Positions 1-48,594 of a DNA stretch of 48,594 nt are shown here, piece after piece. The position numbers and the translations under genes are program-made. The notes beneath the pieces were generated by a model. That model ran no database searches. It saw nothing but the letters and a program-made list of their open reading frames with translations, and was not told where the DNA came from. The stretch comes from Candidatus Woesearchaeota archaeon. GTDB lineage: Archaea > Nanobdellota > Nanobdellia > Pacearchaeales > GW2011-AR1. The DNA lies in contig CAZZGW010000001.1 in NCBI GenBank assembly GCA_964653605.1, positions 1-48,594 of the forward strand. Reading direction: 5' to 3'. The first letter of the stretch is position 1; each line of letters starts with the position of its first letter.

Positions 1-844
1 CCAAATATAAATCAAGTGGTTTTGCTAAATAGCCCGGGTTTGTGGTGTTTAATTCAATTGAGTTTGTTATATCTGCATGTCTTTCAGCCGCATCTTCACT
101 TAGATAGATTGTGAAATGGAACTTACAAAAGAATGTTCCTTGAGATTCTTGACAGGGTTCTATTCCTGCACAGGTTCCATCATTTTGACAAACATAAGGT
201 ATATCCCTATCTCCTCCTATAAAAACCGTGTCGTTTCCAATCTTTGCTTTAAACTCTCCTTGATTCTCAATCATTTCTTTAAGGTCTTTTGGACTTGCAC
301 CAGCTATTTCAATACGCATAAAGTGATTTCTAGAAAGATCAGAAATAGGACTTACTTTAATATCTGAAAGCCCATATACATTTAATCTATTTGTTGTAAT
401 TGCGACCAAATCATTAATCTCTTCCTTTGTTAATTTTCTATCTTCTGCTTGAACCAATGCTGTTGATCCACCTGCTAAATCTAAACCAGCCTTAATATTT
501 GTTTTAGGTATATTTGAAACAATCATTTGGGGAGATTCATTTGAAAATAAAATTACTTCAACATCTTTTGTATTAATTATAGTTTTTACACTTTGGTTAG
601 AAGGAAACTTCCCCTGAACTATTTTAGTAAATTCTTCTATTTCAAAAATCTCTTGTCCATCAATATGGGTAATTATCTGGCCTTGACGTAGACCTTGAGC
701 AAATTCCGTTGAATTTGAATCTATGCTTGTTATAAGAACTCCTTTCTCTGTAAATGCCGGAGGTAATCCGAAGATAGAAATTAGAGATAATGCTAATACT
801 ATTATTAATAACCAAATTCTAAATGTTAATTTTTTCTTTGCCAT
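1..844 (-). CDS. secD: Protein-export membrane protein SecD (N-terminal part; gene runs off the window start)
   Basis: My minus-strand translation from ATG at 844: MAKKKLTFRIWLLIIVLALSL (signal anchor), GLRQGQIITHIDGQEI, NIKAGLDLAGGS (SecD-like). Open to position 1. Starts 1 nt after the secF stop. Confidence 0.75.
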   Translation of the reverse strand, partial: MAKKKLTFRIWLLIIVLALSLISIFGLPPAFTEKGVLITSIDSNSTEFAQGLRQGQIITHIDGQEIFEIEEFTKIVQGKFPSNQSVKTIINTKDVEVILFSNESPQMIVSNIPKTNIKAGLDLAGGSTALVQAEDRKLTKEEINDLVAITTNRLNVYGLSDIKVSPISDLSRNHFMRIEIAGASPKDLKEMIENQGEFKAKIGNDTVFIGGDRDIPYVCQNDGTCAGIEPCQESQGTFFCKFHFTIYLSEDAAERHADITNSIELNTTNPGYLAKPLDLYL

Positions 845-845
845 C

Positions 846-1742
846 CTATTGTATCCCCTTTGATTTTGCATACCATTTAAGTATTGAAACATTTGTTATC
901 CAAGTGTTTAGGAGATCAAAACCTAAACCCATAACAATTATTGAAAATATTTGTGCTAAGATTGGTGAAAATGATTTTACAACTATTAAGGCTAAAGACA
1001 TTGCAAGTAATGAGGTTAGAGTCATTGTTAACCCTGTTTTAGAAGCTTCTATTAGCCTCTTATTCAAATCCCCTTCTTTTCTTTTTAAAATCCTAGTTGT
1101 AAGAAGAATATCTGTATCAACCGAATAACCAATAAGCATTAGGAATGCAGCAATACCTGCTGTGGACATTTTCATTCCAAGAATATTAGCTAAAACAAGG
1201 GTCATTAGAATATCTGCGAATGCTGAAATAATTACTGCTATCGAAGGAACGATTGTTCGAAAAATTATGAAAACAACAATTGCCATAAAAATGAATGCTA
1301 CAAGAATTGCAATTAATAATTGCCTGTAGAAGCTTTCACTTAAACTTGAACCAGTGAATTCTACACTTGAATTCTCCTCTGTCAACTCATAGCCCAAATA
1401 ATCTCCAACAACTTCTTTTGTTAATTCTGCGGAGGATTTTGTTTCAATTATTAAAGCCATTTCCTCACGAGTTACTAAATCTGAAATTTTTCTTGTGCTT
1501 AAATCATCTAACCGAGGGCCAATAGAATCAACCAAATTTTGTGAATTTATATCTCCATAAATGGTAAGAGACGTTCCACCTGTTAAAGAAATATCTTTAT
1601 ATATAAAATCTCCATTTTGAGAGTTAAAAATTCCAAGATATACCAAAGAAAAGAGAATAAGTGTTGCTGGAATTAGTAAAAGCAACTTATAGTTTCTATC
1701 GTGCCAGTTCTTTTTCGGTTTATTTTCTGTTTGTTCTTCCAT
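846..1742 (-). CDS. secF: Protein-export membrane protein SecF
   Basis: Track ORF 846..1829 trimmed to ATG at 1742 (MEEQTENKPKK) because the upstream in-frame part overlaps a tRNA. C-terminal multi-TM block with GYSVDTDILL. Abuts secD. Confidence 0.85.
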   Translation of the reverse strand: MEEQTENKPKKNWHDRNYKLLLLIPATLILFSLVYLGIFNSQNGDFIYKDISLTGGTSLTIYGDINSQNLVDSIGPRLDDLSTRKISDLVTREEMALIIETKSSAELTKEVVGDYLGYELTEENSSVEFTGSSLSESFYRQLLIAILVAFIFMAIVVFIIFRTIVPSIAVIISAFADILMTLVLANILGMKMSTAGIAAFLMLIGYSVDTDILLTTRILKRKEGDLNKRLIEASKTGLTMTLTSLLAMSLALIVVKSFSPILAQIFSIIVMGLGFDLLNTWITNVSILKWYAKSKGIQ

Positions 1743-1759
1743 TTTCTTTAAAACGTATA

Positions 1760-1831
1760 TGCGCGGATCGGGAATCGAACCCGAATCTTCTCGTTGGAAG
1801 CGAGAAATCATAACCATTAGACCATCCACGC
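1760..1831 (-). tRNA. tRNA-Gly (anticodon TCC)
   Basis: Hand fold of the reverse complement: acceptor GCGTGGA/TCCGCGC, anticodon stem TCTCG/CGAGA with loop CTTCCAA, T-arm with GGTTCGATTCC. Confidence 0.8.
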
Positions 1832-1840
1832 AAACAATAT

Positions 1841-2665
1841 TTAGGTATTTTTGTGCTTTTTTAAATGTTTAGAATTAGAAGGTTTTATTTCTTTAAAAAA
1901 TCTTTTTATCTCTTCTCTTCTATAAAGAAATATTCTTTGATTTCCCTTTGAAACAGAAAACCCTAAAGAACCTAATGCCTGTTCAACTTCCCTCAAAAAA
2001 GAAGTGTCTGCGCTAGTAATTTGAATAACCGGTTCCTTTTTTCTTCTAAAATAAAAACTTCCGTCGGTATCATAAAGTCCCCTAATATAGGCTTTTAAAA
2101 ATTTTTTAGATTTAAATGCCTGCTTTGGAATTTTTAACTTGCCCAACTTATTTCCTTTTGGTAACTGGTATTTATTAAACAAGAGATTTGAGATCTCCTT
2201 AGAATAACATCTTAGTTTTAAGCAACTTTTCTCCCTTCTTAAAGTGAAGGAAAGCCCAAACTTCTCTTCAAAAAGCTTCTTGAGGTGCATAAAATAATCT
2301 TCTTCTCTTAAATCTCCTACAACGCAAACTTCATACTTAAACCTAGAGAGGTGCCCATCACCATTCAAAACACCCAATATCTCAGACAATCTTTCATCCA
2401 TGATAATCTTTGGAATTTCTTTTTTCATATATTTTTGTTTATTTTCTTCTGTAAATGAAATTGGAGTTACACCAACTATTCTTTTCCAATCTAAAAAAAG
2501 GTCTTTCGGAATATCATATCTTCCCGAGAGGTAATTAAAAAACATTGCCCTACTAATATTATATTTTGGATAAAATCCTTCCCAAGACTTTCCAATTTCT
2601 AATTTTACTTTATTAAAAAATTTCTTTCTTTCAGCTTCAGACAATTTTACAAAGATGGGCATCAT
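1841..2665 (-). CDS. Free-standing double-motif LAGLIDADG homing-endonuclease-like protein
   Basis: Two LAGLIDADG-type motifs (ILGVLNGDGHLS and IRGLYDTDGSFY) spaced about 95 aa apart. Lies between tRNA genes. Confidence 0.8.
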   Translation of the reverse strand: MMPIFVKLSEAERKKFFNKVKLEIGKSWEGFYPKYNISRAMFFNYLSGRYDIPKDLFLDWKRIVGVTPISFTEENKQKYMKKEIPKIIMDERLSEILGVLNGDGHLSRFKYEVCVVGDLREEDYFMHLKKLFEEKFGLSFTLRREKSCLKLRCYSKEISNLLFNKYQLPKGNKLGKLKIPKQAFKSKKFLKAYIRGLYDTDGSFYFRRKKEPVIQITSADTSFLREVEQALGSLGFSVSKGNQRIFLYRREEIKRFFKEIKPSNSKHLKKHKNT

Positions 2666-2696
2666 AAACTAAAAATGCTAATACTTATAAATTTAT

Positions 2697-2727
2697 CCTC
2701 TGTTCTACCGCTAAACTAATCCTCCTT
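2697..2727 (-). pseudogene. Orphan tRNA 5' fragment (acceptor 5' strand, D-arm and 5' anticodon stem only)
   Basis: Reverse complement reads GGAGGAT TA GTTT AGCGGTA GAAC A GAGGA, then AT-rich sequence running into the LAGLIDADG start. I found no matching 3' half in the window. Confidence 0.35.
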
Positions 2728-2750
2728 TTAATAAAATTCTTGTGAGAACA

Positions 2751-2877
2751 CGCCCGAGGCAGGATTTGAACCTGCGACTTCTTCCTTGCTCCAAAATCAA
2801 AAGATTTTGAGCAATCAAAAGATTGCATCTTTTTGCTTAGGAGGGAAGCACTCTAATCCAGGCTGAGTTACCCGGGC
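2751..2877 (-). tRNA. tRNA-Arg (anticodon CCT) with a ~51-nt intron at the canonical 37/38 position
   Basis: Hand fold: acceptor GCCCGGG/CTCGGGC, D-arm ACTC..GAGT, anticodon stem CTTCC ... GGAAG interrupted after loop CTCCTA, T-arm GCAGG TTCAAAT CCTGC. 127 nt against 76 nt expected. Confidence 0.7.
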
Positions 2878-2885
2878 AAAACCCA

Positions 2886-2969
2886 TGCGGACGAAAGGAT
2901 TCGAACCCTCGCAAGCACTAAGCTACTGGAGCCTTAGTCCAGCCCGTTTGACCACTCCGGCACGTCCGC
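2886..2969 (-). tRNA. tRNA-Leu (class II, long variable arm); the anticodon loop reads CTAAGGC, so apparent anticodon AAG
   Basis: Acceptor GCGGACG/CGTCCGC, D region CCGGAGTGGTCAAACGG, anticodon stem CTGGA/TCCAG, variable arm TAGCTTAGTGCTTGC. Aligns position by position with the tRNA-Leu at 21500. Confidence 0.75.
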
Positions 2970-3081
2970 ATAAAAATCCTACAAATTTAAGGTATAAAAA
3001 GGTATTTCTAATTATAAAAGACAAAACCCAAGTAAGAACCTCAAAAGAAAACTTTATATACTCATAATTAGTTCAGATTTT

Positions 3082-3193
3082 AAGACAGCCATAGTAATTT
3101 GGTAACACCTGTTCCCTTTCCGAACACAGAAGTTAAGCTTATTACGTTGTTACTGGTACTGCCCGGAAAGGCGGAAACGTTTCAAGCTGTCTT
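3082..3193 (+). rRNA. rrf: 5S ribosomal RNA
   Basis: Contains CCCTTTCCGAACACAGAAGTTAAGC (conserved 5S loop C/helix III region). Terminal helix AAGACAGC...GCTGTCTT. Followed by a T-rich tract. Confidence 0.85.
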
Positions 3194-3216
3194 ATTTTCT
3201 TTTTTTAAGAATTTAA

Positions 3217-3405
3217 TTACCATCTCTTTTTAATTAAATTTATTACAACATAACTTAAAATGAAGATGAATCCTAAGCCTATTAGAAAGTGATAAAGGAA
3301 CCTATCTATTCCATAACTTAAATGCCCCCTAGAATAAACAAAGCTAGGCATTATTCCCAAGAGCAGACCTATCGCTACATTGTAAAGTTTTGGTTTAAAA
3401 TCCAT
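3217..3405 (-). CDS. Hypothetical small 2-TM membrane protein
   Basis: 62-aa ORF with two hydrophobic helices. No recognisable family. Confidence 0.4.
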   Translation of the reverse strand: MDFKPKLYNVAIGLLLGIMPSFVYSRGHLSYGIDRFLYHFLIGLGFIFILSYVVINLIKKRW

Positions 3406-3433
3406 AAACTAGAGGGGCATTTTAAGAAGAATT

Positions 3434-3631
3434 TTACGACTTCTTGAATCTAGCGACTAATTCAATTGTATCAGTTTGTCCTAAGAAAACACTTCTGCAG
3501 CAGAATTTTTCAAGTCCTAACTCATCTAAGACTTTTTTTTGGTTTTCTCCGGCTTCTACTCTTTGTTTGAATTCTTCCCACAGGTGACCAATTGGTTTCC
3601 CACATGAAAAGCATCTAACTGGAATTATCAT
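3434..3631 (-). CDS. rpoN: DNA-directed RNA polymerase subunit N (Rpo10)
   Basis: MIIPVRCFSCGKPIGHLWEEF... is the canonical RpoN/Rpb10 zinc-bundle N-terminus. 65 aa. Confidence 0.95.
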   Translation of the reverse strand: MIIPVRCFSCGKPIGHLWEEFKQRVEAGENQKKVLDELGLEKFCCRSVFLGQTDTIELVARFKKS

Positions 3632-3759
3632 AATAATAAGGCTATAATTTAGTTTTTAAAGGTTTTGTCTGAAGTATTTTCTAGTTAACACAAATCTTTA
3701 AAAACTTTAAGAAATTTTAGAATTCTGAATCCCAAAGGGATGTTCAAAAAAGAGGAAAG

Positions 3760-4002
3760 ATGACAAAGAAATGTATTTATTGTTCAAGTGAAATCTCAGA
3801 CGAATCAGTCGTAGATTTTTGCAAAAGATGTGGTGTGAGTGTTTGGGGAGAAAAGATGTTCAAGACAATTGTAAATAATATGGAAAATGCTCGGGATAAG
3901 GGGGATCTATGCCACAACAACGATAGAAACGATTTTTCTGATACAATGAACAAACAAGAAAATCTTAGCATAAATCCTGAATTTCAAAGCAAATTTTCTT
4001 AA
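3760..4002 (+). CDS. Small zinc-ribbon protein (CxxC...CxxC)
   Basis: CIYCSSEI...[11 protein letters not shown]. 80 aa. Confidence 0.5.
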
Positions 4003-4039
4003 AAGATAGTTTTTTAAAGGAATTTTTCTCTAGTTTTCC

Positions 4040-4309
4040 ATGGTTAATAGAAAAAAAATCCGTACTAGAGGAAAACTTCAATTTAGCAAATATTTTCAGA
4101 ATCTTAAAGAAGGAGATTTAGTTTCAGTTGTGGCTGAAAAATCTCAAAATATCTCTTTCCCAACGAGACTTCAGGGAAGAACAGGAGTGGTAATTGGAAA
4201 AAGGGGAAGAGCAAACATTGTTAAGATTAAAGATCAAACAATGGAAAAAGAATTTATAATTAAGTCAATACATTTAAAAAAAATAAAACCTATAGAGACA
4301 AAGCAATAA
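4040..4309 (+). CDS. rpl21e: 50S ribosomal protein L21e
   Basis: RTRGKLQFSKYFQ..GDLVSVV....FPTRLQGRTGVVIGKRG matches the L21e SH3-like pattern. Conserved L21e-rpoF-DUF655 context. Confidence 0.9.
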   Translation: MVNRKKIRTRGKLQFSKYFQNLKEGDLVSVVAEKSQNISFPTRLQGRTGVVIGKRGRANIVKIKDQTMEKEFIIKSIHLKKIKPIETKQ

Positions 4310-4310
4310 A

Positions 4311-4604
4311 ATGATAAAAAATAGCGAACCTTTAAGCATGGCAGAATCTAGTGAATACCTTGAAAAAGGAGATGACGCATTGGTTTTCATAAAAAAATTC
4401 ACGAAGATGAAACCTGGAAAAGCTAAAGAATTGAGAAAAAAATTACAAGATTTAAAAAATATTAAGATAAACGATAAACACATCTCAAAAGTGATAGATG
4501 TATTACCAGAAAAGTCAGAAGAAATAAATAAAATATTTATGGACGTTGCACTGGATGAGGATGAAACAAAAAAAATACTCGAAATTGTTAAAGAATACAA
4601 GTAA
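4311..4604 (+). CDS. rpoF: DNA-directed RNA polymerase subunit F (Rpo4, Rpb4 family)
   Basis: FTKMKPGKAKELRKKL....ISKVIDVLPEKSEEINKIF....ILEIVKEY parallels archaeal RpoF. Position after L21e. Confidence 0.8.
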   Translation: MIKNSEPLSMAESSEYLEKGDDALVFIKKFTKMKPGKAKELRKKLQDLKNIKINDKHISKVIDVLPEKSEEINKIFMDVALDEDETKKILEIVKEYK

Positions 4605-5152
4605 TGAAAATGGGAAAAGAAGAACATGCAATAATACTAGAATATCTACCAAACGGTTATCCGTTGGAGAAAAAGATGATGCCCATAGCTCAAGCTATTG
4701 GTGAATCGGGCTTAACACTTCTTGAACTAGTTCCACGTAGAGGCTTACAATTAGAGATTGGAGAAAAAGTGTATATTGGAGAAGGGAAACGTGATAAAAT
4801 CTATTATATTCTTGGGAGATTAAAGAAAGAAAAAATTACTGAACAAGCTAAAGCACAATTAGAAGAATTTATAAAGGAAGTTGTCAAGAAAAAAGAGAAA
4901 GAATTTGTTGAGTTCTTCAACAAGTCTGAAGCAATCAATAAAAGGGTACATCAAATTGAATTGCTACCTGGTTTAGGAAAGAAACATATGCAAGAAATTC
5001 TAAAACAAAGGAAAGAAAAAGAATTCGAATCTTTTGAGGAAATGAAAAGTAGGATTCAAAACTTACCTGATCCAGAAAAGGCTGTTGAGAAAAGAATACT
5101 TCAAGAGTTAATAAACATGGAGAGATATAATTTATTCAGTGGTACAAGATGA
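4604..5152 (+). CDS. DUF655-family RNA/DNA-binding protein (OB plus HhH)
   Basis: AIILEYLPNGYP... N-terminus and C-terminal LPGLGKKHMQEIL HhH. Conserved neighbour of rpoF in archaea. Confidence 0.8.
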   Translation: MKMGKEEHAIILEYLPNGYPLEKKMMPIAQAIGESGLTLLELVPRRGLQLEIGEKVYIGEGKRDKIYYILGRLKKEKITEQAKAQLEEFIKEVVKKKEKEFVEFFNKSEAINKRVHQIELLPGLGKKHMQEILKQRKEKEFESFEEMKSRIQNLPDPEKAVEKRILQELINMERYNLFSGTR

Positions 5153-5679
5153 ACGAAGAAAATACAGAACTAACCAATAAAGAAAATGAATCCGCTAGTG
5201 AAAAAGGAAGCGAACTAAAGCAAGAAATAAAACAAACAAAAAAAGAAGATCGTATAGTTAGAATTCTGCAAAAAGATATCGAGGGTAAAACAAACGTTTA
5301 TTCTGGACTTGCCAAAATCAAAGGGGTCTCTTGGACTCTTTCAAATGCTGTTTGTAAAAAGGTTGGAATTCCAAAAACAAAGAAAGTAGGTACTTTAACC
5401 GACGACGAAATAAAAAACATTGAAGCGTTCTTAAAAAATCCAGATTTACCGGGATTTTTAGTTAACAGACAAAAAGATTTTGAAACGGGAGAAGACAAAC
5501 ACATTACCGGAACAGATTTGGAATTAAGAAAAGATTTTGATATTAAAAGATTGAAAAAAATAAAGTCTTATAGAGGCTTTAGACACATGGCCGGATTACC
5601 CATGAGAGGTCAAAGAACTAAATCAAACTTTAGAAGAAATAGAGCTAAAGGTTCTGGAATAAAGAAAAAAGGTAAATAA
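5149..5679 (+). CDS. rps13: 30S ribosomal protein S13 (uS13) with ~32-aa K/E-rich N-terminal extension
   Basis: IVRILQKDIEGKTNVYSGLAKIKGV....RGFRHMAGLPMRGQRTKSN. Confidence 0.95.
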   Translation: MNEENTELTNKENESASEKGSELKQEIKQTKKEDRIVRILQKDIEGKTNVYSGLAKIKGVSWTLSNAVCKKVGIPKTKKVGTLTDDEIKNIEAFLKNPDLPGFLVNRQKDFETGEDKHITGTDLELRKDFDIKRLKKIKSYRGFRHMAGLPMRGQRTKSNFRRNRAKGSGIKKKGK

Positions 5680-5681
5680 AA

Positions 5682-6209
5682 ATGAAAAGAAAACACAAAA
5701 GTTATTCAAAACCAAAAAGACCTTTTGATAAGGCAAGAATTGATGAGGAAGCTGTAATCAAGAAAGAGTTTGGTTTAAAAAATAAAAAAGAAATTTGGAA
5801 AGCTGATGCACAAATAAAAAAGATGCGTGAAAAGGCTAAAAAATTAATTGGTAAATCTGAAGAAGACCAAAAAGCTTTATTCGAAAGATTAAACAAAATA
5901 GGAATGAACGTTCATACTATTGCAGATATTCTTGCGTTAGAAAAACAAGATTATCTTAAAAGAAGATTGCAAACAGTTGTTGCAAAAAAAGAACTTGCAT
6001 TCAGTGTTAAAGAGGCAAGGCAAATGATTACCCATAGAAAAGTTTTGGTTAATGGAAAAGTTGTGAATAAACCTTCATATATTGTTCCCGTAGAACTTGA
6101 AGGAAAAATTACAATAAAGCCTAAAAAACCAAAAAAGAAAAAAGAAGTACAAAAAGAAGAAGTTCAAGAAGAAAAAGTGGAAGAAAACAAGGAGGAAAGT
6201 AAAGAATAA
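5682..6209 (+). CDS. rps4: 30S ribosomal protein S4 (uS4) with K/E-rich C-terminal tail
   Basis: KSYSKPKRPFDKARIDEE...; S4 domain RQMITHRKVLVNGKVVNKPSYIV. Confidence 0.95.
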   Translation: MKRKHKSYSKPKRPFDKARIDEEAVIKKEFGLKNKKEIWKADAQIKKMREKAKKLIGKSEEDQKALFERLNKIGMNVHTIADILALEKQDYLKRRLQTVVAKKELAFSVKEARQMITHRKVLVNGKVVNKPSYIVPVELEGKITIKPKKPKKKKEVQKEEVQEEKVEENKEESKE

Positions 6210-6760
6210 TGGCAGAAAAAGAAATCCAAAAAGATAAAAAAATGGATGAAGTTCCAGAACCAAGCTCAAAGACAGAGTCTTTGGCAAAGTCCGCTAGTGA
6301 AAAAGGAAGCGAACTTAAGGAAGATAGGATAGAAATAAAAGAAGAAGTTCCTGTAAAGAAAAAAGAAGTTCCTAAGAAGAAGGACAGAATTATTGAAGCT
6401 GTTGTAAACATTTATACTTCATTCAACAACACAATTGTTCATGTTACAGACATGTCTGGAAGAACAATTACAAAAGTTTCTGGAGGGATGGTTACTAAAC
6501 ATAACCGTTTAAAGGCAAATCCTACAATTGCTATGTTTATTGCTAAAAGAATTTCAGAATCAATGAAAGAAGCTGGTGTTAAGTCTCTTTACGTAAGAAT
6601 TAGAGCTAAAACAGGGAATAACTCTCCAGGGCCTGGTGCAAATGCCTTAATTAAGAGCTTATCCAGAGAAGGCTTTAAGATCCTTAATATATTAGATGCA
6701 ACAAGGGTTCCTCGTGGTGGGCCAAAGAAAAAAGGGGGAAGACGTGGAAGAAGAGTTTAA
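6209..6760 (+). CDS. rps11: 30S ribosomal protein S11 (uS11) with ~58-aa K/E-rich N-terminal extension
   Basis: VNIYTSFNNTIVHVTDMSG....GPGANALIKSL...DATRVPRGGPKKKGGRRGRR. Confidence 0.95.
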   Translation: MAEKEIQKDKKMDEVPEPSSKTESLAKSASEKGSELKEDRIEIKEEVPVKKKEVPKKKDRIIEAVVNIYTSFNNTIVHVTDMSGRTITKVSGGMVTKHNRLKANPTIAMFIAKRISESMKEAGVKSLYVRIRAKTGNNSPGPGANALIKSLSREGFKILNILDATRVPRGGPKKKGGRRGRRV

Positions 6761-6784
6761 AAACGCTCTTTAATTTTTATTAAA

Positions 6785-7486
6785 ATGAGAAAGATAAAGG
6801 ATACAAAAGAAAAGTTAGTATTTGAGGCAGAAGTAAACATTACTTTGGCCAATGGTATAAGAAGATACGTTAATAGCGTCCCAGTTATTGCTATTGAGGA
6901 AGTTGAAATTTCTAGAAACGACTCTCCTTTATATGATGAAACTGTTGCTCACAGAATGGGTTTAATTCCATTAAAACAAGGTAAAAAGGATGCTAAATTC
7001 AAATTAAAGGTTAAGAGAGAAGGAATGGTTTATTCTGGAGATATTGAAGGAGAAGCTCAAATTGTTTATGATAAAATACCTATTACTTTATTGAGTAAAG
7101 GGCAAGAAATTGAAATAAAAGGAACTACTGCTCCTGGAATTGGAAAAGATCACGCCAAGTTCTCTCCTGGAAACTTAACTTACAGAGAAGTTGTTGAAGT
7201 TACTTTAGAAAAAAATTGTGCCGAAAAGGTAAAACAAGTTGTTCCAGAGGTTAATATTAAAGTTAAAGGAAATAGTGCGGTAATTATTGATGAACTTGAA
7301 AAGGAAATTGTAGATGTTTGTGAAGGAATTTGTGAAAAGGAAGGAAAGAATCTTGAAGTTAAACCATTAAACAAAGTAATCTTTAACATGGAAAGCTTTG
7401 GCCAACTTAAAACTCAAGATATTTTTAAGAAAGCTCTAGATATTTTTAAGAAAGAGCTTGAAGAAGTTAATAAAAAGTTGAAATAA
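6785..7486 (+). CDS. rpoD: DNA-directed RNA polymerase subunit D (Rpo3)
   Basis: LANGIRRYVNSVPVIAIEEVEISRNDSPLYDETVAHRMGLIPL. Follows S11 as in the archaeal alpha-operon equivalent. Confidence 0.9.
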   Translation: MRKIKDTKEKLVFEAEVNITLANGIRRYVNSVPVIAIEEVEISRNDSPLYDETVAHRMGLIPLKQGKKDAKFKLKVKREGMVYSGDIEGEAQIVYDKIPITLLSKGQEIEIKGTTAPGIGKDHAKFSPGNLTYREVVEVTLEKNCAEKVKQVVPEVNIKVKGNSAVIIDELEKEIVDVCEGICEKEGKNLEVKPLNKVIFNMESFGQLKTQDIFKKALDIFKKELEEVNKKLK

Positions 7487-7543
7487 TTCTAAAATTTTGC
7501 AAAAAAAATAAGTAAATTTTTATTCTATTCTTCATATAAGTGA

Positions 7544-7606
7544 CATATGAAATTATTTTCATATGTATTTGACAAAAAAAAGATTTAAAATTAGAAAATC
7601 TTTTTT
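7544..7606. terminator. Two hairpins between convergent rpoD and the island (bidirectional terminator region)
   Basis: CATATGAAA-ttat-TTTCATATG (7544-7565) and AAAAAAGATTT-n9-AAATCTTTTTT (7576-7606), with A/T runs on both sides. Confidence 0.5.
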
Positions 7607-7649
7607 TGTTGTGTTAAATAACTTCCTTCAAGAGGAAAAGTTAAGAGGG

Positions 7650-7961
7650 TTAATTGTTAGTATTAATTAAAGAAATATTTTCTAAGATTCTATATTTGAT
7701 TATATCTTTCTTTAGTAAATCTGATTTAGGGAAAATTCTTCTAGAATGATAATCAAGAAATAATTTGTTGTTTCCTGCATGCCTCAACTTCACTTTCTCG
7801 TCTGACAAACAAAGGAATTTTTGATAACTTACAGTATCAATTAGTCCAGAAGAATTAATTACTTCAATTTCACAATTAACTTTATACTCCACTAAATCTT
7901 TTTCTTCGATGCATCCTGTAAAAAGGAGAGGCATTATCAATGTTAATAAAAACTTTTTCAA
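7650..7961 (-). CDS. Hypothetical small lipoprotein (lipobox LFTG|C)
   Basis: TTG start. N-terminus MKKFLLTLIMPLLFTGC. 103 aa. Confidence 0.55.
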   Translation of the reverse strand: MKKFLLTLIMPLLFTGCIEEKDLVEYKVNCEIEVINSSGLIDTVSYQKFLCLSDEKVKLRHAGNNKLFLDYHSRRIFPKSDLLKKDIIKYRILENISLINTNN

Positions 7962-8042
7962 CTTTTTTTCCTTTCTTTATTTAAGTTAATACTCCTTTGG
8001 TTATATATTTTTCTGCTTAATGCAGATTATTTGTATCAAAGG

Positions 8043-8080
8043 AAGAAAAAAACCCTTCCAAAAAGTTTCAGAAGGGTTTT
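8043..8080 (-). terminator. Intrinsic-type hairpin plus T-run after ORF 8093..8308
   Basis: AAAACCCTTC-n12-GAAGGGTTTT, followed on the minus strand by a T run. Confidence 0.5.
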
Positions 8081-8092
8081 TGATAATTTAAT

Positions 8093-8308
8093 CTAAACAA
8101 TTACTTCCTCAATAGGTTTCCCTCTCTTAGGAACCTTGAACTTTGTTTCAAAGAGAGGATTATTCTGTCCTCTTACTTTTACTACAACACAGTATCCTAC
8201 TCCTTTCATACATTGAATGGAAAGGACTTCTCTTCTTTCTCTTGAAGGCAGGTTCAAAGTAAATTCTCCGTTTGAAACTCCTACCTCAATCAATCTAATT
8301 TTAAACAT
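8093..8308 (-). CDS. Hypothetical small beta-rich protein (paralog of 8330..8611)
   Basis: 71 aa. Shares the EFxLxLP....R+(V/I)(L/I)S(I/V) and K(R/S)GKP patterns with the next ORF. Confidence 0.55.
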   Translation of the reverse strand: MFKIRLIEVGVSNGEFTLNLPSRERREVLSIQCMKGVGYCVVVKVRGQNNPLFETKFKVPKRGKPIEEVIV

Positions 8309-8329
8309 ATTTTTCGTTTATTTAAGAAA

Positions 8330-8611
8330 TTAAAACTCACATAAATGGATAGTCCTACTGGGCTTTCCTGATTTAAAACACCCAACAACCCTGCAGGGAC
8401 CATCCTGAATTATTGTTCCGGCCTCAACTGCCCTGAATTTTATTCTTTGAGTTTCCTTTCTAGGATTCAATTTAACGGAAAGATAATACCTTCCTTCCTT
8501 TTCACCTTCCCCTTCTTCAACTGAAATTATCTTTCTTTGACTCACTTTGGGTAAATCCAAGAAAAATTCTCTTTTTAGCTCAATTTCGAATTTTTTAGTC
8601 TCTAATCGCAT
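8330..8611 (-). CDS. Hypothetical small beta-rich protein (paralog of 8093..8308)
   Basis: 93 aa: FEIELKREFFLDLPKVSQRKIISV...KSGKPSRTI. Confidence 0.55.
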   Translation of the reverse strand: MRLETKKFEIELKREFFLDLPKVSQRKIISVEEGEGEKEGRYYLSVKLNPRKETQRIKFRAVEAGTIIQDGPCRVVGCFKSGKPSRTIHLCEF

Positions 8612-8687
8612 TTTATTTTGTTTTAATTAAAAAATAGTGTGCATATATTATTCTGCCCAATATAAATTATTTTTGCCAGTTCAATAA

Positions 8688-8724
8688 TAAAAAGAAACCC
8701 CTTTCAAAAAGGGAAAGGGGTTTC
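8688..8724 (-). terminator. 12-bp-stem hairpin plus T-run after ORF 8751..9308
   Basis: GAAACCCCTTTC-n7-GAAAGGGGTTTC, perfect stem. T run follows on the minus strand. Confidence 0.55.
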
Positions 8725-8750
8725 AATCATTGCTAATTACTCAAATCATA

Positions 8751-9308
8751 TCAACCAGCCCATTCCGGTCTTATGAACATTTCATCACCGTTTTGATCCG
8801 TTACTTTAAAGTATCCATTTGCACCCTCAAAAAGAAGTGTTGGTACATGCTCATAAACAATATTTGGATCTGCGCATTCTTTTAACAGCCAAATTTCCAA
8901 ACCTTCTTTGTCGTCATTAAGATATTCGGGCAAATAGGAATACGGTAGTTGTGCTCCACTTGCAAACTTTATGACTACTGAGGGCAACAAATACTTCTTA
9001 ACATACTTTTCCTCCGCAGGATGAATAAACTTCACAGGAAATAAACTGACAGTAAAAGAGGATTGATTTAGACCTACCACTGTTCCGGGATCAACTTTTA
9101 CAGTTAACTTTTCTCCAGGATCCAATGCTTCTTCCAAACCAGAGGACGCATTCTTCAAAAATGCTGCTTCAGAGATATTCTCCACTTTCTGTACCTGTGG
9201 GGCCTCTTCAACAACAGTTTCTACTTTCTTTTTGCAACTTGTTCCCAAAACAATTGCAAGGATGCCTAAAAACACCCAGATCTTTTTTATCATCTTCATT
9301 GTTTTCAT
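8751..9308 (-). CDS. Hypothetical secreted lipoprotein (lipobox LGTS|C)
   Basis: MKTMKMIKKIWVFLGILAIVLGTSCKKK. GGAGGG SD 8 nt upstream. 185 aa. Confidence 0.65.
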   Translation of the reverse strand: MKTMKMIKKIWVFLGILAIVLGTSCKKKVETVVEEAPQVQKVENISEAAFLKNASSGLEEALDPGEKLTVKVDPGTVVGLNQSSFTVSLFPVKFIHPAEEKYVKKYLLPSVVIKFASGAQLPYSYLPEYLNDDKEGLEIWLLKECADPNIVYEHVPTLLFEGANGYFKVTDQNGDEMFIRPEWAG

Positions 9309-9415
9309 TTTTTTTACCCTCCATTTTTTTAATTAAACATAACGCGTTAACTTACACTTAAACAAAATTGACTACGCCTCCTTTCTTATTTAATAAATAA
9401 ATAATTCTAATTATC

Positions 9416-9535
9416 TCATTTTCTCTTTCTATGTCGAGAAATGATGATTGAGTATCCCCAGAAGAATATTACGGTCCCTAAAATCCAGGAAGCGTTTGAT
9501 TCTATTTTATCTAAGGCTCCAAAATGCCCCCTCAT
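9416..9535 (-). pseudogene. Truncated/frameshifted copy of the 58-aa membrane mini-ORF at 10406..10582
   Basis: My translation: MRGHFGALDKIESNASWILGTVIFFWGYSIIISRHRKRK. Lacks the first TM because of a 1-nt indel relative to the full copy. Confidence 0.4.
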
Positions 9536-9550
9536 CTTTTTCTTCAAGGT

Positions 9551-9588
9551 AAAAAAAGTCCCCGAAGGCTAACTCAAATGCTTGGGGG
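9551..9588 (-). terminator. Imperfect hairpin plus T7 run after ORF 9616..10308
   Basis: CCCCGAAG-n13-CTTGGGG. The A7 run on the plus strand gives T7 after the hairpin on the minus strand. Confidence 0.4.
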
Positions 9589-9615
9589 GCTTTTTGTAAA
9601 TTTCATTAATAGGAA

Positions 9616-10308
9616 TTAGGCGCTGGATGCAAGAATTCCAGCAAGAATCATCCAAATCCCCCACCCTCCTAATGCGGAGTAGATGTTTTTGGACTTTGCC
9701 ACCTTACTATAACATTCTAAATAATCTGGGTCTGAAAACTGATAACCCCTTGGCATTGGATCAATAATAACTGCAGGTATTAATGCAAAAACCCCAAAAA
9801 GCAACCCCCCAAGAAAATATCCTCCAGTACTATGTTTCCTTCTGGCATCCCTTGCTCCCCTTGCACAACTTTCCTGGGGATTCATGGCCATTTCCATTAA
9901 TGGAGCATCCCATTTACTCATAGGATCTTTAAAAGAATAATCTGCCACATCAGAAACCGGAATTTTATAGGTATTCCCATCTTCAGCCTTAAATGTTATG
10001 GTGCAATTTTTCACCTTCTTAATTTCCCCATTGAAATACAAGAAATCATTCGGGTCAACTAAAACTTCTCCCCCTTCCGAAGAGTATATGGAAATGGGTT
10101 CCAAATCATTATAAAAATAATCCTCGGGGGCATTTGCCACTTCTGCAGAATAATCTAAAACAGGATATAGAGCAATCACATCATTCATTTCAAATGATTT
10201 GTCACGATTTTTTGCACTTACATTCCCAACAATTCCCAATAATAAAAGAATGCTAAGGAAAGGTAAAAGATACGTCCACAAACTTCTTACTTTTTTCATT
10301 TTTTTCAT
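9616..10308 (-). CDS. Hypothetical secreted protein with C-terminal membrane anchor(s)
   Basis: Signal peptide ...LLLLGIVGNVSA|KN. C-terminal hydrophobic segments GGLLFGVFALIPAVII and GGWGIWMILAGILASSA. Confidence 0.65.
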   Translation of the reverse strand: MKKMKKVRSLWTYLLPFLSILLLLGIVGNVSAKNRDKSFEMNDVIALYPVLDYSAEVANAPEDYFYNDLEPISIYSSEGGEVLVDPNDFLYFNGEIKKVKNCTITFKAEDGNTYKIPVSDVADYSFKDPMSKWDAPLMEMAMNPQESCARGARDARRKHSTGGYFLGGLLFGVFALIPAVIIDPMPRGYQFSDPDYLECYSKVAKSKNIYSALGGWGIWMILAGILASSA

Positions 10309-10405
10309 GATTTTTTGTTTTTGTTTAACAATAAATTTAGAATTGGTCCTACTTTCTCCTCCTTTCTTGTAAGTTTTAAAACTTTAGTAATTAATTCTAA
10401 TTATC

Positions 10406-10582
10406 TCATTTTCTTTCTCTATGTCGAGAAATAATGATAGAATAACCCCAACACAATAGTACTGCTCCAAAAATCCCTGAAGCATTTGATTCTATTTTAT
10501 CTAAGGCCCAAAAGATTCCCCAGAGGATAAGAAAAATTCCTCCGACCATTATGGCTATCCCACAAGATAGATTGTTTTTCAT
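10406..10582 (-). CDS. Hypothetical 58-aa 2-TM mini-protein (below the ORF-track cut-off)
   Basis: My translation: MKNNLSCGIAIMVGGIFLILWGIFWALDKIESNASGIFGAVLLCWGYSIIISRHRERK. GGAGG 7 nt upstream of the ATG. Confidence 0.55.
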   Translation of the reverse strand: MKNNLSCGIAIMVGGIFLILWGIFWALDKIESNASGIFGAVLLCWGYSIIISRHRERK

Positions 10583-10596
10583 TGTTTACCTCCTTT

Positions 10597-10791
10597 CTAT
10601 GCTGCAAAGCCTACAAAGTTTTTATTTTCTCCAGGTCCCTTTCTTCCTTTCCCAGGACTCTTGTTTTTCCCCCTTTCGAAAGTTTTTCTTCCATGGGCAA
10701 TGAGCCTTGAAATCTTTTCGGCTTGAATATTTGGGTAAATTTCCCTTTTGTCTGAAATATGATTTATACATTGCATAATCATGCCCTCCAT
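10597..10791 (-). CDS. Hypothetical small basic protein
   Basis: 64-aa ORF with a K/R/G-rich C-terminus. No family recognised. Confidence 0.4.
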   Translation of the reverse strand: MEGMIMQCINHISDKREIYPNIQAEKISRLIAHGRKTFERGKNKSPGKGRKGPGENKNFVGFAA

Positions 10792-10856
10792 TGTTAAATT
10801 TGTTAAATTAGCTCATTAAAATAAAACTCTTGTGAAGAGAGTTTTTAGGTAGAGAA

Positions 10857-11987
10857 TTAAGTCTTAGCTCTTTTTTGCATATTTTTTCCCACATCCTCTT
10901 CCAGCTTCTTCTTCACTTTCTCCCACTTTTCGTACTCTAATGCCCTCAGTATGGGAAGCATCTTCAATTCATACGCATCTAACCGGTCATGGTGTTTTCT
11001 TACCCATTTTTGATATCCCATTATAAAGAGAATCGAAATGGCCAACAAAGCACCTCCAAACACTAAGAAAATCCAGGGATTGCCCATTATCCAACACTTA
11101 TGATTTATATACGGCAGAATCTTGCGTATAAACCCAAGTGATTTTTCAGTTGTTAATGCTGAATAATAAATTGTTGAAGCGAGTGTGAGCCATAGGAACA
11201 TATGTGCAAACTTGAAAGTATGCGTCTTTATACCTCCAAAAAAGGTATATATCCTGTAAGAGATATTTGAATTCCCCTCAAAGTGCCTCTTATTTACAAG
11301 ATGGATCCAAGAAGCAACCATCCCAAACTGAATGAATGTTACAACCCAATCCAAGGGGTTTCCATCCCTCGCCGGATTATTAAATGGATGCGTCCGGACC
11401 ATAATAAAAACTGGAAGTACATATGAAAGCCCATATAACCCTGCAAGATACCCAAGGATTTTTGCTCTCCTATTGTGGATTTTTAGCAATCTTTTGCCTT
11501 CACTTATCCTTCCCCAGAAAAGAGTGCCTGTATAACTTACTAAAGGTCCTAATCCCCCTATTGCCATGCCAACTCCAAATGTCAAAGGCATTGCCGCAAT
11601 AATGAATGTAAAAAGATTCCAAGTTATAAACTTAGAAAATATTACAAGACAAACCAACGAACCTGCAAAAAGTAAGTATGGCTTTTGATGCATAAAAGAA
11701 GAACCTCCCCTCCTCATGTAAATGCTAACTATTCTTTCATCTTCTGAAAGAAAGAGTTGTCGCATGAAGTGCATCCAAATTACTCCTAAATTTGAAATGC
11801 CCCATCCAAACCATGCAGAATACCAAAGAAACTTTCCATCCAGTTCTGGATCTCCTTTTTCAATGGCATAGTACAAGAATAAAAAGTTTGAGAGAATATA
11901 AACAAGGAGATAACTTCCCCTTAGGAAGTTTGCAAATCTTCTTCCTCTTTCTGCTTTTTCTTTAATGTATTCTACGGTATGTGTCAT
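10857..11987 (-). CDS. Hypothetical polytopic membrane protein (about 9-10 TM, apparent internal two-fold repeat)
   Basis: 376 aa. Two halves share the pattern DG(K/N)xL(W/D)...W(I/M)H...RI(V/Y)(S/T)...GG...F. C-terminal K/E helix. Confidence 0.65.
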   Translation of the reverse strand: MTHTVEYIKEKAERGRRFANFLRGSYLLVYILSNFLFLYYAIEKGDPELDGKFLWYSAWFGWGISNLGVIWMHFMRQLFLSEDERIVSIYMRRGGSSFMHQKPYLLFAGSLVCLVIFSKFITWNLFTFIIAAMPLTFGVGMAIGGLGPLVSYTGTLFWGRISEGKRLLKIHNRRAKILGYLAGLYGLSYVLPVFIMVRTHPFNNPARDGNPLDWVVTFIQFGMVASWIHLVNKRHFEGNSNISYRIYTFFGGIKTHTFKFAHMFLWLTLASTIYYSALTTEKSLGFIRKILPYINHKCWIMGNPWIFLVFGGALLAISILFIMGYQKWVRKHHDRLDAYELKMLPILRALEYEKWEKVKKKLEEDVGKNMQKRAKT

Positions 11988-12054
11988 CGTCTTTTGGTTT
12001 TAAGAAACCTCTCATTCTTGTAAAGAGAATTTTAGGTTTCAAATTATTGCTAAT

Positions 12055-13512
12055 TCATTTTAACTTTACAACCCTTGCAATCCGCAGATTATCTCCATTG
12101 AAAGAATGGTTCCTATCTAACACTGTCCACTCTCCATACTTATGAATTACAAATCCTACACGAATTACATCATTGAATTTTATTTCATCAAGAGATGAAT
12201 AATACATGAATGGTTTTCCATAGGTGCCGGTTTCATACCATACAACATCACTTTTCCCCTCAAGAACTTTTCCAGTAATGATAATTGCAGAACCATTTGA
12301 CCTCATGAAAATCAATTCAACTTTCCAAGTACTTCTGCTTCCAACATCAAGTTCAACAGCAGTTATTGCGCTTTCAGGAAATTCAGGAGTATAAAATTCA
12401 GCCCAATTTTCCCCATATTTGTGTAATACAACGGTTCCATTTCCTTCAGGAGAATTAATTTCATTTATAGAAATCAATCCTTCTTCAAAAAGATAACCTT
12501 TATCCCAATAGTGATGGCTATTATCTGGATGATTAAAATCATCTTGTATACTTGGAGCTGGAATAAAATTACTGCTTTCACAATCACACCCACACAAGAT
12601 AAAATTTGATATTACTTCATCTGGCTGATCAATTCCATCTCCATTATTATCAAAATACCAAATATACATGATTCCAGAACCCCCATCACAATCCCAATGT
12701 GAAAGGAAATTTATTGCATGAAGAGAAGGAGTTTCCCCATTCAATCCATTTTTAGGAATCTCAAATGCAATGGAATCTACAATAACTCCATCAACCTGGC
12801 TAAGGATAATAAATAAATCATCAAAAATATCAAAGGTTATACTAGGGGTTTGTCCATCTTTACCATTCAATCCATCCTGTCCATCTTCACCATCTTTACC
12901 ATTTGTTCCATGCCAAGTGATAAAACCTCCCTTGTATTCATCTCCTTCAGAAACTTTACCATCCCTATTCATATCCCAATACAGCCTGGTTTCGGTTCCA
13001 TATACTTCAATTTCCCCTGCATTATAAACCACTTCAACATATTCTGGAACAAGACTAAATCCTGACTCTCCTAATGGAATCTGTATTATTAAAGTCCCAA
13101 CAAGCTGATCTCCTTTATAGGATTTAGCAATTATGGAGCCTCCTGGAGAATCATCTGTTGGAGGTAAAGCTTCAAGACTCAAGCTTGCATCTAAACCATT
13201 TTTTCCATCTTTTCCATCCTGTCCATCTTCACCATCTTCACCATTTGTTCCATTAAAGAGAGTAAGACTATTATCAAATTTGTCTCCTTCTGTATAGTTT
13301 AAACTATAATCCATGTCTAAATAATAGCTTGTAGTATAACCAAGTAAAACTCCATCTGTTGAATAAACAGGATCTACTTTAGTTACAGAGGAATAGCCAT
13401 CTTTTCCATCCTGACCATCATCCCCGTCATGTACAAAAATATCTTCTGAGCATGACAACATGGCAAATGAAATTGCCAATAAAATTCCGAACACTTTAAC
13501 AAATGTTTTCAT
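12055..13512 (-). CDS. Secreted lipobox protein with three short collagen-like (G-X-Y) tracts and beta-rich domains
   Basis: MKTFVKVFGILLAISFAMLS|C; DGDDGQDGKDG; NGTNGEDGEDGQDGKDGKNG; HGTNGKDGEDGQDGLNGKDG. Confidence 0.75.
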   Translation of the reverse strand: MKTFVKVFGILLAISFAMLSCSEDIFVHDGDDGQDGKDGYSSVTKVDPVYSTDGVLLGYTTSYYLDMDYSLNYTEGDKFDNSLTLFNGTNGEDGEDGQDGKDGKNGLDASLSLEALPPTDDSPGGSIIAKSYKGDQLVGTLIIQIPLGESGFSLVPEYVEVVYNAGEIEVYGTETRLYWDMNRDGKVSEGDEYKGGFITWHGTNGKDGEDGQDGLNGKDGQTPSITFDIFDDLFIILSQVDGVIVDSIAFEIPKNGLNGETPSLHAINFLSHWDCDGGSGIMYIWYFDNNGDGIDQPDEVISNFILCGCDCESSNFIPAPSIQDDFNHPDNSHHYWDKGYLFEEGLISINEINSPEGNGTVVLHKYGENWAEFYTPEFPESAITAVELDVGSRSTWKVELIFMRSNGSAIIITGKVLEGKSDVVWYETGTYGKPFMYYSSLDEIKFNDVIRVGFVIHKYGEWTVLDRNHSFNGDNLRIARVVKLK

Positions 13513-13547
13513 AATTTCTGAATTTTGGTTTATTTTTATTAAATTAT

Positions 13548-14711
13548 TTATTTGGTTCTATTCAAATTTACTGATAGACAAATTTCTGTTGGAGAAATTA
13601 TATATTTCCCTTCCATCCTATGAAAATGCCAAGCTCTCCCAAATTCGGTTAAAGCCAATGTTCCTGCAACCCCTGCACCAATTCTTAGACCCATTATGGT
13701 GTTTGACTTTCGTTTTGCTGCAGAATTATCAGCAGGATAATCCCTAAACACTGGATGCCCCATTATTTCTGTTGTCCCATAAAGACCAAGCCCAATTCCG
13801 CTAAAAATTAATCCGTTGCGAAAGGACTTTTCTGTTTTTCTCCGATAGGGGTTTTCCCAATATTCTATAAATACATTATAACCTGAAATTACTGGGTTTA
13901 CAGGCATATTAAGCATATCCTGATATGTTACACTCTTCCTTAGAATTTCCCATGTCTGCTCGGGATTATCTTTTTTCATTACAACTTCTATAGAATCATC
14001 TTCAATTCTAGAAACAGGTCCAATTTCCCATTCATACTCTGCGGTTCTCATCCCCTTTTCAAACTCTTCAAAATCAAGCGTTTCTAAAATAGGAACAATA
14101 GAGTCTTTGAAAAAATTCCATTCGGATTCATTAACTCCTGAAAAAATAAACCTCCTAAAAAATTCGAGATAATTCTCAAGACATTCTTCACAATCGGCTT
14201 CAACTTCTATAATTTTGTCTTCAATTGTAACCTGGCTTGGAATATTAGAGGATTTGTTAACCATTGCAGCCTTAACCCTTGTTGCAGGATTTCCATTTTT
14301 TGTAGTCCTAGTAACAATCACTGCTGGTTTCTGATTTTCATACTTATCAAGGTGTTTCTGCTGGACTTCACGAATATCCTCCAAAAATCCGATTTCCATT
14401 TTCCGGTGCTTAACTTCTTTTTTCAGACAATCATTTTCTGCTTCCAATTGAACATTTTTAATCATTAATTCCTGCTTCGCTTTTTGCAGGTCATTGATAG
14501 TTTTAACCATCTTATCTCCTGAACACTTTGAAAAGAATAAGATTATTAATAGAAAAATAAACAGGACAATTGCTCCTGCTCTCCACCATTTCTTATTGGT
14601 GTTGTCAATCTCGCGCTGATTTTTTTCAGCTTTTAATTCCCACTTCAAAATCTCTACTTGCTCCTGAGAAGTCTTACCTTCGAGAATTTTGTTTAATTCA
14701 TCTTTTTTCAT
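13548..14711 (-). CDS. Hypothetical single-pass membrane protein with coiled coil and Gly-rich C-terminus
   Basis: TM WWRAGAIVLFIFLLIILFF. Coiled coil INDLQKAKQELMIKNVQLEAENDCLKKE. C-terminal GLIFSGIGLGLYG / GLRIGAGVAGTLA. Confidence 0.65.
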   Translation of the reverse strand: MKKDELNKILEGKTSQEQVEILKWELKAEKNQREIDNTNKKWWRAGAIVLFIFLLIILFFSKCSGDKMVKTINDLQKAKQELMIKNVQLEAENDCLKKEVKHRKMEIGFLEDIREVQQKHLDKYENQKPAVIVTRTTKNGNPATRVKAAMVNKSSNIPSQVTIEDKIIEVEADCEECLENYLEFFRRFIFSGVNESEWNFFKDSIVPILETLDFEEFEKGMRTAEYEWEIGPVSRIEDDSIEVVMKKDNPEQTWEILRKSVTYQDMLNMPVNPVISGYNVFIEYWENPYRRKTEKSFRNGLIFSGIGLGLYGTTEIMGHPVFRDYPADNSAAKRKSNTIMGLRIGAGVAGTLALTEFGRAWHFHRMEGKYIISPTEICLSVNLNRTK

Positions 14712-14814
14712 GGTTTTTAAAATTTAAATTTTTAATTTGTTTATGTTTTACTTGATTTTTTCAATATATGTTGTTCTGCTTCCATGGTCTGAGCATAATA
14801 TTTTTTCCAAAAGA

Positions 14815-14847
14815 AAGAACCTTCATTAGAAAGTCTAAAGAAGGTTC
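14815..14847 (-). terminator. 9-bp hairpin after ORF 14856..15224
   Basis: AGAACCTTC-n15-GAAGGTTCT. Confidence 0.4.
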
Positions 14848-14855
14848 TGTGATTG

Positions 14856-15224
14856 CTAAGCATAAATTTTATTCTTTGATTCTCCAATAGAATCATTTGT
14901 TATCTCATCTCTCTTCTTCAAAAGATTCTCTCTCCACACTTTTGTTTCAAGGGCAATTCTGAAAATCTCCTGGGACCTGTAATAAAGGTGATCCATTAAA
15001 CTATCCAACATCAAAAGATCCTTTATCATTGGAATTACTATTAAACAAAGATAGGGATCATAATCTACTTCAACAATGAAATCTCTGATTACAGAGTTAT
15101 CCTTTAGAAAGCATGCCCCAATTGAAACTGTAATTGGATCATTTTTTGATTCATGGATAAATTCAATAATCTCTGCATCAGATGCCCCTGATTCGGCAAT
15201 TAAAACTGCTAATTTAGAATTCAT
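14856..15224 (-). CDS. Hypothetical cytosolic protein
   Basis: 122-aa ORF in the co-oriented train. No family recognised. Confidence 0.5.
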   Translation of the reverse strand: MNSKLAVLIAESGASDAEIIEFIHESKNDPITVSIGACFLKDNSVIRDFIVEVDYDPYLCLIVIPMIKDLLMLDSLMDHLYYRSQEIFRIALETKVWRENLLKKRDEITNDSIGESKNKIYA

Positions 15225-15261
15225 ACTTTTCTCTTCCTTTTTAATTAATAATTAATTTTGA

Positions 15262-15597
15262 TTATCGCTTATACATATCTTCTTCAATCCTTTTAGAGGC
15301 ACGATTTTGGATGCCCGCAAAGATTAGCAAAATAGCAAAATGGAGATATGCAATTATACAGCCCACTACAAATCCTTTCCAAATAGAAGGAAATATTTCC
15401 TGATTTCCCATAAAGGAAAAATAAAGGAATGCAAGAACAAAAACAATTACCCCTGAAAAAACCGGGCTTGTGTGGATGCTCTTTATTTTAATCCAAATCC
15501 AGGGAAGCGCCAGATACCAAAATGCTCCTGCAAGATACTCAATTAACCATTTGGTTATCCGAAGGTTAAGCCTTAACTTTACCATAAATTTTTTCAT
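15262..15597 (-). CDS. Hypothetical 3-4 TM membrane protein
   Basis: 111 aa, hydrophobic throughout. Overlaps the upstream ORF by 4 nt. Confidence 0.55.
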   Translation of the reverse strand: MKKFMVKLRLNLRITKWLIEYLAGAFWYLALPWIWIKIKSIHTSPVFSGVIVFVLAFLYFSFMGNQEIFPSIWKGFVVGCIIAYLHFAILLIFAGIQNRASKRIEEDMYKR

Positions 15598-16154
15598 GGC
15601 TCCAAGATTAAAGGTTCAACCTTGGATACAAGCCCATCAAAATCAGAGTCTTTATACAATTTTGACCTGTTTGTCTCTACCAGAACAGAACCAAAACATA
15701 GTGAGAGGTTCTCAAGATGATATGTTACTTCAAAAGTTCCTGCCGGTTCATTATTTTCTTCGGATAAATTTCCTCCAATCAAAAGAACATCCCCCGATAA
15801 TGGAAAGATTATCCAAAATTTATTCCCAAAATTCCAGGAAATAAACCCTCTCCCTTTTTCCTTTTGTGCAAGGTCTTCCAATTCCTTTAAGGTAAACTTC
15901 TTGACATAGGAAGGCCTGTATTCTCCTTCTTCCCAAATTGTTATTAAAACAAGATTCTTACTTGGATCTTCCTTCAAGATTGTGTTGAAGTATAGAGAGG
16001 TTCCATATCCTTGATTTTCAAAGGATTCTGCTTTTCCAACCAAGCAGGGGGACATTTCAAAAACATATTCTCCTAAAATGTTTTTAATTATTTGCGCATC
16101 CGCATTAATTGTGAATGCAATAATTCCTAGCACTACAAGAATTAGATTTTTCAT
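15594..16154 (-). CDS. Hypothetical secreted protein
   Basis: Signal peptide MKNLILVVLGIIAFTINADA|Q. 186 aa. Confidence 0.6.
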   Translation of the reverse strand: MKNLILVVLGIIAFTINADAQIIKNILGEYVFEMSPCLVGKAESFENQGYGTSLYFNTILKEDPSKNLVLITIWEEGEYRPSYVKKFTLKELEDLAQKEKGRGFISWNFGNKFWIIFPLSGDVLLIGGNLSEENNEPAGTFEVTYHLENLSLCFGSVLVETNRSKLYKDSDFDGLVSKVEPLILEP

Positions 16155-16190
16155 CTTTTCTCTTTTTTTGTTTTTAATTAATATTTATGT

Positions 16191-16445
16191 TTATTTTCTA
16201 TATGCTATTTTGTTTTCAATAAACAAAACTAATCTCAACAGAACTAAAACCATAAGGTAAGTAAAGAATATGGCTAATCCAAAAGAGACATTTGGATGTA
16301 TTGACCAGGATTCAAACCCTCCAACTATAAAGTTAAAAAATCCCAAGATTAATTTTCCAATTTTTTGAGAAACCAATCCCAAACTAACAAGCAATGTCCA
16401 CAAGGATACTGCTATCCATAACATTCTAAAGGTTTTTCTTTTCAT
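16191..16445 (-). CDS. Hypothetical 3-TM mini membrane protein
   Basis: 84 aa, hydrophobic. Confidence 0.5.
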   Translation of the reverse strand: MKRKTFRMLWIAVSLWTLLVSLGLVSQKIGKLILGFFNFIVGGFESWSIHPNVSFGLAIFFTYLMVLVLLRLVLFIENKIAYRK

Positions 16446-16457
16446 CTTTTCTTGGAT

Positions 16458-16940
16458 TTAATTACTCGTTGTTATTTTCTTTTTTCCCTCTCTTACACCT
16501 AAAATTGAGGAAACCACAAATCCCCCAAATAAAAGTATTATTGATGATGTGACTACCCAATTAATATGGATTGTTTCAAAGAAACCATTTCCTCTCAGAA
16601 GAGAAGAAATCATAACGCCTAAAAAGATTATTACTATAGCTAAAAAAGGTAAGGCCATTCCCAGTGCCACCTTATTTGCAAATTCATTCCTGAAATTATC
16701 AAAATGAATTCCTTTTTCTTCACAAGATTCATTCAGGAAATCAATAAAGAAAATGCTTCCAAGGAATGCTTCCAAACAACCTACAAAAAAGCCAAACACA
16801 TTCCAAAGGTCTGAAGGTTTTCCTATTTCTCCTAAGAATAATCCTTGAAAGAAATCTATTCTTTTAAACAGCATATAAATTACTGTTGCAAAGAAAAATA
16901 TTGCCAAACTTAGATTTATTATTTTTTCTGTTCTTTTCAC
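16458..16940 (-). CDS. Hypothetical 4-TM membrane protein
   Basis: 160 aa with four hydrophobic segments. Confidence 0.55.
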   Translation of the reverse strand: MKRTEKIINLSLAIFFFATVIYMLFKRIDFFQGLFLGEIGKPSDLWNVFGFFVGCLEAFLGSIFFIDFLNESCEEKGIHFDNFRNEFANKVALGMALPFLAIVIIFLGVMISSLLRGNGFFETIHINWVVTSSIILLFGGFVVSSILGVREGKKKITTSN

Positions 16941-17076
16941 AATTTCTAAGATTTAAATTTAATTATTTATTTTATTTTTCTCTATATCTTGATTCGCTTC
17001 TTACTAAGCGAATTATTATCTCCAATTTAAAGTCAAGCGTATCAAGCCCTGACTCCAACCAACTTCACATGTTGAG

Positions 17077-17313
17077 TTATTCACTTTCATAAATAACTTC
17101 ACATTTTTTATTGAAAACCTTATTAACAACATCCAAAGGAATTGATGAGGCAGATGCCAAGCACCCTTTTTCAAAAGAACCTGTAAAAGCATCCAAGACA
17201 ATTACCTTGTCTCCTACTTTAGATAATTTTCCAACCTCTTGCTTCTTCATTCCATATTGCTCATAATGAACAATAACCCAATCTCCTACATAATTTTTCA
17301 TCTTGTTTTTCAT
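17077..17313 (-). CDS. Hypothetical small cytosolic beta-rich protein
   Basis: 78 aa: GDWVIVHYEQYGMKKQEVGKLSKVGDKVIVLD (SH3/KOW-like feel only). Confidence 0.45.
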   Translation of the reverse strand: MKNKMKNYVGDWVIVHYEQYGMKKQEVGKLSKVGDKVIVLDAFTGSFEKGCLASASSIPLDVVNKVFNKKCEVIYESE

Positions 17314-17364
17314 GATTTATAAAATTTAATAAATATTAATATTGATTTTACTGGATTTTTTACA

Positions 17365-17556
17365 TTATTTTACTTTGTTTCTCTTTTTATCAATCTTATT
17401 GAATATTCTAATCCCTATAAGGATCATAATGAGTAGGATAAGTAATCCAATGGCAATTCCAAAATTGAGGAGTGCTCCATTGATTATTCCGACTATTGCG
17501 ATTATTGCACAAAGGGGAATGGCTGCTTGACGAATAAATTCTCTTAAGGTTTCCAT
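17365..17556 (-). CDS. Hypothetical 2-TM mini membrane protein (first gene of the membrane-protein train)
   Basis: 63 aa. AT-rich TATA-like region and the GAAATACC array lie upstream. Confidence 0.5.
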   Translation of the reverse strand: METLREFIRQAAIPLCAIIAIVGIINGALLNFGIAIGLLILLIMILIGIRIFNKIDKKRNKVK

Positions 17557-17611
17557 CTCGATTTTTATTTAGTTTATGTTGATTTATTTGTTATATTATT
17601 AATATATTAAA

Positions 17612-17687
17612 ACAGGGTATTTCCTGTGTAATTTCAGTGTATTCCGAGGTTATTTCGGGGTATTTCATGTGTGAAATAAGTGTATTT
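17612..17687 (-). promoter_or_regulatory. Phased array of 5 GAAATA(C)C boxes upstream of the membrane-protein train
   Basis: Minus strand reads catGAAATACCccGAAATAACCtcgGAATACACtGAAATTACacagGAAATACCctg, box spacing 9-12 nt, about 55-130 nt upstream of ATG 17556. Confidence 0.5.
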
Positions 17688-17875
17688 GTAATTCTATTGA
17701 TAGAAATTCTTAAGCACTCTAAAGCGAGTTGCTTCTTTTGTATCTTGTGGTTGTTAATCCAACTTCAAGACTAAGAGTTCAATGCGTTACATAACCTATT
17801 ATTAATCTTACCTTGTTGTTCCTTTCGTTTTATTGATTGATTGGAAATTTGGTTTGACTAATGTGCGGGGGTGTA

Positions 17876-19963
17876 TTAATTGATGTTCTCTAAGGGTTGT
17901 GTTTGTGATTTATTTAATGAATTTGATAACCTGATGAACTTTTTCCAGCCGGTTTTACTTTTTTGTTCTTCTACTGCTACTACTTCTTTTTCCATTAGTT
18001 TATTCTTGAGAGAATTCCCTTTTCTTGCTGAGAATCCCATGTTCTTGTAAAGTTCAACAGTACTGTAATTGTGATTTGGAAATTCCATTAAGAAACTTAA
18101 AAATATTTTTTCTTCATCTTCAAAGTTATCTAAGAATGCTTGATCTAGCTTTTCTTGATTTTCTTGTATTTCTTTTTCTGTATCTATTTCTGAAAATTCT
18201 ACAACTGGCTGATTTAATTGTTCACTTATTACTTTGCTCATTACAATTAAAACATCTTCAGAAGTGTAACCATTTTTGTTTACTCCAGATTCTAATACTT
18301 TTTCTATGTTCTTTAAGTCATGGCCTTTTGCCATTTCTTCTTTTACAAAACTAAAAAGCACTCCTTGAGAGTATTCTGGATCATAAACTTCATCTTCAGT
18401 TATTCCAGAGATTTCACTTTCCTGTGTATTTTGAGGTATTTCACCTATTTCACTGTGTGGGTGTTCCAGGGTTCTTTCATGTTCTTTCAATTTAGAAATA
18501 CCCCATTTACTATGTTCCGCTTCCTGTTCAATTGTTATTGCATCCATAAATTCTGGATCTTCCCTTTCGGCTTCAATTCCTTGCATTATTGCATCTGCTC
18601 TTGAAGTTATTTTCTCGTCTGAAATCGATTGTTCTGTTAGTGCCATATAGGGGGTTTTAACTAAGAATGGGAGGGTATATCTTTCTGATAACTTAACAAC
18701 TGCAGACCCAACTTTCAACTGGGAGAATGCTTCTTTCTTTTGGTGTAATTGGGTTATGGAGCTTATATCGTAAATATCTTGGGGTAATTGCTGTTGGAAT
18801 GCTACGTGGCATGCGCTATTTCCCTTTACTGTATCTGATAACTTTGAAATATGTTGGTCTAAACAAATAAGGCTAGTCCCATATTCCCTCATTTCCCTAT
18901 AAGCCATATCTGTAATTGATTCTGAGATAAAATTTGTTTTATCTTTTAAGAAAACATTGTGTGCTTCATCAACTAAAATTGCATAATCAAAATCCCCATT
19001 AGATTTGTGTGGGGAGGCTTTCTTTTGTTTGTAAATATATGTTAAAACGAACTCGCAAAAGAATTTCTTTTCTATGTTTCCTAAGGAATTTAACTCGAAT
19101 ACAGCCCTTTTATTGAATAAATCTTCAACAGACAAGCTTTTCTTACCTTCATAATTTATTACGTTTCCAAATGCTCCAAAAGTTAAAACTGAGGCTATTC
19201 TTAATGCACTTTCAAGCCACTCAGACTCTCTTCCTCTTGCATCTCTTGCTTTTTGTTCAAGCATTTTCTTAACATGTAACCAATTAGGATAATGTCTTTT
19301 TTCTTCTGGAAGTTTGTAAATATCCCATCCTTCAAAAATCTCATCAAGAGTTTCTAAAAGAATTTTATGAACACCAAATGAAGCTGAGAAACTTTCAGTA
19401 AGCAAATCTGCTAAAACATTAATCCATTCTTTTGGTGCAACTCCTTTTGGAGGAACATTAATATTTGTTTTGAATAAATTTGCAACTGAATCATTTCCAA
19501 TTGTAAAAACCATTAAACTTGGATCCACATTCACAAGGGGACGGAAACTTCTTTTCCAATCAAAGACTAAAAAAGGTTTGTCTTTTCCAATAAAGTTTTC
19601 AAGAATATTAAATGCAAAATTTGTTTTACCAGAACCACTCATACCAGTAATACAAACGTGTCTTGGCCAATCTTTTTCATTTAATCCAAAAGTGTATAAT
19701 TCTTTATCTGCATAAATTATATTCCCAAGAGGGTATTCCCCTATTATTTCCGATTGTTTTGGAGGTTCTAAAAGTAAACTTTGATCTAAAAGTTTGTTAA
19801 GATTTTTTTGATAAAGTAAAGTTATAACTTGCAAAATTTCATTTTTTTCTTCCAATGAATTTGCTACAGCGTATTGGGCATAAATTCTATCAATTTTTTC
19901 TCCAAAAAAAGGTTTTAATTTTCTACACATATCTTCAACTGTTAGACTTCTTTGATTCATCAT
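17876..19963 (-). CDS. FtsK/HerA-superfamily P-loop ATPase with acidic linker and C-terminal winged-helix domain
   Basis: Walker A RHVCITGMSGSGKTN. FLVFDWKRSF. Walker B YAILVDEAHNVF. REYGTSLICLDQH. C-terminal IFLSFLMEFPNHNYSTVELYKNMGFSARKGNSLKNKLMEKEVV. Confidence 0.8.
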   Translation of the reverse strand: MMNQRSLTVEDMCRKLKPFFGEKIDRIYAQYAVANSLEEKNEILQVITLLYQKNLNKLLDQSLLLEPPKQSEIIGEYPLGNIIYADKELYTFGLNEKDWPRHVCITGMSGSGKTNFAFNILENFIGKDKPFLVFDWKRSFRPLVNVDPSLMVFTIGNDSVANLFKTNINVPPKGVAPKEWINVLADLLTESFSASFGVHKILLETLDEIFEGWDIYKLPEEKRHYPNWLHVKKMLEQKARDARGRESEWLESALRIASVLTFGAFGNVINYEGKKSLSVEDLFNKRAVFELNSLGNIEKKFFCEFVLTYIYKQKKASPHKSNGDFDYAILVDEAHNVFLKDKTNFISESITDMAYREMREYGTSLICLDQHISKLSDTVKGNSACHVAFQQQLPQDIYDISSITQLHQKKEAFSQLKVGSAVVKLSERYTLPFLVKTPYMALTEQSISDEKITSRADAIMQGIEAEREDPEFMDAITIEQEAEHSKWGISKLKEHERTLEHPHSEIGEIPQNTQESEISGITEDEVYDPEYSQGVLFSFVKEEMAKGHDLKNIEKVLESGVNKNGYTSEDVLIVMSKVISEQLNQPVVEFSEIDTEKEIQENQEKLDQAFLDNFEDEEKIFLSFLMEFPNHNYSTVELYKNMGFSARKGNSLKNKLMEKEVVAVEEQKSKTGWKKFIRLSNSLNKSQTQPLENIN
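18408..18463 (-). repeat. Intragenic GTGAAAT(A/C) box array inside the ATPase linker-coding region
   Basis: Minus strand reads GTGAAATAGGTGAAATACCtcAAAATACacaggaaaGTGAAATC and encodes HSEIGEIPQNTQESEIS. Confidence 0.5.
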
Positions 19964-20406
19964 TTTAATTCCCCTTCCCTATCAAGAATTTTTTGAAGTT
20001 TAGAGGGAACGAAATACTTTACATCCATTGTTTTAAGATATTCTTCAGAATTTCTAATTGAACTATCCACCTCATCAAAAGAAGCACTTTTACTAAAATC
20101 TCCTTGAGCCCTTCTTCTTTCTGCAACTTGTAGAGGATTTACGTGAGTAACGACTCCTGCGTGGAAAGGAGCTTTACCCTCGGCAATATGTTTTGAGAAC
20201 CAACCAACAAGATATCCTCTTTCTGGTTTTTCAGATTCTTGAAGCCCTTCAAGAACTTCTTCTGAACCGTATCTTTGAACAAACTCATCTTTAGTCCTTT
20301 CCAAAGCTACATAAAGCGCTGTTCCAAGAGAATTTGAAGTTCCACTTGATTCTACGGATTTTATTTTTCCTTCCATTTCTCTGTAAAATCTTGTTTTTGC
20401 TTTCAT
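19960..20406 (-). CDS. Hypothetical protein, translationally coupled to the ATPase (4-nt overlap)
   Basis: 148 aa. No family recognised. Confidence 0.6.
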   Translation of the reverse strand: MKAKTRFYREMEGKIKSVESSGTSNSLGTALYVALERTKDEFVQRYGSEEVLEGLQESEKPERGYLVGWFSKHIAEGKAPFHAGVVTHVNPLQVAERRRAQGDFSKSASFDEVDSSIRNSEEYLKTMDVKYFVPSKLQKILDREGELK

Positions 20407-20873
20407 TATGCTGCTTTAGCAAAATCCCCTTGAGAGTATCTTACTAATTGATTTACTTTTTCTTGAGGAATAGTTTTTCTTAATCCTTTATCTAGAATTT
20501 TCAAAAGGTTAGTTGCGTTTTCTTTTAACTCAACTTCAAGGGATTCTTTCAATTCTTTCTCAGTTGGATTGCTAAAATATTCTCTTGTCTTAACAGTTGC
20601 TTTGTAAAAATTATCTACACCATTGAACATTTCTAATGACTTTATCAACGCAGATTCATTAGCAATTCTTACTAGGTTGCTTGTATCTTCAACTTCCTCT
20701 CCAGTGTATTGTTTTCTCATTTCCAGGTCATATCCAAGAGTCATTCCGGTGAATATTTCTGCAGTTTGTAAATTGAAGCATCCTCTAGCTTCTGCTTTAA
20801 GGTATTTCCCATATTCTTCAGCATTCATTTCCTTTGTTTCTTTATCTGATTTCATCTTAATTTTCCTCATCAA
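20406..20873 (-). CDS. Hypothetical protein (operon member)
   Basis: 155 aa. 1-nt overlap with the downstream ORF. Confidence 0.6.
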   Translation of the reverse strand: MMRKIKMKSDKETKEMNAEEYGKYLKAEARGCFNLQTAEIFTGMTLGYDLEMRKQYTGEEVEDTSNLVRIANESALIKSLEMFNGVDNFYKATVKTREYFSNPTEKELKESLEVELKENATNLLKILDKGLRKTIPQEKVNQLVRYSQGDFAKAA

Positions 20874-21309
20874 GCAATTTATTTATTGAATTTACTCTTT
20901 CTTCTTTTTCACTTAATTCTTGTTCTTGGGACCTAAGTTCTTTCTTAAGTAAAGCTACATCTTTCCAAGAATCAATTTTTTCTTTCATTTGAATTTCAGA
21001 GATTTCTATCTTTTTTGTTCTAAGTAAGTTCTTTTCTTTCATCAAATCCGCTTTTTCAAACTCAGTAGTATTTTCATTTTCTAAAAGGAAGTTATTAATT
21101 TCAGTCTTAACTGACTCTCCTTCTTTAATGAAGTTTTCGCTAAGCTCTTCTCTTTCATTTATCAAAATTCCTATGTCTTTGACAGAGTCTTTCAAGGCAT
21201 TAATTTTGGCTAGGCCTATCTTTGTCAGATCAGAGCCCGAGCTAGTTATTTCAGGTTTTTCAAAGCTTATTACGGGTTTTCCACCCTTTAAAAGATCACT
21301 TATTTCCAT
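20857..21309 (-). CDS. Hypothetical coiled-coil protein (first gene of the ATPase operon)
   Basis: 150 aa, K/E/L heptad-like. TTTATAAAG about 25 nt upstream of the ATG. Confidence 0.6.
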   Translation of the reverse strand: MEISDLLKGGKPVISFEKPEITSSGSDLTKIGLAKINALKDSVKDIGILINEREELSENFIKEGESVKTEINNFLLENENTTEFEKADLMKEKNLLRTKKIEISEIQMKEKIDSWKDVALLKKELRSQEQELSEKEERVNSINKLLDEEN

Positions 21310-21425
21310 AATTATATAGTAGTAACATACTTTATAAATGTTTCTATCTTGTTGCTATTATATAATGGGTACAAACTAAGAAAAGAAAGTTTAAATAAGT
21401 CGGATTTTTGATAAATTAGTCTTGT

Positions 21426-21458
21426 GCGGAGTTGCCGGAGTGGTCAGACTCAGAATCA
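21426..21458 (+). pseudogene. Partial duplicate of the tRNA-Leu 5' region
   Basis: GCGGAGTTGCCGGAGTGGTCA (21/21 identical to 21500-21520), then GACTCAGAATC (compare GACTCAAAATC of the anticodon arm). No T-arm or 3' acceptor. Confidence 0.6.
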
Positions 21459-21499
21459 AAATTCTGGTGCTATCCCCCTCCAACCCAAAAAAACAGAAT

Positions 21500-21583
21500 G
21501 CGGAGTTGCCGGAGTGGTCAAACGGGACGGACTCAAAATCCGTTAGCTTAGTGCTTACACAGGTTCGAACCCTGTACTCCGCA
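21500..21583 (+). tRNA. tRNA-Leu (anticodon CAA)
   Basis: Acceptor GCGGAGT/ACTCCGC, anticodon stem ACGGA/TCCGT with loop CTCAAAA, long variable arm, T-arm ACAGG TTCGAAC CCTGT. Confidence 0.85.
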
Positions 21584-21756
21584 TATATTCTTTTAGATGG
21601 TGATAATAAATATAAAGGAAATTTTTCTATTTATGAAATATGGGAAGATTAAATGGCTTGGAAACAAGAATCTTTGGGGAGCTTATTTCTGAAGAAAATC
21701 CGGAAAGATATCTTGAAAAACAAGCTCTTTTAAAGAAAATTTAAGGAAAAATATAA

Positions 21757-21783
21757 GTGAAATACCCGAAATACCTTGAAATC
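21757..21783 (+). promoter_or_regulatory. GAAATACC box array upstream of ORF 21834..22109
   Basis: GTGAAATACCcGAAATACCttGAAATC followed by TATATTAAAAAA. Inverted relative to the 17.6-kb array, so it has the same orientation relative to its downstream gene. Confidence 0.5.
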
Positions 21784-21833
21784 TATATTAAAAAACAATA
21801 ATTAATATAAAATATCAAATCCTTGATTCTTAT

Positions 21834-22109
21834 ATGGGCATAGAAGAAGAATTACCGGGATTAAGGAAAGGATTTTCTCAGGAATTGAAAGATACTCCTG
21901 ATTTTTTGGGTCATAAAGTTATAAGGCAAAGCAAGGTTGATGAGGCTTATAGAAAGTTTCTAAATAAAAAATATAGAGATAAATGGATTGATGTAGATTA
22001 TAAGATTTTCTTTAATGACGAATTTTTTGTAGAAAAAATTATGAAAAATTTTGGATTCAATAAGGGAAGTGGAAATCTTGGGCAGGAAAGTTTTTATTTT
22101 AAAAAGTAG
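21834..22109 (+). CDS. Hypothetical protein
   Basis: 91-aa ORF. No family recognised. Confidence 0.5.
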   Translation: MGIEEELPGLRKGFSQELKDTPDFLGHKVIRQSKVDEAYRKFLNKKYRDKWIDVDYKIFFNDEFFVEKIMKNFGFNKGSGNLGQESFYFKK

Positions 22110-22213
22110 AGACCGAATGATTTATAAACCGAAATAATCTAGGAATCTTACCTGCGAGTTTACGCGTAAGCGGGGGCATAAATGCTCTTTCTCGTTAAAT
22201 TAAGGTAATTAAA

Positions 22214-22600
22214 ATGACTAAATCAAAAACAAGGATAGAAAAACAATTACAAAAGAAAAGTAATCCAGAATTAGTTGAGACAATAATCCAAGCAAAAAAG
22301 AAAGAAGCATGGAATGAAGTTGCAGACTTACTTTCTGGTCCAAGGAGAAAAAAGGTTAATTTGAATTTAACAGAATTAAACGGGGTAGAAGCTGGAGATA
22401 AGGATATTCTTGTTATTCCGGGAAAAGTTCTCTCTGAAGGAAGTGTTGATAAAAAGTTAAAAATTGCTGCAATGGGCTTTTCTGAAAGAGCCAAAGAAAA
22501 GTTGTTAAAGACTGGATGTAAACTTTCAAGTATACTAGAAGAAATTAAATCAAACCCTGCTGGTAAAGATCTAAAAATCTTAAGGAAACAAATAAAATGA
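22214..22600 (+). CDS. rpl18e: 50S ribosomal protein L18e
   Basis: NPELVETI......LLSGPRRKKVNLNLTELN....ILVIPGKVLSEG. Followed by L13-S9 as in archaea. Confidence 0.9.
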   Translation: MTKSKTRIEKQLQKKSNPELVETIIQAKKKEAWNEVADLLSGPRRKKVNLNLTELNGVEAGDKDILVIPGKVLSEGSVDKKLKIAAMGFSERAKEKLLKTGCKLSSILEEIKSNPAGKDLKILRKQIK

Positions 22601-23004
22601 AAATAATTGATGGACAAAACACAATTTTAGGAAGATTAGCTAGCCATGTTGCTAAAGAAGCTCTTAAAGGAGAGGAAGTAAGGGTAGTTAATTGTGAAAA
22701 AGTTATTATTACTGGGTCTAGAAGAAACATTGAAGCAGAATTTACAGAAAAAAGACAAAGATATGGGTCTAGTCAAAAAGGACCGCACCCTTCAAAATTA
22801 AGTGAAAGAATGGTTAAGAGGGCCATAAGAGGCATGCTTCCAAATCACAGGATGGGTAGAGGAAGAGATGCTTGGAAAAGAATAAAATGTTACACTGCAA
22901 TCCCTAAAGAATTTGAAGGTAAAAAAATGGAAAAAGTTAAGAGCGATAAAAAAAGTAAATTTATTAGAATGGAAGAAGTTTCCAAGGTAAAGGAGAAAAA
23001 ATGA
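22597..23004 (+). CDS. rpl13: 50S ribosomal protein L13 (uL13)
   Basis: IDGQNTILGRLASHVAKEALKGEEVRVVNCEKVIITG...AIRGMLP. Confidence 0.95.
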   Translation: MKIIDGQNTILGRLASHVAKEALKGEEVRVVNCEKVIITGSRRNIEAEFTEKRQRYGSSQKGPHPSKLSERMVKRAIRGMLPNHRMGRGRDAWKRIKCYTAIPKEFEGKKMEKVKSDKKSKFIRMEEVSKVKEKK

Positions 23005-23399
23005 GAATAATTGAATCTGGTAAAAGAAAAACATCAATTGCACGTGCCACAATTGCAGAAGGAACTGGAAAAATTACTATTAATAAGAGAACTTATAATA
23101 ATTTACAAGAGTTTGATAGATTAAAGATTAAAGAACCAATTGCAATCGCTGAACAAATTTTAGGAAAGGTTAATTTTGACGTTTCAATCACTGTTCGTGG
23201 TGGGGGAGAAAGATCCCAAGTAGATGCTGCAAGATTGGCTCTTGCGAGGGCAATTGTTACATTTTCTAAATCTAAGGATTTATCAAATGCGTATATGACC
23301 TACGATAGAAATTTGTTAATTGCAGATGTTAGAAGAAAGGAAGCTTACAAACCTGGAGATTCTAAGGCTAGAGCAAAGAGACAATCAAGTAAGCGTTAA
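23001..23399 (+). CDS. rps9: 30S ribosomal protein S9 (uS9)
   Basis: GKRKTSIARATI.EGTGKITIN....VRGGGERSQVDAARLALARA...DVRRKE.YKPG..KARAKRQSSKR. Confidence 0.95.
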   Translation: MRIIESGKRKTSIARATIAEGTGKITINKRTYNNLQEFDRLKIKEPIAIAEQILGKVNFDVSITVRGGGERSQVDAARLALARAIVTFSKSKDLSNAYMTYDRNLLIADVRRKEAYKPGDSKARAKRQSSKR

Positions 23400-23477
23400 T
23401 TATCTCTTGGTCCTCACCAAGTTGCGGATTCAAATCAACACAGTTATTTGCATAAAGAAACAATCAAGTAAGCGTTA
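23381..23477 (+). repeat. 18-bp direct repeat of the rps9 3' end (23381-23398 and 23460-23477) flanking a 61-bp spacer with a hairpin
   Basis: ACAATCAAGTAAGCGTTA occurs twice. The spacer contains CTTGG-tcctca-CCAAG. Confidence 0.8.
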
Positions 23478-23522
23478 GTTTTAATCGTTAACTATATAAA
23501 TAAAATTTTGCTGTACTACTTT

Positions 23523-23738
23523 ATGGCAAAAGGTGATAAAAAGGTGAACTGGGTTTTAACTCTAGTTATGTCTATTCTTTTTGGGGCACTAGGTGTTGAC
23601 CGATTCATTATGGGCCAGGTTGGTTTGGGAGTTTTAAAATTGATTACCCTAGGTGGATGTGGTGTCTGGGCATTGATTGATATAATTCTCATTGCAACAA
23701 AGCACGACTATAAAGGCGTTGAATGGGTAGAGAAGTAA
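23523..23738 (+). CDS. TM2-domain membrane protein
   Basis: LFGALGVDRFIMGQVGLGVLKLITLGGCGVWALIDIILI matches the TM2 (two-TM, DRF motif) pattern. ATG at 23523 preferred over the TTG at 23508. Confidence 0.75.
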   Translation: MAKGDKKVNWVLTLVMSILFGALGVDRFIMGQVGLGVLKLITLGGCGVWALIDIILIATKHDYKGVEWVEK

Positions 23739-24049
23739 AAAAAATCTTATCTAAGGCTCTTACATTGAGTCATCCTAGATGGAGATTTTTTATTTTTTTA
23801 GGAGTTTTAATATTGCTTAGAGTTTTGCCATTTTTTATTATTGAAAAAACTAGACATTTTTCTGTTTGTTCCCTCATTCTTGGAAAATATTGTTATTCAG
23901 TAGGTCTTACACGAGGCATTTCTACAATTCTTAGAGGAGATCTTTCTGGAGGTTTAGAATATAATATACTCTCTATCTTTGTCTTGGGAATCTTGGTTAT
24001 TTTTATCATCCATGACCTTTTCAAAGGTTTTATAAAAAGAAAATCATAA
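23723..24049 (+). CDS. DUF2752-like membrane protein
   Basis: CSLILGKYCYSVGLTRGISTILRGD...EYNILS resembles the DUF2752 C..tG..C..CG.TR motif (partly degenerate). Confidence 0.5.
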   Translation: MGREVKKILSKALTLSHPRWRFFIFLGVLILLRVLPFFIIEKTRHFSVCSLILGKYCYSVGLTRGISTILRGDLSGGLEYNILSIFVLGILVIFIIHDLFKGFIKRKS

Positions 24050-24057
24050 TATTTAGT

Positions 24058-24411
24058 ATGACTAAGAAAAAAGCTGAAAAGGAAAGCTCAAAGAAATCGT
24101 CCGTCTTGATACAGTCATCCGAACAAAAGAAAAAATTCACAAAGAGGCAAGAAAACGAAAGAAGAGAAGCTTGGATGAGAATCCCAATTTCCATAGTTTC
24201 TGGGTTTATTTTTTATATTTGGGGATTTTTTGTATGCATCTTTGCAATTGTCCAGTTAATCATGGTTCTTGTTGAAGGCAAGAAAAATAAAGAATTTTTG
24301 GACATGTGCAAGAACTATGTTGCACAACTTTACGCATTCGTGAAATATATCACGTTTATATCAAACGAGAGACCATTCCCTTTTGGGGATTTAAGAAAGT
24401 TTGAGAAATAA
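24058..24411 (+). CDS. DUF4389-like membrane protein
   Basis: RIPISIVSGFIFYIWGFFVCIFAIVQLIMVLVEGKKNKEF....YITFISNERPFPF resembles the DUF4389 topology and terminal YPPF-like motif. Confidence 0.45.
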   Translation: MTKKKAEKESSKKSSVLIQSSEQKKKFTKRQENERREAWMRIPISIVSGFIFYIWGFFVCIFAIVQLIMVLVEGKKNKEFLDMCKNYVAQLYAFVKYITFISNERPFPFGDLRKFEK

Positions 24412-24418
24412 AGATTTA

Positions 24419-24967
24419 TTATTTTTTCTTTTTTTCAATTTTATTTAATTTATCCTGAACGTGATTAAACAATGTTGCTTGGATTATTGGTTTGTGATTT
24501 GCTGGGTGTATTTGCCCATTAAATTTTATTTTCCCAATGTATGCAAAATTCTTTAGTATTTTTTTGAGCCCGTTAACTGAAAGGTTGTGTTTCTCTGCAA
24601 CCTTTCTTAAATTCATCTCTTGTTTTAAGAACTCTTCAAATATTTCTTCTACTTCTAGATAATTTTGGGCGGGTATAAGCTCTGAAAGATTATTTCTTCT
24701 ATATCCAAAAGGAACTCTCGACATATGCTTCCCTTGAGAAGATTTTTTTATCATTCCTGATTTTTGAACATCTCCCCTAAACTGGGCGTACTTTCTATAG
24801 GGTTCTATTGCATTTTGATCTATTGGAAGCTGAATATACTTATCTAATTCTTCCGGATCATTTGGAGCAAAAGTGTAACATACGCTACAAAAGTATAATC
24901 CTCTCTTTGATTTATTTTCTTCCGAATCGTGTCCACATTTTTCACATTTCATTTTAAAGATTATCAA
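24419..24967 (-). CDS. Zinc-ribbon plus serine-recombinase 'Recombinase' DNA-binding domain protein lacking the resolvase catalytic domain
   Basis: N-terminus CEKCGH...CSVC, then VPFGYRRNN...LEVEEIFEEF....LRKVAEKHNLSVNGLKKILKNFAYIGKIKFNGQIHPANHKPIIQATLFNHVQ. No catalytic Ser domain. Confidence 0.6.
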   Translation of the reverse strand: MIIFKMKCEKCGHDSEENKSKRGLYFCSVCYTFAPNDPEELDKYIQLPIDQNAIEPYRKYAQFRGDVQKSGMIKKSSQGKHMSRVPFGYRRNNLSELIPAQNYLEVEEIFEEFLKQEMNLRKVAEKHNLSVNGLKKILKNFAYIGKIKFNGQIHPANHKPIIQATLFNHVQDKLNKIEKKKK

Positions 24968-25781
24968 TAGGGCTCTTAACCTCCATTAATCTTTGTTTGG
25001 AAATATGGGTATATAATTCTGTTGTAGATATTGAAGCATGTCCTAGTAATTCTTGTATGACTCTTAAATCAGTCCCTCCATCTAATAAATGTGTTGCAAA
25101 AGAGTGCCTTAATGTGTGTGGATGAACTTCTTTTTTTATCTCCGCTCTTACTGTTGCCTTTTGAATCATCTTCTGTAAATTTCTCGAGGATAATCTTCCT
25201 TTTGGCCCATTAAATAAATATTCTTGATTTTTTTCTTTTTGCCTTCTTGTTTGTTTCTCTAAATCTTTTCTTAAAAATTCTGGAATATTGAAGATACGAT
25301 CTTTTTTTCCCTTCCCTTGTTTAACGTATCCAATCTCTTCTTCAAAATTTAAATCATTCACTTTAAGATTAATGAGTTCTGATACTCTAAAGCCGCAGGC
25401 ATAAAGCATACTCGTCATTAGGATAGATTTTCTTGTATCAAAACTATCAAGAAGCTTCTTTATTTCGTCCCTCGTTAAGACTGTTGGAATTCTTTTCTCT
25501 CTTTTAGGTCTTTTAATATCCATTGTTATATCTTTTTTTAAAATAGAGGTGTAAGCATATTTTATTGCAGAAAGAAAAAGGATTACTGAGCTAGAAGAAG
25601 AGTTTTCCATCCTATCTGCAACGTACATTTTAACATCATCTTCCATAATTTCTTTCGGTTTTTTATTTGCCTTGTTTAAGAGTTTCTCATTTGCACTAAT
25701 GTAATTTTTAATAGTATGCTCTGAGCTTTTAGAAATCTTTAACTCAACCTCAAGTTTTTTTAGAAATTCCTCCTTATTCAT
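24954..25781 (-). CDS. xerA: Tyrosine recombinase, XerA/XerCD-like
   Basis: ACGFRVSEL (Arg I), HPHTLRHSFATHLL (HxxR), LLGHASISTTELYTH (His, Tyr). ATG at 25781 (MNKEEF) preferred over the TTG at 25856. 14-nt overlap with the downstream ORF. Confidence 0.85.
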   Translation of the reverse strand: MNKEEFLKKLEVELKISKSSEHTIKNYISANEKLLNKANKKPKEIMEDDVKMYVADRMENSSSSSVILFLSAIKYAYTSILKKDITMDIKRPKREKRIPTVLTRDEIKKLLDSFDTRKSILMTSMLYACGFRVSELINLKVNDLNFEEEIGYVKQGKGKKDRIFNIPEFLRKDLEKQTRRQKEKNQEYLFNGPKGRLSSRNLQKMIQKATVRAEIKKEVHPHTLRHSFATHLLDGGTDLRVIQELLGHASISTTELYTHISKQRLMEVKSPIDNL

Positions 25782-26141
25782 TACTAGATTATGCGAACCT
25801 AGTTTAAAAAAGTTTTTTTCAGGTTTTATCTTCAAAAAGCTGTTTGTTGCTCTCAAACCTTGTTGCTTTCATCCCTAATTTCTTCGCTGGAGGAATATTC
25901 CCCCTCCTGGTTGTCTATAAACAGCGTTTCCCCCAGGCTTAGAAGGGGTTTTCTTAAGAGTTATCTTGTATATTCTTAATTCGGTTTTTTAATCCCAACA
26001 TGGCAAGAGACAATTAGTTCATCAAATCTATTATAAAGTTTTTTGTCATCAAAGACTTCTCTGAAAGATGTCCTTGATCTGAAAGAATTAACAAATATTG
26101 AGTGCCATAATCCTTAAAAAACCATAAAATCTTGAATTTTC

Positions 26142-26756
26142 ATGGAACGAGAAAAAATTATTGAATTATTTTTGGGATTAATCTTCTTTGTATTCTTATT
26201 GCTTGTTGTTTTTGTAGTGCTTAGTTTGAACGTGCAAGAGAAAGATTCTTCAAAACAAACGGTAGTGAACAACTATTACACCGAAAATACCTATCAAACC
26301 CAAGAAAAGTCAGCAACTGGAAATGTAGTTTATAAATATCCAGAATATAAATATGTAGTGTATAATAGATATAGAAGAAATTGTTGCAGCGATTATCAAG
26401 ATTCTGATGACGATTACTCTAGTTACGGAAAACATAGAAAAGAAAAAGATGGTTCGCGTTATGTTGATGAATATTCTGTTTCTATACGAAACGAGGATAG
26501 AATTGGCAAATATTTCCAGGTCATCTTCTATTTCGAAGATTCAAGCGAATTTAGGGATAGTGAAAGCATAAACAAATGGGTCGGGTCTGGAGATGTTGAA
26601 AATTTTATTTACAGAGATTCTCATTTTGAGAGAAATAATTATGATTCTTGGGCCTATGATATCTTCTCCCAAGATGACGGATTCGAAGAAGAACTCTATG
26701 AATCAAATTCTAGAACGAAATCATTTCACAACTTTCCTTCTATTGGTTGTAGATAA
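26142..26756 (+). CDS. Hypothetical N-terminally anchored Y/D/S/E-rich protein
   Basis: TM IIELFLGLIFFVFLLLVVFVVLSL, then a low-complexity Tyr/Asp-rich ectodomain. Confidence 0.55.
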   Translation: MEREKIIELFLGLIFFVFLLLVVFVVLSLNVQEKDSSKQTVVNNYYTENTYQTQEKSATGNVVYKYPEYKYVVYNRYRRNCCSDYQDSDDDYSSYGKHRKEKDGSRYVDEYSVSIRNEDRIGKYFQVIFYFEDSSEFRDSESINKWVGSGDVENFIYRDSHFERNNYDSWAYDIFSQDDGFEEELYESNSRTKSFHNFPSIGCR

Positions 26757-26846
26757 GAAAAATAGTTGTTTTAAGAAGGAAATTAACGGGTACGTATAAT
26801 GTATATTGTGCGTAGTTTTGCCCTAGAATATTTACACACAGGGATT

Positions 26847-26878
26847 TTTTGTTCACTTAGGTTAAGTTAGTTAATTTT
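26847..26878 (+). repeat. Copy 1 of dispersed motif TTGT(T/G)CACTTAGGTTA(A/G)GT
   Basis: ttttGTTCACTTAGGTTAAGTTAGTTAAtttt, followed by a TATA-like tttttattataaaa. Confidence 0.7.
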
Positions 26879-26913
26879 TATTATAAAAGCAAATTATTTT
26901 ACTTATCAACGCC

Positions 26914-27237
26914 TTATTTTATTGGGAGTCTAAGGTTTTTTACTGCACTTTCAAGAGTTTCTTTTGAATTGGCTTTTACCCCTAATAATTTTTTTCCTTC
27001 ATGTTCTGTGAACTCACTATATGCTCCTTCAACTAAATATTTCCCAGGACTAAGAAAACTATTGGATATGTTAAAAAGAGCGGTTCTTGTTGAATCAATT
27101 TTTTCTTCTGGAACTTGGATAGGATTTAAATGAACATAACTTAAACGTTCCTTCCAAAAAGTTTCTCCTTCTTCCCCACTACATAACCGTTGCCTAAGAC
27201 CATTTTTTTTTTCAAGATTTAGAGAATATTTAAGGAT
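26914..27237 (-). pseudogene. Start-less 107-codon ORF remnant next to an A10 homopolymer and an out-of-frame ATG
   Basis: My translation: ...LRQRLCSGEEGETFWKERLSYVHLNPIQVPEEKIDSTRTALFN...KNLRLPIK*. No in-frame ATG/GTG/TTG. The ATG at 27203 is in another frame and stops after 20 codons. Confidence 0.3.
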
Positions 27238-27305
27238 TTATATCTTGAAATAAGAAATTTAGTGTTTTTAGGCCTTAAAATAGACTTATTTAGTTATATG
27301 GCTTA

Positions 27306-27337
27306 TTTTTGTTCACTTAGGTTAGGTTAATTATTTT
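27306..27337 (+). repeat. Copy 2 of the CACTTAGGTTAGGT motif
   Basis: tttttGTTCACTTAGGTTAGGTTAAttatttt. Confidence 0.7.
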
Positions 27338-27383
27338 AAGGTGACTTTTAGAGAGTTATTATTCTTTTTTATCTTTTTTTAGA

Positions 27384-27677
27384 TTAGGGGTATACTGGTT
27401 TATCTCTAAGCCACCTGGTTGTTAAAAATATTAAAAATGCACAAATAATTGTTATAAAAACAGATGCCCAAACACTTGTTGCATTTGGATTTGTGGGATG
27501 GGTCAACCAAACAATCAATGCTTTTGAAAGATCAAAAATTGTTTCACGCCAGGTAAATGCAATTGTAAACCCTAAAGTGAAGATTATAAACATCCTCATT
27601 TGCTTTCTAAATTCTTGTCTATATTGATTTCCAAGATAGAAATAATTTCTAATTCTCCTCTTTTTTATTGGGCTCAT
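27384..27677 (-). CDS. Small 2-TM membrane protein (DUF5654-like)
   Basis: EFRKQMRMFIIFTLGFTIAFTWRETIFDLSKAL... plus a second TM. 97 aa. Confidence 0.5.
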   Translation of the reverse strand: MSPIKKRRIRNYFYLGNQYRQEFRKQMRMFIIFTLGFTIAFTWRETIFDLSKALIVWLTHPTNPNATSVWASVFITIICAFLIFLTTRWLRDKPVYP

Positions 27678-27783
27678 TTCAATGAAAAAGCGTATTCATG
27701 TTTTTATATTTTTGGTTAAATTTTTTTTATTTTCATAATCTTTTTTTGAGGTAAATTTTGTTAATTCATAGTTAATCCCAGGG

Positions 27784-27810
27784 GTTGTGCACTTAGGTTA
27801 GGTAAGTTTT
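27784..27810 (+). repeat. Copy 3 of the CACTTAGGTTAGGT motif
   Basis: gttGTGCACTTAGGTTAGGTAAGtttt. Confidence 0.7.
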
Positions 27811-27834
27811 ATAACTAAAAAAGATTCCTTTATT

Positions 27835-28064
27835 TATGTGTCTAAAAGGGGTCGACAAACACCTAAAAAACAGGTGTTTAAGCTGTCCAAACAGCCTGTT
27901 TTTTCGTTTTATCGACGGTAAAATAATGGGTGTTTGTTTGCTGTCCAAAGGAAATAAAGGGGTTGTTGTGGGGTGTTTATGCCTGTTTGTTGCTGTTTAG
28001 AGGTGTTTAAACAGGCTGTTTTTGAATCTTTTTTTTGACAAACAGCTGTTTGTGGGATAGTCTT
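27835..28064. promoter_or_regulatory. Iteron-like cluster of AAACAG(N0-1)CTGTTT palindromes and CTGTCCAAA / GTGTTTA words, bracketed by an 11-bp inverted repeat
   Basis: TATGTGTCTAA (27836) / TTAGACACATA (28054). AAACAGCCTGTTT, AAACAGGCTGTTT and the perfect 16-mer ACAAACAGCTGTTTGT (28038-28053). AAACACCT-n7-AGGTGTTT. Confidence 0.6.
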
Positions 28065-28170
28065 AGACACATAATTTTGCATTAAATCGGGTTCTTTTTT
28101 TGGGGTCTTTTTTGTGTTTTTCCCGAGGATAAAGAGAAAAGTTTTTAAACCTCTTTTCCTAGATATTAAT

Positions 28171-28800
28171 ATGTTTTGGAATTCTAGAAAAAAGAAAGAG
28201 ATTGACCACATAAAAGAAGATACTAAAAGAGGATTTGAAAGTGTAAAAAAGGATATAACTTCTGTAAGTGGTTGGATTAAACACCTTGATTCTGAAAAAG
28301 AAATTCAAAAAAAGGACATAAAAGAGATAAAAGATATTTTATCGTCAATTAAAGAGGATTTAGAAGGCGTAAAAAACGTTGTTTCTGTGATGAATAATCT
28401 GAAATCCAAACAGCTGTTTAAAACACCCTCCCAGGTGTTGGAAAAACAGACAGCTGTTTATGCTGTCCAAACACCTGTTCAAACAGCTGTCCAAACACCA
28501 AATTTAGAGTATTTTTCAATAACTGAAAGAGCAATACTCTGGATATTACTAAACAGTGATATGAAGCTTAGTTATGATGATTTAGCAGCAATGTTAGGAA
28601 AAGAGAGATCTACAATAAGAGGCCAAATAAACTCAATAAAACAGAAAAGTGAGACACTAATAGAAGAAGTAATCGAAAAGAATGGGAAAAAAAGGGTGTT
28701 TATACCTGAGAAAATCAAGGAAAATATGCTAAAAAAGTCAAAAGTGAGAGTTAAAGATAAGAAAAAACCTGAGAAAAAGGGTAAAATTAGCGAATATTAG
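28171..28800 (+). CDS. Coiled-coil / Q-T-rich linker / winged-helix DNA-binding protein
   Basis: ATG at 28171 preferred over the GTG at 28114. Coiled coil KEIQKKDIKEIKDILSSIKEDLEGVKN. Linker QTAVYAVQTPVQTAVQTP. wHTH ITERAILWILLNSDMKLSYDDLAAMLGKERSTIRGQINSIKQK. Confidence 0.7.
   Translation: MFWNSRKKKEIDHIKEDTKRGFESVKKDITSVSGWIKHLDSEKEIQKKDIKEIKDILSSIKEDLEGVKNVVSVMNNLKSKQLFKTPSQVLEKQTAVYAVQTPVQTAVQTPNLEYFSITERAILWILLNSDMKLSYDDLAAMLGKERSTIRGQINSIKQKSETLIEEVIEKNGKKRVFIPEKIKENMLKKSKVRVKDKKKPEKKGKISEY
28405..28500 (+). repeat. Intragenic second iteron-like cluster (same words as 27835-28064)
   Basis: AAACAGCTGTTT (28408), AACACCctcccAGGTGTT, acagaCAGCTGTTTatGCTGTCCAAACACCTGTTCAAACAGCTGTCCAAACACC. 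Confidence 0.6.
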
Positions 28801-29064
28801 GGTGTCAAAAATTAAAAAGTGAGAGTTAAAACAATGAAAAAAACAGAAAAAGTGAAAAAAGAGGGTTTTTCCGAAAAAATGTTCAAAATCCTGCAAAGAG
28901 AGAATAAAACTGGAGGTGAAATTTAAGAAAAACAGAGTTAAATTAAAGGGAAAATCAGAAGATTTGGGAAAAAGTGGTAAAAAAGGAAAAAAAAGTACTT
29001 TTTCTATGTAAAAAAATTTTGGGAAAAAGAGTTAACACTTATTCGGTATACAGAATAACTATAT

Positions 29065-29766
29065 TTAAAGGTCCCTTAACTGTAAAATTGTGTGTAGAGA
29101 AGCTATTTTTTTTAGATTTTTAGAGATATTTAACTGAATGCTCTTATTGTTTATCTTTGTTTTCTCGATGGGAATGCCCTTTTTTATCAATCTGCCTATA
29201 TAATCCCTTATGGAACTTTCTGAGAGATTTATTCTTTCAGATATAGCTTTATAGTCTGAAAACCCCTTTTCTTCCTCTAATTGGTACAGTGTGGAAAATA
29301 CTAGGATCTCTTGATTTGTCAGTCTTTTAAATTTTAACCTAATTTCTTTCTTAATGTTATCTAAAGATTCAAGAATTTCAACAGCATTATTAATGGTGTA
29401 ATCCCCTTGATTATGCGAACCTTTATCTGTCTGTTGGTGTGTCTGTCTGTCTGTCTGTTTGTCTGTTGGAACCCCTTGATTTCCTTTGGAAATACCCTTA
29501 TTTTGGTACTTTAAGGGTTTATATTGGTAATTATGTGTCGAAGGATGTGTCTGATGTGTTGGATTTACCTGTCTGTTTGTCTGTTGGGCTATTTCAGACA
29601 TTTGAGTTTTTTTTTCGTTGATTTCATTAAATTTTTTAAATAGCTCTGCTAGATCAATTAAGCTTTCCCTAATTTCAGAAACGTTATTTTTTAGGGAATT
29701 CAATTCCTCTTGGATAGATTCCATATCAGATTTGACTTTAGAAAAAGCTTCTTTTACATGGTCCAT
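29065..29766 (-). CDS. Coiled-coil / Q-T-rich linker / winged-helix DNA-binding protein (paralog-like to 28171..28800)
   Basis: Coiled coil VKSDMESIQEELNSLKNNVSEIRESL. Linker QQTNRQVNPTHQTHPSTH...PTDKQTDRQTHQQTDK. wHTH LTNQEILVFSTLYQLEEEKGFSDYKAISERINLSESSIRDYIGRLIKKG. Confidence 0.7.
   Translation of the reverse strand: MDHVKEAFSKVKSDMESIQEELNSLKNNVSEIRESLIDLAELFKKFNEINEKKTQMSEIAQQTNRQVNPTHQTHPSTHNYQYKPLKYQNKGISKGNQGVPTDKQTDRQTHQQTDKGSHNQGDYTINNAVEILESLDNIKKEIRLKFKRLTNQEILVFSTLYQLEEEKGFSDYKAISERINLSESSIRDYIGRLIKKGIPIEKTKINNKSIQLNISKNLKKIASLHTILQLRDL
29426..29590 (-). repeat. Intragenic GTCTGT / CAACAGACAAACAGACAG repeats in the linker-coding region
   Basis: tctgtctgttggtgtgtctgtctgtctgtctgtttgtctgttgg (29426-29469) and cctgtctgtttgtctgttggg (29569-29589). 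ATGTGTC occurs twice and GGAAATACCCT once in between. Confidence 0.6.
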
Positions 29767-29830
29767 AAAAAACTAAAATTAAAGCAATATAAAAACTTTA
29801 AGATAATCTAATATATATTAACAAAAATGC

Positions 29831-30100
29831 CTAATCCTGTTTCTGGGAATAAACCTTGTAAATTTTGCTGTTTAGCTTCCACCGACTTCTTTTGAGATAA
29901 GGTGTCCCTTTGGGGTTTTTGTTTATCTCAACGATAAAATTCTTTTTCTTCAGTTCTTTTAGTAGTTTTTTGGTAAACTCTTCATCCCGTATTATCTCTT
30001 GGGCAATTTTGTTTGTAAACTCTGGTTGGGGATTTATTGAATATAAATAAGCTAAAATTTGCTCAGAAATCTTCTCTTTTTTCTTATCAGAAATTTTCAT
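29831..30100 (-). CDS. Small winged-helix transcription-regulator-like protein
   Basis: 89 aa: ISEQILAYLYSINPQPEFTNKIAQEIIRDEEFTKKLLKELKKKNFIVEI (HTH plus wing). Confidence 0.55.
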   Translation of the reverse strand: MKISDKKKEKISEQILAYLYSINPQPEFTNKIAQEIIRDEEFTKKLLKELKKKNFIVEINKNPKGTPYLKRSRWKLNSKIYKVYSQKQD

Positions 30101-30144
30101 ACAAATTAAAGGAAAAATATTTTTTTAAATGTGTTGATAAAAGA

Positions 30145-30606
30145 CTATTCTTTCTTCTCTTTGATCTCTTTGGTTTCTGTTTCGCCTTCTATTTGGGTGT
30201 TCTTTTCAAACTTTATACTTGGTAAGGGGAAATGTGGTGGGAGATTCATCTCCTCACCTAGTTGTAAGGCTCTCAGGCTTGATTTTTTCAAGATTATGTT
30301 AAATACCACTAACCGGAAGTCTTCTGGTACTTTCTCTTCTTTCCACATTTTAAACACTTCTTTTGCCTTTTTTGGTTCAACACCTAAAAGAACTTTTCCT
30401 GAGAAAGATAATTTTGCAAAATTTGGTTCATATGAAATGGTATACTCAAAAGAAACAGAAATCATTTCTTCTTTTGTTTTGAAAAAAGTCGACTTTACTT
30501 CTTTTATGTCAGAAATATCTATCCCTGTATTAATTTTTATGTTGTTCGGGTTCTCTGAAAACTTTTCCGCATTTAATTTGGAAAAGCTAAATCCTATTAA
30601 TCTCAT
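30145..30606 (-). CDS. Hypothetical protein with possible SecB-like chaperone fold (weak)
   Basis: 153 aa. IGFSFSKLNAEKF... and FNIILKKSSLRALQLGEEMNLPPHFPLPSIKFE parallel SecB NILFPYARE....G.FP.L.L.PVNF. The antisense ORF 30131..30643 is F/S-rich shadow. Confidence 0.5.
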   Translation of the reverse strand: MRLIGFSFSKLNAEKFSENPNNIKINTGIDISDIKEVKSTFFKTKEEMISVSFEYTISYEPNFAKLSFSGKVLLGVEPKKAKEVFKMWKEEKVPEDFRLVVFNIILKKSSLRALQLGEEMNLPPHFPLPSIKFEKNTQIEGETETKEIKEKKE

Positions 30607-30696
30607 ATTCTATTTAATCAATATTTTGTTTTTAAATATTTAGGTGATTAAAATATTAATTTTAAAATAAATTTTGTTTCTCTCGACGGAAAATAA

Positions 30697-30957
30697 TTAA
30701 ATTAAATCTTCTTCGGAAACAATTACAAAATCTCCAATAGCAATTATCGCGCTGTAAGGGATAAGTAAATCATTTGAAGCTGTCCTTTCAAGATTTAAAT
30801 TTTTAGTATAAGGTGTAGCATCCTTAACTAAGATATTAATTAATTCGCCAGATTGTGTCTCAAAAGTAATATCTTTAACAAAACCTAACCGTTTACCTTC
30901 CTTTGTAACAATCATCTTTCCTATAAGATCACTAAAAGGGTTTTTTTCGTTATGCAT
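30697..30957 (-). CDS. PRC-barrel domain protein
   Basis: LIGKMIVTKEGKRLGFVKDITFETQSGELINILV....LLIPYSAIIAIGDFVIV. Confidence 0.75.
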   Translation of the reverse strand: MHNEKNPFSDLIGKMIVTKEGKRLGFVKDITFETQSGELINILVKDATPYTKNLNLERTASNDLLIPYSAIIAIGDFVIVSEEDLI

Positions 30958-31120
30958 ATTAAAAATAGCTGTGAATAATTTATAAACTTTTCTGTAAGGT
31001 TATATAGAGATTAGAGAAGATATGAATAAAGATAAATCAATTATTAATGAAAAATATTTATATTAATTAAGATTAAGAAGAATATTTATATTGAAATTAA
31101 TATTTAATATATTAATTAAT

Positions 31121-31411
<291 letters not shown>

Positions 31412-31528
31412 CGGGAAGATTTGTGGGTTACAATGAGTATTTTGAAGGCTACAAACACTTAAATAATGCGTTTAGGTTAGTTTTAATTACAACTAAATAA
31501 GGCAATAAAAAAGGGAGAAAAGGGGAAA

Positions 31529-32743
31529 ATGGAACTAGAAATTGATGAGATATTTGATTCATTTGATAAGAATAGGATTTTCAAAGATAAAAATATTTTG
31601 CAAGCAAACCACAAACCAAATGAAATTTTACATCGGGGAGATCAAATTAAACAGATTGCTTCTATACTTGCTCCTGTTCTTAGGGGGGAAAAGACAAGCA
31701 ATTTGTTTCTTTATGGTAAAACAGGAACCGGAAAAACATTATCTATCAATTATGTTCGAGATGAATTGATGAAGCGTCTGAAAAAAGACACAGATTTTAA
31801 ATTAAGAATAGAATATTTAAATTGCAAATTAAAGAAAGTTTCAGATACAGAATATAGGATTCTTGCTGAGCTTATTAAGAAGCTTGGGGGAGAGGTTCCT
31901 TCTACTGGTTTGCCAACTCAGGCTGTTTATTCAAAGTTCATAGAAACAATCGATTCCGAGAAACAATTGGTTGTATTAATCTTAGATGAAATTGATCAAA
32001 CGGTTAAAAAAATATCTAACGATTTTCTTTACAATCTTACAAGATTAAATTCAGAATTATCAAAAACACAACTATGTGTTGTGGGAATAAGTAATAATTT
32101 GACTTTTTTAGATGAGCTGGATCCAAGGGTTCGTAGTTCTTTGAGTGAAGAGGAGATTGTGTTTCCCCCCTATAACGCATTGCAACTTCAAGAGATTTTA
32201 AAGAATAGATCTTTAGAGGCTTTTAAAGAGGGGGTTGTCCAGGAGGGAGTAATTGCAAAATGTGCTGCTTTTGCGGCGAGGGAGCATGGAGATGCTCGTA
32301 GGGCATTGGATTTGCTGAGGATTGCGGGTGAACTAGCAGAAAGGGAGGGCGCTGATAAGATTCATTTGAAATTCATTGATGGGGCAAATAATAAAATAGA
32401 GCGGGATAAGATTCTGGATGTCATAACTTCAGAACCAAAACAATTTCAGCTTGTTTTGAAATCAATCATTGCCCTTTCAGAGAAAATAAAAAACGGGGAG
32501 CCTCTTTTTACAGGGGATGTATATAATCATTATCAAGACATTTGTTCTAATAATAATGTAGAAGTTTTAACTCAGAGGCGAGTATCTGATATCATTCAGG
32601 AGTTTGATATGCTTGGGATAATTAATGTGCGTGTTATTTCGAAGGGCCGTGGAGGAAGAATGAGGGAAATTAAATTAGCAATAAGTAAAGATATTATCAA
32701 GAAAGCCAAAGAGATTATTGAGCATTCTTTAGATTATGGGTGA
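31529..32743 (+). CDS. cdc6: Orc1/Cdc6 replication initiator
   Basis: LHRGDQIKQIASIL, Walker A LYGKTGTGKT, Walker B VLILDEID, sensor GDARRALDLLR, C-terminal wHTH. Confidence 0.95.
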   Translation: MELEIDEIFDSFDKNRIFKDKNILQANHKPNEILHRGDQIKQIASILAPVLRGEKTSNLFLYGKTGTGKTLSINYVRDELMKRLKKDTDFKLRIEYLNCKLKKVSDTEYRILAELIKKLGGEVPSTGLPTQAVYSKFIETIDSEKQLVVLILDEIDQTVKKISNDFLYNLTRLNSELSKTQLCVVGISNNLTFLDELDPRVRSSLSEEEIVFPPYNALQLQEILKNRSLEAFKEGVVQEGVIAKCAAFAAREHGDARRALDLLRIAGELAEREGADKIHLKFIDGANNKIERDKILDVITSEPKQFQLVLKSIIALSEKIKNGEPLFTGDVYNHYQDICSNNNVEVLTQRRVSDIIQEFDMLGIINVRVISKGRGGRMREIKLAISKDIIKKAKEIIEHSLDYG

Positions 32744-32748
32744 TTTGA

Positions 32749-34320
32749 ATGGAAAATGAATTGTTAAAATTCTTTTTTGAGAAGGGCCTTTTGGTTGATA
32801 AAGAGGTTTTAGATTTGTTTCAAGATGTGCACGATTCCGAGAGCATTAAGTTTATTATTGAAAAAATAAAAAATACCACAAATCAGAGTGTAATAACAAA
32901 AACAACTCTTAGTGAAAATAGGGAGAAAGTAAATAGGGTTTTTTTGGAACTCCCTCAAGAAAATCAAAAAAAGTTAGAAAGGTTTAAGATTAATTTGGGA
33001 TTGAGCATAGAAATTTCTAAAGAGGTTTTGGTTGGGAATGCAAATGTTTCCGGAGGAGTTTCTCCTGGAGAAGGCTTTGGGGGTGTTGTGAATGTAACAG
33101 AGAGACCAAGCGAGATTGTCAAGAAAATTGAGGTTAAAAATTTTGTAAATTACTTTAAAAATAGATTTATTTCTCTTAGGGGGATATTGCAGGAACATTC
33201 TGAGCTGAATAGTTTGGTTTCCATAAATAAAATTTCTGAGGGGGCACAAGGAATTTCTTTAATTGGGATGATCCGTTCTAAATCAGTAACTAAAAATAAA
33301 AATATTATCTTGGAGATAGAGGACTTAACCGGAAAAATAAAGGTTTTGATAAACCAGAATAAACCTGGGCTGTACAAATTAGCTGAAGAAATTACTTTGG
33401 ATGCTGTTTTGGGTTTTAAGGGGTCCGGAAATAAAGAGATTTTTTTTGTTAATGAGGTTGTTTTTCCAGAAGCAATGCTTCCTGAACGTAAAAGATCAAA
33501 TTTTGATGAGTCTGCCCTTTTTATTGGGGATTTGCATTATGGAAGTAAGAGGTTTTTGAAAGAGGGTTTTGAAAAGTTTATAGATTATCTGTCTGGGAAA
33601 GTTCCAGGCACAGAAAAAGAAGTGGAGAAGATAAGATATTTGTTTTTGACCGGAGATCTCGTTACAGGGGTTGGAAATTATCCAAACCAGGAGCCAGATT
33701 TGGAGATTGTTGATTTGGAGGAGCAGTTTTTGGGTTTAACAGAGTTTTTGAAAAGAATTCCAGAAAGAATAAAGATAATAATTTCCCCGGGAAATCATGA
33801 TTGTGTTAGGTTGATGGAGCCCCAACCTCTTCTTGATGAAAAATACGCTTGGCCCTTGTATGATCTCAAGAATGCGGTTTTAACTGAAAATCCGGGTAGG
33901 GTAAATATTGGGGGGAATAATTCTTTTGTTGGTTATGATGTTTTAACATACCATGGGTTTTCTTACTTTTTTTATGCGCGGGAAATTGTTCCTTTGATTG
34001 AGAAGAATGCGGTTAACTCTCCAGATGATATTATGAAATTTTTATTAAAAAATAGGCACCTTGCCCCTACCCACAAATCTACTCAGTATTTTCCTTTAGA
34101 GAAGGACCCCTTAGTCATAAGGAAGGTCCCAGATATCCTTGTTTCTTCACATACTCACAAGTGTGCAACAAGTTATTATAATAATGTTTTGGTCATTTCA
34201 ACTTCTTGTTGGGAGGCAATGACCCCCTACCAAGAAAAGTTTGGAAATGAACCAGACCATTGTAAGGTTCCCATGTTAAATTTAAAAACAAGAGCATTAA
34301 AAGTTCTTGACTTTGAGTAA
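32749..34320 (+). CDS. polB: DNA polymerase II (PolD) small subunit DP1
   Basis: OB-fold region plus calcineurin-like phosphoesterase motifs FIGDLHYGS, LTGDLV.G, SPGNHD, HTH. Adjacent to the DP2 and cdc6 genes. Confidence 0.9.
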   Translation: MENELLKFFFEKGLLVDKEVLDLFQDVHDSESIKFIIEKIKNTTNQSVITKTTLSENREKVNRVFLELPQENQKKLERFKINLGLSIEISKEVLVGNANVSGGVSPGEGFGGVVNVTERPSEIVKKIEVKNFVNYFKNRFISLRGILQEHSELNSLVSINKISEGAQGISLIGMIRSKSVTKNKNIILEIEDLTGKIKVLINQNKPGLYKLAEEITLDAVLGFKGSGNKEIFFVNEVVFPEAMLPERKRSNFDESALFIGDLHYGSKRFLKEGFEKFIDYLSGKVPGTEKEVEKIRYLFLTGDLVTGVGNYPNQEPDLEIVDLEEQFLGLTEFLKRIPERIKIIISPGNHDCVRLMEPQPLLDEKYAWPLYDLKNAVLTENPGRVNIGGNNSFVGYDVLTYHGFSYFFYAREIVPLIEKNAVNSPDDIMKFLLKNRHLAPTHKSTQYFPLEKDPLVIRKVPDILVSSHTHKCATSYYNNVLVISTSCWEAMTPYQEKFGNEPDHCKVPMLNLKTRALKVLDFE

Positions 34321-34321
34321 A

Positions 34322-34909
34322 ATGAAAATTGGAATAGATATAGACGACGTTGTTGTGGAATATATGAAGAGTTATTTGGAATTTCATAACAAAAAGAAAG
34401 GAACAAATTATATTTTGGAAGATTTTTTTAGTTATAGTGTGATGAAAGTAACTGGTTTGCCGCGGGAGGAGATAAAATCTCTTATTTTTGAGTTTGGGAA
34501 AACTGAAGAAATGGACAACTTGGCCTTTCTTCCTGGAGCAAAAGAAAGTATAATTTCTTTAGAGAACAACAATAAAATTTTTTTTATAACTTCTAGGCCA
34601 ATTAGTTCTAAGAAACAGACAAATTCTTTTTTTGATAAAAACTTTTCCAAAAATAATTTTGAGGTCCATTTTTCTGGTGAGAAATGGGGGATTCTTAAAA
34701 CAAAGGGGGAAATCTGCCTTGATCTTGGAATTGGTTTCATGGTGGAAGATAATGAAGATTATGCTTTGGAGTGTGCGGAAAAAGGAATTAAGACTTTTTT
34801 GATTGATAGGCCTTGGAATAAAAATAGCCCAGAACATAAAAATCTAAAAAAAGTTGGTGGTTGGGGCGAGTTAATTAATTTAATTGGGGAGGAAATTTAT
34901 GCAAACTAA
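34322..34909 (+). CDS. HAD-superfamily 5'(3')-deoxyribonucleotidase-like protein
   Basis: MKIGIDIDDVV (DxDx(T/V) motif I), ITSR (motif II), MVEDN (motif IV-like). ATG at 34322 preferred over 34307. Confidence 0.6.
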   Translation: MKIGIDIDDVVVEYMKSYLEFHNKKKGTNYILEDFFSYSVMKVTGLPREEIKSLIFEFGKTEEMDNLAFLPGAKESIISLENNNKIFFITSRPISSKKQTNSFFDKNFSKNNFEVHFSGEKWGILKTKGEICLDLGIGFMVEDNEDYALECAEKGIKTFLIDRPWNKNSPEHKNLKKVGGWGELINLIGEEIYAN

Positions 34910-37900
34910 ACAATATTTTGAAGATTTGAAAAGAGATGTTGATAAAGTATATGCTATGGCAAACGAAGCAAGGGCCAAGGGGTTGGATCCAAAGCCGGAA
35001 GTTGAAATTCCTTTAGCAATGAGCATGGCAGAAAAAGTTGTTGGGTTAATTAGCACAATTTATCCCCAAATGAAGGGGTCTGGAATTGCTAAAGGAATTT
35101 TGGAGTTAGAAGAAAAATATGGAAAATTAGACTCGACAATTATTTTTCAGATTGCTGATGAAGTGGCGCACCAGAAATTTTGTAAATTTGAAAATACTCT
35201 TGAAGCAATAGATGCTGGGATAAGGGTTGGTTTTTGTTATATTACTCTTGGGGTTGTTTCTAGTCCTATCGAAGGATATACCGGGATAAAAACTCGTTTA
35301 ACCCGAGAGGGAAAAGAATATTTGGAGGCTAGTTTTTCTGGGCCAATTAGAAGCGCAGGAACAACTGCTAGTTGTATGGTCTTGATGCTTGTAGATTATC
35401 TTCGGGAAAGGTTTGGTTACGCAAAATATGACCCTACAGAGGAGGAAATTAAGAGGGTTTGGGCAGAATTGGAACATTTTAATGATCGTATTACTAATTT
35501 GCAGTATATGCCTTTGGAAGAAGAAGCCTTATTTTTGGCAAGACACATGCCAATCCAGGTTGCAGGGGATCCTTCTGAAAAGTTGGAGGTCCCTAATTAT
35601 AAAAATCTTGACAGGGTGGATACAGATTTTTTGAGGAGTGGGTTTTGTTTAATTATGGCTGAAGGTCTTGCTCAAAAAGCCAAGAAAGGTTTTAGATTAC
35701 TTAATAATGCTAAGAAAAATGGGATTAATTGTAATGGTTTTGATTGGTTAGGAGATTATATAGTTTTACATGAAAGGTTAACCTCCGCAGCAGGAAATGA
35801 GGAAAAGGATAGTGTTCCTACCTACATTAAAGATATGGTTGCTGGGAGACCTGTTTTTGGTCATCCTTCTGAATCTGGTAGTTTGAGGGTTAGATATGGT
35901 AGGGGGAGAAATTCTGGATTTAGTGCTTCTTCCGTTCATCCTGCAACGATGACTGTTAGCGATGGTTTTATTGCAATAGGAACCCAATTAAAAATAGAAA
36001 AACCAACAAAGGGTTGCGCAATAACTTCTTGTGATACTATTGATGGCCCAATTGTTAAATTAAAAAATGGAAGTGTCAGAAAACTTCAAACTGCAGAAGA
36101 GGGTAAAAAACTTTACAAAGATATTGAAGAAATTATTTATTTTGGAGATTTCCTTTTCCCTTTTAGCGATTTTTTAAATAGAAATGCTAATTTGAGTAAA
36201 CCCGGATATGTAGAGGAGTGGTGGAAATTAGATTTAAGGGAAAAATCAAAAGAGCGTGGAGATATGGAAGTTGGAATAAATCCCTACAGGGTTAGTTTTG
36301 AAAAAGCAATAGAGTTCTCTGAAAAATATAAAGTTCCATTGCACCCAGAATTCATTTATTACTGGAATCAGGTTTCTAGAAAAAGTTTTGAAGGGCTTTT
36401 AGGTTGGTTAAGGTATTCTTGGGTTGAAGGGAAGATTATTTTTCCATATAATAAAACTGAACAGGAGAAATTTGAATTGGGCAAGAGAACCTTGGAGTTG
36501 TTGGGAATAGAACACGAGGTGACAATTGAGAATGTTGTTTTAGGAAAAGAAGATAGTAAGGCTATTTTATTGAGTCTTGGATTGGATTATGGAATTGTGG
36601 AAAAGGGGGAAAGAATTTTGCTAAAGGATTATATTGATTGTCTTGGGTTTAGTGCTAGTGAGGATGTTTTGGATATGGTTAATTCTGTTTGTAAATTTAA
36701 GATAAAGGATAAGGCAGGAGATTTTATTGGAACGAGGATGGGAAGGCCAGAGAAGGGGAAATTAAGAAAATTAACTGGGAGTCCTAATGTTTTATTTCCT
36801 GTGGGTAATGAAGGTGGAAGATTAAGGAGTGTTCAGGCTGCATGTGAAGTAGGGAAAGTAAGGAGCACATTCCCTTTATTTTATTGTAAAAAGTGTAGGA
36901 GAGAGACAATTTATCCTGCTTGTGAAGTTTGTCATGAAAAATCAACGCAGATGTATTATTTTTATGAAACTAAAGAGAAATCTTTTAAGAGACAAGAAGA
37001 GCATTTAGAAAAAGATGGAACACCTTATATGACAACTAATTTAGATATTGTTCATTATTATAAGAAAGCTCTTGATAGGTTGAAAATGAAGAAGGAGGAT
37101 ATACCTCCCTTAATAAAAGGAGTAAGGGGAACTAGCTCGGGAAATAGGGTAATGGAAAATCTTGCAAAAGGATTCTTAAGGGCAAAATATGATTTGCAAG
37201 TTAATAAGGATGGAACAATAAGATTTGATGCTACAGAATTGCCTTTGGTTCATTTTAAACCAAAAGAAATTTATGTTGGCATTGAAAAACTCAAGGAAAT
37301 TGGGTATGATAAGGATATTTTTGGAAAGCCCTTGGAAAAGGTAGACCAAATTTTAGAATTGATGCCCCATGATCTTTTGCTTCCCGCCTGTCCGGATTCT
37401 CCTGACGAAAAAGCAGATGATGTTTTTATAAAAATAACAAAGTTTATTGATGAAGAATTAGAAAAATTTTATGAGTCAAAAAAATTCTACAATGTTAAAA
37501 ATAAAGAAGATCTTGTTGGCAAGTTGGGCGTTTGTATGGCGCCACATAATTGTGCGGGGGTTGTTTGTAGATTTATAGGTTTTTCAGATTCTCAAGGATT
37601 AGTTGCTAGCCCGTATATGCATGCGGCAATTAGGAGAGATTGTGATGGGGATGAGGCAGCAATTATGTTGCTTGGAGATGTTTTACTTAATTTTTCAAGA
37701 GAGTTTTTGCCAAGCCACAGGGGAGGAACCCAGGATGCCCCACTTGTTTTAAATGCAAAGATTGATGCGGGAGAAGTTGATGATCAGATTCTTGATTTGG
37801 AAATGTGTTGCGAATATCCCTTGGAATTATATCAATTAGCAGAGCAAAGAAAACATTCTTCAGAGGTTAAGGGCATTCATTTGGTTAAGGATGCTCTTAG

Positions 37901-38393
37901 GGAAGGGGAGGATCCTTTTAGAGGAATTGGATTTACACATGGAACTAAAAATATTAATGATGGGGTTTTGTGTTCTTCCTATAAATTATTGGGGTCTATG
38001 CAAGAGAAAGTTGATCATCAAATGGCTCTTGTGGAAAAGATTCGGGCGGTGGATACTTCGGATACAGCAAGGTTAATTATTGAAAGACATTTTATGAGAG
38101 ATATAAGGGGTAATTTAAGGAAATTTTCTCAACAGGACTTTAGGTGTGTAGGATGTAACTATATCATGAGAAGGCCCCCCTTGAAGGGGGTTTGCCCGAT
38201 GTGTGGGGGAAAGATAATTTTTACAATTCATGAAGGGGGAATTAAGAAATATTTGGAGCCATCCCTTGCCCTGGCTAAGAAATATAATTTAAGTCCCTAT
38301 TTACAACAGAGTTTATTTTTAGTTAAGGGTTATATTGATAGTATTTTTGGGAAAGAACTTGAGAAGCAAACAGGATTGGGAGATTATTTCTAA
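34899..38393 (+). CDS. polC: DNA polymerase II (PolD) large subunit DP2
   Basis: ~1165 aa. SGPIRSAGTTA, GRPVFGHPS, GTRMGRPEK, RRDCDGDEAA, C-terminal Zn clusters CVGCN...CPMCGG. ATG at 34899 has GGGGAGG 6 nt upstream. Confidence 0.95.
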   Translation: MQTKQYFEDLKRDVDKVYAMANEARAKGLDPKPEVEIPLAMSMAEKVVGLISTIYPQMKGSGIAKGILELEEKYGKLDSTIIFQIADEVAHQKFCKFENTLEAIDAGIRVGFCYITLGVVSSPIEGYTGIKTRLTREGKEYLEASFSGPIRSAGTTASCMVLMLVDYLRERFGYAKYDPTEEEIKRVWAELEHFNDRITNLQYMPLEEEALFLARHMPIQVAGDPSEKLEVPNYKNLDRVDTDFLRSGFCLIMAEGLAQKAKKGFRLLNNAKKNGINCNGFDWLGDYIVLHERLTSAAGNEEKDSVPTYIKDMVAGRPVFGHPSESGSLRVRYGRGRNSGFSASSVHPATMTVSDGFIAIGTQLKIEKPTKGCAITSCDTIDGPIVKLKNGSVRKLQTAEEGKKLYKDIEEIIYFGDFLFPFSDFLNRNANLSKPGYVEEWWKLDLREKSKERGDMEVGINPYRVSFEKAIEFSEKYKVPLHPEFIYYWNQVSRKSFEGLLGWLRYSWVEGKIIFPYNKTEQEKFELGKRTLELLGIEHEVTIENVVLGKEDSKAILLSLGLDYGIVEKGERILLKDYIDCLGFSASEDVLDMVNSVCKFKIKDKAGDFIGTRMGRPEKGKLRKLTGSPNVLFPVGNEGGRLRSVQAACEVGKVRSTFPLFYCKKCRRETIYPACEVCHEKSTQMYYFYETKEKSFKRQEEHLEKDGTPYMTTNLDIVHYYKKALDRLKMKKEDIPPLIKGVRGTSSGNRVMENLAKGFLRAKYDLQVNKDGTIRFDATELPLVHFKPKEIYVGIEKLKEIGYDKDIFGKPLEKVDQILELMPHDLLLPACPDSPDEKADDVFIKITKFIDEELEKFYESKKFYNVKNKEDLVGKLGVCMAPHNCAGVVCRFIGFSDSQGLVASPYMHAAIRRDCDGDEAAIMLLGDVLLNFSREFLPSHRGGTQDAPLVLNAKIDAGEVDDQILDLEMCCEYPLELYQLAEQRKHSSEVKGIHLVKDALREGEDPFRGIGFTHGTKNINDGVLCSSYKLLGSMQEKVDHQMALVEKIRAVDTSDTARLIIERHFMRDIRGNLRKFSQQDFRCVGCNYIMRRPPLKGVCPMCGGKIIFTIHEGGIKKYLEPSLALAKKYNLSPYLQQSLFLVKGYIDSIFGKELEKQTGLGDYF

Positions 38394-39583
38394 AATAAAT
38401 AAAAAATAATAACTGGAATTAATAGGCAACCCATCATATTTGTTCTACGCACATTTAACGAAATACAATATAATCCTACCCCTGTGGAGATTAGGAAAAT
38501 AAGAAATCCTAGAAACTTTGAAACGATTAGGATAATTATTCCAAGAAAGATGATGGTTCCAATTGATATTTTTGTGTAGTTTATCTTTTGGATTCTTTTA
38601 ATAAAGAATTTTGAAATGTTTTTTGCTAGGAAGAAAGAAATTATTCCTGAGATTAAAACGCAGATTAGTATTAGGATTAAAATGTTTATTGAGATATTTG
38701 GGAGAAGTTCATTTATTGCTGCTGCTGCACCTGTTCTTGTTTTTGAAAATAAATAAAGTGTTATGAATGAAAAACCCATAACTAAAGTATTTGTTGCTCC
38801 CAGGAGAATTAGGAAATCTTTTCTATCTCCGTTTTTATTTACAAGGGTATTTCCAATTATTGCTGCTTGACCAGAACCAAGGCCAGGGAGAAAACTGCAA
38901 AGAGGAGCAGAAATTACTGAGCCAAGCAAAGGCCTAAATAGTTTTACTCTTGGTCGGGATATTTTTTGTTCTGGCACTTTTGTTTTGTTTTTTATGCTAA
39001 GTAGAAGCATGGATGAACCAAATAATCCGGTTAGCATTGGGAGAAGAGGTTCTTTTAAAATTTCTAGGTTTAACACACATAATCCCAACGCCCCTGTGAG
39101 GAGGAACGCAAGAAGGGCCTTTCCTTTTTTCTTTTCAAGATTTATTAATAAAATTGAAATTAAAATTAGAAGATAGGGGAGAATTGTTCTAACAGGTTCA
39201 TAGAGTTTTGTTATTAGAAATCCAAAGGGCAAGGCAATGATCATCAGTAGAATAATTGCTGCAAGGCTTCCATAAAGCGTTAAAAGTATCGCCTGATATC
39301 CTTGCCCTTCTTTGAGAAGTTCATGCCCGGGTAAGGTGGAAAGTTCGGTGTCCGTGTCTGGACATCCCAATAAGATGGAAGGAATAAAATCGAGAAAAGT
39401 GTGTGTTATCGCCATTGCTGCAATAAAGATTACTAAATAAATTGGAGAAATTGAATAAAACAGAATTCCAGAGAATGCCACGAGAAATGAACCAATTAAA
39501 TTTATATGAATTCCGGGAATCAGGCCAGTGATTGTTCCCGCTATTAGGCCCATCAATATTGCTAGTATTATTTGTATTAGCAT
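38390..39583 (-). CDS. Polytopic membrane protein, DUF112/TctA-like
   Basis: 397 aa, about 10 TM. GLIPGIHINLIG and LPGLGSGQAAI resemble TctA/DUF112 repeats. Confidence 0.5.
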   Translation of the reverse strand: MLIQIILAILMGLIAGTITGLIPGIHINLIGSFLVAFSGILFYSISPIYLVIFIAAMAITHTFLDFIPSILLGCPDTDTELSTLPGHELLKEGQGYQAILLTLYGSLAAIILLMIIALPFGFLITKLYEPVRTILPYLLILISILLINLEKKKGKALLAFLLTGALGLCVLNLEILKEPLLPMLTGLFGSSMLLLSIKNKTKVPEQKISRPRVKLFRPLLGSVISAPLCSFLPGLGSGQAAIIGNTLVNKNGDRKDFLILLGATNTLVMGFSFITLYLFSKTRTGAAAAINELLPNISINILILILICVLISGIISFFLAKNISKFFIKRIQKINYTKISIGTIIFLGIIILIVSKFLGFLIFLISTGVGLYCISLNVRRTNMMGCLLIPVIIFYLF

Positions 39584-39632
39584 TTTGGTTGATATCGGAA
39601 AGGTTTAATAATTAAAATATGTTGGGATTTTC

Positions 39633-40709
39633 ATGAAAGCTGAAGAGAGATTTAATTTGATTAAACAAGTTGGAGAAGGTGGTGAGATAATTGGAGAAGA
39701 TGAATTAAAGGAAATGATTAAGTCTAAGAAACAGTTAGTTGCTTATGATGGGTTTGAGCCTTCTGGTTTAGCACACATTCCTTTTGGGTTGCTTAGAGCA
39801 GAAAATATTAAATTAATGTTAAAGGCAGGAGTGAAATTTAAGTTATATCTAGCAGATTATTTTGCATTGATAAACAATAAGCTTGGAGGGGATTTAAAGA
39901 GAATCCAAAGAGCTGGAGAATATTTTATAGAAGTGTGGAAAGCTTGTGGGGTAGATACTTCGAAAGTAGAAATTATTTGGGCTTCAGAAAGAATGGATAA
40001 TTTAGAATATTGGGATAGGGTTTTAAGAATTGCAAAAGAAACCACGCTAAATAGAAGCATAAGAGCAACAACAATTATGGGCAGAAAAGATGGGGAATTG
40101 CAATCTACAGCACAATTATTTTATCCTAGTATGCAAGTTTCAGATATTTTTGAGTTGGATGTGGATATCTGTCAATTAGGTTTAGATCAAAGAAGAGCAA
40201 ATGTTCTTGGAAGGGAAATATCAAACAAATTAAAATGGAAAAAACCAGTTGTTGTTTCTCACCATATGATTCTTGGTCTTCAAGGAATTCAAAAAGGAAA
40301 GGATAAAGAGGAAATTCTTTTAGAAAGTAAGATGAGCAAAAGTAAACCTGAAACTTGCATTTATATGCATGATTCTAAAAAGGATATTGAAAGAAAAATA
40401 AACAAGGCTTTTTGTCCTGAAAAAGTTCTTGAAGGAAACCCTTTATTTGATTATTTGAAATATCTTATTTTCAAAAGATATGATAAATTAAAAATTTCAA
40501 GACTAGACAAATTTGGAGGGGATTTGGAAGTGGATTATGATGAATTAGAGGATATTTATAAAAAAGGAAAATTACATCCTTTGGATTTGAAAAAAACAGT
40601 TTCTTTTTACCTTGATGAAATGATTAAACCAGTAAGAGAATACTTTGAGAAAAACAAAAAAGCAAAAGCACTTTATGAAGAAGTTAAAGAATATTCTATA
40701 ACTAGATAA
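39633..40709 (+). CDS. tyrS: Tyrosine--tRNA ligase (archaeal type)
   Basis: AYDGFEPSGLAHI (HIGH-equivalent), YPSMQVSDIF, KMSKSKP, KFGGDLEVDYDELEDIYKKGKLHPLDLK. Parallels M. jannaschii TyrRS throughout. Confidence 0.9.
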   Translation: MKAEERFNLIKQVGEGGEIIGEDELKEMIKSKKQLVAYDGFEPSGLAHIPFGLLRAENIKLMLKAGVKFKLYLADYFALINNKLGGDLKRIQRAGEYFIEVWKACGVDTSKVEIIWASERMDNLEYWDRVLRIAKETTLNRSIRATTIMGRKDGELQSTAQLFYPSMQVSDIFELDVDICQLGLDQRRANVLGREISNKLKWKKPVVVSHHMILGLQGIQKGKDKEEILLESKMSKSKPETCIYMHDSKKDIERKINKAFCPEKVLEGNPLFDYLKYLIFKRYDKLKISRLDKFGGDLEVDYDELEDIYKKGKLHPLDLKKTVSFYLDEMIKPVREYFEKNKKAKALYEEVKEYSITR

Positions 40710-41624
40710 TCACTTCGTCTTAAATTCCACAACATCTAAATCTTTAACCTTGTGTCTCATTCCAACTATTTGTCCTGGGAATTTTGATGATGGGCCCCAG
40801 ATTCTTATTTGTTTTATCCTTTGAGAAAATCCTTTCAGAATTTTTTCAGCAGCGTCTTTAACAGTTTCTCCTGGTTCAAGGATCATGGGCCTTTTTTTGT
40901 CTAAGTTTTTTCCTGGTTCTTTTGTGTATATTCGTAGTTTTTTGAAGCTTTTAAATAATTTATCTTTGAGTTCTTCAATGTTTTCTTTTGTTTTTGTTGA
41001 GATTATCACAAATTCATAATTTCTATATTTGGATTTTAAGTTAGCACGTAGTTTTCTTTTTTCGTTTTCAGAAAGTAGATCGATTTTATTTATGATGATT
41101 ATTTTTTTTCCATTTGTTCTCAAAATGCTTAGAAGATCTTTTAGGTCTTCTAGGGAATTTATGAGGATTAAAACGGTATCCGCTGTGTAAACAATCCCTT
41201 TGTCGTAAAACTCTGAATCTGTTGCTGGAATTTCAACTAATTGGATGCTTGTGGTAGCATAACCCATCATCCCTATGCTTGGTTTTTTTGTTGTGAATTT
41301 GTTTTCAGATATTTTTGGAGAGGCATTAGTTAGAATTTTTAATAGGGAAGATTTTCCAGAGTTTGTTTTTCCAATAATTACTGCTTGCATGTCTTCTTTT
41401 CTAATTCCAATTTTTGAAGATTTGCTTGCCTTTTTTTGCTTTTCTTGTTGATCTTGGAATTTTTTTAAACGTGTTTTTAATTGGGCTCTAAGGTTTTCAG
41501 CTCCTTTGTGGCCTGGAGCTAGAGAAATCATTTTTTTCAATTTTTCAATTTTCTCTTCTGGTGTTTCTGCTCTTAGATATTCTGCTTCAGCAGCAACATA
41601 ATCTGGATGTGCATTTATTGGCAT
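40710..41624 (-). CDS. DRG/Obg-like GTP-binding protein with C-terminal TGS domain
   Basis: G1 IIGKTNSGKSSLL, NKID (G4), TGS-like RIYTKEPGK...PMILEPGETVKDAAEKI...VGMRHKVKDLDVVEF. Confidence 0.75.
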   Translation of the reverse strand: MPINAHPDYVAAEAEYLRAETPEEKIEKLKKMISLAPGHKGAENLRAQLKTRLKKFQDQQEKQKKASKSSKIGIRKEDMQAVIIGKTNSGKSSLLKILTNASPKISENKFTTKKPSIGMMGYATTSIQLVEIPATDSEFYDKGIVYTADTVLILINSLEDLKDLLSILRTNGKKIIIINKIDLLSENEKRKLRANLKSKYRNYEFVIISTKTKENIEELKDKLFKSFKKLRIYTKEPGKNLDKKRPMILEPGETVKDAAEKILKGFSQRIKQIRIWGPSSKFPGQIVGMRHKVKDLDVVEFKTK

Positions 41625-41657
41625 AATTTATTAAGTTAAATTGTATTTAATAAAATT

Positions 41658-42425
41658 ATGGATAGGGAAGAATTAATTAAAAAAATAACAGAGAAAAAAG
41701 AATTTTCACAATTACCTAAAAAAGATGTTGAAATGGTTTTTAATAAATTTGATAAACCAAATTATGTGGATTCTGAAAAAGTAAAAATGACTCGTGATCT
41801 TTTGAGAAAGGTTTATAGTGTTTTTACAAGCCAAAAATTATTGAAGCTGAAAGACAAGGATGCGGAATGGATTTTGGGAAAACATTTGTCTACTAAAGAG
41901 AGAGTTCCTTATTACAAAGAAGTTTATGATAGAATTTTTAAAGGAGTTAAAGGAGAGGGATTAAGCGTTTTTGATTTGGGTTCCGGAATTAATGGGTTTG
42001 GCTATGGTTATTTTCCAAAGGGAATAAATTATATTGGTTTTGAGGCAATGGGTCAGTTAGTTGAATTTACTAATTATTATTTTGATAGGGAAAAGATTAA
42101 TGGGAAGGCCTTACATGGGAGTTTATTTGAACTGGATAGGTTGAAGAAACTTTTGAAAGAAGGGGGTGGGGAGAAGGTTGTTTTTTTGTTTAAGGTTCTT
42201 GATAGTTTGGAAATGATTGAATCTGATTTTTCTAAAAAGTTGCTTTGGGAGATTGTCCCTTTGGTGGATAGGGTTGTTGTAAGTTTTGCGACTCGTAGTT
42301 TGCGTAGAGGAACCAAGTTTAAAGTTAATAGGGGTTGGATTTTAAAATTCATTTCGGATAATTTTAATCTTTTAGATGATTTTGAAATTGGAACAGAAAG
42401 ATATATAGCATTTAGTAAAAAATGA
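41658..42425 (+). CDS. ArmA/Rmt (FmrO) family 16S rRNA (guanine-N7)-methyltransferase homolog
   Basis: HLSTKERVPYY..VYDRIF, VFDLGSGINGFGY, VVFLFKVLDSLE, VVVSFATRSLRRG, IGTERYIAF. These parallel RmtB/ArmA HASTKERL, LDIACGLNPLA, LIFKLLPLLE, VSFPTRSLGG, IGTELIY. Confidence 0.7.
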   Translation: MDREELIKKITEKKEFSQLPKKDVEMVFNKFDKPNYVDSEKVKMTRDLLRKVYSVFTSQKLLKLKDKDAEWILGKHLSTKERVPYYKEVYDRIFKGVKGEGLSVFDLGSGINGFGYGYFPKGINYIGFEAMGQLVEFTNYYFDREKINGKALHGSLFELDRLKKLLKEGGGEKVVFLFKVLDSLEMIESDFSKKLLWEIVPLVDRVVVSFATRSLRRGTKFKVNRGWILKFISDNFNLLDDFEIGTERYIAFSKK

Positions 42426-42465
42426 CAGCAGCATATTTATATAGTAAAAGGAATTTTATTTTTTT

Positions 42466-43674
42466 ATGAAAGAGAATTTTAAAAAAAAGGTTTTGAAGAA
42501 TGGTTTAACCATCCTTTTTGAGAAAAGAGACGTTCCTGTTGTAAGTGTTTCATTTTCAATTAGGCAGGGGGGAGTAAATGAAGCTCCGGAGGAAAGAGGA
42601 ATTTCTCATTTTATTGAACACATGTTGTATAAAGGAACTAAAAATAGAAATGCAAAGGAAATTGCCCAAGAAGTTGAGAAAAATGGGGGGGAATTAGATG
42701 GATTTACCTCTGAGGAGATTACTTCTTATTGGTGTAAGATGCCCTCTAGGAATTTAAAAATAGCTTTGGAAGTTTTAAGTGATTTGATTAAAAATCCGCT
42801 CTTTAACGAAAAAGAAATAGAAAAAGAAAGAAAAGTTATTTTTGAAGAAATGAAAATGCACCAGGATAATCCTATGAAATATGTTCTGGATGAAATACAA
42901 AGGCATCTTTATGAAGGAAATATTGCCGAGAACCTTGCGGGGACATTTAAAATCTTGGAATCTATTGGAAGAAAAGAATTGGTTCAAAAATTTAAAGAAG
43001 TCTATACACCAAACAATATTATCTTGACAGTTGTTGGAGATGCTAGTTTTAATGAGATTGTCAAATTTGCAGAGGAAAATTTTGGAAATGAAAAAGGTTC
43101 TATTCCTAAGCAAGAGTTTGGTTTAAAAAATGAGGTGAAAGAAGAAAAGAGGGAAGGGGTTGATCAGGCAAATATGGTTTTAGCTTACCATGTCCCCCTT
43201 GCTAATGACCCAAAGCATTATGCTGCGAGAGTTCTTAGTGCGGTCATGGCAGAAGGGATGTCTTCTAGACTTTTTACAGAAATAAGGGAAAAAAGGAATC
43301 TGGCTTATGTTATTCAAGGGGGAGCAAATATAAGTAAGGATTTTGCGCATAATTTAATTTTGGCAGGAACAACAAAAGAAAATGTTCCTTTAGTTAAGAA
43401 GTTAATTCTTGAAGAATTTAAGAAAGTTGGAAAAGATTTGGATGAGAAAGAATTAAACCAAATTAAAGAACAGCTTATTGGACACCACCAGATTTCCATG
43501 GAAGATTCTCAGGTGCAAATGATAGGTTTACTTTCAGAGGAGCTTTCTGGAACTGTCGAAGATTTTTATAATTTTGAAGAAAAAATAAGAAAAGTTAAGT
43601 TGGAAGATGTGAAAAAAATGGCAAGAGGAGTAAAAGAGGGGAAATATAGTTTTTTTGCTCTTGTTCCTAAATGA
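42466..43674 (+). CDS. M16-family (pitrilysin/insulinase-like) zinc peptidase
   Basis: Inverted zinc motif HFIEH ... E in GISHFIEHMLYKGT. Two-domain length of 402 aa. Confidence 0.85.
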   Translation: MKENFKKKVLKNGLTILFEKRDVPVVSVSFSIRQGGVNEAPEERGISHFIEHMLYKGTKNRNAKEIAQEVEKNGGELDGFTSEEITSYWCKMPSRNLKIALEVLSDLIKNPLFNEKEIEKERKVIFEEMKMHQDNPMKYVLDEIQRHLYEGNIAENLAGTFKILESIGRKELVQKFKEVYTPNNIILTVVGDASFNEIVKFAEENFGNEKGSIPKQEFGLKNEVKEEKREGVDQANMVLAYHVPLANDPKHYAARVLSAVMAEGMSSRLFTEIREKRNLAYVIQGGANISKDFAHNLILAGTTKENVPLVKKLILEEFKKVGKDLDEKELNQIKEQLIGHHQISMEDSQVQMIGLLSEELSGTVEDFYNFEEKIRKVKLEDVKKMARGVKEGKYSFFALVPK

Positions 43675-43736
43675 TTTGTTTTCTTGAAGTTAATTAAAAT
43701 AGTTAAAGTTTTAAACTAGGATATTTCTGTAAATTT

Positions 43737-44567
43737 ATGGAAAAAGCATTTGTTGTGAAAGTTCCAGGCATAAATGGTCTAGGGAAAACAAAAGGTTGTG
43801 AGGGTAGTGGAAACGCTGTTTTAAAGGCCCTTAAGGAAGAAATTTATACTTCTGAAGAAGGAAAGAAGATAGACTTTCGTAAAATAGATTTAGAGGAGAT
43901 TCATTTAGATAATTCTGATTTGGTAAAGAGTAATAAGTTAATTTATAAAAATGCATTTGAAACATATGAAACAAAACCTAAAACTATTTTTTTAGGAGGA
44001 GATCATTCTGTATCATATAATTTAGTTAGGGGTTTTTTTGATTATTGCCAAAATCAGGTTCCTGTGAAAGAACCATGTTTGATTGTTTTTGATGCTCATC
44101 CTGATTTAATGACTCCTATGAAAGAGCCAACTCATGAAGAATGGTTGCGCGCTTTGATTGAGGATGGTTTTCCCCCAGAGAATATCTTGTTAGTTGGTTT
44201 GCGGAATTCTTATCCTGATGAACTTAAGTATATTAAAGAAAAAGGGATAAGGACAATTTCTTTGAATAAACTTTTGTTAAATATTGAAGATGCTTGCGAT
44301 GTTATAATGGAATTTTCAAATGGAAAAGAACTTTATGTTTCATTAGATATAGATGTTGTTGATCCCGCATTTGCTCCTGGGACAGGATACAGCAATGAGG
44401 TTGGAGGATTAACGAGTAGGCAAATGTTGTATTTAATTCAAAGGATTAATAAGATAAAGCATTTACGTGCAGTTGATATAGTTGAGATTAATGAAAAAAT
44501 TGATTTTGAGAAATTTAATGGAATTACCGTTAAGTTAGGGGCTAAGATTTTGGGAGAATTAGTTTAG
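43737..44567 (+). CDS. speB: Arginase-family ureohydrolase, probably agmatinase
   Basis: LGGDHSVSY, VFDAHPDL, SLDIDVVDPAFAPGTG (Mn-binding motifs). Confidence 0.8.
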   Translation: MEKAFVVKVPGINGLGKTKGCEGSGNAVLKALKEEIYTSEEGKKIDFRKIDLEEIHLDNSDLVKSNKLIYKNAFETYETKPKTIFLGGDHSVSYNLVRGFFDYCQNQVPVKEPCLIVFDAHPDLMTPMKEPTHEEWLRALIEDGFPPENILLVGLRNSYPDELKYIKEKGIRTISLNKLLLNIEDACDVIMEFSNGKELYVSLDIDVVDPAFAPGTGYSNEVGGLTSRQMLYLIQRINKIKHLRAVDIVEINEKIDFEKFNGITVKLGAKILGELV

Positions 44568-44569
44568 GA

Positions 44570-45259
44570 TTAATATTTTCTTCCTATTAATTCTAGGAAG
44601 GTTTCTGATTTTTTCCCAAGAATTTCTCTTAGTTTTTCTTCTGGCGCATTAATTATATTTTGTATTGTTCCAAGTTCATCTAGGAGTTTTCTGGAAGTCT
44701 TTGGACCTATTCCTGGAAAGACTTCAATTATAAACTGTAGTTGTTGTTTTTTATCTAAGTTTGATCGTGTTGGATTTAATGAAATTTCTTTTTCTTTTTT
44801 ATTTGCTATTAATTGTATGAACTTTGCTGTCTCTTTTTGATTTTTTGAGAAGAGAATTGGTATTTTATTTTTTAGTGCTATTGAAAGAAGGAAACCCCGT
44901 ATTGCGTTTGGGTTTATTCCAGAGTTTACATCGTCGTAATTTTCTTGTCCTTCTATTAGGAGTAACTTTTTATCAATTTTTTTTAGATCTTCAATTTGTC
45001 TAAGGAGTCTTTTGTTAATCATTGAACCCAAAAAATCTTGCTGGGTCTTTCTTTCTATAATAGTATTTCTTACAATGTAATCCCCAACTTTTAATTCTTT
45101 AAGTTCTACTTCTAAGCCGAGTTTTTTGAGTTCTTCTGGGACTGTTGATTTGTTTTCTCTATGGTCCACTATGATTCTTTGCTTTGGTTGTTCTTTTCTT
45201 GGCTTGCTCTTAGAAAAGATTTCTAATGCTTGTCTTTGTTTTATTATTTTAGGAGTCAT
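44570..45259 (-). CDS. ERCC4/XPF-type nuclease with C-terminal (HhH)2 (Hef nuclease module)
   Basis: IIVDHRE, GDYIV, IIERKTQQDF, and FPGIGPKTSRKLLDELGT. Confidence 0.85.
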   Translation of the reverse strand: MTPKIIKQRQALEIFSKSKPRKEQPKQRIIVDHRENKSTVPEELKKLGLEVELKELKVGDYIVRNTIIERKTQQDFLGSMINKRLLRQIEDLKKIDKKLLLIEGQENYDDVNSGINPNAIRGFLLSIALKNKIPILFSKNQKETAKFIQLIANKKEKEISLNPTRSNLDKKQQLQFIIEVFPGIGPKTSRKLLDELGTIQNIINAPEEKLREILGKKSETFLELIGRKY

Positions 45260-45324
45260 TTTGTATTTGGATGTATGTTTTCCACTTTAATTATCTTTTT
45301 ATATCCGAGGAGGGTTATTTTTTT

Positions 45325-46362
45325 ATGGCCAGAATTATTGGAAGAGGATATTCTTTTGAAGATGTTTTAATTGTCCCAAAATATAATAAAATACATTCTA
45401 GAAAAGAAGTTTCATTTAAAACATGGGTTACTAAAAATCATTCAATTGAAATTCCTTTAATTGTTGCTAATATGGATACTACTTGTGAAGTTGAAATGGC
45501 TGTTGCTATTGGTAAATTAGGTGGTTTAGGAGTTATACATCGATTTATGAGCATTCAGAAACAGAAAAAACAAGTTATAGAAGTTAAAAATTATGGTTTG
45601 TTAAGTGCTGCTGCTTTGGGTGTTAAAGATTATGAAGAAAGAATTAAAGCGCTTGTTGAAGCAGGGATTGATATTGTTGTTTTAGATATTGCCCATGGAC
45701 ATTCAAAGTATGCTGGCAAAATATTAGATTATATTAAGGAAAATTATCCCCTTGTTGATGTGATGGCTGGAAATATTGCAACAAAAGATTCTGCGGAATA
45801 TTTTTTCTCAAAAGGAGCAGATGCAATTAAAGTGGGCATTGGTCCTGGTTCAATGTGCACAACTAGGATTATGACTGGTGCTGGTGTTCCTCAGTTAACT
45901 GCAATAATGGATGCTTATGAAGCAACTCAAGGAAGAATCCCAATTTGTGCTGATGGGGGTGTGTGTAATCCAGGGGATTTAGCAAAGGCCTTGGGTGCTG
46001 GCGCAAATACTGTAATGTCTGGTTCTATTTTTGCAGGAACAAAAGAAACACCCGGCAAAATTGTTAAGAGCGGGGGGAGGGGGTTTAAACTTTATAGAGG
46101 AATGGCGAGTTTTGATGCAACTTTGAAAAAGAAAAAGTTAGACGGAGAGGATATTCACGAAATAATTTTTATTGAAGGTGAAAAAGCAATGGTTTCTTAT
46201 AAAGGACCCGTTAAAGAAGTTGTTAAACGCTATCTTGGGGGTTTGGCTTCTGGAATGACTTATGTTGGGGCCTTAGATATGGCCTCATTTATTGGAAAAG
46301 TGGATTTTCTTGAAATTTCTGCAGCGGGATATAAAGAAAGTGTTGCTCATGGAATTAATTAA
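45325..46362 (+). CDS. IMP dehydrogenase / GMP reductase family protein without CBS insert
   Basis: ATG at 45325 ([18 protein letters not shown]) with GAGGAGGG upstream. Catalytic loop [24 protein letters not shown]. Confidence 0.85.
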
Positions 46363-46386
46363 TTATTTTGTTTTTGGGTTTGTTTG

Positions 46387-47946
46387 TTATAATGTCCTTT
46401 GTTTTTCTCTATAGTCTAGGATTCCCAAGTCCATATCTTTTTTAATTTTTTCGATGGTGGTTTTCATTTTTTTTTCTCTAACTCGGGAAACATAGAAGGA
46501 CCTTTCATCCCGTGTTCCCTTTGTCACCATAATTATTAGTTTTCCTTTGCTTAATCTTGCTGTTCTCCCAGCTCTCTGTATTGAACGGATTGCAGAGGGA
46601 ACTGGTTCGTAGAGAAGAACTGTGTTTACTTCTGGAATATCAAGGCCTTCTTCTCCAATACTTGTTGCACATAGAACATTTATTTTGTTTTCTCTAAAAT
46701 CATCAAGAATTTTCTTTTGTTCTTTTTGTGTGAGTCCCTTAGCTGAACCTTTGGTTGCTTGTCCAACAAAAACTTTTGCCCTTATGCTTGGAAGGATATT
46801 TATTTTTTTTGCAATTGCCGTTGCTGTATCCCTAAATTGACTGAAAATTATTATTTTTGCATTCGCATTTTCTTTTTTCTCTTCAATTATTAATTCTAAT
46901 ACTTTCTCCATTTTTGGATGTTCCTTCCCTTTTGCCAATAATTCATTGGATTGCATAAATACATAGTTGAACTCTTGTTTTGAAACTAATTTTACGACCC
47001 CCTTGCTTTGTTTTTTTGCGGCTTGGTTAAAAAGTTCTTTAAGGTATTTGTTAAAGCTTTGAAGTGTCTGGGTCTCAAGAAGCTCTAGTGCATGCTGGAT
47101 TTTTATTGCCTGTGCACATGCGCTTGCTCCTAGGAGATAATTATAATTTGTGCTTATATTTCCCGAAGAGAGGGTTCTTGAAATTTTCTTTTGGAGTTCA
47201 ATTAGCCCTATTTTTGTTGCAGGGCCAAATAGGACTTTTCTCCTTTTTAGCTCCTCAACATATTGATTAAAGAGTTTGGTTATAACTTGCCTCATTTCTT
47301 CAAATTCTGGAGGGAAGTCCACAATAATTTTTTCAAATTCTAATTCTTGGAGATATTTTTTTACATCTGGGCTATCTCTCGATCTTAATTCTACATTGGT
47401 TATTGAAAGATTTCTGCAAATTTCTTTTATTTTTGTTGCCTCTGATCCAGGAGATGCTGTTAGACCAATTATTCTCTGGTTTATAGCTTGTTTCTTGTAC
47501 ATTTGAGCCACATAGTTATAGTCATAATTTTTCATACATCTATGGGCCTCGTCTTCAATGAGGAGAGAGACTTCTTCTAGGGTATATAGTTTATTTTTTA
47601 CGTCGTTGGCAACACATTGGGGAGTTGAAAAAATTATGTCTGCTGTTTGCCATATTTTTTTTCTTTGATCGGCCTTTATGGCTCCTGTAAAAAGTTGCAT
47701 GTCTGCAAATAATTCTGGAAGATGTTTTTTAAAAAAATCAATATGTTGCTCTGCTAGAGGTTTTGTTGGGGCCAAGAAAACTATCCTTTCTGTAGGAAAT
47801 TTTTTTAATCTATCTATTACGAGCATTAATGCAATAAGAGTTTTTCCTAGGCCTGTCGGAAGAACAACTAGACAGTTATCTTTTATACAAGACTCAAAGA
47901 TCTTTTGTTGATATTCCCTAGGTTCAATGTCTTTTAAGAATTCCAT
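46387..47946 (-). CDS. Hef-type SF2 helicase (DEAH) module
   Basis: PREYQQKIF, LPTGLGKTLIA (motif I), DEAHR (motif II), TASP, QRAGRTAR (motif VI). Confidence 0.85.
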   Translation of the reverse strand: MEFLKDIEPREYQQKIFESCIKDNCLVVLPTGLGKTLIALMLVIDRLKKFPTERIVFLAPTKPLAEQHIDFFKKHLPELFADMQLFTGAIKADQRKKIWQTADIIFSTPQCVANDVKNKLYTLEEVSLLIEDEAHRCMKNYDYNYVAQMYKKQAINQRIIGLTASPGSEATKIKEICRNLSITNVELRSRDSPDVKKYLQELEFEKIIVDFPPEFEEMRQVITKLFNQYVEELKRRKVLFGPATKIGLIELQKKISRTLSSGNISTNYNYLLGASACAQAIKIQHALELLETQTLQSFNKYLKELFNQAAKKQSKGVVKLVSKQEFNYVFMQSNELLAKGKEHPKMEKVLELIIEEKKENANAKIIIFSQFRDTATAIAKKINILPSIRAKVFVGQATKGSAKGLTQKEQKKILDDFRENKINVLCATSIGEEGLDIPEVNTVLLYEPVPSAIRSIQRAGRTARLSKGKLIIMVTKGTRDERSFYVSRVREKKMKTTIEKIKKDMDLGILDYREKQRTL

Positions 47947-47985
47947 TTTATAGCCAGATTATAGTCTTTTAAAAATTTTTAGGAG

Positions 47986-48594
47986 TTATACTAATAAAAA
48001 TGCATATCCTAGGCCTATTAGTGAAAGAATAGCTAGGATTATCCAAAGAACCAAATTTCCAAAGAATATTTTGTTTCCATCTAAATCAGATAGGGGGATT
48101 ATGTTGAAGAATGCTAACCAGATATTTATTTTGGCAAAGAAAGGGAGCCCTATCATGTAGAAGATTAATGCGAAGAAAAGATTTGCAATGACTCCTGCGG
48201 CAGCAATTCCTCCTATGTGGTTTTCCGTTGCTTCTGAAAATGAATAGTATCCATGCCTTTTTGCCGTTTTATATTTCTTTGCCTTTACTTCAAAGACCAT
48301 TGAAGCCATCCATATGAATCCGTTTAAAGGAGCAAGTAGAATTCTTGAAAGTATTGGAATTACTGCTCCTGCTGGAAATCCTTTTTTGAATTTGTCATGT
48401 GCCCTAAAGCCCCATCTTTTAAATTCCCAAATTTTAATTTCTATTTCTGAATCCAGATAAAAAGCAGTTACTTTCTTTACTAGTATATTTATTATCAAAG
48501 CTAAGAAAACTCCAAGCAATGCAGAGAGGAATAATGTAATTCCTTGGTCTAGTGTTATTGAGAAAGCAAGGATTATTGTTAAAATAATAATTAC
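47986..48594 (-). CDS. Membrane protein, site-2-protease (M50)-like C-terminal region; reading frame open to the window end
   Basis: FNIIPLSDLDGNKIF resembles the M50 NxxPxxxLDG motif. No HExxH seen in the visible part. The frame stays open upstream of the track start at 48519. Confidence 0.45.
   Translation of the reverse strand, partial: VIIILTIILAFSITLDQGITLFLSALLGVFLALIINILVKKVTAFYLDSEIEIKIWEFKRWGFRAHDKFKKGFPAGAVIPILSRILLAPLNGFIWMASMVFEVKAKKYKTAKRHGYYSFSEATENHIGGIAAAGVIANLFFALIFYMIGLPFFAKINIWLAFFNIIPLSDLDGNKIFFGNLVLWIILAILSLIGLGYAFLLV

Follow-up and report, generated by a model that had tools for sequence, protein, structure and literature searches.

A conserved ancestral locus combining a HerA/VirB4-clade ATPase, a structured RNA and a hypervariable envelope-protein array in Woesearchaeota/Pacearchaeota-type archaea

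Based on the synteny, sequence and structure-prediction evidence presented here, the 14.7-kb interval between rpoD and rpl18e (positions 7487-22213 of the window, the whole 48,594-nt stretch that was analysed) is almost certainly a conserved locus of the chromosome that is inherited vertically, rather than a mobile island. The locus is old, being ancestral to a large Woesearchaeota/Pacearchaeota-type DPANN clade, and it is three-layered: a module of p150 and an ATPase, a structured RNA and a variable array of envelope-protein genes.

The canonical archaeal gene order is S13-S4-S11-RpoD-L18e-L13-S9-RpoN. Relative to this order, the original prediction of an island wedged into the cluster stands, and it also stands for the accessory and variable array (7650-17556, about 10 kb), but not for the core genes p150 and ATPase. 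Pfam matches bear out both boundaries. On the left, L21e (4040-4309), an Rpb4-like gene (4311-4604), DUF655 (4604-5152), S13 (5149-5679), S4 (5682-6209) and S11 (6209-6760) precede rpoD (6785-7486; RNA_pol_A_bac, RNA_pol_L), which is convergent with the array; on the right, rpl18e (22214-22600; Ribosomal_L27A, L18) is divergent from the p150-ATPase operon and is followed by L13 (22597-23004), all these genes being on the plus strand. RpoN does lie elsewhere (3434-3631, minus strand). The roughly 24 ORFs initially counted, all but one on the minus strand, correspond to 22 minus-strand ORFs (43 aa or longer, without overlap) spanning 7650-21309 and a single plus-strand ORF (21834-22109); as also predicted, searches of Pfam, NCBIfam and PHROG assigned none of them to a housekeeping family.

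Several lines of evidence underlie the conclusion that the locus is ancestral and not mobile. The first is synteny, compared over 80 species-level relatives (81 loci with the window, 62 of the loci being informative for the neighbourhood). The p150-ATPase pair is near-universal (both genes are present in 76 of the 81 loci) and adjoins tRNA-Leu(CAA)-L18e-L13-S9 in 39 of the 62, as in the window. The order rpoD - array - ATPase - tRNA-Leu-L18e recurs in 20 loci, with rpoD 2.2-10.4 kb downstream of the ATPase gene, and the displaced rpoN recurs in relatives as well; in a second context, that of the second clade, the ATPase gene and array lie between L35Ae-L10e-THUMP methyltransferase and PEP synthase. 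Secondly, compared with the window, L002, L001, L005 and L004 show 84, 77, 57 and 56% identity in the ATPase and 83, 80, 51 and 48% in p150, against 81, 73, 56 and 52% in L18e, and among 33 species the pairwise identities of p150 and the ATPase correlate with those of S9 and L13 (r = 0.74-0.78, compared with 0.67 between S9 and L13); judged from these identities, p150 and the ATPase diverge at ribosomal-protein rates. The tetranucleotide profile of the interval is not anomalous when set against the rest. The ATPase has no relatives in IMG/VR, and phage and plasmid collections yielded only matches to its core, at 23-28% identity and none full-length. Finally, both junctions were recovered in independent contigs of the same population (ENA sample ERZ27316756): L089 runs from the array into RpoD-S11-S4-S13, and L087 from Xer through L18e, the tRNA and p150 into the ATPase gene. 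An assembly chimera is therefore excluded.

The tRNA-Leu(CAA) gene (21499-21584, plus strand; ARAGORN; Rfam 59 bits) is the canonical spacer upstream of rpl18e; it is found at the matching place in L001, L002, L004 and L005 and is kept in place in 37 of the 62 informative loci, which also speaks for an ancestral locus. It is preceded by a 74-nt insertion (21425-21498, plus strand), recognised as a tRNA by neither ARAGORN nor Rfam, which opens with a copy of the tRNA-Leu 5' end (24 of 25 nt, 21425-21449). This duplication had been taken for a mobile-element trait. The copy is real, but it lies just 74 nt ahead of the tRNA gene instead of at the opposite end of the interval. L087 (99.8-100% identical) lacks the 74-nt segment and is 100% identical on either side of it, and contig L088 terminates exactly at the tRNA-fragment repeat. 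We thus rejected an att-site reading of the insertion, which does not bracket the interval and is missing from L087; no att pair was found for the interval. The insertion reflects either polymorphism between strains or an artefact of assembly.

The predicted FtsK/HerA-type enzyme is genuine. The ATPase (695 aa; 17876-19963, minus strand) belongs to the HerA/VirB4 clade of P-loop ATPases, with Pfam matches to DUF87 (E = 6e-9) and Zot (6.5e-6), none to FtsK_gamma and an insignificant one to FtsK_SpoIIIE, while Foldseek retrieved DndH-C, HerA, a defence HerA, TdpA and VirB4 (E from 3e-12 to 1e-9) and a PDB profile search gave S. solfataricus HerA (4d2i) as the best match. It cannot serve as a mobile-element trait, because it is inherited vertically as a core gene; its 979 relatives come from Woese-, Pace- and Nanoarchaeota MAGs, at 55-60% identity. 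The sequence and the AF2 model (pLDDT 76.8) predict an N-terminal helical domain (residues 9-60), a beta-hairpin (77-94), a RecA-like core (about 100-440) with Walker A (GMSGSGKT, 107-114) and Walker B (VDEAH, 331-335) motifs, a disordered linker (471-525) containing an in-frame E-I-P motif, a helical domain (529-627) and a C-terminal winged helix (635-687). The C-terminal domain weakly matches DnaD_N and HTH_36, and the predicted winged helix points to nucleic-acid binding. No transmembrane (TM) segment was predicted in the protein.

The conserved module begins with the gene for p150 (150 aa; 20857-21309, minus strand), a protein with 286 database relatives, none of which has a Pfam domain. 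Its AF2 model (pLDDT 84; helices 25-77 and 83-149) predicts a long cytoplasmic two-helix hairpin forming a coiled coil, for which Foldseek returned no significant match (best E 0.3); helix 2 bears an invariant W115-K116-D117 motif. In many loci the ATPase gene follows p150 directly. In the window, two minus-strand ORFs intervene: a variable insert of 155 aa (20406-20873), without a family match in Pfam, PHROG, NCBIfam or PADLOC and with a single weak relative at the same position in L002 (jackhmmer 1e-14), and a 148-aa member of the sporadic family F41 (19960-20406), whose stop overlaps the ATPase start, which has no match in Pfam, NCBIfam or PADLOC and has homologues at the matching position in five other loci (L058, L032, L026, L040, L044).

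A non-coding element with GAAATACC/GAAATAAC boxes (17622-17779, minus strand) follows directly on the ATPase stop and separates the ATPase gene from the array; it is about 160-190 nt long and has repeated GAAATACC boxes. Across this block, nucleotide identity among the window, L002 and L001 is about 90%, where the ATPase shows only 77-84% amino-acid identity. Over 80 loci, 176 copies of the 8-mer GAAATA[CA]C fall within the 500 nt that follow the ATPase stop, whereas other 500-nt bins contain about 2, and outside the locus GAAATACC is present at about chance frequency and not spread genome-wide. A covariance model based on 6 species gave 25 matches at E<5e-4, all at the same position and on the same strand, including the window (28.7 bits, E = 2e-4). 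Compensatory changes in 27 of 40 pairs, together with 87% of cells paired versus 34-52% in slid controls, strongly suggest a structured and conserved RNA, previously undescribed and matching nothing in Rfam at E<=1. Two further GAAATACC boxes (21759-21775), with a weak covariance-model match nearby (21665-21786, plus strand; E = 0.026), lie ahead of the plus-strand ORF between tRNA-Leu and rpl18e (91 aa, 21834-22109), which has no Pfam match and is 49% identical to the ORF at the same position in L001. A TATA-like sequence between the RNA and the first array gene counts against the RNA as leader of the array; it may not be one.

The array, which takes up the remaining interval as far as rpoD, comprises 18 co-directional minus-strand ORFs of 43-485 aa (7650-17556), whose products are mostly predicted membrane, signal-peptide or lipobox proteins. 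Starting next to the ATPase gene, the 17 itemised here encode proteins of 63 aa with 2 TM (17365-17556), 78 aa (17077-17313), 160 aa with 4 TM (16458-16940), 84 aa with 2 TM (16191-16445), 186 aa with a signal peptide (15594-16154), 111 aa with a TM (15262-15597), 122 aa (14856-15224), 387 aa with a TM and coiled coil (13548-14711), a 485-aa lipoprotein with collagen-like repeats (12055-13512), a polytopic protein of 376 aa (10857-11987), proteins of 64 aa (10597-10791), 58 aa with 2 TM (10406-10582) and 230 aa with a signal peptide and TM (9616-10308), a 185-aa lipoprotein of family F34 (8751-9308), proteins of 93 aa (8330-8611) and 71 aa (8093-8308), and a 103-aa lipoprotein (7650-7961). In a comparison with L002, the closest relative with DNA (ATPase 84%), collinearity is limited to the middle genes (27-48% identity), and different genes stand in the ATPase-proximal part. 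Among 243 array genes from 20 loci, 65% are singletons, lacking relatives at other loci, and 85% are co-directional, whereas 34% are singletons on the housekeeping side of the same loci. The array thus diverges rapidly, with frequent replacement of genes for membrane, lipoprotein and secreted proteins.

We tentatively propose that the ATPase and the array constitute an envelope-associated translocation or assembly machine of a Ced/T4SS-like kind. The ATPase, probably a hexamer, would act as its cytoplasmic motor and p150 as a stalk or adaptor, presumably through direct interaction; small 2-TM, polytopic and lipoprotein/adhesin-like array proteins would provide the membrane and extracellular parts, the exposed ones diversifying under host or virus pressure, and the RNA might regulate the array or be co-expressed with it. 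Such a scheme presumes a functional ATPase-array link and a substrate. The link is supported by the TM-rich co-directional array that follows the ATPase in both genomic contexts and by the TM or signal content of the array genes (70%, versus 26% TM on the housekeeping side). Against the envelope reading count the lack of a TM segment in the ATPase and of any membrane protein conserved with it clade-wide, the array families being patchy. Moreover, at least two loci (L063, L068) are essentially devoid of a co-directional array after the ATPase gene, and the motor is therefore not strictly dependent on adjacent array genes. Given that the HerA clade consists mostly of DNA translocases and helicases, and given the C-terminal winged helix, a purely cytoplasmic DNA function fits equally well.

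It is possible, if somewhat doubtful, that two unrelated things share one address: a DNA-handling module of p150 and ATPase, i.e. an archaeal FtsK/HerA analogue acting as a sequence-guided dsDNA translocase/helicase in segregation, dimer resolution or repair, and an independent, flexible island of envelope genes accumulating at a permissive site, with the GAAATACC boxes or the RNA serving the ATPase or its mRNA and not the array. The near-universal module, its conservation at the level of ribosomal proteins and the make-up of the HerA-clade ATPase, with its winged helix and lack of a TM segment, suit this account, as do the absent or minimal arrays of L063, L068, L040 and L041 and the nearby genes for XerA and a recombinase-domain protein, whose closeness is kept across relatives (cdc6-polD is about 12 kb away in the window). 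The 8-mer repeats beside the gene of a wHTH-bearing translocase are also reminiscent of TraB-clt or FtsK-KOPS. However, a site-specific hot spot alone is hard to reconcile with an array found after the ATPase in two chromosomal contexts; the boxes sit within a region of strong RNA-level covariation and are not dispersed over the genome, the ATPase has no significant match to FtsK_gamma or FtsK_SpoIIIE, and no nuclease partner is adjacent.

A HerA-based defence or conflict system, in which the ATPase and p150 sense or process invader nucleic acid and the locus resembles a defence island, its variable downstream genes supplying effectors, immunity proteins or decoys, appears unlikely. Conflict loci typically show the extreme turnover of neighbouring genes that is seen here, the structural neighbours of the ATPase include Sir2-HerA, DUF4297-HerA, DndH and TdpAB, and PADLOC reports mad8 (4e-10) and several HerA models; but such systems are patchy and mobile, unlike a fixed, near-universal module co-diverging with ribosomal proteins, the array encodes envelope proteins, and no effector domain such as a nuclease, Sir2 or TIR is adjacent (Pfam, NCBIfam, PADLOC). 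A decayed mobile element at tRNA-Leu (defective provirus, ICE or plasmid remnant) is highly improbable, for although a tRNA gene with a partial 5' duplicate adjoins the interval, archaeal viruses and conjugative elements often carry FtsK/HerA ATPases, the ATPase matches Zot and PHROG 2666 (annotated 'terminase large subunit', 1e-12) and ORFans are many, the locus occupies the same place in at least 39 species, its composition is normal, the Xer gene close by lies outside the interval and is itself conserved on the chromosome and, as already noted originally, the interval has no integrase, replicase or capsid gene (Pfam, PHROG). Domestication of such an element long ago, at the root of the clade, is conceivable, and its product would no longer count as a mobile element.

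The envelope-associated machine proposed here would be functionally analogous to Ced or minimal T4SS machinery. CedD is the best NCBIfam model for the ATPase, yet its 54 bits fall short of the cut-off of 600 and its best-scoring stretch is limited to residues 79-149 around Walker A, which weighs against the envelope reading. The inner-membrane parts of Ced and T4SS are small 2-TM and polytopic proteins (PMC11868833), and the first array genes, which in most loci encode small 2-TM or polytopic proteins, share this composition, in support of a link between the ATPase and its array.

We have shown here that the interval 7487-22213, between rpoD and rpl18e, combines a conserved motor module and a structured RNA with a hypervariable array of envelope genes. 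The sequence is archaeal and its GC content is low (~32% over the window). Pfam places the L21e, Rpb4-like, DUF655, S13, S4, S11 and RpoD genes on the plus strand, ending at 7486, and the L18e and L13 genes from 22214 onwards; the S9 gene (23001-23399) was recognized from the S9 genes of relatives, which carry PF00380 and are 56-85% identical. The original prediction that rpoD and rpl18e are held apart by ORFs assignable to no housekeeping function, and that rpoN is displaced, is confirmed: the interval contains 22 non-overlapping minus-strand ORFs and one plus-strand ORF, none of which has a counterpart among the housekeeping families of Pfam, PHROGs or NCBIfam, and Pfam locates RpoN at 3434-3631 on the minus strand. 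The sole strong domain match in the interval is a 695-residue ATPase (17876-19963, minus strand), which matches DUF87 (the HerA central domain) and Zot. An assembly chimera is ruled out, because both edges of the interval recur at 99.8-100% identity in independent contigs of the same population (ENA ERZ27316756). Contig L089 runs from the array into RpoD-S11-S4-S13 (99.83% identity), and L087 from the Xer gene through S9-L13-L18e, the tRNA and the gene for a 150-residue protein (p150; 20857-21309, minus strand) into the ATPase gene (99.8-100%). In the literature on DPANN archaea combined with DUF87, HerA, FtsK or hypervariable surface proteins, we found no account of the locus.

Gene neighbourhoods were collected from relatives first and then from 80 species-representative loci. 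The p150 gene lies directly upstream of the ATPase gene in 76 of 81 loci. Of the 62 loci whose upstream sequence was long enough, 39 have this pair no more than 2.5 kb from L18e-L13-S9 and divergent to it; in 37 of the loci adjoining L18e, tRNA-Leu(CAA) intervenes as it does in the window. On the other side, RpoD-S11-S4-S13-DUF655 is found 2.15-10.39 kb downstream of the ATPase in 20 loci, the longest gap being that of the window, and a displaced RpoN occupies the equivalent place in L005, L022, L033, L040, L041, L042 and L085. Identity to the window in L002, L001, L005 and L004, respectively, is 84%, 77%, 57% and 56% for the ATPase, 83%, 80%, 51% and 48% for p150, and 81%, 73%, 56% and 52% for L18e. 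Over 33 species, mean pairwise identity is 61% for the ATPase and 52% for p150, compared with 66% for S9 and 59% for L13; identities correlate with the S9 and L13 mean at r=0.74 (ATPase) and 0.78 (p150), S9 against L13 giving 0.67. The pair is thus vertically inherited at housekeeping rates. In a second clade, with ATPases ~50-53% identical to that of the window, the pair follows L35Ae-L10e-THUMP methyltransferase and precedes PEP synthase. The comparisons show that the locus is an ancient insertion, which separated rpoD from rpl18e at the root of a large clade of DPANN archaea. The cluster S13-S4-S11-RpoD-L18e-L13-S9-RpoN is among the most conserved in archaea; having been divided at the base of this clade it has stayed split in the same way ever since, and the split is therefore a useful synteny marker.

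A total of 979 ATPase relatives were detectable. The best 120 of these are 54-100% identical over their full length and belong to Woesearchaeota, Pacearchaeota and Nanoarchaeota MAGs, with some contigs of nearly 300 kb. Annotation of the family goes no further than "DUF87 domain-containing" or "ATP-binding protein". In the AF2 model (pLDDT 76.8), a helical domain at the N-terminus and a beta-hairpin precede the RecA-like core, from which a disordered linker leads to a second helical domain and a C-terminal winged helix. The core is a RecA-like P-loop domain of the HerA clade in the FtsK-HerA superfamily, and its Walker A (GMSGSGKT, 107-114) and Walker B (VDEAH, 331-335) motifs are invariant in 27 sequences. 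Its Foldseek neighbours are DndH-C, the Sulfolobus and Thermococcus HerA proteins, defence-system HerAs, TdpA and VirB4 (E 3e-12 to 1e-9), and the top PDB sequence-profile match is S. solfataricus HerA (4d2i, E=1e-4). Yet it is not a canonical HerA: the modelled N-terminus has helices at 9-60 and one beta-hairpin at 77-94 with no barrel of the HAS type, no neighbouring gene is NurA-like, and the NCBIfam HerA models, with cut-offs of 800 bits, reach only 16-20. Nor does it belong to the Ced ATPases (CedB/CedD). The top NCBIfam model is indeed the DNA-translocating ATPase CedD, but it scores 54.1 bits for a cut-off of 600, its top-scoring stretch covers residues 79-149 only, and no transmembrane segment is predicted in the window ATPase. 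The H-H-H-beta-beta topology of the modelled C-terminus (616-679) fits a winged helix, with weak matches only, to DnaD_N, HTH_36 and TrmB, and E=0.39 for PDB entry 2vn2; in Pfam there is no FtsK_gamma match, and FtsK_SpoIIIE reaches E=0.08. The FtsK/HerA-type ATPase originally proposed is real, and its core is of the HerA and not the FtsK clade. Because its nearest structures are of the HerA, DndH and VirB4 type and CedD lies far below cut-off, the ATPase is a new branch of the HerA/VirB4 clade, outside every named family. The disordered linker, otherwise unconserved, contains an in-frame E-I-P (18435-18442, residues ~508-510) that recurs, often twice, in the same region of ~20 ATPase relatives and may be a short linear interaction motif.

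Its partner p150 has no Pfam family. The predicted structure is a two-helix hairpin (pLDDT 84) for which Foldseek returned no significant neighbour, only non-specific coiled-coil matches (E>=0.3) that include Vipp1, YscO/FliJ-like proteins and V-ATPase subunit G. There is no WXG turn, the loop at 78-82 reading ENENT. Zero to five variable small genes lie between p150 and the ATPase across loci; the window has two, of 155 and 148 residues, and the family of the latter is represented in 5 other loci. A jackhmmer search for hidden homology among these middle genes recovered small sporadic families only.

The ~320-nt gap past the ATPase stop codon is more conserved in nucleotide sequence than the neighbouring coding sequence (window, L002 and L001). 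Read in ATPase orientation over 80 loci, the 500 nt that follow the stop codon contain 176 copies of the 8-mer GAAATA[CA]C, as against ~2 in other 500-nt bins; 59 of 79 post-ATPase gaps contain GAAATACC, and 2-7 direct repeats of the 8-mer cluster immediately 3' of the ATPase gene. A six-species sub-group has hairpins between these boxes with obvious compensatory changes. The covariance model built from these six species found 25 matches at E<5e-4 in 31 sources, all on the ATPase strand and directly after the ATPase gene, for instance at L025:4233-4406, L033:7006-7181 and L028:12036-12212. In the window the element lies at 17622-17779 on the minus strand (28.7 bits), within a wider block at ~17590-17800. 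It is composed of three covarying hairpins and a 3' region where GGTATTTC and GAAATACC offer alternative pairing, and it directly follows the ATPase gene in at least 25 species. In an alignment that was itself fitted to the model, 87% of cells pair, compared with 34-52% after a shift of the partners by one to three columns, and double changes occur in 27 of 40 pairs, values reached by no shuffle. An Rfam 15 search of 7400-22300 (E<=1) gave only the tRNA above its gathering score and no match at 17557-17875. Short hairpins, lacking by eye the pockets or k-turn geometry of H/ACA or C/D sRNAs, and the lack of Rfam support speak against that identity. A genome-wide KOPS-like polar motif was rejected, with only 10 copies of GAAATACC in the window and the excess mostly in or beside the locus. 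Copies of the 8-mer within genes are in-frame E-I-P or P-E-I-T codons (29 of 34 in frame 0) and are unrelated to the RNA element. From the element to the first array gene there is AT-rich, TATA-like sequence, and in the six-species group the element is preceded by a conserved AAAGATTTT-like stretch; the element is thus as likely to be an independent sRNA or an ATPase 3'UTR as an array leader. At the other end of the interval, two adjacent GAAATACC boxes (21759-21775, plus strand) lie upstream of a 91-residue ORF (21834-22109). A weak covariance-model match there (21665-21786, plus strand, E=0.026), in the orientation opposite to the ATPase-side element, may represent a second degenerate copy or a shared regulatory box.

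From the RNA element to rpoD the genes form a co-directional array throughout. Across 20 loci (243 genes), 85% of array genes are on the ATPase strand, 65% have no BLAST relative in any other locus (34% on the housekeeping side) and 70% have a predicted transmembrane or signal segment (26% on the housekeeping side). The window array (7650-17556) has genes for small 2-TM proteins, proteins with 4 to ~9 TM segments, signal-peptide proteins and lipobox lipoproteins, one of the latter with collagen-like G-x-D repeats. In a comparison with L002, which has an 84% identical ATPase, the genes in the middle of the array keep their order at identities of only 27-48%, and the ATPase-proximal part has been replaced. 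The array thus has the properties of a flexible genomic island, the ATPase/RNA and rpoD boundaries being kept in 20 loci while lengths range from 2.2 to 10.4 kb. Turnover of this block of surface and membrane genes exceeds that of everything around it. In most loci of the second clade, too, the ATPase is followed by a variable, TM-rich array; two loci, L063 and L068, are essentially array-less. The genes after the ATPase include, in most loci, those of small 2-TM and of 4-9-TM proteins, with no detectable sequence similarity across loci or to Pfam. Recurrent but patchy families in other loci are PKD/CBM96 adhesin-like proteins, CarboxypepD_reg-like lipoproteins and a weak OMP beta-barrel-like family. 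Some array proteins of relatives look Bacteroidota-like (L027:7108-7896, family F46; L021:6225-8471, F42; L005:13365-14819, F64). One is weakly OMP beta-barrel-like, with a C-terminal aromatic residue (PF13505, E=2.7e-5), and the others are PKD and CBM96 lipoproteins or CarboxypepD_reg-like lipoproteins. Such bacterial-looking proteins are unexpected, since archaea have no outer membrane.

A conserved platform followed by a co-directional variable array led us to consider an integron-like cassette array. This was rejected: the intergenic spacers of the window array are mostly ~12-140 nt, leaving little room for attC-like elements, and no recombinase is adjacent. The repeats between array genes (families D4-D8) are AT-rich promoter or RBS-like sequences. 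A 126-nt direct repeat (9398-9523 and 10388-10513, 84% identity) spans a 58-residue 2-TM gene (10406-10582) and a truncated 43-residue copy, and is a local duplication of a unit comprising a small TM gene and a secreted protein. At 11969-12038 on the plus strand, a sub-threshold Rfam match to the C/D-box snoRNA SNORD108 (35.5 bits, gathering score 46, E=0.001) falls in the intergenic region and gene start between the 376- and 485-residue array genes, on the strand opposite to them.

Our preferred, if tentative, reading is that the ATPase drives an envelope-associated translocation or assembly apparatus. The enzyme, probably hexameric and with p150 as a stalk or adaptor, would be the motor, and the membrane and exposed parts, encoded downstream, would diversify quickly; the apparatus would be functionally comparable to Ced or minimal T4SS machinery (PMC11868833). 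Somewhat less probable, to our mind, is that p150 and the ATPase act as a DNA translocase or helicase in the cytoplasm, with the array as a flexible island independent of them. The solubility of the ATPase, its predicted winged helix, the existence of array-less loci and the lack of a conserved membrane partner all speak for this alternative; the joint move of ATPase and array into a second genomic context speaks against it. The envelope reading can be extended to a hitherto unrecognized, envelope-spanning translocation machine encoded at a core, single-copy locus of DPANN archaea of the Woesearchaeota/Pacearchaeota type, with a soluble HerA/VirB4-clade motor bearing a winged-helix domain, a coiled-coil stalk, control by the GAAATACC-box RNA and rapidly diversifying membrane and surface parts as the interface of these episymbionts for host contact, DNA uptake or effector delivery; this fuller version is unlikely. 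DPANN archaea are regarded as host-attached organisms that import many of their building blocks, and the machinery of their cell-cell interface is largely obscure. The locus is a concrete, testable candidate for such machinery, offering a motor conserved at the level of ribosomal proteins, a partner protein without a family and a new structured RNA. A HerA-based defence system is improbable: PADLOC recognizes the ATPase (mad8 and HerA models), but it matches the ATPase alone, its neighbours carry no effector domains such as Sir2 or a DUF4297 nuclease, and a clade-wide, vertical distribution fits poorly with defence.

The distribution also fits a decayed mobile element poorly, and we give this reading very little credence. 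The original prediction of a mobile-type island is not borne out, although it was right that the interval lacks an integrase: no interval ORF has an integrase domain. The only integrase-family gene nearby is a tyrosine recombinase (24954-25856) outside the interval, beyond S9; its synteny in ~40 species, with identities of 55-75%, marks it as a chromosomal Xer. No attL/attR-type direct repeats bracket the interval, the sole tRNA-derived pair being on one side; relatives show neither patchy presence nor an empty site, the pair occurring in 76 of 81 loci; and the interval has no replication, capsid or conjugation hallmark genes, its PHROG and Pfam matches being confined to the ATPase core and the collagen-like repeats. 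No ATPase relative was found in IMG/VR, and phage and plasmid collections gave only partial matches of 23-28% identity to the ATPase core. A provirus, plasmid or ICE is thus rejected. A compositional difference between island and flanks, suggested as a check, was not seen: the tetranucleotide profile of the island is no outlier and stays within the values seen elsewhere in the window; the most deviant stretch, at 27-31.5 kb, is outside the island. Vertical inheritance at housekeeping rates, which the original prediction had itself named as speaking against an island, is what the relatives show. For genome scanning, this means that ORFan-rich, strand-biased blocks beside a tRNA gene can be ancient and chromosomal rather than mobile.

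The duplicated 5' end of tRNA-Leu, proposed as a mobile trait, does exist. A 24/25-nt copy (21425-21449) accompanies the start of tRNA-Leu(CAA) (21499-21584), but the two members of the pair (21425-21449 and 21499-21523) are 74 nt apart on the same side of the interval and do not bracket it, and there is no second tRNA-derived copy near 7.5 kb. The 74-nt segment (21425-21498) consists of the 5' copy followed by degenerate anticodon-arm-like sequence that still carries CAA. It is missing from L087, although both flanks are identical, and contig L088 breaks exactly at the tRNA 5' repeat; the insertion is either a polymorphism (indel) or an artefact of assembly. That the fragment is a split or pseudo tRNA was considered and rejected, with no ARAGORN or Rfam call and no copy in the other assembly.

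Other features lie outside the interval. To the right of S9, the block 23508-25856 encodes small membrane proteins (TM2, DUF2752 and DUF4389, named from the annotation of relatives) and a 182-residue recombinase-domain protein (24419-24967), whose gene overlaps that of the Xer recombinase; these two are syntenic as a pair in ~40 species. The region ~26000-31500, the strongest tetranucleotide outlier and the lowest in GC of the window (down to 0.26-0.28), lies just upstream of cdc6 (31529-32743) and of the small and large PolD subunit genes. It contains an HTH_36/DnaD_N-like protein gene (29065-29766) and an ORF with a weak PhiKZ_gp86 match (28114-28800), and is probably a replication-origin region, a second variable region, or both. 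Near the left end, an ORF at 1841-2665 (minus strand) adjoins tRNA-Gly (1759-1832) and groups by BLAST (family F63) with L004:8137-8892, which carries PF14528 (LAGLIDADG_3) and sits between tRNA-Leu and p150. By sequence similarity, these ORFs may be homing-endonuclease-like genes recurring beside tRNA genes.

In the Ced and Ted DNA-import systems and minimal archaeal T4SS, CedB, CedD or VirB4 ATPases go with CedA/VirB6-like polytopic proteins and CedA1/VirB2-like 2-TM pilins. Among known systems, these resemble the locus in their HerA/VirB4-clade motor (CedD is the top NCBIfam model, and VirB4 and HerA are among the top structural matches) and in encoding the ATPase with small 2-TM and polytopic membrane proteins. 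The Ced locus is chromosomal and not plasmid-borne (PMC11868833), as is the present one. Ced ATPases have an N-terminal TM segment and a VirB4-NTD-like domain (PMC11868833), whereas the ATPase described here lacks both and instead has a helical N-terminus and a C-terminal winged helix. Moreover, the clade as a whole has no conserved membrane partner for this ATPase, nothing in Ced corresponds to p150 or the RNA element, and Ced is found in Crenarchaeota, this locus in DPANN. The succession of ATPase motor, linker and C-terminal winged helix, as modelled, would be shared with FtsK, SpoIIIE and Streptomyces TraB. In TraB the likeness extends to the position of the 8-mer cluster immediately 3' of the ATPase gene, as for clt and traB: clt repeats sit by traB, and KOPS and the clt TRS are 8-bp motifs read by the C-terminal wHTH. 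Here, however, the core is of the HerA clade and has no membrane anchor, and the boxes, although clustered right after the gene, sit in hairpins with RNA-type covariation and form a motif that is neither polarised nor window-wide.

In type VIIb loci of Firmicutes, esxA and the genes up to essC are followed by a strain-variable region of substrate and immunity genes. The succession of a small helical-hairpin protein, an FtsK-HerA-superfamily ATPase and a hypervariable block of co-directional genes, many of them for small membrane and secreted proteins, is reminiscent of this arrangement, but the resemblance would be one of analogy only. EssC/EccC, which are FtsK/SpoIIIE ATPases, combine several domains, TM and FHA domains among them, whereas the ATPase here has a single soluble HerA-type domain; p150, at 150 residues, has no WXG motif, and equivalents of EsaA, EssA and EssB are not conserved. 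The locus is thus not a type VII secretion system. The canonical archaeal HerA-NurA system, an end-resection helicase that operates with Mre11-Rad50, provides the top PDB profile match and one of the top Foldseek matches (S. solfataricus HerA). It differs in that no NurA, Mre11 or Rad50 gene adjoins the ATPase here, and in that the HAS barrel is replaced by a helical domain and beta-hairpin and a C-terminal winged helix is added.

Flexible genomic islands are a further parallel. SAR11 HVR2 is a hypervariable island between rRNA genes, and metagenomic islands carry cell-surface genes. The array likewise occupies a fixed position bounded by highly conserved translation and transcription genes, differs in content between close relatives and is enriched in envelope-exposed proteins. 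In contrast to such islands, it is tied to a conserved ATPase/RNA module, with which it moves to a second context, and it encodes small membrane proteins and lipoproteins in place of glycosylation genes. Set beside these systems, the locus lends no support to a categorically new mechanism and corresponds to a variant of a HerA/VirB4-centred system joined to a flexible genomic island.

Follow-up and report, generated by a model that had tools for sequence, protein, structure and literature searches.

In the Streptomyces TraB-clt-Spd systems of pSVH1, pIJ101 and the AICEs, the clt locus lies at or just after the traB gene. TraB is a hexameric-type motor of the FtsK/HerA superfamily; through its C-terminus it recognises 8-bp direct repeats within clt, and it is accompanied by three to seven "spread" (spd) genes that are small, diverse and tightly packed in operons, encode mostly membrane proteins and are mostly unassignable between elements, with SpdB2 as a 4-TM membrane protein and one 4-TM product having a coiled-coil region (PMC4447253). 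The crenarchaeal DNA-import systems Ced (CedA, A1, A2, B, D and E) and Ted (TedA, B and C) are chromosomal, with a HerA/VirB4-like ATPase accompanied by a polytopic membrane protein and by mini-proteins of two TM segments, and their components are unrecognisable to each other by sequence (PMC9905601, PMC11868833). In Thermus thermophilus, DNA donation is driven by TdtA of ICEth1, a soluble, membrane-associated, HerA-like hexameric ATPase that pushes DNA out (PMC5365140). Finally, the Haloquadratum cell-wall island and the VARTIG modules of Thermococcales have conserved flanks and a rapid turnover of gene content, mostly encode functionally uncharacterised membrane and secreted proteins, and carry alleles that appear shuffled between lineages.

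The locus that we describe here lies in a window of 48,594 nucleotides (the whole stretch of DNA analysed) from a Candidatus Woesearchaeota archaeon, and its closest analogue in logic appears to be TraB-clt-Spd, followed by Ced, although it belongs to neither. What it has in common with the former is a motor with a putative winged helix at its C-terminus, an array of 8-mers and a train of small and diverse membrane proteins; in contrast to TraB, its ATPase is of the HerA/VirB4 clade and not FtsK, lacks an N-terminal membrane anchor and is only a putative binder of its array, nothing similar in sequence to TraB or the Spd proteins was detected, and the module is a vertically inherited archaeal chromosomal locus rather than a plasmid or AICE. 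With Ced and Ted it shares those three kinds of component and the chromosomal location, and the best NCBIfam match of the ATPase is to CedD, far below threshold (54 bits against a cut-off of 600, in the P-loop region only). Unlike the Ced and Ted ATPases, however, the window ATPase has neither a VirB4-type N-terminal domain nor a TM segment; no similarity to CedA/VirB6 or CedA1/VirB2 was found, Ced has neither a winged-helix domain nor a repeat array, and Ced genes are conserved within orders whereas the train is not conserved even between close relatives. The sequence-only reading had proposed a likeness to Ced/Ted-type machineries in logic only, of which the HerA/VirB4-clade motor and its coupling to a train in many species stand, while nothing of Ced, Ted or T4SS is recognisable beyond the generic ATPase fold. 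This fold is also that of TdtA and HerA, but no NurA nuclease, restriction or methylase genes adjoin the window ATPase, no HAS-barrel N-terminal domain is predicted in it, and the locus is not on a mobile element. The hypervariable islands have the features named above in common with our locus, but they are not known to be tied to a conserved HerA-type ATPase with a phased repeat array, and VARTIG is centred on a large Ig-domain protein that is absent from our locus.

The p150-ATPase operon and its phased 8-mer array

The region is neither a virus nor a plasmid. It sits within the S13-S4-S11-RpoD and L18e-L13-S9 ribosomal cluster of a Woese/Pacearchaeota-type chromosome, some 10 kb away from Cdc6 and PolD. 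On the L18e side it is bounded by the divergent tRNA-Leu(CAA) gene (21499-21584, plus strand), a conserved neighbour found in the same position in 11 of the 11 ribosomal-synteny loci tested.

The operon, on the minus strand, begins with p150 (20857-21309), a 150-aa coiled-coil protein without a Pfam family match that adjoins the ATPase in nearly all of 75 loci and is 83%, 80% and 74% identical in L001, L003 and L088, respectively; in distant loci the identity is 48-52%. The stretch that separates p150 from the ATPase (19960-20873, minus strand) holds two accessory soluble ORFs of 155 aa (20406-20873) and 148 aa (19960-20406), translationally coupled by overlapping start and stop codons and not paralogous when compared to each other; neither is present in L003, L088 or the P0002 locus, and in L001 their place is taken by an unrelated 144-aa ORF. 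The 695-aa soluble ATPase (17876-19963, minus strand) begins with a helical N-terminal domain, followed by an acidic linker and, at the C-terminus, by a domain (about residues 616-680) that the AF2 model (pLDDT 79, topology H-H-H-strand-strand at the C-terminus) predicts to be a winged helix. Its assignment as a HerA/VirB4-clade P-loop motor holds, given the Pfam matches to DUF87 (6e-9) and Zot (6.5e-6), the sub-threshold CedD match and the Foldseek matches to HerA (4d2i, 1e-13), DndH-C (TMt 0.76) and VirB4 (4ag5, TMt 0.67), and its Walker A (GMSGSGKT) and Walker B (VDEAHN) motifs are invariant among 40 homologs. The hydropathy scan gave no TM segment, and no membrane-linking partner was found for it. 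We collected 979 homologs, of which the best 120 share 54% identity or more and lie on contigs of up to 291 kb; the operon is conserved at 50-85% identity, and 191 species genomes encode a relative of the ATPase.

Directly after the ATPase gene lies the array (17613-17690, minus strand), in which an inverted half-site (TTATTTC) precedes five GAAATACC-type 8-mers in direct orientation, spaced by 10-12 nt and phased at about 10.5 bp (TRF period 21). Across 78 loci, exact GAAATACC reaches 4.9 per kb at the array against 0.087 per kb elsewhere, a 57-fold enrichment, with 126 copies on the ATPase strand against 15 on the other; spacings peak at 10-11, 21-23 and 30-32 nt, and the composite inverted-plus-direct head motif is present in 24 of the 78. 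Between the ATPase stop codon and the array there is a non-coding block with two or three hairpins (17680-17800, minus strand; RNA fold z=-5.0, no Rfam match), about 90% identical in L001 and L003, where the train proteins are only 27-46% identical; another clade has analogous hairpins with a few compensatory changes, but weak covariation. On the other side, a TATA-like box read directly from the sequence (TTTTAATATATTAATAATATAAC, 17590-17612, minus strand) abuts the last 8-mer; the train begins some 35-55 nt downstream of this box, which is presumably its promoter. The gap of about 320 nt between operon and train and this promoter-like element make their co-transcription unlikely.

A second small set of sites (GAAATACC, GAAATACC, GAAATC; 21759-21783, plus strand) abuts a TATA-like box upstream of an operon of a 91-aa ORF and L18e, and GAAATACC also abuts the TATA box of a tRNA-Leu(AAG) gene, as would fit an ordinary transcription-factor site. 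The predicted winged helix, together with the conserved and helically phased array, makes a DNA-handling role more plausible.

The train of membrane and secreted proteins

Some 19 closely packed ORFs on the minus strand cover about 90% of positions 7650-17556, in agreement with the sequence-only count; 19 are listed, of 103, 71, 93, 185, 43, 230, 58, 64, 376, 485, 387, 51, 122, 111, 186, 84, 160, 78 and 63 aa, and those of 64 and 51 aa are doubtful as genes. A Kyte-Doolittle scan finds hydrophobic segments in 12 of 18 of them and small TM proteins of 58, 63 and 84 aa (2 TM each), 111 aa (2-3 TM), 160 aa (4 TM) and 122 aa (one weak segment), that is, 6-7 when a 43-aa truncated copy of the 58-aa ORF is counted, fewer than the "at least 8" claimed before. 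Signal peptides, said to number five or more, are found in five proteins (103, 185, 485, 230 and 186 aa), three of them with lipoboxes (FTGC in the 103-aa, GTSC in the 185-aa and MLSC in the 485-aa protein). No train protein matched a known family in searches that included Pfam, and none matched a transfer component of any known kind, VirB6/CedA, VirB2/CedA1 and Spd included.

The train opens with the 63-aa protein (17365-17556), by hydropathy a 2-TM hairpin without a homolog in near relatives; a hydrophobic ORF of 45-95 aa occurs among train ORFs 1-3 in 35 of 73 loci, with no motif in common. Turnover is fastest in the proximal train that follows (14856-17313), which encodes the soluble 78-aa, the 160-aa, the 84-aa, the secreted 186-aa, the 111-aa and the 122-aa proteins; Pfam gave no match here, and counterparts in L001, L003, L087 or L088 are recognisable only for the 186-aa protein, at 25-29% identity, and for a portion of the 122-aa one.

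The "backbone" comes next. Its 387-aa membrane-anchored protein (13548-14711) has, as had been noticed, a single strong TM by hydropathy (residues 40-69) followed by a coiled-coil stretch, with weak FtsL/DivIC/YabA-type coiled-coil matches at residues 47-106, and it is syntenic in L001, L087 and L088 at 44-46% identity. The 485-aa acidic lipoprotein (12055-13512) contains three collagen-like G-x-y blocks, encoded by repeats of 9-nt period, and a C-terminal domain of about 190 aa; its Pfam Collagen match (8e-5) is under the family cut-off, its weak matches to phage tail-fibre PHROGs are restricted to the collagen-like stretches, and its identity is 33% in L001, 40% in L087 and 50% in L088. It is likely a surface fibre or adhesin. 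The 376-aa polytopic protein (10857-11987) combines, judging from hydropathy and half-size homologs, two related and fused units of some 165-200 aa, which align to each other only weakly (22% over 125 aa, E=0.12). Given that such homologs exist as separate proteins (P0122 corresponding to residues 168-362, P0124 and P0126 to residues 6-150), the internal repeat seen in the sequence-only reading is real but old; the counterparts are adjacent split genes in L001 (243+167 aa) and at the P0002 locus (261+201 aa), and there are only six matches among 1.84 billion representative proteins.

The distal train (8751-10582) encodes the 58-aa protein, the 230-aa protein (a signal peptide and two C-terminal TM segments), the 43-aa truncated copy and the 185-aa lipoprotein, a member of the most widespread island family (12 loci) that is 47% identical in L087. 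It holds a tandem duplication of about 990 bp, with 9398-9523 and 10388-10513 being 84% identical. A terminator-like hairpin (8694-8724, minus strand; a 12-bp stem, then a T run) closes the long transcription unit, and the island tail (7650-8611, minus strand) adds the soluble paralogs of 93 and 71 aa (32% identity, E=7e-4), another terminator-like hairpin (8048-8081) and the 103-aa lipoprotein, 24-33% identical in L087 and L088.

Recurrence and hypervariability across loci

The main feature of the locus, overlooked in the sequence-only reading, is the extreme hypervariability of the train beside a very conserved ATPase. BLAST groups the 873 island ORFs in 716 families, of which 644 are singletons and profile iteration still leaves 634, and a homolog in any other locus exists for 28% of the island ORFs against 86% of the flanking ORFs. 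In relatives with ATPase identities of 84%, 77% and 73%, the identity of the backbone train proteins is only 25-50% and does not track that of the ATPase, while their order is conserved; where homologs of train proteins are detectable, they are clustered in the same order in other genomes and not scattered.

The membrane-rich pattern itself recurs beyond chance, with hydrophobic segments in 62% of the first six post-ATPase ORFs against 16% of the six upstream ORFs (58 loci, Fisher p=4e-34), and in 46 of 58 loci, counted at species level, at least three of these six post-ATPase ORFs have such segments, compared with 2 of 48 on the upstream side. Co-orientation of the train with the ATPase is 82-91%. 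The coupling persists in 18 of 25 loci without ribosomal neighbours, where a PEP-synthase-type gene bounds the island. Little or no train accompanies the ATPase in L062, L067 and L072, and the smallest closed islands measure only 2-3 kb, so the ATPase does not need a large train.

A proposed envelope module coupled to a DNA-binding motor

We favour, with a probability of roughly 0.4, the reading in which the train is the local copy of an envelope module that occurs throughout the lineage, is fixed in the chromosome and under diversifying selection, and is coupled to a DNA-binding motor. In its favour are the recurrent coupling, the hypervariability, the features of the motor, the cis element and the published analogues.

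It is a good deal less probable, in our view, that island and ATPase are functionally unrelated, the train being a flexible cell-envelope genomic island under diversifying selection in a permissive recombination hotspot, and p150-ATPase with its phased array serving origin-proximal chromosome handling, either as a centromere-like or FtsK/KOPS-like segregation system or as a regulator of neighbouring genes. Such a division would suit the housekeeping-like conservation of the ATPase, the species with very small islands or none, the train's own promoter-like element and terminators, and the position of Cdc6 and PolD about 10 kb away in the window (in L005, Cdc6 is likewise about 10 kb from the ATPase); other archaea also have hypervariable envelope islands, such as the cell-wall island of Haloquadratum (PMC4535781). 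However, a membrane-rich train stands behind the ATPase in 46 of 58 loci and in two different synteny contexts, chance adjacency being hard to maintain across such divergence, and the array is placed exactly at the promoter of the train.

Still less probable is a locus of inter-microbial conflict or self/non-self recognition, in which polymorphic effectors and small immunity proteins of the membrane would lie behind a conserved motor or secretion ATPase, by analogy with the variable region downstream of EssC in the type VII secretion loci of firmicutes. The extreme gene turnover, the decoupling of allele identity from ATPase identity, the local duplications and truncated copies, the accessory ORFs hypervariable even within the ATPase operon and the many tiny TM proteins, typical of immunity genes, would all agree with it, and the VARTIG/polymorphic-toxin-like modules of Thermococcales are an archaeal precedent for hypervariable modules (PMC8416519). 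Against this, neither the window's train nor 150 island proteins of other species yielded a domain of a toxin, nuclease, peptidase or WXG/LXG type, and the ATPase is soluble, with a single ATPase domain and a DNA-binding-type winged helix as predicted, unlike the architecture of EssC.

We regard it as least probable that an ancient conjugative element or membrane-containing virus entered at tRNA-Leu(CAA) between rpoD and rpl18e and is now decaying or domesticated, with the ATPase as its former transfer or packaging motor: the module does interrupt, in antisense, the co-oriented ribosomal cluster, abuts the tRNA in all syntenic loci, has in the window an exact 21-nt copy of the tRNA 5' end 74 nt upstream of the tRNA gene, and offers ORFan small membrane proteins typical of archaeal mobile elements and a weak ATPase similarity to packaging ATPases in PHROG and BFVD, but flanking direct repeats are absent, the sole integrase-family gene is Xer-like and in the same place in all relatives, capsid, replication and other viral hallmark genes were not found, no IMG/VR contig encodes the ATPase, cellular HerA is structurally closer to it than viral ATPases are, and the strong purifying selection on ATPase and p150 in 191 species genomes means that they are not decaying. 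The membrane-containing archaeal virus suggested in the sequence-only reading goes the same way, the locus being chromosomally fixed across species.

Several points speak against the favoured reading too. A conserved machine normally comes with conserved membrane subunits, and here there are none beyond close relatives; the same side is taken by the missing matches to known transfer components, the ATPase without membrane anchor or linking partner, the species with little or no train, the gap between operon and train, and the GAAATACC sites at other TATA boxes.

If the train is nevertheless such a module coupled to the motor, it would have three parts, namely p150 with the soluble hexameric-type ATPase and its predicted winged helix, the GAAATACC sites phased by one helical turn between the ATPase gene and the train's TATA box, and the co-oriented train of small membrane, polytopic, membrane-anchored coiled-coil and secreted or lipobox proteins, the collagen-like fibre included. 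The train proteins would serve in the envelope as anchor, conduit and adhesin of a cell-contact apparatus, and exposure to hosts, competitors or viruses would account for strong diversifying selection and gene turnover among them. The array may be bound by the predicted winged helix of the ATPase or by another factor, and such binding might control the promoter of the train or load the motor on DNA at this origin-proximal site; a motor so loaded could then move DNA or another macromolecule through the envelope complex. Taken together, the arrangement points to an undescribed cell-surface or DNA-transfer apparatus in these archaea.

The locus between two ribosomal clusters

The window is archaeal chromosome, with a G+C content of about 32%, and the co-oriented train of minus-strand ORFs (7650-17556) is set, together with the operon of the HerA/VirB4-clade ATPase, between two plus-strand ribosomal clusters, S13-S4-S11-RpoD on one border (4604-7486) and L18e-L13-S9 on the other (22214-23399); a 5S rRNA gene, four tRNAs, SecD/F, a Xer-like recombinase and a Trp/Tyr-type (class Ib) tRNA synthetase are also present. 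The interval from rpoD to rpl18e measures 14.7 kb and codes mostly on the opposite strand, comprising the train, a 320-nt spacer and a four-gene operon (17876-21309) for 150-, 155- and 148-aa proteins and the 695-aa ATPase (17876-19963, minus), besides tRNA-Leu(CAA) and a 91-aa ORF on the plus strand. Many relatives share the gene order Xer, S9-L13-L18e, tRNA-Leu(CAA), p150 (the 150-aa coiled-coil protein, 20857-21309, minus) followed by the ATPase, uncharacterised ORFs and RpoD-S11-S4-S13. This position between rpoD and tRNA-Leu/rpl18e is fixed in 18 closed loci, and the island spans 2.1-10.4 kb from ATPase to rpoD in the 18 loci with both ribosomal borders in reach, the window having the largest. 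Elsewhere in the window, Rfam calls a 127-nt tRNA (2751-2877, minus; 47 bits) that is absent from the ARAGORN output and is probably an intron-containing tRNA, beside tRNA-Leu(AAG) and a 5S rRNA gene that stands alone (3081-3195), and three copies of a 24-32-nt repeat (TTGTTCACTTAGGTTAAGTTAGTT) lie among small ORFs at 26846-27808, spaced 460 and 476 nt.

Detectable homologs of the ATPase number 979; the best 120 are at least 54% identical over full length, lie on contigs of up to 291 kb and carry the labels Nanobdellota, Woese- or Pacearchaeota. When each species was represented by a single genome, 191 genomes had a relative. The Pfam matches of the ATPase are DUF87/HerA and Zot, with FtsK_SpoIIIE only at E=0.08, and its best NCBIfam match, CedD, spans only residues 79-149 and scores 54 bits where the cut-off is 600. 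The AF2 model (pLDDT 79) resembles Sulfolobus HerA, the DndH C-domain, TdpA, SIR2-HerA and the VirB4 C-terminal domain, the last ranking 34th among many HerA-clade structural matches (TMt 0.67), and viral ATPases are no closer to it than cellular HerA. The hydropathy scan gave no TM segment and AF2 predicts no HAS-barrel or other beta-barrel N-terminal domain; in the model, the N-terminus folds as a helical bundle with a beta-hairpin. The C-terminus, set off by an acidic disordered linker, runs helix-helix-helix-strand-strand, a predicted winged helix (residues 616-680, pLDDT 72-91) whose sequence has no match in the PDB and whose putative recognition helix (S-x-R-K-G-N) is nearly invariant. 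The p150 protein is conserved together with the ATPase, and the ORFs between them vary across loci: two unrelated ORFs in the window (19960-20873), one unrelated ORF in the related locus L001 (9570-10004) and none in L003, L088 and the P0002 locus, despite flanking genes that are 73-84% identical.

The conserved cis element is found outside the train, in an array and hairpin block at 17613-17800 (minus), within a spacer that is about 90% identical in the window, L001 and L003, where the train proteins are only 27-46% identical. Reading on from the ATPase gene, the spacer holds hairpins (fold z=-5.0), an inverted half-site, five direct GAAATACC-like 8-mers (17613-17690), a TATA-like box and the first train ORF. 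Over 78 loci, the exact 8-mer reaches 4.9/kb in the spacer versus 0.087/kb elsewhere, a 57-fold difference, with 126 spacer copies on the ATPase strand versus 15 on the other, and a composite head, TATTTC-N4-9-GRAATA, occurs in 24 of the 78 loci versus 0.006 per 600 nt elsewhere. In the window the 8-mer also directly adjoins two other TATA boxes, with two copies at that of the 91-aa ORF/L18e operon (21759-21783, plus) and one at that of tRNA-Leu(AAG) (3001-3008, minus). The spacing of the 8-mers peaks at 10-11, 21-23 and 30-32 nt, placing the sites on one face of the DNA helix, and this pattern in the sequence suggests sites bound by a protein on the DNA, not an RNA motif; it is because of the phasing of about 10.5 nt that we favour a DNA-level role over a structured RNA. 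The spacer matches no Rfam family, its RNAalifold covariation term is about zero and only five pairs are compensatory.

By recognition helix (ATPase residues ~645-658), 75 loci divide into two clades. RKGN (S-x-RKGN) usually goes with direct 8-mer arrays and ribosomal synteny. In the RKGT clade direct copies are scarce, the sites are mainly paired in inverted orientation (GAAATACC...GGTATTTC), and the downstream border is another one, formed by a PEP-synthase-type gene. Since these clades are a single phylogenetic split, the co-variation of helix and motif is not independent evidence.

A hypervariable train of envelope proteins

The ORF list and translations bear out the sequence-only reading in most respects: there are indeed 19 minus-strand ORFs where about that number had been proposed, covering some 90% of 7650-17556; the 376-aa protein is polytopic by hydropathy scan; the coiled-coil single-pass protein is a TM-anchored coiled coil of 387 aa; and the expected signal peptides, at least five, number five, three of them with lipoboxes. 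The internal repeat described in the 376-aa protein is corroborated by half-length homologs and split genes in relatives, though self-comparison is weak (E=0.12). Mini TM proteins are present as well, but the count of at least eight was too high, the hydropathy scan giving six or seven: those of 58, 63, 84, 111 and 160 aa, a weak case of 122 aa and a truncated duplicate of 43 aa. The 485-aa lipoprotein carries three collagen-like G-x-y blocks.

Searches of the train proteins against Pfam, NCBIfam and PHROG returned nothing meaningful; the 376-aa protein matched only itself among 5.8 billion proteins and had six matches among 1.84 billion representatives; the 185-aa lipoprotein had three, and its AF2 model from three sequences (pLDDT 41) is unusable; and the metagenome scan with the 387-aa protein met only a 2-kb contig with a partial match, 100% identical over residues 1-86. 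Hairpin plus T-run elements at 8694-8724 and 8048-8081 suggest that the train comprises at least three transcription units. At the island tail, two soluble basic ORFs of 93 and 71 aa (8093-8611, minus) are paralogs (32% identity, E=7e-4) and form a short unit of their own with a strong terminator-like hairpin on either side. Direct evidence that local rearrangement is ongoing is provided by a tandem duplication of about 990 bp within the train (9302-9523 versus 10293-10513, 84% identity over 126 nt), which left the 58-aa 2-TM ORF with a shortened copy of 43 aa ahead of the 185-aa lipoprotein gene.

Across 75 loci, a hydrophobic segment is found in 56% of island ORFs versus 23% of flank ORFs, and 84% of island ORFs are co-oriented with the ATPase. 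Such segments occur in 62% of the first six ORFs past the ATPase versus 16% of the six upstream (p=4e-34), and at least three of those first six have one in 46 of 58 loci. The membrane-rich train is retained in 18 of the 25 loci that have no ribosomal neighbours, so it travels with the ATPase and not with the ribosomal operon. We looked for a common head-of-train 2-TM family and rejected it, no shared motif having been found.

The content of the island is hypervariable: 873 island ORFs fall into 716 BLAST families, 644 of them singletons, figures barely altered by profile iteration, and only 28% have a homolog in another locus versus 86% of flanking ORFs. Among 150 island proteins with a length of 100 aa or more, only about one in eight has any Pfam match, and several of these are border housekeeping genes. 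Co-conservation of the ORF set in related loci held for the backbone, that is, the 186-, 387-, 485-, 185- and 103-aa proteins, whose order is kept, and broke down for the small TM ORFs, which are unique to each genome. Even the backbone is only 25-50% identical, although the adjacent ATPase of close relatives is 84%, 77% and 73% identical; in the same three loci (L001, L087 and L088) the orthologs of the collagen-like 485-aa lipoprotein run inversely, at 33%, 40% and 50%, which suggests, from these sequence identities, either allele shuffling, with island alleles exchanged between lineages, or very strong diversifying selection on the island. With its conserved flanks, variable content and enrichment in secreted and membrane proteins, the locus is a hypervariable cell-envelope genomic island.

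The islands of other species also contain proteins resembling bacterial outer-membrane proteins, among others at L026:7108-7896, L011:14474-15244, L001:16722-17198, L014:14415-15101 and L030:15908-16747. Pfam matches in these islands include OMP_b-brl (up to 1.7e-6, near threshold), one TonB_C (1e-23), CarbopepD_reg_2, DUF5018, LysM and N_methyl, and the signal peptides and lipoboxes have a Bacteroidetes-like look. Such proteins are unexpected for archaea, and they may have been acquired from bacterial partners.

Mechanism, rivals and related systems

The anatomy of the locus and its evolutionary behaviour are matters of observation, and from them we infer a mechanism. The reading that we favour, with a probability of roughly 0.4, is an envelope/contact module coupled, either by regulation or by direct mechanics, to a DNA-binding HerA-type motor. 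The module would consist of an anchor, conduit-like membrane proteins and a collagen-like fibre, and the motor would recognise the phased array as its candidate binding site. A less probable but serious rival is that an unrelated envelope island simply lies beside an origin-proximal ATPase for chromosome handling. Here belongs the setting of the operon, about 10 kb from what is probably a replication origin at ~31,000-38,400: the lowest-G+C kilobase of the window (26%, at 31-32 kb) comes just before the genes for Cdc6/Orc1 (31529-32743) and the small (32749-34320) and large (34884-38393) subunits of PolD. Against such mere adjacency must be set the train that follows the ATPase into loci away from the ribosomal operons.

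We regard as unlikely, at present, a more specific proposal, that of an unrecognised archaeal DNA-transfer module, universal in Woese/Pacearchaeota-type DPANN, fixed and origin-proximal, in which the winged helix would load on a clt-like GAAATACC array and the diversifying genes downstream would supply an envelope conduit and adhesin set; it would serve contact-dependent chromosomal DNA exchange, or the uptake of host DNA or other macromolecules. For the reading that we favour, the closest known logic, by analogy, is that of Streptomyces TraB-clt-Spd, where the C-terminus of TraB recognises direct 8-bp repeats and diverse small membrane proteins are unmatched between elements (PMC4447253). Here a phased direct array of GAAATACC adjoins the ATPase gene and is conserved across species, which makes it a candidate counterpart of clt; TraB is an FtsK-like translocase with a C-terminal winged helix, and the window ATPase has a predicted winged helix at its C-terminus, but its ATPase domain is of the HerA/VirB4 clade, it has no N-terminal TM anchor, and the locus, in contrast to a plasmid or integrating conjugative element, has a fixed chromosomal position with no flanking repeats. 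Ced/Ted (PMC9905601, PMC11868833) and TdtA (PMC5365140) come next. CedB/CedD combine a HerA/VirB4-like domain with a VirB4-like N-terminus, usually with a TM helix, whereas our ATPase falls far below the CedD cut-off (54/600 bits), has no TM segment and has a helical N-terminus. For CedA (6-7 TM, VirB6-like) and CedA1/CedA2 (2-TM, pilin-like), the window offers the polytopic 376-aa protein and several 2-TM mini-proteins, without Pfam, NCBIfam or PHROG match; Ced components are themselves undetectable by sequence across orders (PMC9905601, PMC11868833). A T4SS, with its VirB4 of the T4SS clade, coupling protein and VirB6 channel, does not correspond to this locus, and no VirD4, VirB6 or relaxase domains were found in the window.

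The species-by-species variability could also be that of a polymorphic conflict or recognition locus, which we consider quite improbable. Domain searches of the window turned up neither viral structural or replication domains nor relaxase or defence-effector domains, and the only PADLOC matches were weak ones of the ATPase to HerA and mad8, with none for the genes around it. Having no predicted HAS-barrel and no nuclease or effector partner (NurA, SIR2, DUF4297 and Dnd partners are all missing beside it), the ATPase belongs to none of HerA-NurA, SIR2-HerA, DUF4297-HerA, DndFGH or TdpAB. An integron-like cassette array was likewise rejected, with no recurring attC-like repeats between train ORFs.

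A domesticated ancient integrated element is very unlikely, though an exact 21-nt copy of the tRNA-Leu(CAA) 5' end (21426-21446 versus 21500-21520), 74 nt upstream of the gene and with a degenerate stretch resembling an anticodon arm behind it, may have been left by past integration or recombination at the tRNA. This copy, beside the tRNA itself, is the only direct repeat found flanking 7.6-21.4 kb, and a current mobile element at the tRNA was rejected, given that there are no flanking direct repeats and the Xer-like integrase-family gene is conserved in place. The membrane-containing archaeal virus that had been entertained from the sequence did not survive: there was no capsid or spike match, the ATPase-profile scan of IMG/VR found no viral contig with a relative, no structural-protein match marks the train as a known viral module, and PHROG matches in the locus were to generic P-loop or collagen-like low-complexity stretches. 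The packaging ATPase of PRD1-, sphaerolipovirus- or pleolipovirus-like viruses is, moreover, a small A32/FtsK-type protein, in contrast to the present 695 aa with a wHTH.

Meaning for DPANN biology

Hypervariable envelope islands are already known as a kind, and so is the combination of an FtsK/HerA motor, a repeat array and small membrane proteins. As far as the incomplete full-text coverage extends, we found no description of this ATPase, motif or island in the literature on DPANN HerA/DUF87/FtsK or on Woese/Pacearchaeota hypervariable islands, or in a preprint of 2026 that covers 208 complete Nanobdellota genomes (bioRxiv 10.64898/2026.05.13.725050). For the question of how ultra-small, host-dependent DPANN archaea, with their mostly unannotated membrane proteome, attach to their partners and obtain DNA, lipids and metabolites from them, the locus provides a concrete, testable handle in the form of a conserved ATPase, a helically phased GAAATACC motif and a species-variable envelope gene set. 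Were DNA transfer its function, it would match in archaea what TraB conjugation is in actinomycetes, and would join Ced and Ted as a third archaeal DNA-exchange system. If the three parts do not cooperate, there would still be a marker by which a recurring hypervariable envelope island can be recognised, together with a likely new sequence-specific HerA-family DNA motor near the replication origin. If they do, then in this very large uncultured lineage the locus would be a candidate determinant of host/partner specificity or DNA exchange.

What the first reader, a model, noticed from the sequence alone, without database searches (positions are those of the whole stretch)
17612..21783. Phased GAAATACC box arrays at three sites: two promoter-proximal in inverted orientation, one inside the ATPase gene
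The minus strand at 17687-17612 carries five GAAATA(C)C boxes spaced 9-12 nt, roughly one helical turn, just upstream of the TATA-like region of the membrane-protein train. The plus strand at 21757-21783 carries GTGAAATACCcGAAATACCttGAAATC upstream of ORF 21834. This is nearly the same 20-mer as 17646-17668 but inverted, so its orientation relative to the downstream gene is the same. A third array (18408-18463) lies inside the ATPase gene, where it encodes the SEIGEIPQNTQESEIS linker. Together they bracket the ATPase operon and tRNA-Leu. They could be operators for an island wHTH protein, recognition sites for the ATPase wHTH, or terminal inverted repeats.
Basis: seen in the sequence. Interest (0 to 1): 0.62.

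Follow-up and report, generated by a model that had tools for sequence, protein, structure and literature searches.

The report
Phased DNA docking boxes beside motor ATPase
The repeated word GAAATACC is a real DNA signal, conserved in dozens of tiny uncultivated archaea and spaced one DNA helical turn apart, that always sits beside one accessory DNA-motor-like ATPase carrying a DNA-binding tail, so it is most likely the docking site of that protein.

Summary
Sites A (17688-17616, minus) and B (21759-21785, plus) are real and far beyond chance. Site C, inside the ATPase gene, is most likely a by-product of an E-I-P-rich protein linker.

In 73 non-redundant related loci, GAAATACC is the most enriched 8-mer in the 500 nt after the ATPase stop codon (45/73 loci, about 26-fold). 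It is almost always on the sense strand (222:30). Box-to-box spacings fall on multiples of 10.5 nt (Rayleigh p about 1e-19).

In 22 carrier genomes, all 10 exact box pairs lie inside this module. A blind pattern search of 121 genomes of the order hit 8 genomes; 7 of them carry the ATPase.

The ATPase has a HerA/VirB4-type fold and a nearly invariant C-terminal winged helix. It is an accessory gene, present in about 7% of genomes of the phylum. In this clade it lies in an island inserted between rpoD and tRNA-Leu/L18e.

Best reading: the boxes are double-stranded-DNA docking sites for the ATPase's own winged helix, placed at the promoters that flank its operon. Whether docking controls transcription, loads a DNA translocase (as TraB does at clt), or both is unresolved. 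The terminal-inverted-repeat reading is rejected.

The parts
17616..17688 (-). Site A: a weak box (CAAATACA 17688-17681) and one inverted box (GTGAAATAA, plus strand 17671-17679), then five forward boxes GAAATACC / GAAATAAC / GGAATACA / GAAATTAC / GAAATACC at 10-12 nt spacing.
   Evidence: It is the only box triple in the genome. It is conserved nearly base for base in L066/L068 and L001.
17600..17612 (-). A/T-rich TATA-like stretch directly after the last box of site A. It lies 44 nt upstream of the ATG at 17556, which starts the first small membrane-protein gene (17365-17556).
   Evidence: In relatives, TATA-like stretches follow the last box in 18% of cases against 8% for other boxes (p=0.046). 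The 63-aa product has a TM-like segment.
17703..17771 (-). Conserved non-coding block with two inverted repeats (GTCTTG..GTTG/CAAC..CAAGAT and AAGCAACTCG../..GAGTGCTT), just upstream of site A.
   Evidence: The block is invariant in the three close relatives, so covariation cannot be assessed.
17876..19963 (-). 695-aa ATPase of the HerA/VirB4 clade with no transmembrane segment. Residues 479-526 and 585-606 are predicted disordered.
   Evidence: Pfam DUF87 and Zot. AF2 plus Foldseek give DndH-C, HerA and VirB4 as top hits, E 1e-13 to 1e-10. NCBIfam gives a weak CedD match. No TM-like segment.
17924..18112 (-). [quoted passage not shown]
   Evidence: AF2 pLDDT above 90. Foldseek matches MarR/PadR regulators, the Orc1/Cdc6 winged helix and TFE-alpha. 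Nearly invariant in 73 loci.
18408..18451 (-). Site C: box-like words inside the ATPase linker, encoding SEIGEIPQNTQESEIS. Probably a by-product of the coding sequence.
20857..21309 (-). g150, the first gene of the operon. It encodes a soluble coiled-coil protein and is the only other conserved gene of the module.
   Evidence: tblastn finds it in 65 of 72 loci. No Pfam family. No TM-like segment.
21245..21261 (-). Weaker box-like words lie at 21282-21275 and 21306-21299.
   Evidence: Forward boxes at this position occur in most loci and in all three reading frames (46:17:16).
21331..21338 (-). TATA box TTTATAAA of the g150 operon. It lies in the conserved context atagaaaNatttataaa and ends 21 nt upstream of the ATG, which implies a leaderless mRNA.
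21759..21785 (+). Site B: GAAATACC-c-GAAATACC-tt-GAAATCTA. It lies upstream of TATA-like stretches (21784-21795 and 21802-21813) and of ORF 21834-22109.
   Evidence: Not conserved in L066/L068 or L001.
21426..21584 (+). tRNA-Leu(CAA) at 21499-21584, preceded by a 21-nt copy of its own 5' end at 21426-21446. In close relatives, two boxes lie between the tRNA's TATA and its 5' end.

Best explanation
The GAAATACC boxes are oriented recognition sites on double-stranded DNA. They belong to a two-gene accessory module of DPANN archaea. The module consists of g150, a coiled-coil protein, and a soluble HerA/VirB4-type hexameric-motor ATPase whose C-terminus carries a winged helix on a long flexible linker.

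The boxes sit on one face of the helix, with spacings that are multiples of 10.5 bp. The main array lies 100-400 bp after the ATPase stop codon and runs up to the A/T-rich promoter region of the following, hypervariable membrane-protein genes. A second cluster lies at the operon's own start. In many lineages an inverted box sits between the TATA box and the leaderless ATG of g150. In most loci forward boxes sit 45-65 nt into g150.

Proposed mechanism, all inferred: several winged helices of one ATPase oligomer dock together on an array. This tethers the motor at the two boundaries of its operon. From there it occludes or gates the adjacent promoters, which would give autoregulation plus control of the membrane-protein genes.

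Shown: the boxes exist; they are conserved, oriented, phased and exclusive to the module; the winged helix exists and is conserved. Inferred: who binds the boxes and what binding does.
For: - GAAATACC is the top 8-mer after the ATPase stop: present in 45 of 73 loci, about 26-fold enriched.
- There are 106 exact sense-strand boxes at +100 to +600 and about none elsewhere in the loci.
- Orientation is 222 forward to 30 reverse.
- Spacings peak at 10-11, 20-22, 31-32, 41-42 and so on up to about 125 nt. On 81 spacer clusters the best period is 10.5-10.7 nt, R=0.74, p about 1e-19.
- All 10 exact box pairs in 22 carrier genomes lie inside the module.
- Blind search: 7 of the 8 genomes hit by the pair pattern carry the ATPase, and 5 of the 7 non-self pairs lie within 450 nt of it.
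- Boxes in the g150 coding start occur in all three frames, as EIP/EKP or as GNT/WNT/RNT.
- An inverted box lies between the TATA and the leaderless ATG in about 13 lineages.
- Boxes lie between the TATA and the tRNA-Leu start in L066/L068 and L001.
- Only g150 and the ATPase are conserved in the module.
- The winged-helix fold is confirmed and nearly invariant.
- The helix residue after RKG[NT] tracks box position 2. With I the count is 41 GAAATACC to 0 GGAATACC; with K it is 33 to 26. By my reading of the tree, 0 of 3 independent I clades but 6 of 7 K clades contain GGAATACC.
Against: - There is no binding data, no transcript data and no mapped 5' ends.
- TATA adjacency of the last box is only weakly significant (18% against 8%, p=0.046).
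- In several loci the last box lies less than 36 nt from the next ATG or just before a Shine-Dalgarno-like GGAGG. Those boxes must be transcribed.
- Some spacers, and the box/anti-box pairs in one clade, form hairpins with compensatory changes. These fold more strongly on the sense strand. A pure operator model does not predict this.
- The helix-box covariation is confounded by shared ancestry.
Confidence: 0.5

Rival explanations
1. Same binder, different purpose. The array is a clt-like or pac-like loading site. The winged helices dock the hexameric motor on the island's DNA at a defined place and polarity. The motor then pumps double-stranded DNA through an envelope apparatus built by the downstream membrane proteins, as Streptomyces TraB does at its clt locus. 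Promoter effects would be secondary.
For: - The ATPase fold is nearest to dsDNA translocases: HerA, VirB4 and DndH. It gives a weak CedD match and a PHROG packaging-ATPase match.
- The 8-bp oriented direct repeats plus inverted repeats lie right after the motor gene. This resembles clt loci, which hold direct 8-bp repeats read by the TraB C-terminal wHTH and may overlap the 3' end of the tra gene (PMC4447253, PMC3583192).
- The module is accessory, present in 14 of 200 genomes, and lies in an island absent from relatives.
- 12 of 14 downstream ORFs have TM-like segments.
Against: - The motor has no membrane anchor and is not FtsK-like.
- No free plasmid or viral copy was found.
- A second box cluster inside the operon's own promoter and 5' end fits regulation better.
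- No homology to Spd, Tra or Ced membrane components was detected.
Confidence: 0.22
2. The boxes are operators for a different protein, not the ATPase tail. Candidates are a host-encoded transcription factor or chromatin protein, or g150.
For: - The promoter-proximal positions.
- A single box abuts the TATA-like stretch of the unrelated tRNA-Leu(AAG) at 3001-3008.
Against: - The arrays occur only in genomes that carry the module, and only inside it. A host factor would be expected to have other targets.
- g150 has no recognisable DNA-binding domain.
- No other module protein is conserved.
Confidence: 0.12
3. The element works as RNA. The intergenic region would be a structured leader, 3' UTR or small RNA, in which GAAAUACC motifs and hairpins are read by an RNA-binding protein or pair with anti-box sequences such as GGUAUUUC.
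For: - The strong sense-strand bias.
- In one clade the box and anti-box form hairpins with compensatory inner-stem changes, z -2.5 to -5.8.
- The first spacers of many arrays fold better on the sense strand.
- G-U pairs outnumber A-C pairs 40 to 21 in box/anti-box pairs.
- Some boxes lie just before a Shine-Dalgarno-like sequence.
Against: - The 10.5-nt phasing over more than 100 nt has no RNA rationale.
- Boxes occur upstream of TATA boxes, on the opposite strand at site B, and between TATA and start sites.
- There is no Rfam match.
- RNAalifold found no consensus structure on the MAFFT alignment.
- There is no expression data.
Confidence: 0.1
4. The array is the replication origin of the integrated element. 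The boxes would be iterons next to an A/T-rich unwinding region, bound by an initiator-helicase (the ATPase with its winged helix) that also represses its own promoter through inverted copies.
For: - Phased direct repeats lie next to a 55-nt A/T-rich stretch and next to the gene for a hexameric motor with a winged helix.
- Inverted copies lie at the motor's own promoter.
- The winged helix resembles the Orc1/Cdc6 winged helix among others.
Against: - HerA/VirB4-type ATPases are not known replication initiators.
- No free replicon carrying the module was found.
- The A/T-rich stretch is equally explained as a promoter.
Confidence: 0.05

Closest known systems
Streptomyces TraB and its clt locus (pSVH1, pJV1, pWTY27; actinomycete conjugative elements)
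   Same: A single hexameric motor ATPase has a C-terminal winged helix that reads short (7-9 bp) direct repeats. The repeats are clustered, together with inverted repeats, right beside or overlapping the 3' end of the motor's own gene. The element is accessory or mobile and also encodes small membrane proteins (PMC4447253, PMC3583192).
   Different: Here the motor fold is HerA/VirB4/DndH-like, not FtsK/SpoIIIE. It has no N-terminal membrane anchor. The boxes are helically phased and also sit in promoter positions at the operon start. The host is an archaeon. Neither binding nor transfer has been shown.
FtsK gamma domain with KOPS, and SpoIIIE with SRS
   Same: A winged helix at the C-terminus of a pumping ATPase reads an oriented 8-bp word (from my own knowledge of these systems).
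   Different: KOPS and SRS are scattered and strand-skewed over a whole chromosome. Here there are only 41 copies in 729 kb, and arrays occur at one locus only.
Archaeal promoter-proximal repeat operators or activator sites, for example EarA sites upstream of the Methanococcus fla promoter (from my own knowledge)
   Same: Several short direct repeats lie just upstream of the BRE/TATA of a surface-structure operon. Repressor-type positions lie between the TATA and the start site.
   Different: The putative reader is the tail of a 695-aa motor ATPase rather than a small regulator. The arrays hold up to 9 phased boxes over more than 100 bp. The system is confined to a mobile module.
Plasmid iterons with Rep initiators
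   Same: Phased direct repeats lie beside an A/T-rich stretch and next to the gene of their winged-helix reader. Inverted copies lie at that gene's promoter (from my own knowledge).
Ced/Ted DNA-exchange ATPases (CedB, CedD) of Crenarchaea
   Same: They are HerA/VirB4-clade ATPases that work with small membrane proteins in archaeal DNA transfer (PMC11868833). CedD is the best NCBIfam match.
   Different: The CedD match scores 54 bits against a cut-off of 600. [quoted passage not shown] That paper describes no winged helix and no cis-acting repeat array for Ced proteins.

Membership tests
TraB/clt system (Streptomyces) | FtsK/SpoIIIE-type motor domain | tested here: not met
   Pfam gives DUF87 (HerA) and Zot, not FtsK_SpoIIIE. 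The Foldseek top 50 are DndH-C, HerA and VirB4.
TraB/clt system (Streptomyces) | N-terminal transmembrane anchor | tested here: not met
   No 19-aa window reaches Kyte-Doolittle 1.6 anywhere in the 695 aa.
TraB/clt system (Streptomyces) | C-terminal winged helix that reads the repeats | tested here: inconclusive
   The fold is present and conserved. Binding to the boxes was not tested. Support is covariation only.
TraB/clt system (Streptomyces) | Cluster of short direct (and inverted) repeats next to or overlapping the 3' end of the motor gene | tested here: met
   Arrays lie 100-400 nt after the stop codon in most of the 73 loci. Inverted repeats are present. Overlap with the gene (site C) is not supported.
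TraB/clt system (Streptomyces) | cis-acting requirement for DNA transfer | not testable with these tools
   This needs mating or transfer assays.
FtsK-KOPS type polar sequences | Genome-wide, strand-skewed distribution of the 8-mer | tested here: not met
   There are 41 copies in 729 kb and arrays at one locus only.
HerA/VirB4 clade of the FtsK-HerA superfamily | HerA-type P-loop ATPase fold | tested here: met
   Pfam DUF87, E 6e-9. Foldseek gives HerA 4d2i, VirB4 4ag5 and DndH 7es4, with probability 1.0.
Winged helix-turn-helix DNA-binding domains | Three helices followed by a beta-hairpin wing, with structural matches to DNA-bound winged helices | tested here: met
   The AF2 model has helices 90-101, 109-115 and 120-132 and strands 136-142 and 147-153, with pLDDT above 90. 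It matches MarR, MepR-DNA, SlyA-DNA and Orc1-DNA structures. Pfam HTH_36 is sub-threshold.
Known Rfam RNA families | Match to a curated covariance model | tested here: not met
   Only the tRNA matches in 17000-22300 at E up to 1.
Terminal inverted repeats of the island | Inverted copies at both island ends | tested here: not met
   The rpoD-proximal left end (from 7487) has no box. Site A is internal to the island. The family-wide arrangement is direct.
Known anti-phage defence systems (PADLOC) | Match of the module's proteins to a defence-system model | tested here: not met
   Only weak, generic HerA and mad8 matches.

The most novel reading that the evidence does not exclude
A widespread family of integrative elements in DPANN archaea moves or exports double-stranded DNA with a relaxase-free, single-motor system. 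A soluble HerA/VirB4-type ATPase is loaded by its own winged helix onto a polar, helically phased array of 8-bp boxes. This would be the first clt-like cis site in archaea. The motor would feed DNA to a fast-evolving set of envelope proteins encoded just downstream, and the same boxes would double as the switch for those genes.
Probability: 0.22. Interest if true: 0.85.

Novelty: new variant of a known kind. Interest (0 to 1): 0.66.

Why it matters
DPANN archaea are uncultivated, genome-reduced symbionts. Their gene regulation, mobile elements and cell-to-cell exchange are almost unknown.

This work gives a precise, testable pair: one 8-bp word and one 63-residue winged helix. The pair is conserved across dozens of lineages and marks an accessory module next to a hypervariable set of envelope proteins.

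- If the tail binds the boxes, this would be an experimentally tractable protein-DNA recognition code in these organisms, and a handle on an undescribed surface or DNA-transfer apparatus.
- The box array is also a practical search key. The DNA pattern alone found carriers of the module in a blind genome search.
- If the boxes turn out to be ordinary operators, the system still shows a motor ATPase used as a sequence-specific regulator.

Tried and rejected
- **Chance or low complexity:** rejected by shuffles, genome counts and conservation.
- **Core housekeeping gene cluster:** I first thought so because about 1000 homologs share at least 50% identity. I rejected it because only 3 of 61 genomes of the order and 14 of 200 high-quality genomes of the phylum carry the ATPase. 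Seven non-carrier relatives have rpoD-tRNA-Leu-L18e contiguous.
- **Terminal inverted repeats:** rejected.
- **Site C as a DNA array:** rejected on codon usage and relatives.
- **Known RNA family:** none found.
- **RNAalifold on the clade-specific hairpin:** Single-sequence folds do show the hairpin.
- **Transcript evidence:** no RNA runs hold the window. Metatranscriptomes from a relative's site laid no reads.
- **Virus or plasmid origin:** no relative in IMG/VR. Only 23-28% identical DUF87 proteins on bacterial plasmids and in two phage contigs. Three 24-25 kb contigs that looked like possible replicons have no terminal overlap; two of them show the ATPase module beside three L18e/L13/S9-sized ORFs (L18e/L13 match for one confirmed).
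- **Defence system:** only generic HerA matches.
- **Literature:** no relevant paper mentions GAAATACC or GGTATTTC, or this module.
- **att site at the island's left end:** no copy of the tRNA 5' 21-mer there.

Full report
**What is in the window**

The window comes from a 729-kb, 32% G+C DPANN-type archaeal MAG. The closest related records are labelled Woesearchaeota, Pacearchaeota or Nanoarchaeota.

On the minus strand, a four-gene operon runs from 21309 to 17876. Its genes are g150 (coiled coil), g155, g148 and a 695-aa ATPase. None of the four has a TM-like segment. Of the 14 ORFs downstream on the same strand (17556 to 7650), 12 do.

Site A has five boxes at 10-12 nt spacing, followed by a TATA-like stretch and the first small membrane-protein gene. 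Site B has three boxes on the opposite strand, upstream of ORF 21834.

**Is it more than chance?**

- GAAATACC occurs 10 times in the window against 1.75 expected.
- It occurs 41 times in the genome, 7 of them within these 4.2 kb.
- Elsewhere in the genome the word occurs singly.
- Site A is the only triple in the genome.

**Conservation in relatives**

I collected 147 loci that encode relatives of the ATPase.

- Site A is conserved almost base for base in the two closest relatives, whose ATPases are 84% and 77% identical. The first 100 nt after the stop codon cannot be aligned.
- An unbiased 8-mer count over 73 non-redundant loci ranks GAAATACC first in the 500 nt after the ATPase stop. It is present in 45 of 73 loci, about 26-fold over the rest of the loci.
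- A position plot gives 106 exact sense-strand boxes between +100 and +600 and essentially none elsewhere. The exceptions are a small cluster inside the gene and a mixed-orientation cluster at the operon start.
- Orientation is 222 forward to 30 reverse.

**Helical phasing**

Box-to-box distances pile up at 10-11, 20-22, 31-32, 41-42, 53, 64, 74, 84-85, 95-96, 105, 116 and 125 nt. After collapsing similar spacers into 81 clusters, a Rayleigh test peaks at a period of 10.5-10.7 nt, with R=0.74 and p about 1e-19. The spacers within an array are unrelated in sequence, so the arrays are not recent tandem duplications. Phasing with the B-DNA repeat is the strongest argument that the boxes are read on double-stranded DNA from one face.

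**Exclusivity**

- In 22 whole carrier genomes (about 17 Mb), the pattern GAAATACC-N(1-30)-GAAATACC occurs 10 times, and every hit lies inside the ATPase module.
- In a blind search of 121 genomes of the same order, the pattern hit 8 genomes. This is no more than the 7 hits of the backwards control.
- However, 7 of those 8 genomes carry the ATPase. Five of the 7 non-self pairs lie within 450 nt of the ATPase gene.

The word array and the ATPase therefore travel together.

**The module and its host site**

- Only g150 (65 of 72 loci) and the ATPase are conserved. The genes between them and downstream of them are not.
- The ATPase is accessory: 3 of 61 genomes of the order and 14 of 200 high-quality genomes of the phylum carry it.
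- Genomes of the same genus carry versions only 57-60% identical to the window's.
- Seven non-carrier relatives have rpoD, tRNA-Leu and L18e next to each other, with no boxes.
- All 12 loci of the window's ATPase clade sit between rpoD and L18e, with 3-10 kb of variable genes.

**The candidate reader**

- The C-terminal 169 aa fold with high confidence into a small helical domain, a disordered acidic linker and a winged helix.
- The winged helix matches MarR/PadR regulators, Orc1/Cdc6 and TFE-alpha.
- Its recognition helix, S-x-R-K-G-[NT]-x-[IV]-K, is nearly invariant.
- The motor domain matches DndH-C, HerA and VirB4, not FtsK. There are weak CedD and packaging-ATPase family matches.
- Lineages with isoleucine after RKG[NT] use only GAAATACC (41:0). 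Lineages with lysine use GGAATACC about as often as GAAATACC (33 GAAATACC to 26 GGAATACC). By my reading of the tree, this holds in 0 of 3 I clades against 6 of 7 K clades. This is suggestive but confounded by phylogeny.

A conserved word needs a conserved reader, and the ATPase tail is the only conserved DNA-binding domain in the module.

**Where the boxes sit relative to genes**

- The g150 promoter is a textbook BRE/TATA (atagaaaNatttataaa in the window). Its TATA ends 21-23 nt upstream of the ATG, which implies a leaderless mRNA.
- About 13 lineages have an inverted box exactly between the TATA and the ATG.
- Most loci have forward boxes at +45 to +65 in g150. They occur in three reading frames, as EIP/EKP or as GNT/WNT/RNT. 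The window's copy is 21261-21245, which I call site D.
- In the two closest relatives, two boxes lie between the TATA and the 5' end of tRNA-Leu. The window has lost these and has site B on the other side of the tRNA.
- After the main array, the last box is followed by a TATA-like stretch more often than other boxes are, but only weakly so.

These positions fit promoter occlusion or gating.

**What does not fit a simple operator model**

- In one clade the box pairs with an anti-box around an inner stem that shows compensatory changes.
- The first spacers of many arrays are hairpins that fold better on the sense strand.
- G-U pairs exceed A-C pairs 40 to 21 in box/anti-box pairs.
- Some boxes lie just upstream of a Shine-Dalgarno-like sequence.

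Streptomyces clt loci also combine direct and inverted repeats. An RNA-level role for part of the region therefore remains open.

**Site C**

The ATPase linker is rich in the tripeptide E-I-P. Its codon usage for that tripeptide is ordinary, and distant relatives use GAAATTCC. I regard site C as a by-product of the coding sequence.

**Verdict**

The most likely reader is the ATPase's own winged helix. The functional outcome is unresolved between transcriptional gating and loading of a DNA motor. No relevant paper in the searched library mentions the motif or the module.

Noticed in passing
window 21426-21446 and 21499-21584: A 21-nt exact copy of the tRNA-Leu(CAA) 5' end lies 53 nt upstream of the intact gene. 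The only TATA-like box (gtttaaataag, about 21390) precedes the partial copy, not the intact tRNA. In relatives the same TATA directly precedes the tRNA, with two boxes in between.
   Followed up: partly
window 7487-22213: Seven non-carrier relatives have rpoD, tRNA-Leu and L18e within about 300 nt of each other. The window therefore has extra DNA on both sides of the tRNA: 14 kb on the left, and about 450 nt on the right holding site B and ORF 21834. All 12 loci of the window's ATPase clade use this same chromosomal site, which suggests site-specific integration.
   Followed up: partly
window 3001-3008 (minus): A single exact GAAATACC lies directly before a TTTTTATA stretch, about 30 nt upstream of the unrelated tRNA-Leu(AAG) at 2885-2970. 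This could be chance or a further target.
   Followed up: no
window 17703-17771 (minus): Two inverted repeats lie in a non-coding block that is invariant in the three closest relatives, just upstream of site A. A TATA-like TTAATAATA lies about 25 nt before the block, so a small RNA starting there is possible.
   Followed up: partly
window 18400-18470; ATPase residues 503-519: The disordered ATPase linker carries repeated E-I-P / E-I-S / E-I-T peptides in many relatives. The codons of E-I-P spell the box word, so the protein linker and the DNA boxes share a word. I found no evidence that this is more than coincidence.
   Followed up: partly
window 12845-13430 (minus-strand ORF 12055-13512): The 485-aa ORF has 9-nt-periodic collagen-like Gly-X-Y repeats and weak PHROG matches to collagen-like tail fibre proteins. 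It also has an N-terminal TM-like or signal segment.
   Followed up: no
window 9398-9523 and 10388-10513: A 126-nt direct repeat (84% identical) lies upstream of two neighbouring minus-strand ORFs (8751-9308 and 9616-10308). This looks like a duplicated upstream region within the island.
   Followed up: no
window 26849-27808: Three copies of a 24-nt word (TTGTTCACTTAGGTTAAGTTAGTT, 88-100% identical) are spaced 460 and 476 nt apart. They lie near the region that another note calls a replication origin.
   Followed up: no
G322, G300 and G332 (same genus as the window): Genomes of the same genus carry ATPase versions only 57-60% identical to the window's, while a MAG from elsewhere (L066) has 84%. 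This argues for exchange or replacement of the module between lineages.
   Followed up: no

What the first reader, a model, noticed from the sequence alone, without database searches (positions are those of the whole stretch)
17876..21309. Four-gene operon ending in an FtsK/HerA-type ATPase fused to a C-terminal winged helix
Three unknown proteins (150, 155 and 148 aa) overlap one another and the 695-aa ATPase by 17, 1 and 4 nt, which implies translational coupling. The ATPase has clear Walker A (GMSGSGKT), Walker B (ILVDEAH) and HerA/FtsK-like downstream motifs (LICLDQH). It lacks both membrane anchors and a HAS barrel. Instead it has a ~170-aa acidic linker and a C-terminal wHTH. A motor plus sequence-reading wHTH recalls the FtsK gamma domain, but in a different context. 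I know of no described system with this partner set; candidates are DNA translocation or packaging, conjugation-like transfer, or a defence module.
Basis: partly seen in the sequence, partly recalled or inferred. Interest (0 to 1): 0.72.

Follow-up and report, generated by a model that had tools for sequence, protein, structure and literature searches.

The report
Archaeal DNA motor with docking repeats
In tiny DPANN archaea, a conserved two-gene unit encodes a ring-type DNA-pumping ATPase with a DNA-reading tail, and just behind the gene lies a conserved row of 8-base repeats spaced one DNA turn apart that is probably its docking site, a layout otherwise known from bacterial DNA-transfer and chromosome-segregation pumps.

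Summary
The four ORFs, their tight junctions, the Walker motifs, the missing membrane anchor and HAS barrel, the acidic linker and the C-terminal winged helix are all real. It is not a conserved four-gene system. Across 83 related loci, all Woese-/Pacearchaeota-type MAGs, only the first protein (A, a 150-aa helical hairpin) always accompanies the ATPase. B is an ORFan. C occurs in 5 other loci. Both sit in a hypervariable slot between A and the ATPase that holds 0-6 unrelated small genes.

New finding: the 300-450 nt after the ATPase stop carry arrays of GAAATACC, median 4 sites and about 50-fold enriched. Their spacings are multiples of 10.5 bp. The arrays follow the ATPase in any genomic context and are absent from empty sites.

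The block (A, slot, ATPase, array, variable island) is an insertion next to tRNA-Leu(CAA). It splits the universal S13-S4-S11-RpoD | L18e-L13-S9 operon about 10 kb from oriC. Distant A+ATPase-wHTH pairs lie in integrase/Cdc6-bearing mobile elements.

Best reading (confidence 0.45): a HerA-type hexameric dsDNA motor that its winged helices load onto the phased repeats, analogous to Streptomyces TraB-clt and FtsK-KOPS. Binding and the biological role are inferred, not shown.

The parts
20857..21309 (-). Protein A, 150 aa. It is the conserved partner: a disordered N-terminal tail (aa 1-27, motif PEITG/S) followed by an antiparallel two-helix hairpin (aa 28-77 and 83-149) with an invariant W-K-D...L..E.R motif.
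   Evidence: tblastn finds it on the same strand upstream of the ATPase in 79 of 83 loci at 43-80% identity. It has 286 database homologues and no Pfam match. The AF2 model has pLDDT 83. Foldseek gives nothing significant. Distant homologues sit upstream of 30-38%-identical ATPases in L086 (4e-10) and L084 (2e-6).
20406..20855 (-). Protein B, 149 aa from ATG 20855 (155 aa if the TTG at 20873 is used). It is an ORFan occupying the variable slot.
   Evidence: It has no homologue in the 83 loci and only itself among 5.8e9 protein clusters. No family matches.
19960..20406 (-). Protein C, 148 aa. A sporadic slot gene and a possible degenerate CHAP/NlpC-P60-like Cys-His fold. The window copy has Ser where the relatives have the Cys. 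It carries a conserved C-terminal YF(I/V)PSKLQKIL motif.
   Evidence: Homologues occur in the same slot in L023, L029, L037, L041 and L055. The only hints are sub-threshold: PcsB E=0.23, LytE E=1.5 and Pfam CHAP 0.057.
17876..19963 (-). HerA-type (DUF87) ATPase, 695 aa. Segments: N-terminal 4-helix domain (aa 1-75; 19739-19963); RecA-like core with helical insertion (aa 76-445; 18629-19738; Walker A 19622-19645, Walker B 18959-18982); acidic region (aa 446-615; 18119-18628) that includes a folded 3-helix domain (aa 529-585; 18209-18379).
17918..18118 (-). C-terminal winged helix-turn-helix (aa 616-682, pI 9.3) with a near-invariant recognition helix S-x-R-K-G-[NT]-x-x-K and wing G-W-K-K.
   Evidence: AF2 secondary structure and pLDDT; invariant columns; weak MarR/TrmB/DnaD_N/HTH_36 matches. 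The same wHTH profile hits 74 of 100 full-length family representatives.
17616..17666 (-). Array of five 8-bp direct repeats at 10-12 nt spacing: GAAATACC, GAAATAAC, GGAATACA, GAAATTAC, GAAATACC. It lies 209-260 nt after the ATPase stop and about 60 nt before the next start codon. It is the proposed docking site of the wHTH.
   Evidence: Sequence. The motif occurs 10 times in the window against 1.75 expected. Across loci the 7-mer is 50-fold enriched and present in 61 of 76 loci. Density is 1.46 sites per locus in the first 250 nt after the stop against about 0.02 elsewhere, with strand bias 100:14. Spacings are multiples of 10.5 bp. The array follows the ATPase in non-syntenic contexts too: 17/20 and 33/35, against 3.9% of background windows.
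17708..17780 (-). Conserved non-coding block between the ATPase stop and the array, shared with the 77%-identical locus L004. A larger subclade has IR1 (CACTTTGTTGATTTAAACAATGTG) and IR2 (CTGTCG..CAGACA) in the equivalent place.
   Evidence: Gap sequences; alignment and pair counts; no Rfam match.
21759..21782 (+). Second, short GAAATACC-N1-GAAATACC-N2-GAAAT cluster on the other side of the operon, beyond tRNA-Leu and about 50 nt upstream of ORF 21834-22109 and rpl18e.
   Evidence: In about 10 other loci a single site lies 13-40 nt before the A alignment start.
21499..21584 (+). tRNA-Leu(CAA), the conserved boundary of the inserted block. A 25-nt copy of its 5' end lies at 21425-21449.
   Evidence: tRNA-Leu(CAA) lies within 900 nt upstream of A (mostly 200-300 nt) in 36 of 67 loci. 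The empty sites L100 and L165 keep the tRNA between rpoD and rpl18e.
7650..17556 (-). Variable 'dark-matter' island downstream of the array: small membrane or secreted proteins, a collagen-repeat protein and unknowns. It is not conserved between loci. It is bounded by rpoD (6785-7486, +). The whole block 7487-22213 interrupts S13-S4-S11-RpoD | L18e-L13-S9.
   Evidence: No sequence conservation of downstream ORFs. rpoD lies 2.2-10.4 kb after the ATPase stop on the opposite strand in 19 loci. Pfam annotation of the flanks. Occupied and empty sites.

Best explanation
The conserved unit has three parts. The first is protein A, a coiled-coil hairpin. The second is a HerA-type ring ATPase with a flexible acidic arm that ends in a winged helix. 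The third is a cis-acting array of 8-bp GAAATACC repeats, phased one helical turn apart, immediately 3' of the ATPase gene.

Proposed mechanism. The basic winged helices of the (inferred) hexamer bind the phased repeats on one face of the DNA. This recruits and orients the ring next to its own gene. ATP hydrolysis then drives directional translocation of double-stranded DNA from that site. A, which is made in stoichiometric coupling, acts as an adaptor or regulator of the ring. The changing slot genes are lineage-specific accessories.

The closest working model is Streptomyces TraB with its clt repeats, which performs sequence-directed dsDNA mobilisation. A second model is FtsK gamma reading KOPS. 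The likely biological output is mobilisation or segregation of the adjacent, origin-proximal DNA.

What is shown: the gene and partner conservation, the fold class, the wHTH, the array with its phasing and its linkage to the gene, the insertion status, and the mobile-element relatives. What is inferred: hexamer formation, wHTH-repeat binding, translocation, the role of A, and the biological outcome.
For: 1. The motor belongs to the HerA/FtsK/VirB4 class. Walker A, Walker B, the REYG motif and Q370 are invariant. Pfam DUF87 scores 6e-9. Foldseek gives DndH-C 6e-11, SsoHerA 4e-10, VirB4 8e-8 and TrwB 4e-5.

2. The C-terminal wHTH is confidently modelled and basic, and its recognition helix is near-invariant. 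The ATPase-wHTH fusion is ancient, present in 74 of 100 representatives.

3. GAAATACC arrays are confined to the 500 nt after the stop: 1.46 and 0.57 sites per 250 nt against about 0.02 elsewhere. There are a median of 4 sites per locus. The spacing periodicity is 10.55-10.65 bp, with R=0.54-0.67 against a null maximum of 0.27. That points to protein binding on one face of B-DNA.

4. The array travels with the ATPase and not with the neighbours: 17/20 loci in other contexts and 33/35 syntenic loci, against 3.9% of background windows. It is absent from empty sites.

5. The motif is constant where the recognition helix is constant. A subclade with RKGT instead of RKGN keeps the 8-mer but arranges it as inverted pairs.

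6. One distant module (L085) has a different 7-mer, GTTATCC, four times at 31/20/32-nt spacing beside the operon.

7. Precedent. TraB is an FtsK-like hexamer whose C-terminus recognises direct 8-bp repeats in the clt region of its plasmid. Its accessory spd genes are small, diverse and have overlapping stop/start codons (PMC4447253). SpoIIIE and FtsK read skewed octamers (PMC3936747). The HerA-like TdtA hexamer, in a 14-kb element inserted in a tRNA gene, is required for DNA donation (the pushing step of transjugation) (PMC5365140).

8. The block is an insertion next to tRNA-Leu(CAA), with occupied and empty sites. Distant A+ATPase pairs sit with integrases, Cdc6-like initiators and AbiE.
Against: No binding, oligomerisation or translocation was tested. 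The link between the wHTH and the repeats rests on co-location and conservation only.

Neither the ATPase nor any conserved partner has a membrane anchor, and the downstream membrane proteins are not conserved. An export route is therefore missing. TraB, FtsK and VirB4/CedB all have or recruit membrane components.

The island in the window has no integrase, relaxase or replication gene. The module evolves like a vertically inherited core gene: r=0.62 against L13+S9, and 63% mean identity against 60-67% for the ribosomal proteins. That fits a cellular housekeeping role better than an active mobile element.

The arrays lie 30-150 nt upstream of the next gene on the same strand, which is also where a transcription-factor site would lie.

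The recognition-helix variant (N to T) does not change the motif, so there is no true protein-DNA covariation. Only 1 of 4 distant modules shows an adjacent repeat array.
Confidence: 0.45

Rival explanations
1. ATP-dependent transcription regulator. The wHTH-ATPase, or an unrelated factor, binds the phased repeats as an upstream activating or operator site. It then controls the promoter of the first island gene and, through the occasional site before A, its own operon. This would be functionally analogous to bacterial enhancer-binding proteins, which combine a hexameric ATPase, a C-terminal HTH and tandem upstream sites.
For: The arrays end 30-150 nt before the next same-strand start codon and are followed by an AT-rich TATA-like stretch. 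The second cluster in the window sits about 50 nt upstream of ORF 21834. Single sites lie just before A in about 10 loci. The inverted pairs in the RKGT clade look like classical dimer operators. The bEBP comparison is from general knowledge.
Against: The gene downstream of the array differs in almost every lineage, whereas the array and the ATPase are conserved together. A dedicated activator with no conserved target is odd. HerA/FtsK-class rings are DNA or substrate translocases and are not known as transcription activators. The distance from the last site to the start codon is not fixed.
Confidence: 0.2
2. Captured replication module. The ATPase is an initiator-helicase in the style of SV40 large T or papillomavirus E1 (origin-binding domain plus hexameric motor). 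The phased repeats with the adjacent AT-rich DNA are iterons of a second origin derived from a mobile element.
For: The repeats are direct, helically phased, next to the gene of the putative binder and followed by AT-rich DNA. [quoted passage not shown] The wHTH weakly resembles DnaD_N.
Against: A canonical oriC lies only about 10 kb away, with cdc6, inverted ORB-like elements and a DUE. No HerA-class protein is known as a replicative initiator. The module has no primase or polymerase partner. GC skew in the window simply follows coding strand and gives no origin signal at the array.
Confidence: 0.12
3. Chromosome partition or segregation device. The origin-proximal repeat array acts as a centromere-like site, the wHTH-ATPase as the centromere-binding motor and A as a coiled-coil adaptor.
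For: The array is about 13.5 kb and the A gene about 10 kb from cdc6/oriC in the window. The same arrangement occurs in L125, L132 and L155. Centromeres of type I-III partition systems are arrays of short phased repeats next to the par operon (general knowledge; see also PMC5120986). The module is inherited like a core gene.
Against: Empty sites exist in equally close relatives, so it is dispensable or relocated. Roughly a third of loci are not in this neighbourhood. Partition NTPases are ParA-, actin- or tubulin-like, not ring translocases.
Confidence: 0.1
4. Anti-virus defence system. A HerA-type ATPase scaffold works with variable effector genes in the slot, as in SIR2-HerA, DUF4297-HerA, Dnd or TdpAB.
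For: The best structural matches include DndH-C, SIR2-HerA, DUF4297-HerA and TdpAB. PADLOC gives mad8 at 4e-10 and weak HerA models. The slot content is hypervariable. C may be a degenerate hydrolase.
Against: About 35 loci have no slot gene at all, so they have no effector. Fixed chromosomal position, a ribosomal-protein-like evolutionary rate and single-site synteny are unlike defence islands. No nuclease, Sir2 or methylase domain was detected. A defence model does not explain the phased array.
Confidence: 0.08
5. Remnant provirus. The ATPase is a packaging ATPase of an FtsK/HerA-type membrane-containing virus, the array is a pac site, and the island holds the structural genes.
For: PHROG 2666 'terminase large subunit' scores 1e-12 and Pfam Zot 6.5e-6. 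The island encodes a collagen-repeat, tail-fibre-like protein and many small membrane proteins. The block is inserted next to a tRNA.
Against: No relative was found in 2.9 million IMG/VR contigs. No capsid, portal or integrase gene was detected. The island genes are not conserved while the ATPase is. Inheritance looks vertical. At 695 aa with a wHTH, the protein is unlike the 200-250-aa A32/P9-type packaging ATPases (general knowledge).
Confidence: 0.05

Closest known systems
Streptomyces TraB with its clt locus (dsDNA conjugation of plasmids and AICEs)
   Same: A hexameric FtsK/HerA-superfamily motor with a C-terminal wHTH. Direct 8-bp repeats lie next to the motor gene as the cis site. Neighbouring accessory genes are small, diverse and hard to match between elements, with overlapping stop/start codons. 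Elements insert at tRNA genes (PMC4447253, PMC5365140).
   Different: The motor here is of HerA/DUF87 type, not FtsK type; Pfam FtsK_SpoIIIE gives E=0.08. It has no N-terminal membrane domain. It has a conserved coiled-coil partner A. It sits in an archaeal chromosome without rep, int or a traR-like regulator, and it is inherited like a core gene. Binding to the repeats has not been shown.
FtsK gamma domain reading KOPS; SpoIIIE reading SRS
   Same: The logic is the same: a ring translocase is oriented by a C-terminal wHTH that reads an 8-bp word (PMC3936747).
   Different: KOPS and SRS are dispersed and skewed along the whole chromosome. Here the 8-mer is clustered in one phased array, with about 0.02 sites per 250 nt elsewhere. 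No sequence similarity to FtsK gamma was detected. There is no membrane anchor. XerA is a neighbour, but it stays in place at empty sites.
HerA-NurA DNA-end resection helicase
   Same: The closest sequence and fold class: DUF87, the REYG/QxP-region motifs and a helical insertion domain.
   Different: There is no HAS barrel. No NurA, Mre11 or Rad50 domain was detected in the four operon proteins or in the neighbouring ORFs scanned. The NCBIfam HerA models score 16-20 bits against a cut-off of 800. The wHTH and the cis array are additions.
VirB4 / CedB-CedD ATPases of conjugation and the crenarchaeal Ced DNA-import system
   Same: The same superfamily. The best NCBIfam hit is CedD (1e-14) and the VirB4 C-terminal domain gives a Foldseek TM-score of 0.65. 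These systems transport DNA.
   Different: The score is 54 bits against a cut-off of 600. No VirB2/3/6- or CedA-like membrane partner is conserved. CedB and CedD lack a wHTH and a repeat array (PMC11868833).
Thermus TdtA (ICEth1)
   Same: A HerA-like hexamer without an obvious membrane domain, encoded in a 14-kb insertion at a tRNA gene, and required for DNA donation (the pushing step of transjugation) (PMC5365140).
   Different: TdtA has a NurA and a restriction enzyme as operon partners and no DNA-binding domain. No cis repeats are known for it.
arCOG00280-type 'HerA-like helicases' of archaeal dark-matter islands and integrated elements
   Same: An uncharacterised HerA-like ATPase at the edge of islands of small fast-evolving genes (PMC4158269). 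Distant relatives of this family lie with integrase and Cdc6-like genes.
   Different: Assignment to that arCOG was not tested. The Woese/Pacearchaeota branch is fixed at one chromosomal site and has a defined partner and a cis array, neither of which is described there.

Membership tests
HerA (NurA-associated bipolar helicase) | N-terminal HAS beta-barrel | tested here: not met
   In the AF2 model aa 1-75 are four helices, followed by only a two-strand hairpin (aa 77-94) before the P-loop.
HerA (NurA-associated bipolar helicase) | RecA-like core with Walker A/B and a helical insertion, matching the HerA/DUF87 profile | tested here: met
   Pfam DUF87 6e-9, above its cut-off. Foldseek SsoHerA 4e-10.
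HerA (NurA-associated bipolar helicase) | Curated equivalog score and an adjacent NurA nuclease gene | tested here: not met
   NCBIfam HerA_Thermprot scores 20 bits and HerA_antiphage 16 bits, both against a cut-off of 800. The operon partners A, B and C have no NurA or other nuclease match.
FtsK/SpoIIIE | Match to the FtsK_SpoIIIE motor profile | tested here: not met
   Pfam PF01580 gives E=0.08 and 12.8 bits against a cut-off of 24, covering the P-loop only.
FtsK/SpoIIIE | N-terminal transmembrane anchor | tested here: not met
   The highest 19-residue hydropathy score is 1.13, so there is no TM segment.
FtsK/SpoIIIE | C-terminal gamma wHTH homologous to FtsK gamma, reading a dispersed and skewed 8-mer | tested here: inconclusive
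   A wHTH is present, but a profile search of the PDB finds no FtsK gamma. The 8-mer is clustered and not dispersed within +-10 kb. Genome-wide skew could not be tested.
TraB-clt type dsDNA conjugation (Streptomyces plasmids/AICE) | Ring motor with a C-terminal wHTH and direct 8-bp repeats beside the motor gene | tested here: met
   The architecture and the arrays are present. Binding of the wHTH to the repeats is not testable with these tools.
TraB-clt type dsDNA conjugation (Streptomyces plasmids/AICE) | Membrane-associated motor on a self-replicating or integrating element (rep, int, regulator traR) | tested here: not met
   There is no TM segment. No rep, int or GntR-type gene was found among the operon and the larger island ORFs of the window that were scanned. 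XerA lies outside the block and remains at empty sites.
VirB4 / CedB / CedD | Curated model score and conserved membrane partners (VirB3/VirB6/pilin or CedA/A1/A2) | tested here: not met
   CedD scores 54 bits against a cut-off of 600. The downstream ORFs are not conserved between loci.
FtsK/HerA-type viral packaging ATPase (PRD1 P9 / A32-like) | Linked jelly-roll capsid gene and presence in viral genomes | tested here: not met
   No relative in IMG/VR. BFVD matches are phage HerA-like or conjugal proteins, not packaging enzymes. No capsid match in the island.
HerA-based defence systems (SIR2-HerA, DUF4297-HerA, Dnd/Tdp, MADS) | Adjacent effector (Sir2, nuclease, PT-sensing module) and a PADLOC model match | tested here: not met
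   Only partial PADLOC hits: mad8 4e-10 and HerA models 6e-8 to 6e-4. About 35 loci have no gene between A and the ATPase.

The most novel reading that the evidence does not exclude
Woese- and Pacearchaeota may carry a chromosomally fixed, TraB/clt-like dsDNA mobilisation system. In this reading the HerA-type ring is loaded by its winged helices on the phased GAAATACC array. It then pumps the flanking DNA directionally out of the cell, to a sister cell or to or from a host. That would make the downstream 'dark-matter' island of surface proteins hypermobile. It would be the first DNA-transfer machine proposed for DPANN archaea and a mechanistic source of their variable islands.
Probability: 0.15. 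Interest if true: 0.9.

Novelty: new variant of a known kind. Interest (0 to 1): 0.68.

Why it matters
DPANN archaea are ultra-small cells, many of them host-dependent, and most of their conserved genes of unknown function have no testable hypothesis attached. This work defines a compact three-part unit: a partner protein, a motor with a reader domain, and an exact 8-bp cis site with helical phasing. The unit is present in at least 192 species representatives and sits about 10 kb from the replication origin.

That turns an anonymous 'DUF87 protein' into a direct experiment: does the winged helix bind GAAATACC, and does the ring then move DNA? If it does, it would be the first sequence-directed DNA pump described in Archaea. 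It would bear on how these organisms segregate, exchange or acquire DNA, and on why hypervariable islands of surface proteins sit where they do.

It also documents a clean occupied/empty insertion polymorphism inside one of the most conserved archaeal operons.

Tried and rejected
- Sequence search of the ATPase against the PDB found nothing significant.
- Foldseek of the A model returned only generic helical hairpins with E>0.28 (Vipp1/PspA, YscO-like, PI3K iSH2). No assignment was made.
- BFVD returned phage HerA-like proteins only.
- The IMG/VR scan found no relatives.
- Rfam found no family in the gap, at either gathering or E<=1 thresholds.
- Conservation of the 12 downstream island genes: essentially none. 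I therefore dropped the idea of a conserved Ced/T4SS-like membrane apparatus.
- Covariation between recognition helix and motif: the RKGN and RKGT clades use the same 8-mer and differ only in its arrangement. This is no proof of binding.
- Search for arrays beside distant modules: clear in L085 only, 1 of 4.
- RNA-structure reading of the gap: IR1 is invariant and so uninformative. IR2 has compensatory changes in only 2-3 sequences. The direct 10.5-bp phasing of the main array argues for DNA-level function.
- Strand of the first downstream ORF, as a test of the promoter-element rival: inconclusive, because spurious antisense ORFs fall in the gap.
- GC skew as an origin test: it follows coding strand only.
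- tRNA-flanking att repeats around the 14-kb block: none found. The only copy of the tRNA 5' end lies 74 nt from the gene.
- Literature searches for a prior description in DPANN or Woesearchaeota found none.

Full report
**1. The observation**

One search lists four minus-strand ORFs at the stated coordinates: A 20857-21309 (150 aa), B 20406-20873 (155 aa, TTG start), C 19960-20406 (148 aa) and the ATPase 17876-19963 (695 aa). The overlaps are 17, 1 and 4 nt. The 17-nt figure comes from taking the longest ORF. The public gene call for B starts at ATG 20855, 1 nt after the stop of A. The other junctions are TAATG and ATGA.

Walker A (GMSGSGKT), Walker B (ILVDEAH) and LICLDQH are present and invariant in 23 homologues. 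None of the four proteins has a hydrophobic segment. Residues 446-615 are acidic (pI 4.3) and residues 616-682 are basic (pI 9.3).

The AlphaFold model (pLDDT 74) shows four N-terminal helices and then only a beta-hairpin before the P-loop, so there is no HAS barrel. It shows a RecA-like core with a helical insertion, a folded three-helix domain at 529-585 inside the 'linker', and a canonical winged helix at 616-679. The description is therefore correct.

**2. What class of ATPase**

- Pfam gives DUF87/HerA-central (6e-9) and Zot (6.5e-6). FtsK_SpoIIIE is below threshold.
- The best NCBIfam model is CedD at 54 bits against a cut-off of 600. HerA models score 16-20 bits against 800.
- PADLOC gives mad8 and weak HerA models.
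- PHROGs gives a 'terminase large subunit' family at 1e-12.
- Foldseek against the PDB gives DndH-C, Sulfolobus HerA, SIR2-HerA, DUF4297-HerA, TdpAB, VirB4 and then TrwB.

The protein is a member of the HerA/VirB4/FtsK superfamily and closest to HerA/DUF87. It is a member of none of the characterised families.

**3. Who has it, and which partners are real**

The ATPase has at least 979 homologues. The best 120 are 54-85% identical over the full length, come from DPANN MAGs and sit on contigs up to 290 kb. A scan of one genome per GTDB species found relatives in 192 species, all labelled Woese-, Pace- or Nanoarchaeota-type.

In 83 loci fetched with flanks:
- Protein A is found upstream on the same strand in 79. 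Three of the four loci without it are cut off too close upstream of the ATPase to show it.
- B is found in none.
- C is found in 4 by tblastn. Clustering adds a fifth, L041, so C occurs in 5 other loci.

The space between A and the ATPase is a slot. In about 35 loci A abuts or overlaps the ATPase. In the others, 1-6 tightly packed and mostly unrelated small ORFs are inserted. The closest relatives, at 85% and 77% ATPase identity, have an empty slot. B has no homologue in 5.8 billion protein clusters.

C belongs to a small family with conserved N-C-I-G-T-A, G-Y-L-V-W and H-x-G-V motifs and a C-terminal YFIPSKLQKIL. It gives only sub-threshold hints of a CHAP/NlpC-P60 fold, and the window copy has Ser in place of the Cys.

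A is a disordered tail plus a long antiparallel two-helix hairpin (pLDDT 83) with no informative structural neighbour.

The A+ATPase pair is ancient. ATPases only 30-38% identical (294 clusters below 1e-30) are again preceded by an A homologue in L086 (4e-10) and L084 (2e-6). A matching wHTH occurs in 74 of 100 full-length representatives. Those distant pairs lie among integrases, Cdc6/Orc1-like genes, AbiE toxin-antitoxin genes and a second DUF87 ATPase, which is a mobile-element context.

**4.

After the ATPase stop there is always a 300-450-nt non-coding gap. In the window it contains GAAATACC-cc-GAAATAAC-ctc-GGAATACA-ct-GAAATTAC-acag-GAAATACC (17616-17666, minus strand).

Across loci:
- The 7-mer GAAATAC is 50-fold enriched in the 450 nt after the stop and is present in 61 of 76 loci.
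- The exact 8-mer occurs 1.46 times per locus in the first 250 nt, 0.57 times in the next 250 nt, and about 0.02 times per 250 nt everywhere else within +-10 kb. The strand bias is 100:14.
- The median is 4 sites per locus, with consensus T-GAAATACC-Y.
- Distances between sites pile up at 10-11, 21, 31-32, 42, 53, 63-64, 74, 84-85, 95-96 and 105-106 nt. The best-fitting period is 10.55-10.65 bp, with R 0.54-0.67 against a null maximum of 0.27. Related loci are not independent, but the spacings used differ from locus to locus.

Phasing at the helical repeat of B-DNA points to proteins bound on one face of the duplex, not to an RNA.

The array goes with the ATPase and not with the neighbours. 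At least 2 sites occur in 33 of 35 syntenic loci and 17 of 20 loci in other contexts, against 3.9% of background windows. Empty sites lack it.

A subclade of 19 loci has the recognition helix RKGT instead of RKGN. It keeps the same 8-mer but arranges it as inverted pairs, GAAATACC-N8-10-GGTATTTC.

A large subclade has two further conserved inverted repeats bracketing the first site. One of them has a few compensatory changes. Rfam finds nothing in the gap.

One distant module (L085) has a different 7-mer, GTTATCC, four times at 31/20/32-nt spacing.

**5. Genomic setting**

In the window, S13-S4-S11-RpoD lies at 5149-7486 (+) and L18e-L13-S9 at 22214-23399 (+). These are two halves of an operon that, from general knowledge, is contiguous in most archaea. 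They are separated by 14.7 kb carrying, in antisense, tRNA-Leu(CAA), A, B, C, the ATPase, the array and a roughly 10-kb island of unconserved small membrane or secreted proteins.

rpoD is found after the ATPase on the opposite strand in 19 loci, at 2.2-10.4 kb. L18e is upstream in 42 loci. tRNA-Leu(CAA) lies within 900 nt upstream of A, mostly 200-300 nt, in 36 of 67 loci.

Cdc6-centred metagenome loci with equally similar Cdc6 (about 80%) show both states. Occupied sites are L125, L132 and L155. Empty sites are L100, L120 and L165: they have an uninterrupted S11-RpoD…L18e-L13-S9, and L100 and L165 keep tRNA-Leu(CAA) in the gap between rpoD and rpl18e. The block is therefore an insertion/deletion unit.

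It nevertheless evolves like a vertically inherited core gene. Pairwise identities of the ATPase correlate with those of L13+S9 (r=0.62, Mantel p=0.001) as well as L13 correlates with S9 (r=0.56). Mean identity is 63% for the ATPase and 55% for A, against 60-67% for the ribosomal proteins.

The window also contains oriC. Orc1/Cdc6 (31529-32743) is followed by PolD DP1 and DP2. It is preceded by inverted ORB-like elements around an AT-rich stretch. The module is about 10 kb away.

No relatives occur in IMG/VR.

**6. Mechanism**

The best-supported reading is a sequence-directed DNA motor. The steps below are inferred, not shown.
- The basic winged helices, on long acidic arms, of a ring of ATPase subunits dock on the phased repeats beside their own gene.
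- This loads and orients the ring.
- ATP hydrolysis moves double-stranded DNA.
- A, which is translationally coupled and always present, is an adaptor or regulator.
- The slot genes are lineage-specific accessories.

The nearest working precedent is Streptomyces TraB. It is an FtsK-like hexamer whose C-terminus recognises direct 8-bp repeats in the clt region of its plasmid. It is accompanied by small, diverse spd genes with overlapping stop/start codons (PMC4447253). FtsK and SpoIIIE read octamers in the same way (PMC3936747). The HerA-like TdtA, in a 14-kb insertion at a tRNA gene, is required for DNA donation in Thermus (PMC5365140).

What is missing for a transfer function is any conserved membrane component, and any integrase or replication gene in the island.

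Rivals:
- The array is an upstream regulatory site for the next promoter. It does lie 30-150 nt before the next gene, but that gene is different in nearly every lineage.
- The module is a captured initiator-helicase with iterons.
- It is an origin-proximal centromere.
- It is a HerA-based defence system. About 35 loci have no possible effector.
- It is a provirus remnant. There is no viral relative and no capsid gene.

**7. Novelty and verdict**

I found no description of this family, its partner or its repeat array. [quoted passage not shown]

It is a new variant of a known kind, a FtsK/HerA-superfamily motor with a sequence-reading winged helix. It differs in having a HerA-type core, no anchor, a new obligate partner, a defined phased cis array, and a fixed origin-proximal insertion site in DPANN archaea.

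Its 'four-gene system' is reduced to a two-gene-plus-site core with a variable slot. Its motor-plus-reader intuition is strengthened. The function remains inferred.

Noticed in passing
window 31040-31420 and 31529-38393: This is the chromosomal replication origin. Orc1/Cdc6 (31529-32743) is followed by PolD small (32749-34320) and large (34884-38393) subunits. It is preceded by inverted ORB-like elements (31118-31150 and 31380-31415; TTTC-N4-GGAAA plus a C/G string) that flank a very AT-rich stretch with an (ATT)n run.
   Followed up: partly
window 25894-25916: An ORB-like copy (AATATTCCCCCTCCTGGTTGTCT, 78% identical to 31118-31140) lies just upstream of the xerA gene (24954-25856, minus strand). 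XerA and the adjacent 182-aa 'recombinase-domain' protein are syntenic in about 38 loci.
   Followed up: no
window 21425-21449; L165 about 1366-1425: A 25-nt copy of the 5' end of tRNA-Leu(CAA) lies 74 nt before the gene. In the empty-site locus L165 the 3' end of the same tRNA is duplicated about 55 nt downstream. These may be scars of integrase activity at this tRNA.
   Followed up: partly
window 1759-3195: An RNA gene cluster: tRNA-Gly, tRNA-Leu(AAG), 5S rRNA (3081-3195) and a 127-nt Rfam tRNA hit at 2751-2877 that ARAGORN misses and that probably contains an intron. A free-standing LAGLIDADG_3 ORF lies at 1841-2665. A LAGLIDADG ORF also sits between rpl18e and A in L001.
   Followed up: no
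window 26849-27808 and 31467-31480: A 24-nt element, TTGTTCACTTAGGTTAGGTTAxTT, is repeated three times 460 and 476 nt apart in the gene-poor stretch between xerA and oriC. A related copy lies just before cdc6.
   Followed up: no
window 12055-13512 (minus strand): A 485-aa island protein has collagen-like G-x-y repeat blocks. It gives Pfam Collagen and PHROG tail-fibre-like hits through the repeats only.
   Followed up: no
window 9398-9523 and 10388-10513: A 126-nt direct repeat (84% identity, 990 nt apart) lies upstream of two island genes (185 aa and 230 aa). This suggests a local tandem duplication of a gene together with its promoter.
   Followed up: no
window 18435-18442; equivalent position in about 16 loci: GAAATACC also occurs in-frame inside the ATPase linker coding region, where it encodes E-I-P. 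This produces a minor peak 500-750 nt before the stop in the positional histogram. It is unclear whether it is an extra binding site or a coincidence of a conserved peptide.
   Followed up: no
window 3434-3631 (minus strand): rpoN (Rpb10) is displaced from its usual place after rps9. In 6 other loci it lies about 9-10 kb downstream of the ATPase on the same strand, so the ribosomal/RNAP gene cluster is rearranged beyond the insertion.
   Followed up: partly
L086 1-1470 and 7583-10043: A 44%-GC contig carries two divergent DUF87 ATPases of this family in one integrase/AbiE/Cdc6-like element. One has an A homologue. The other has a 194-aa Cys-rich upstream protein.
   Followed up: partly
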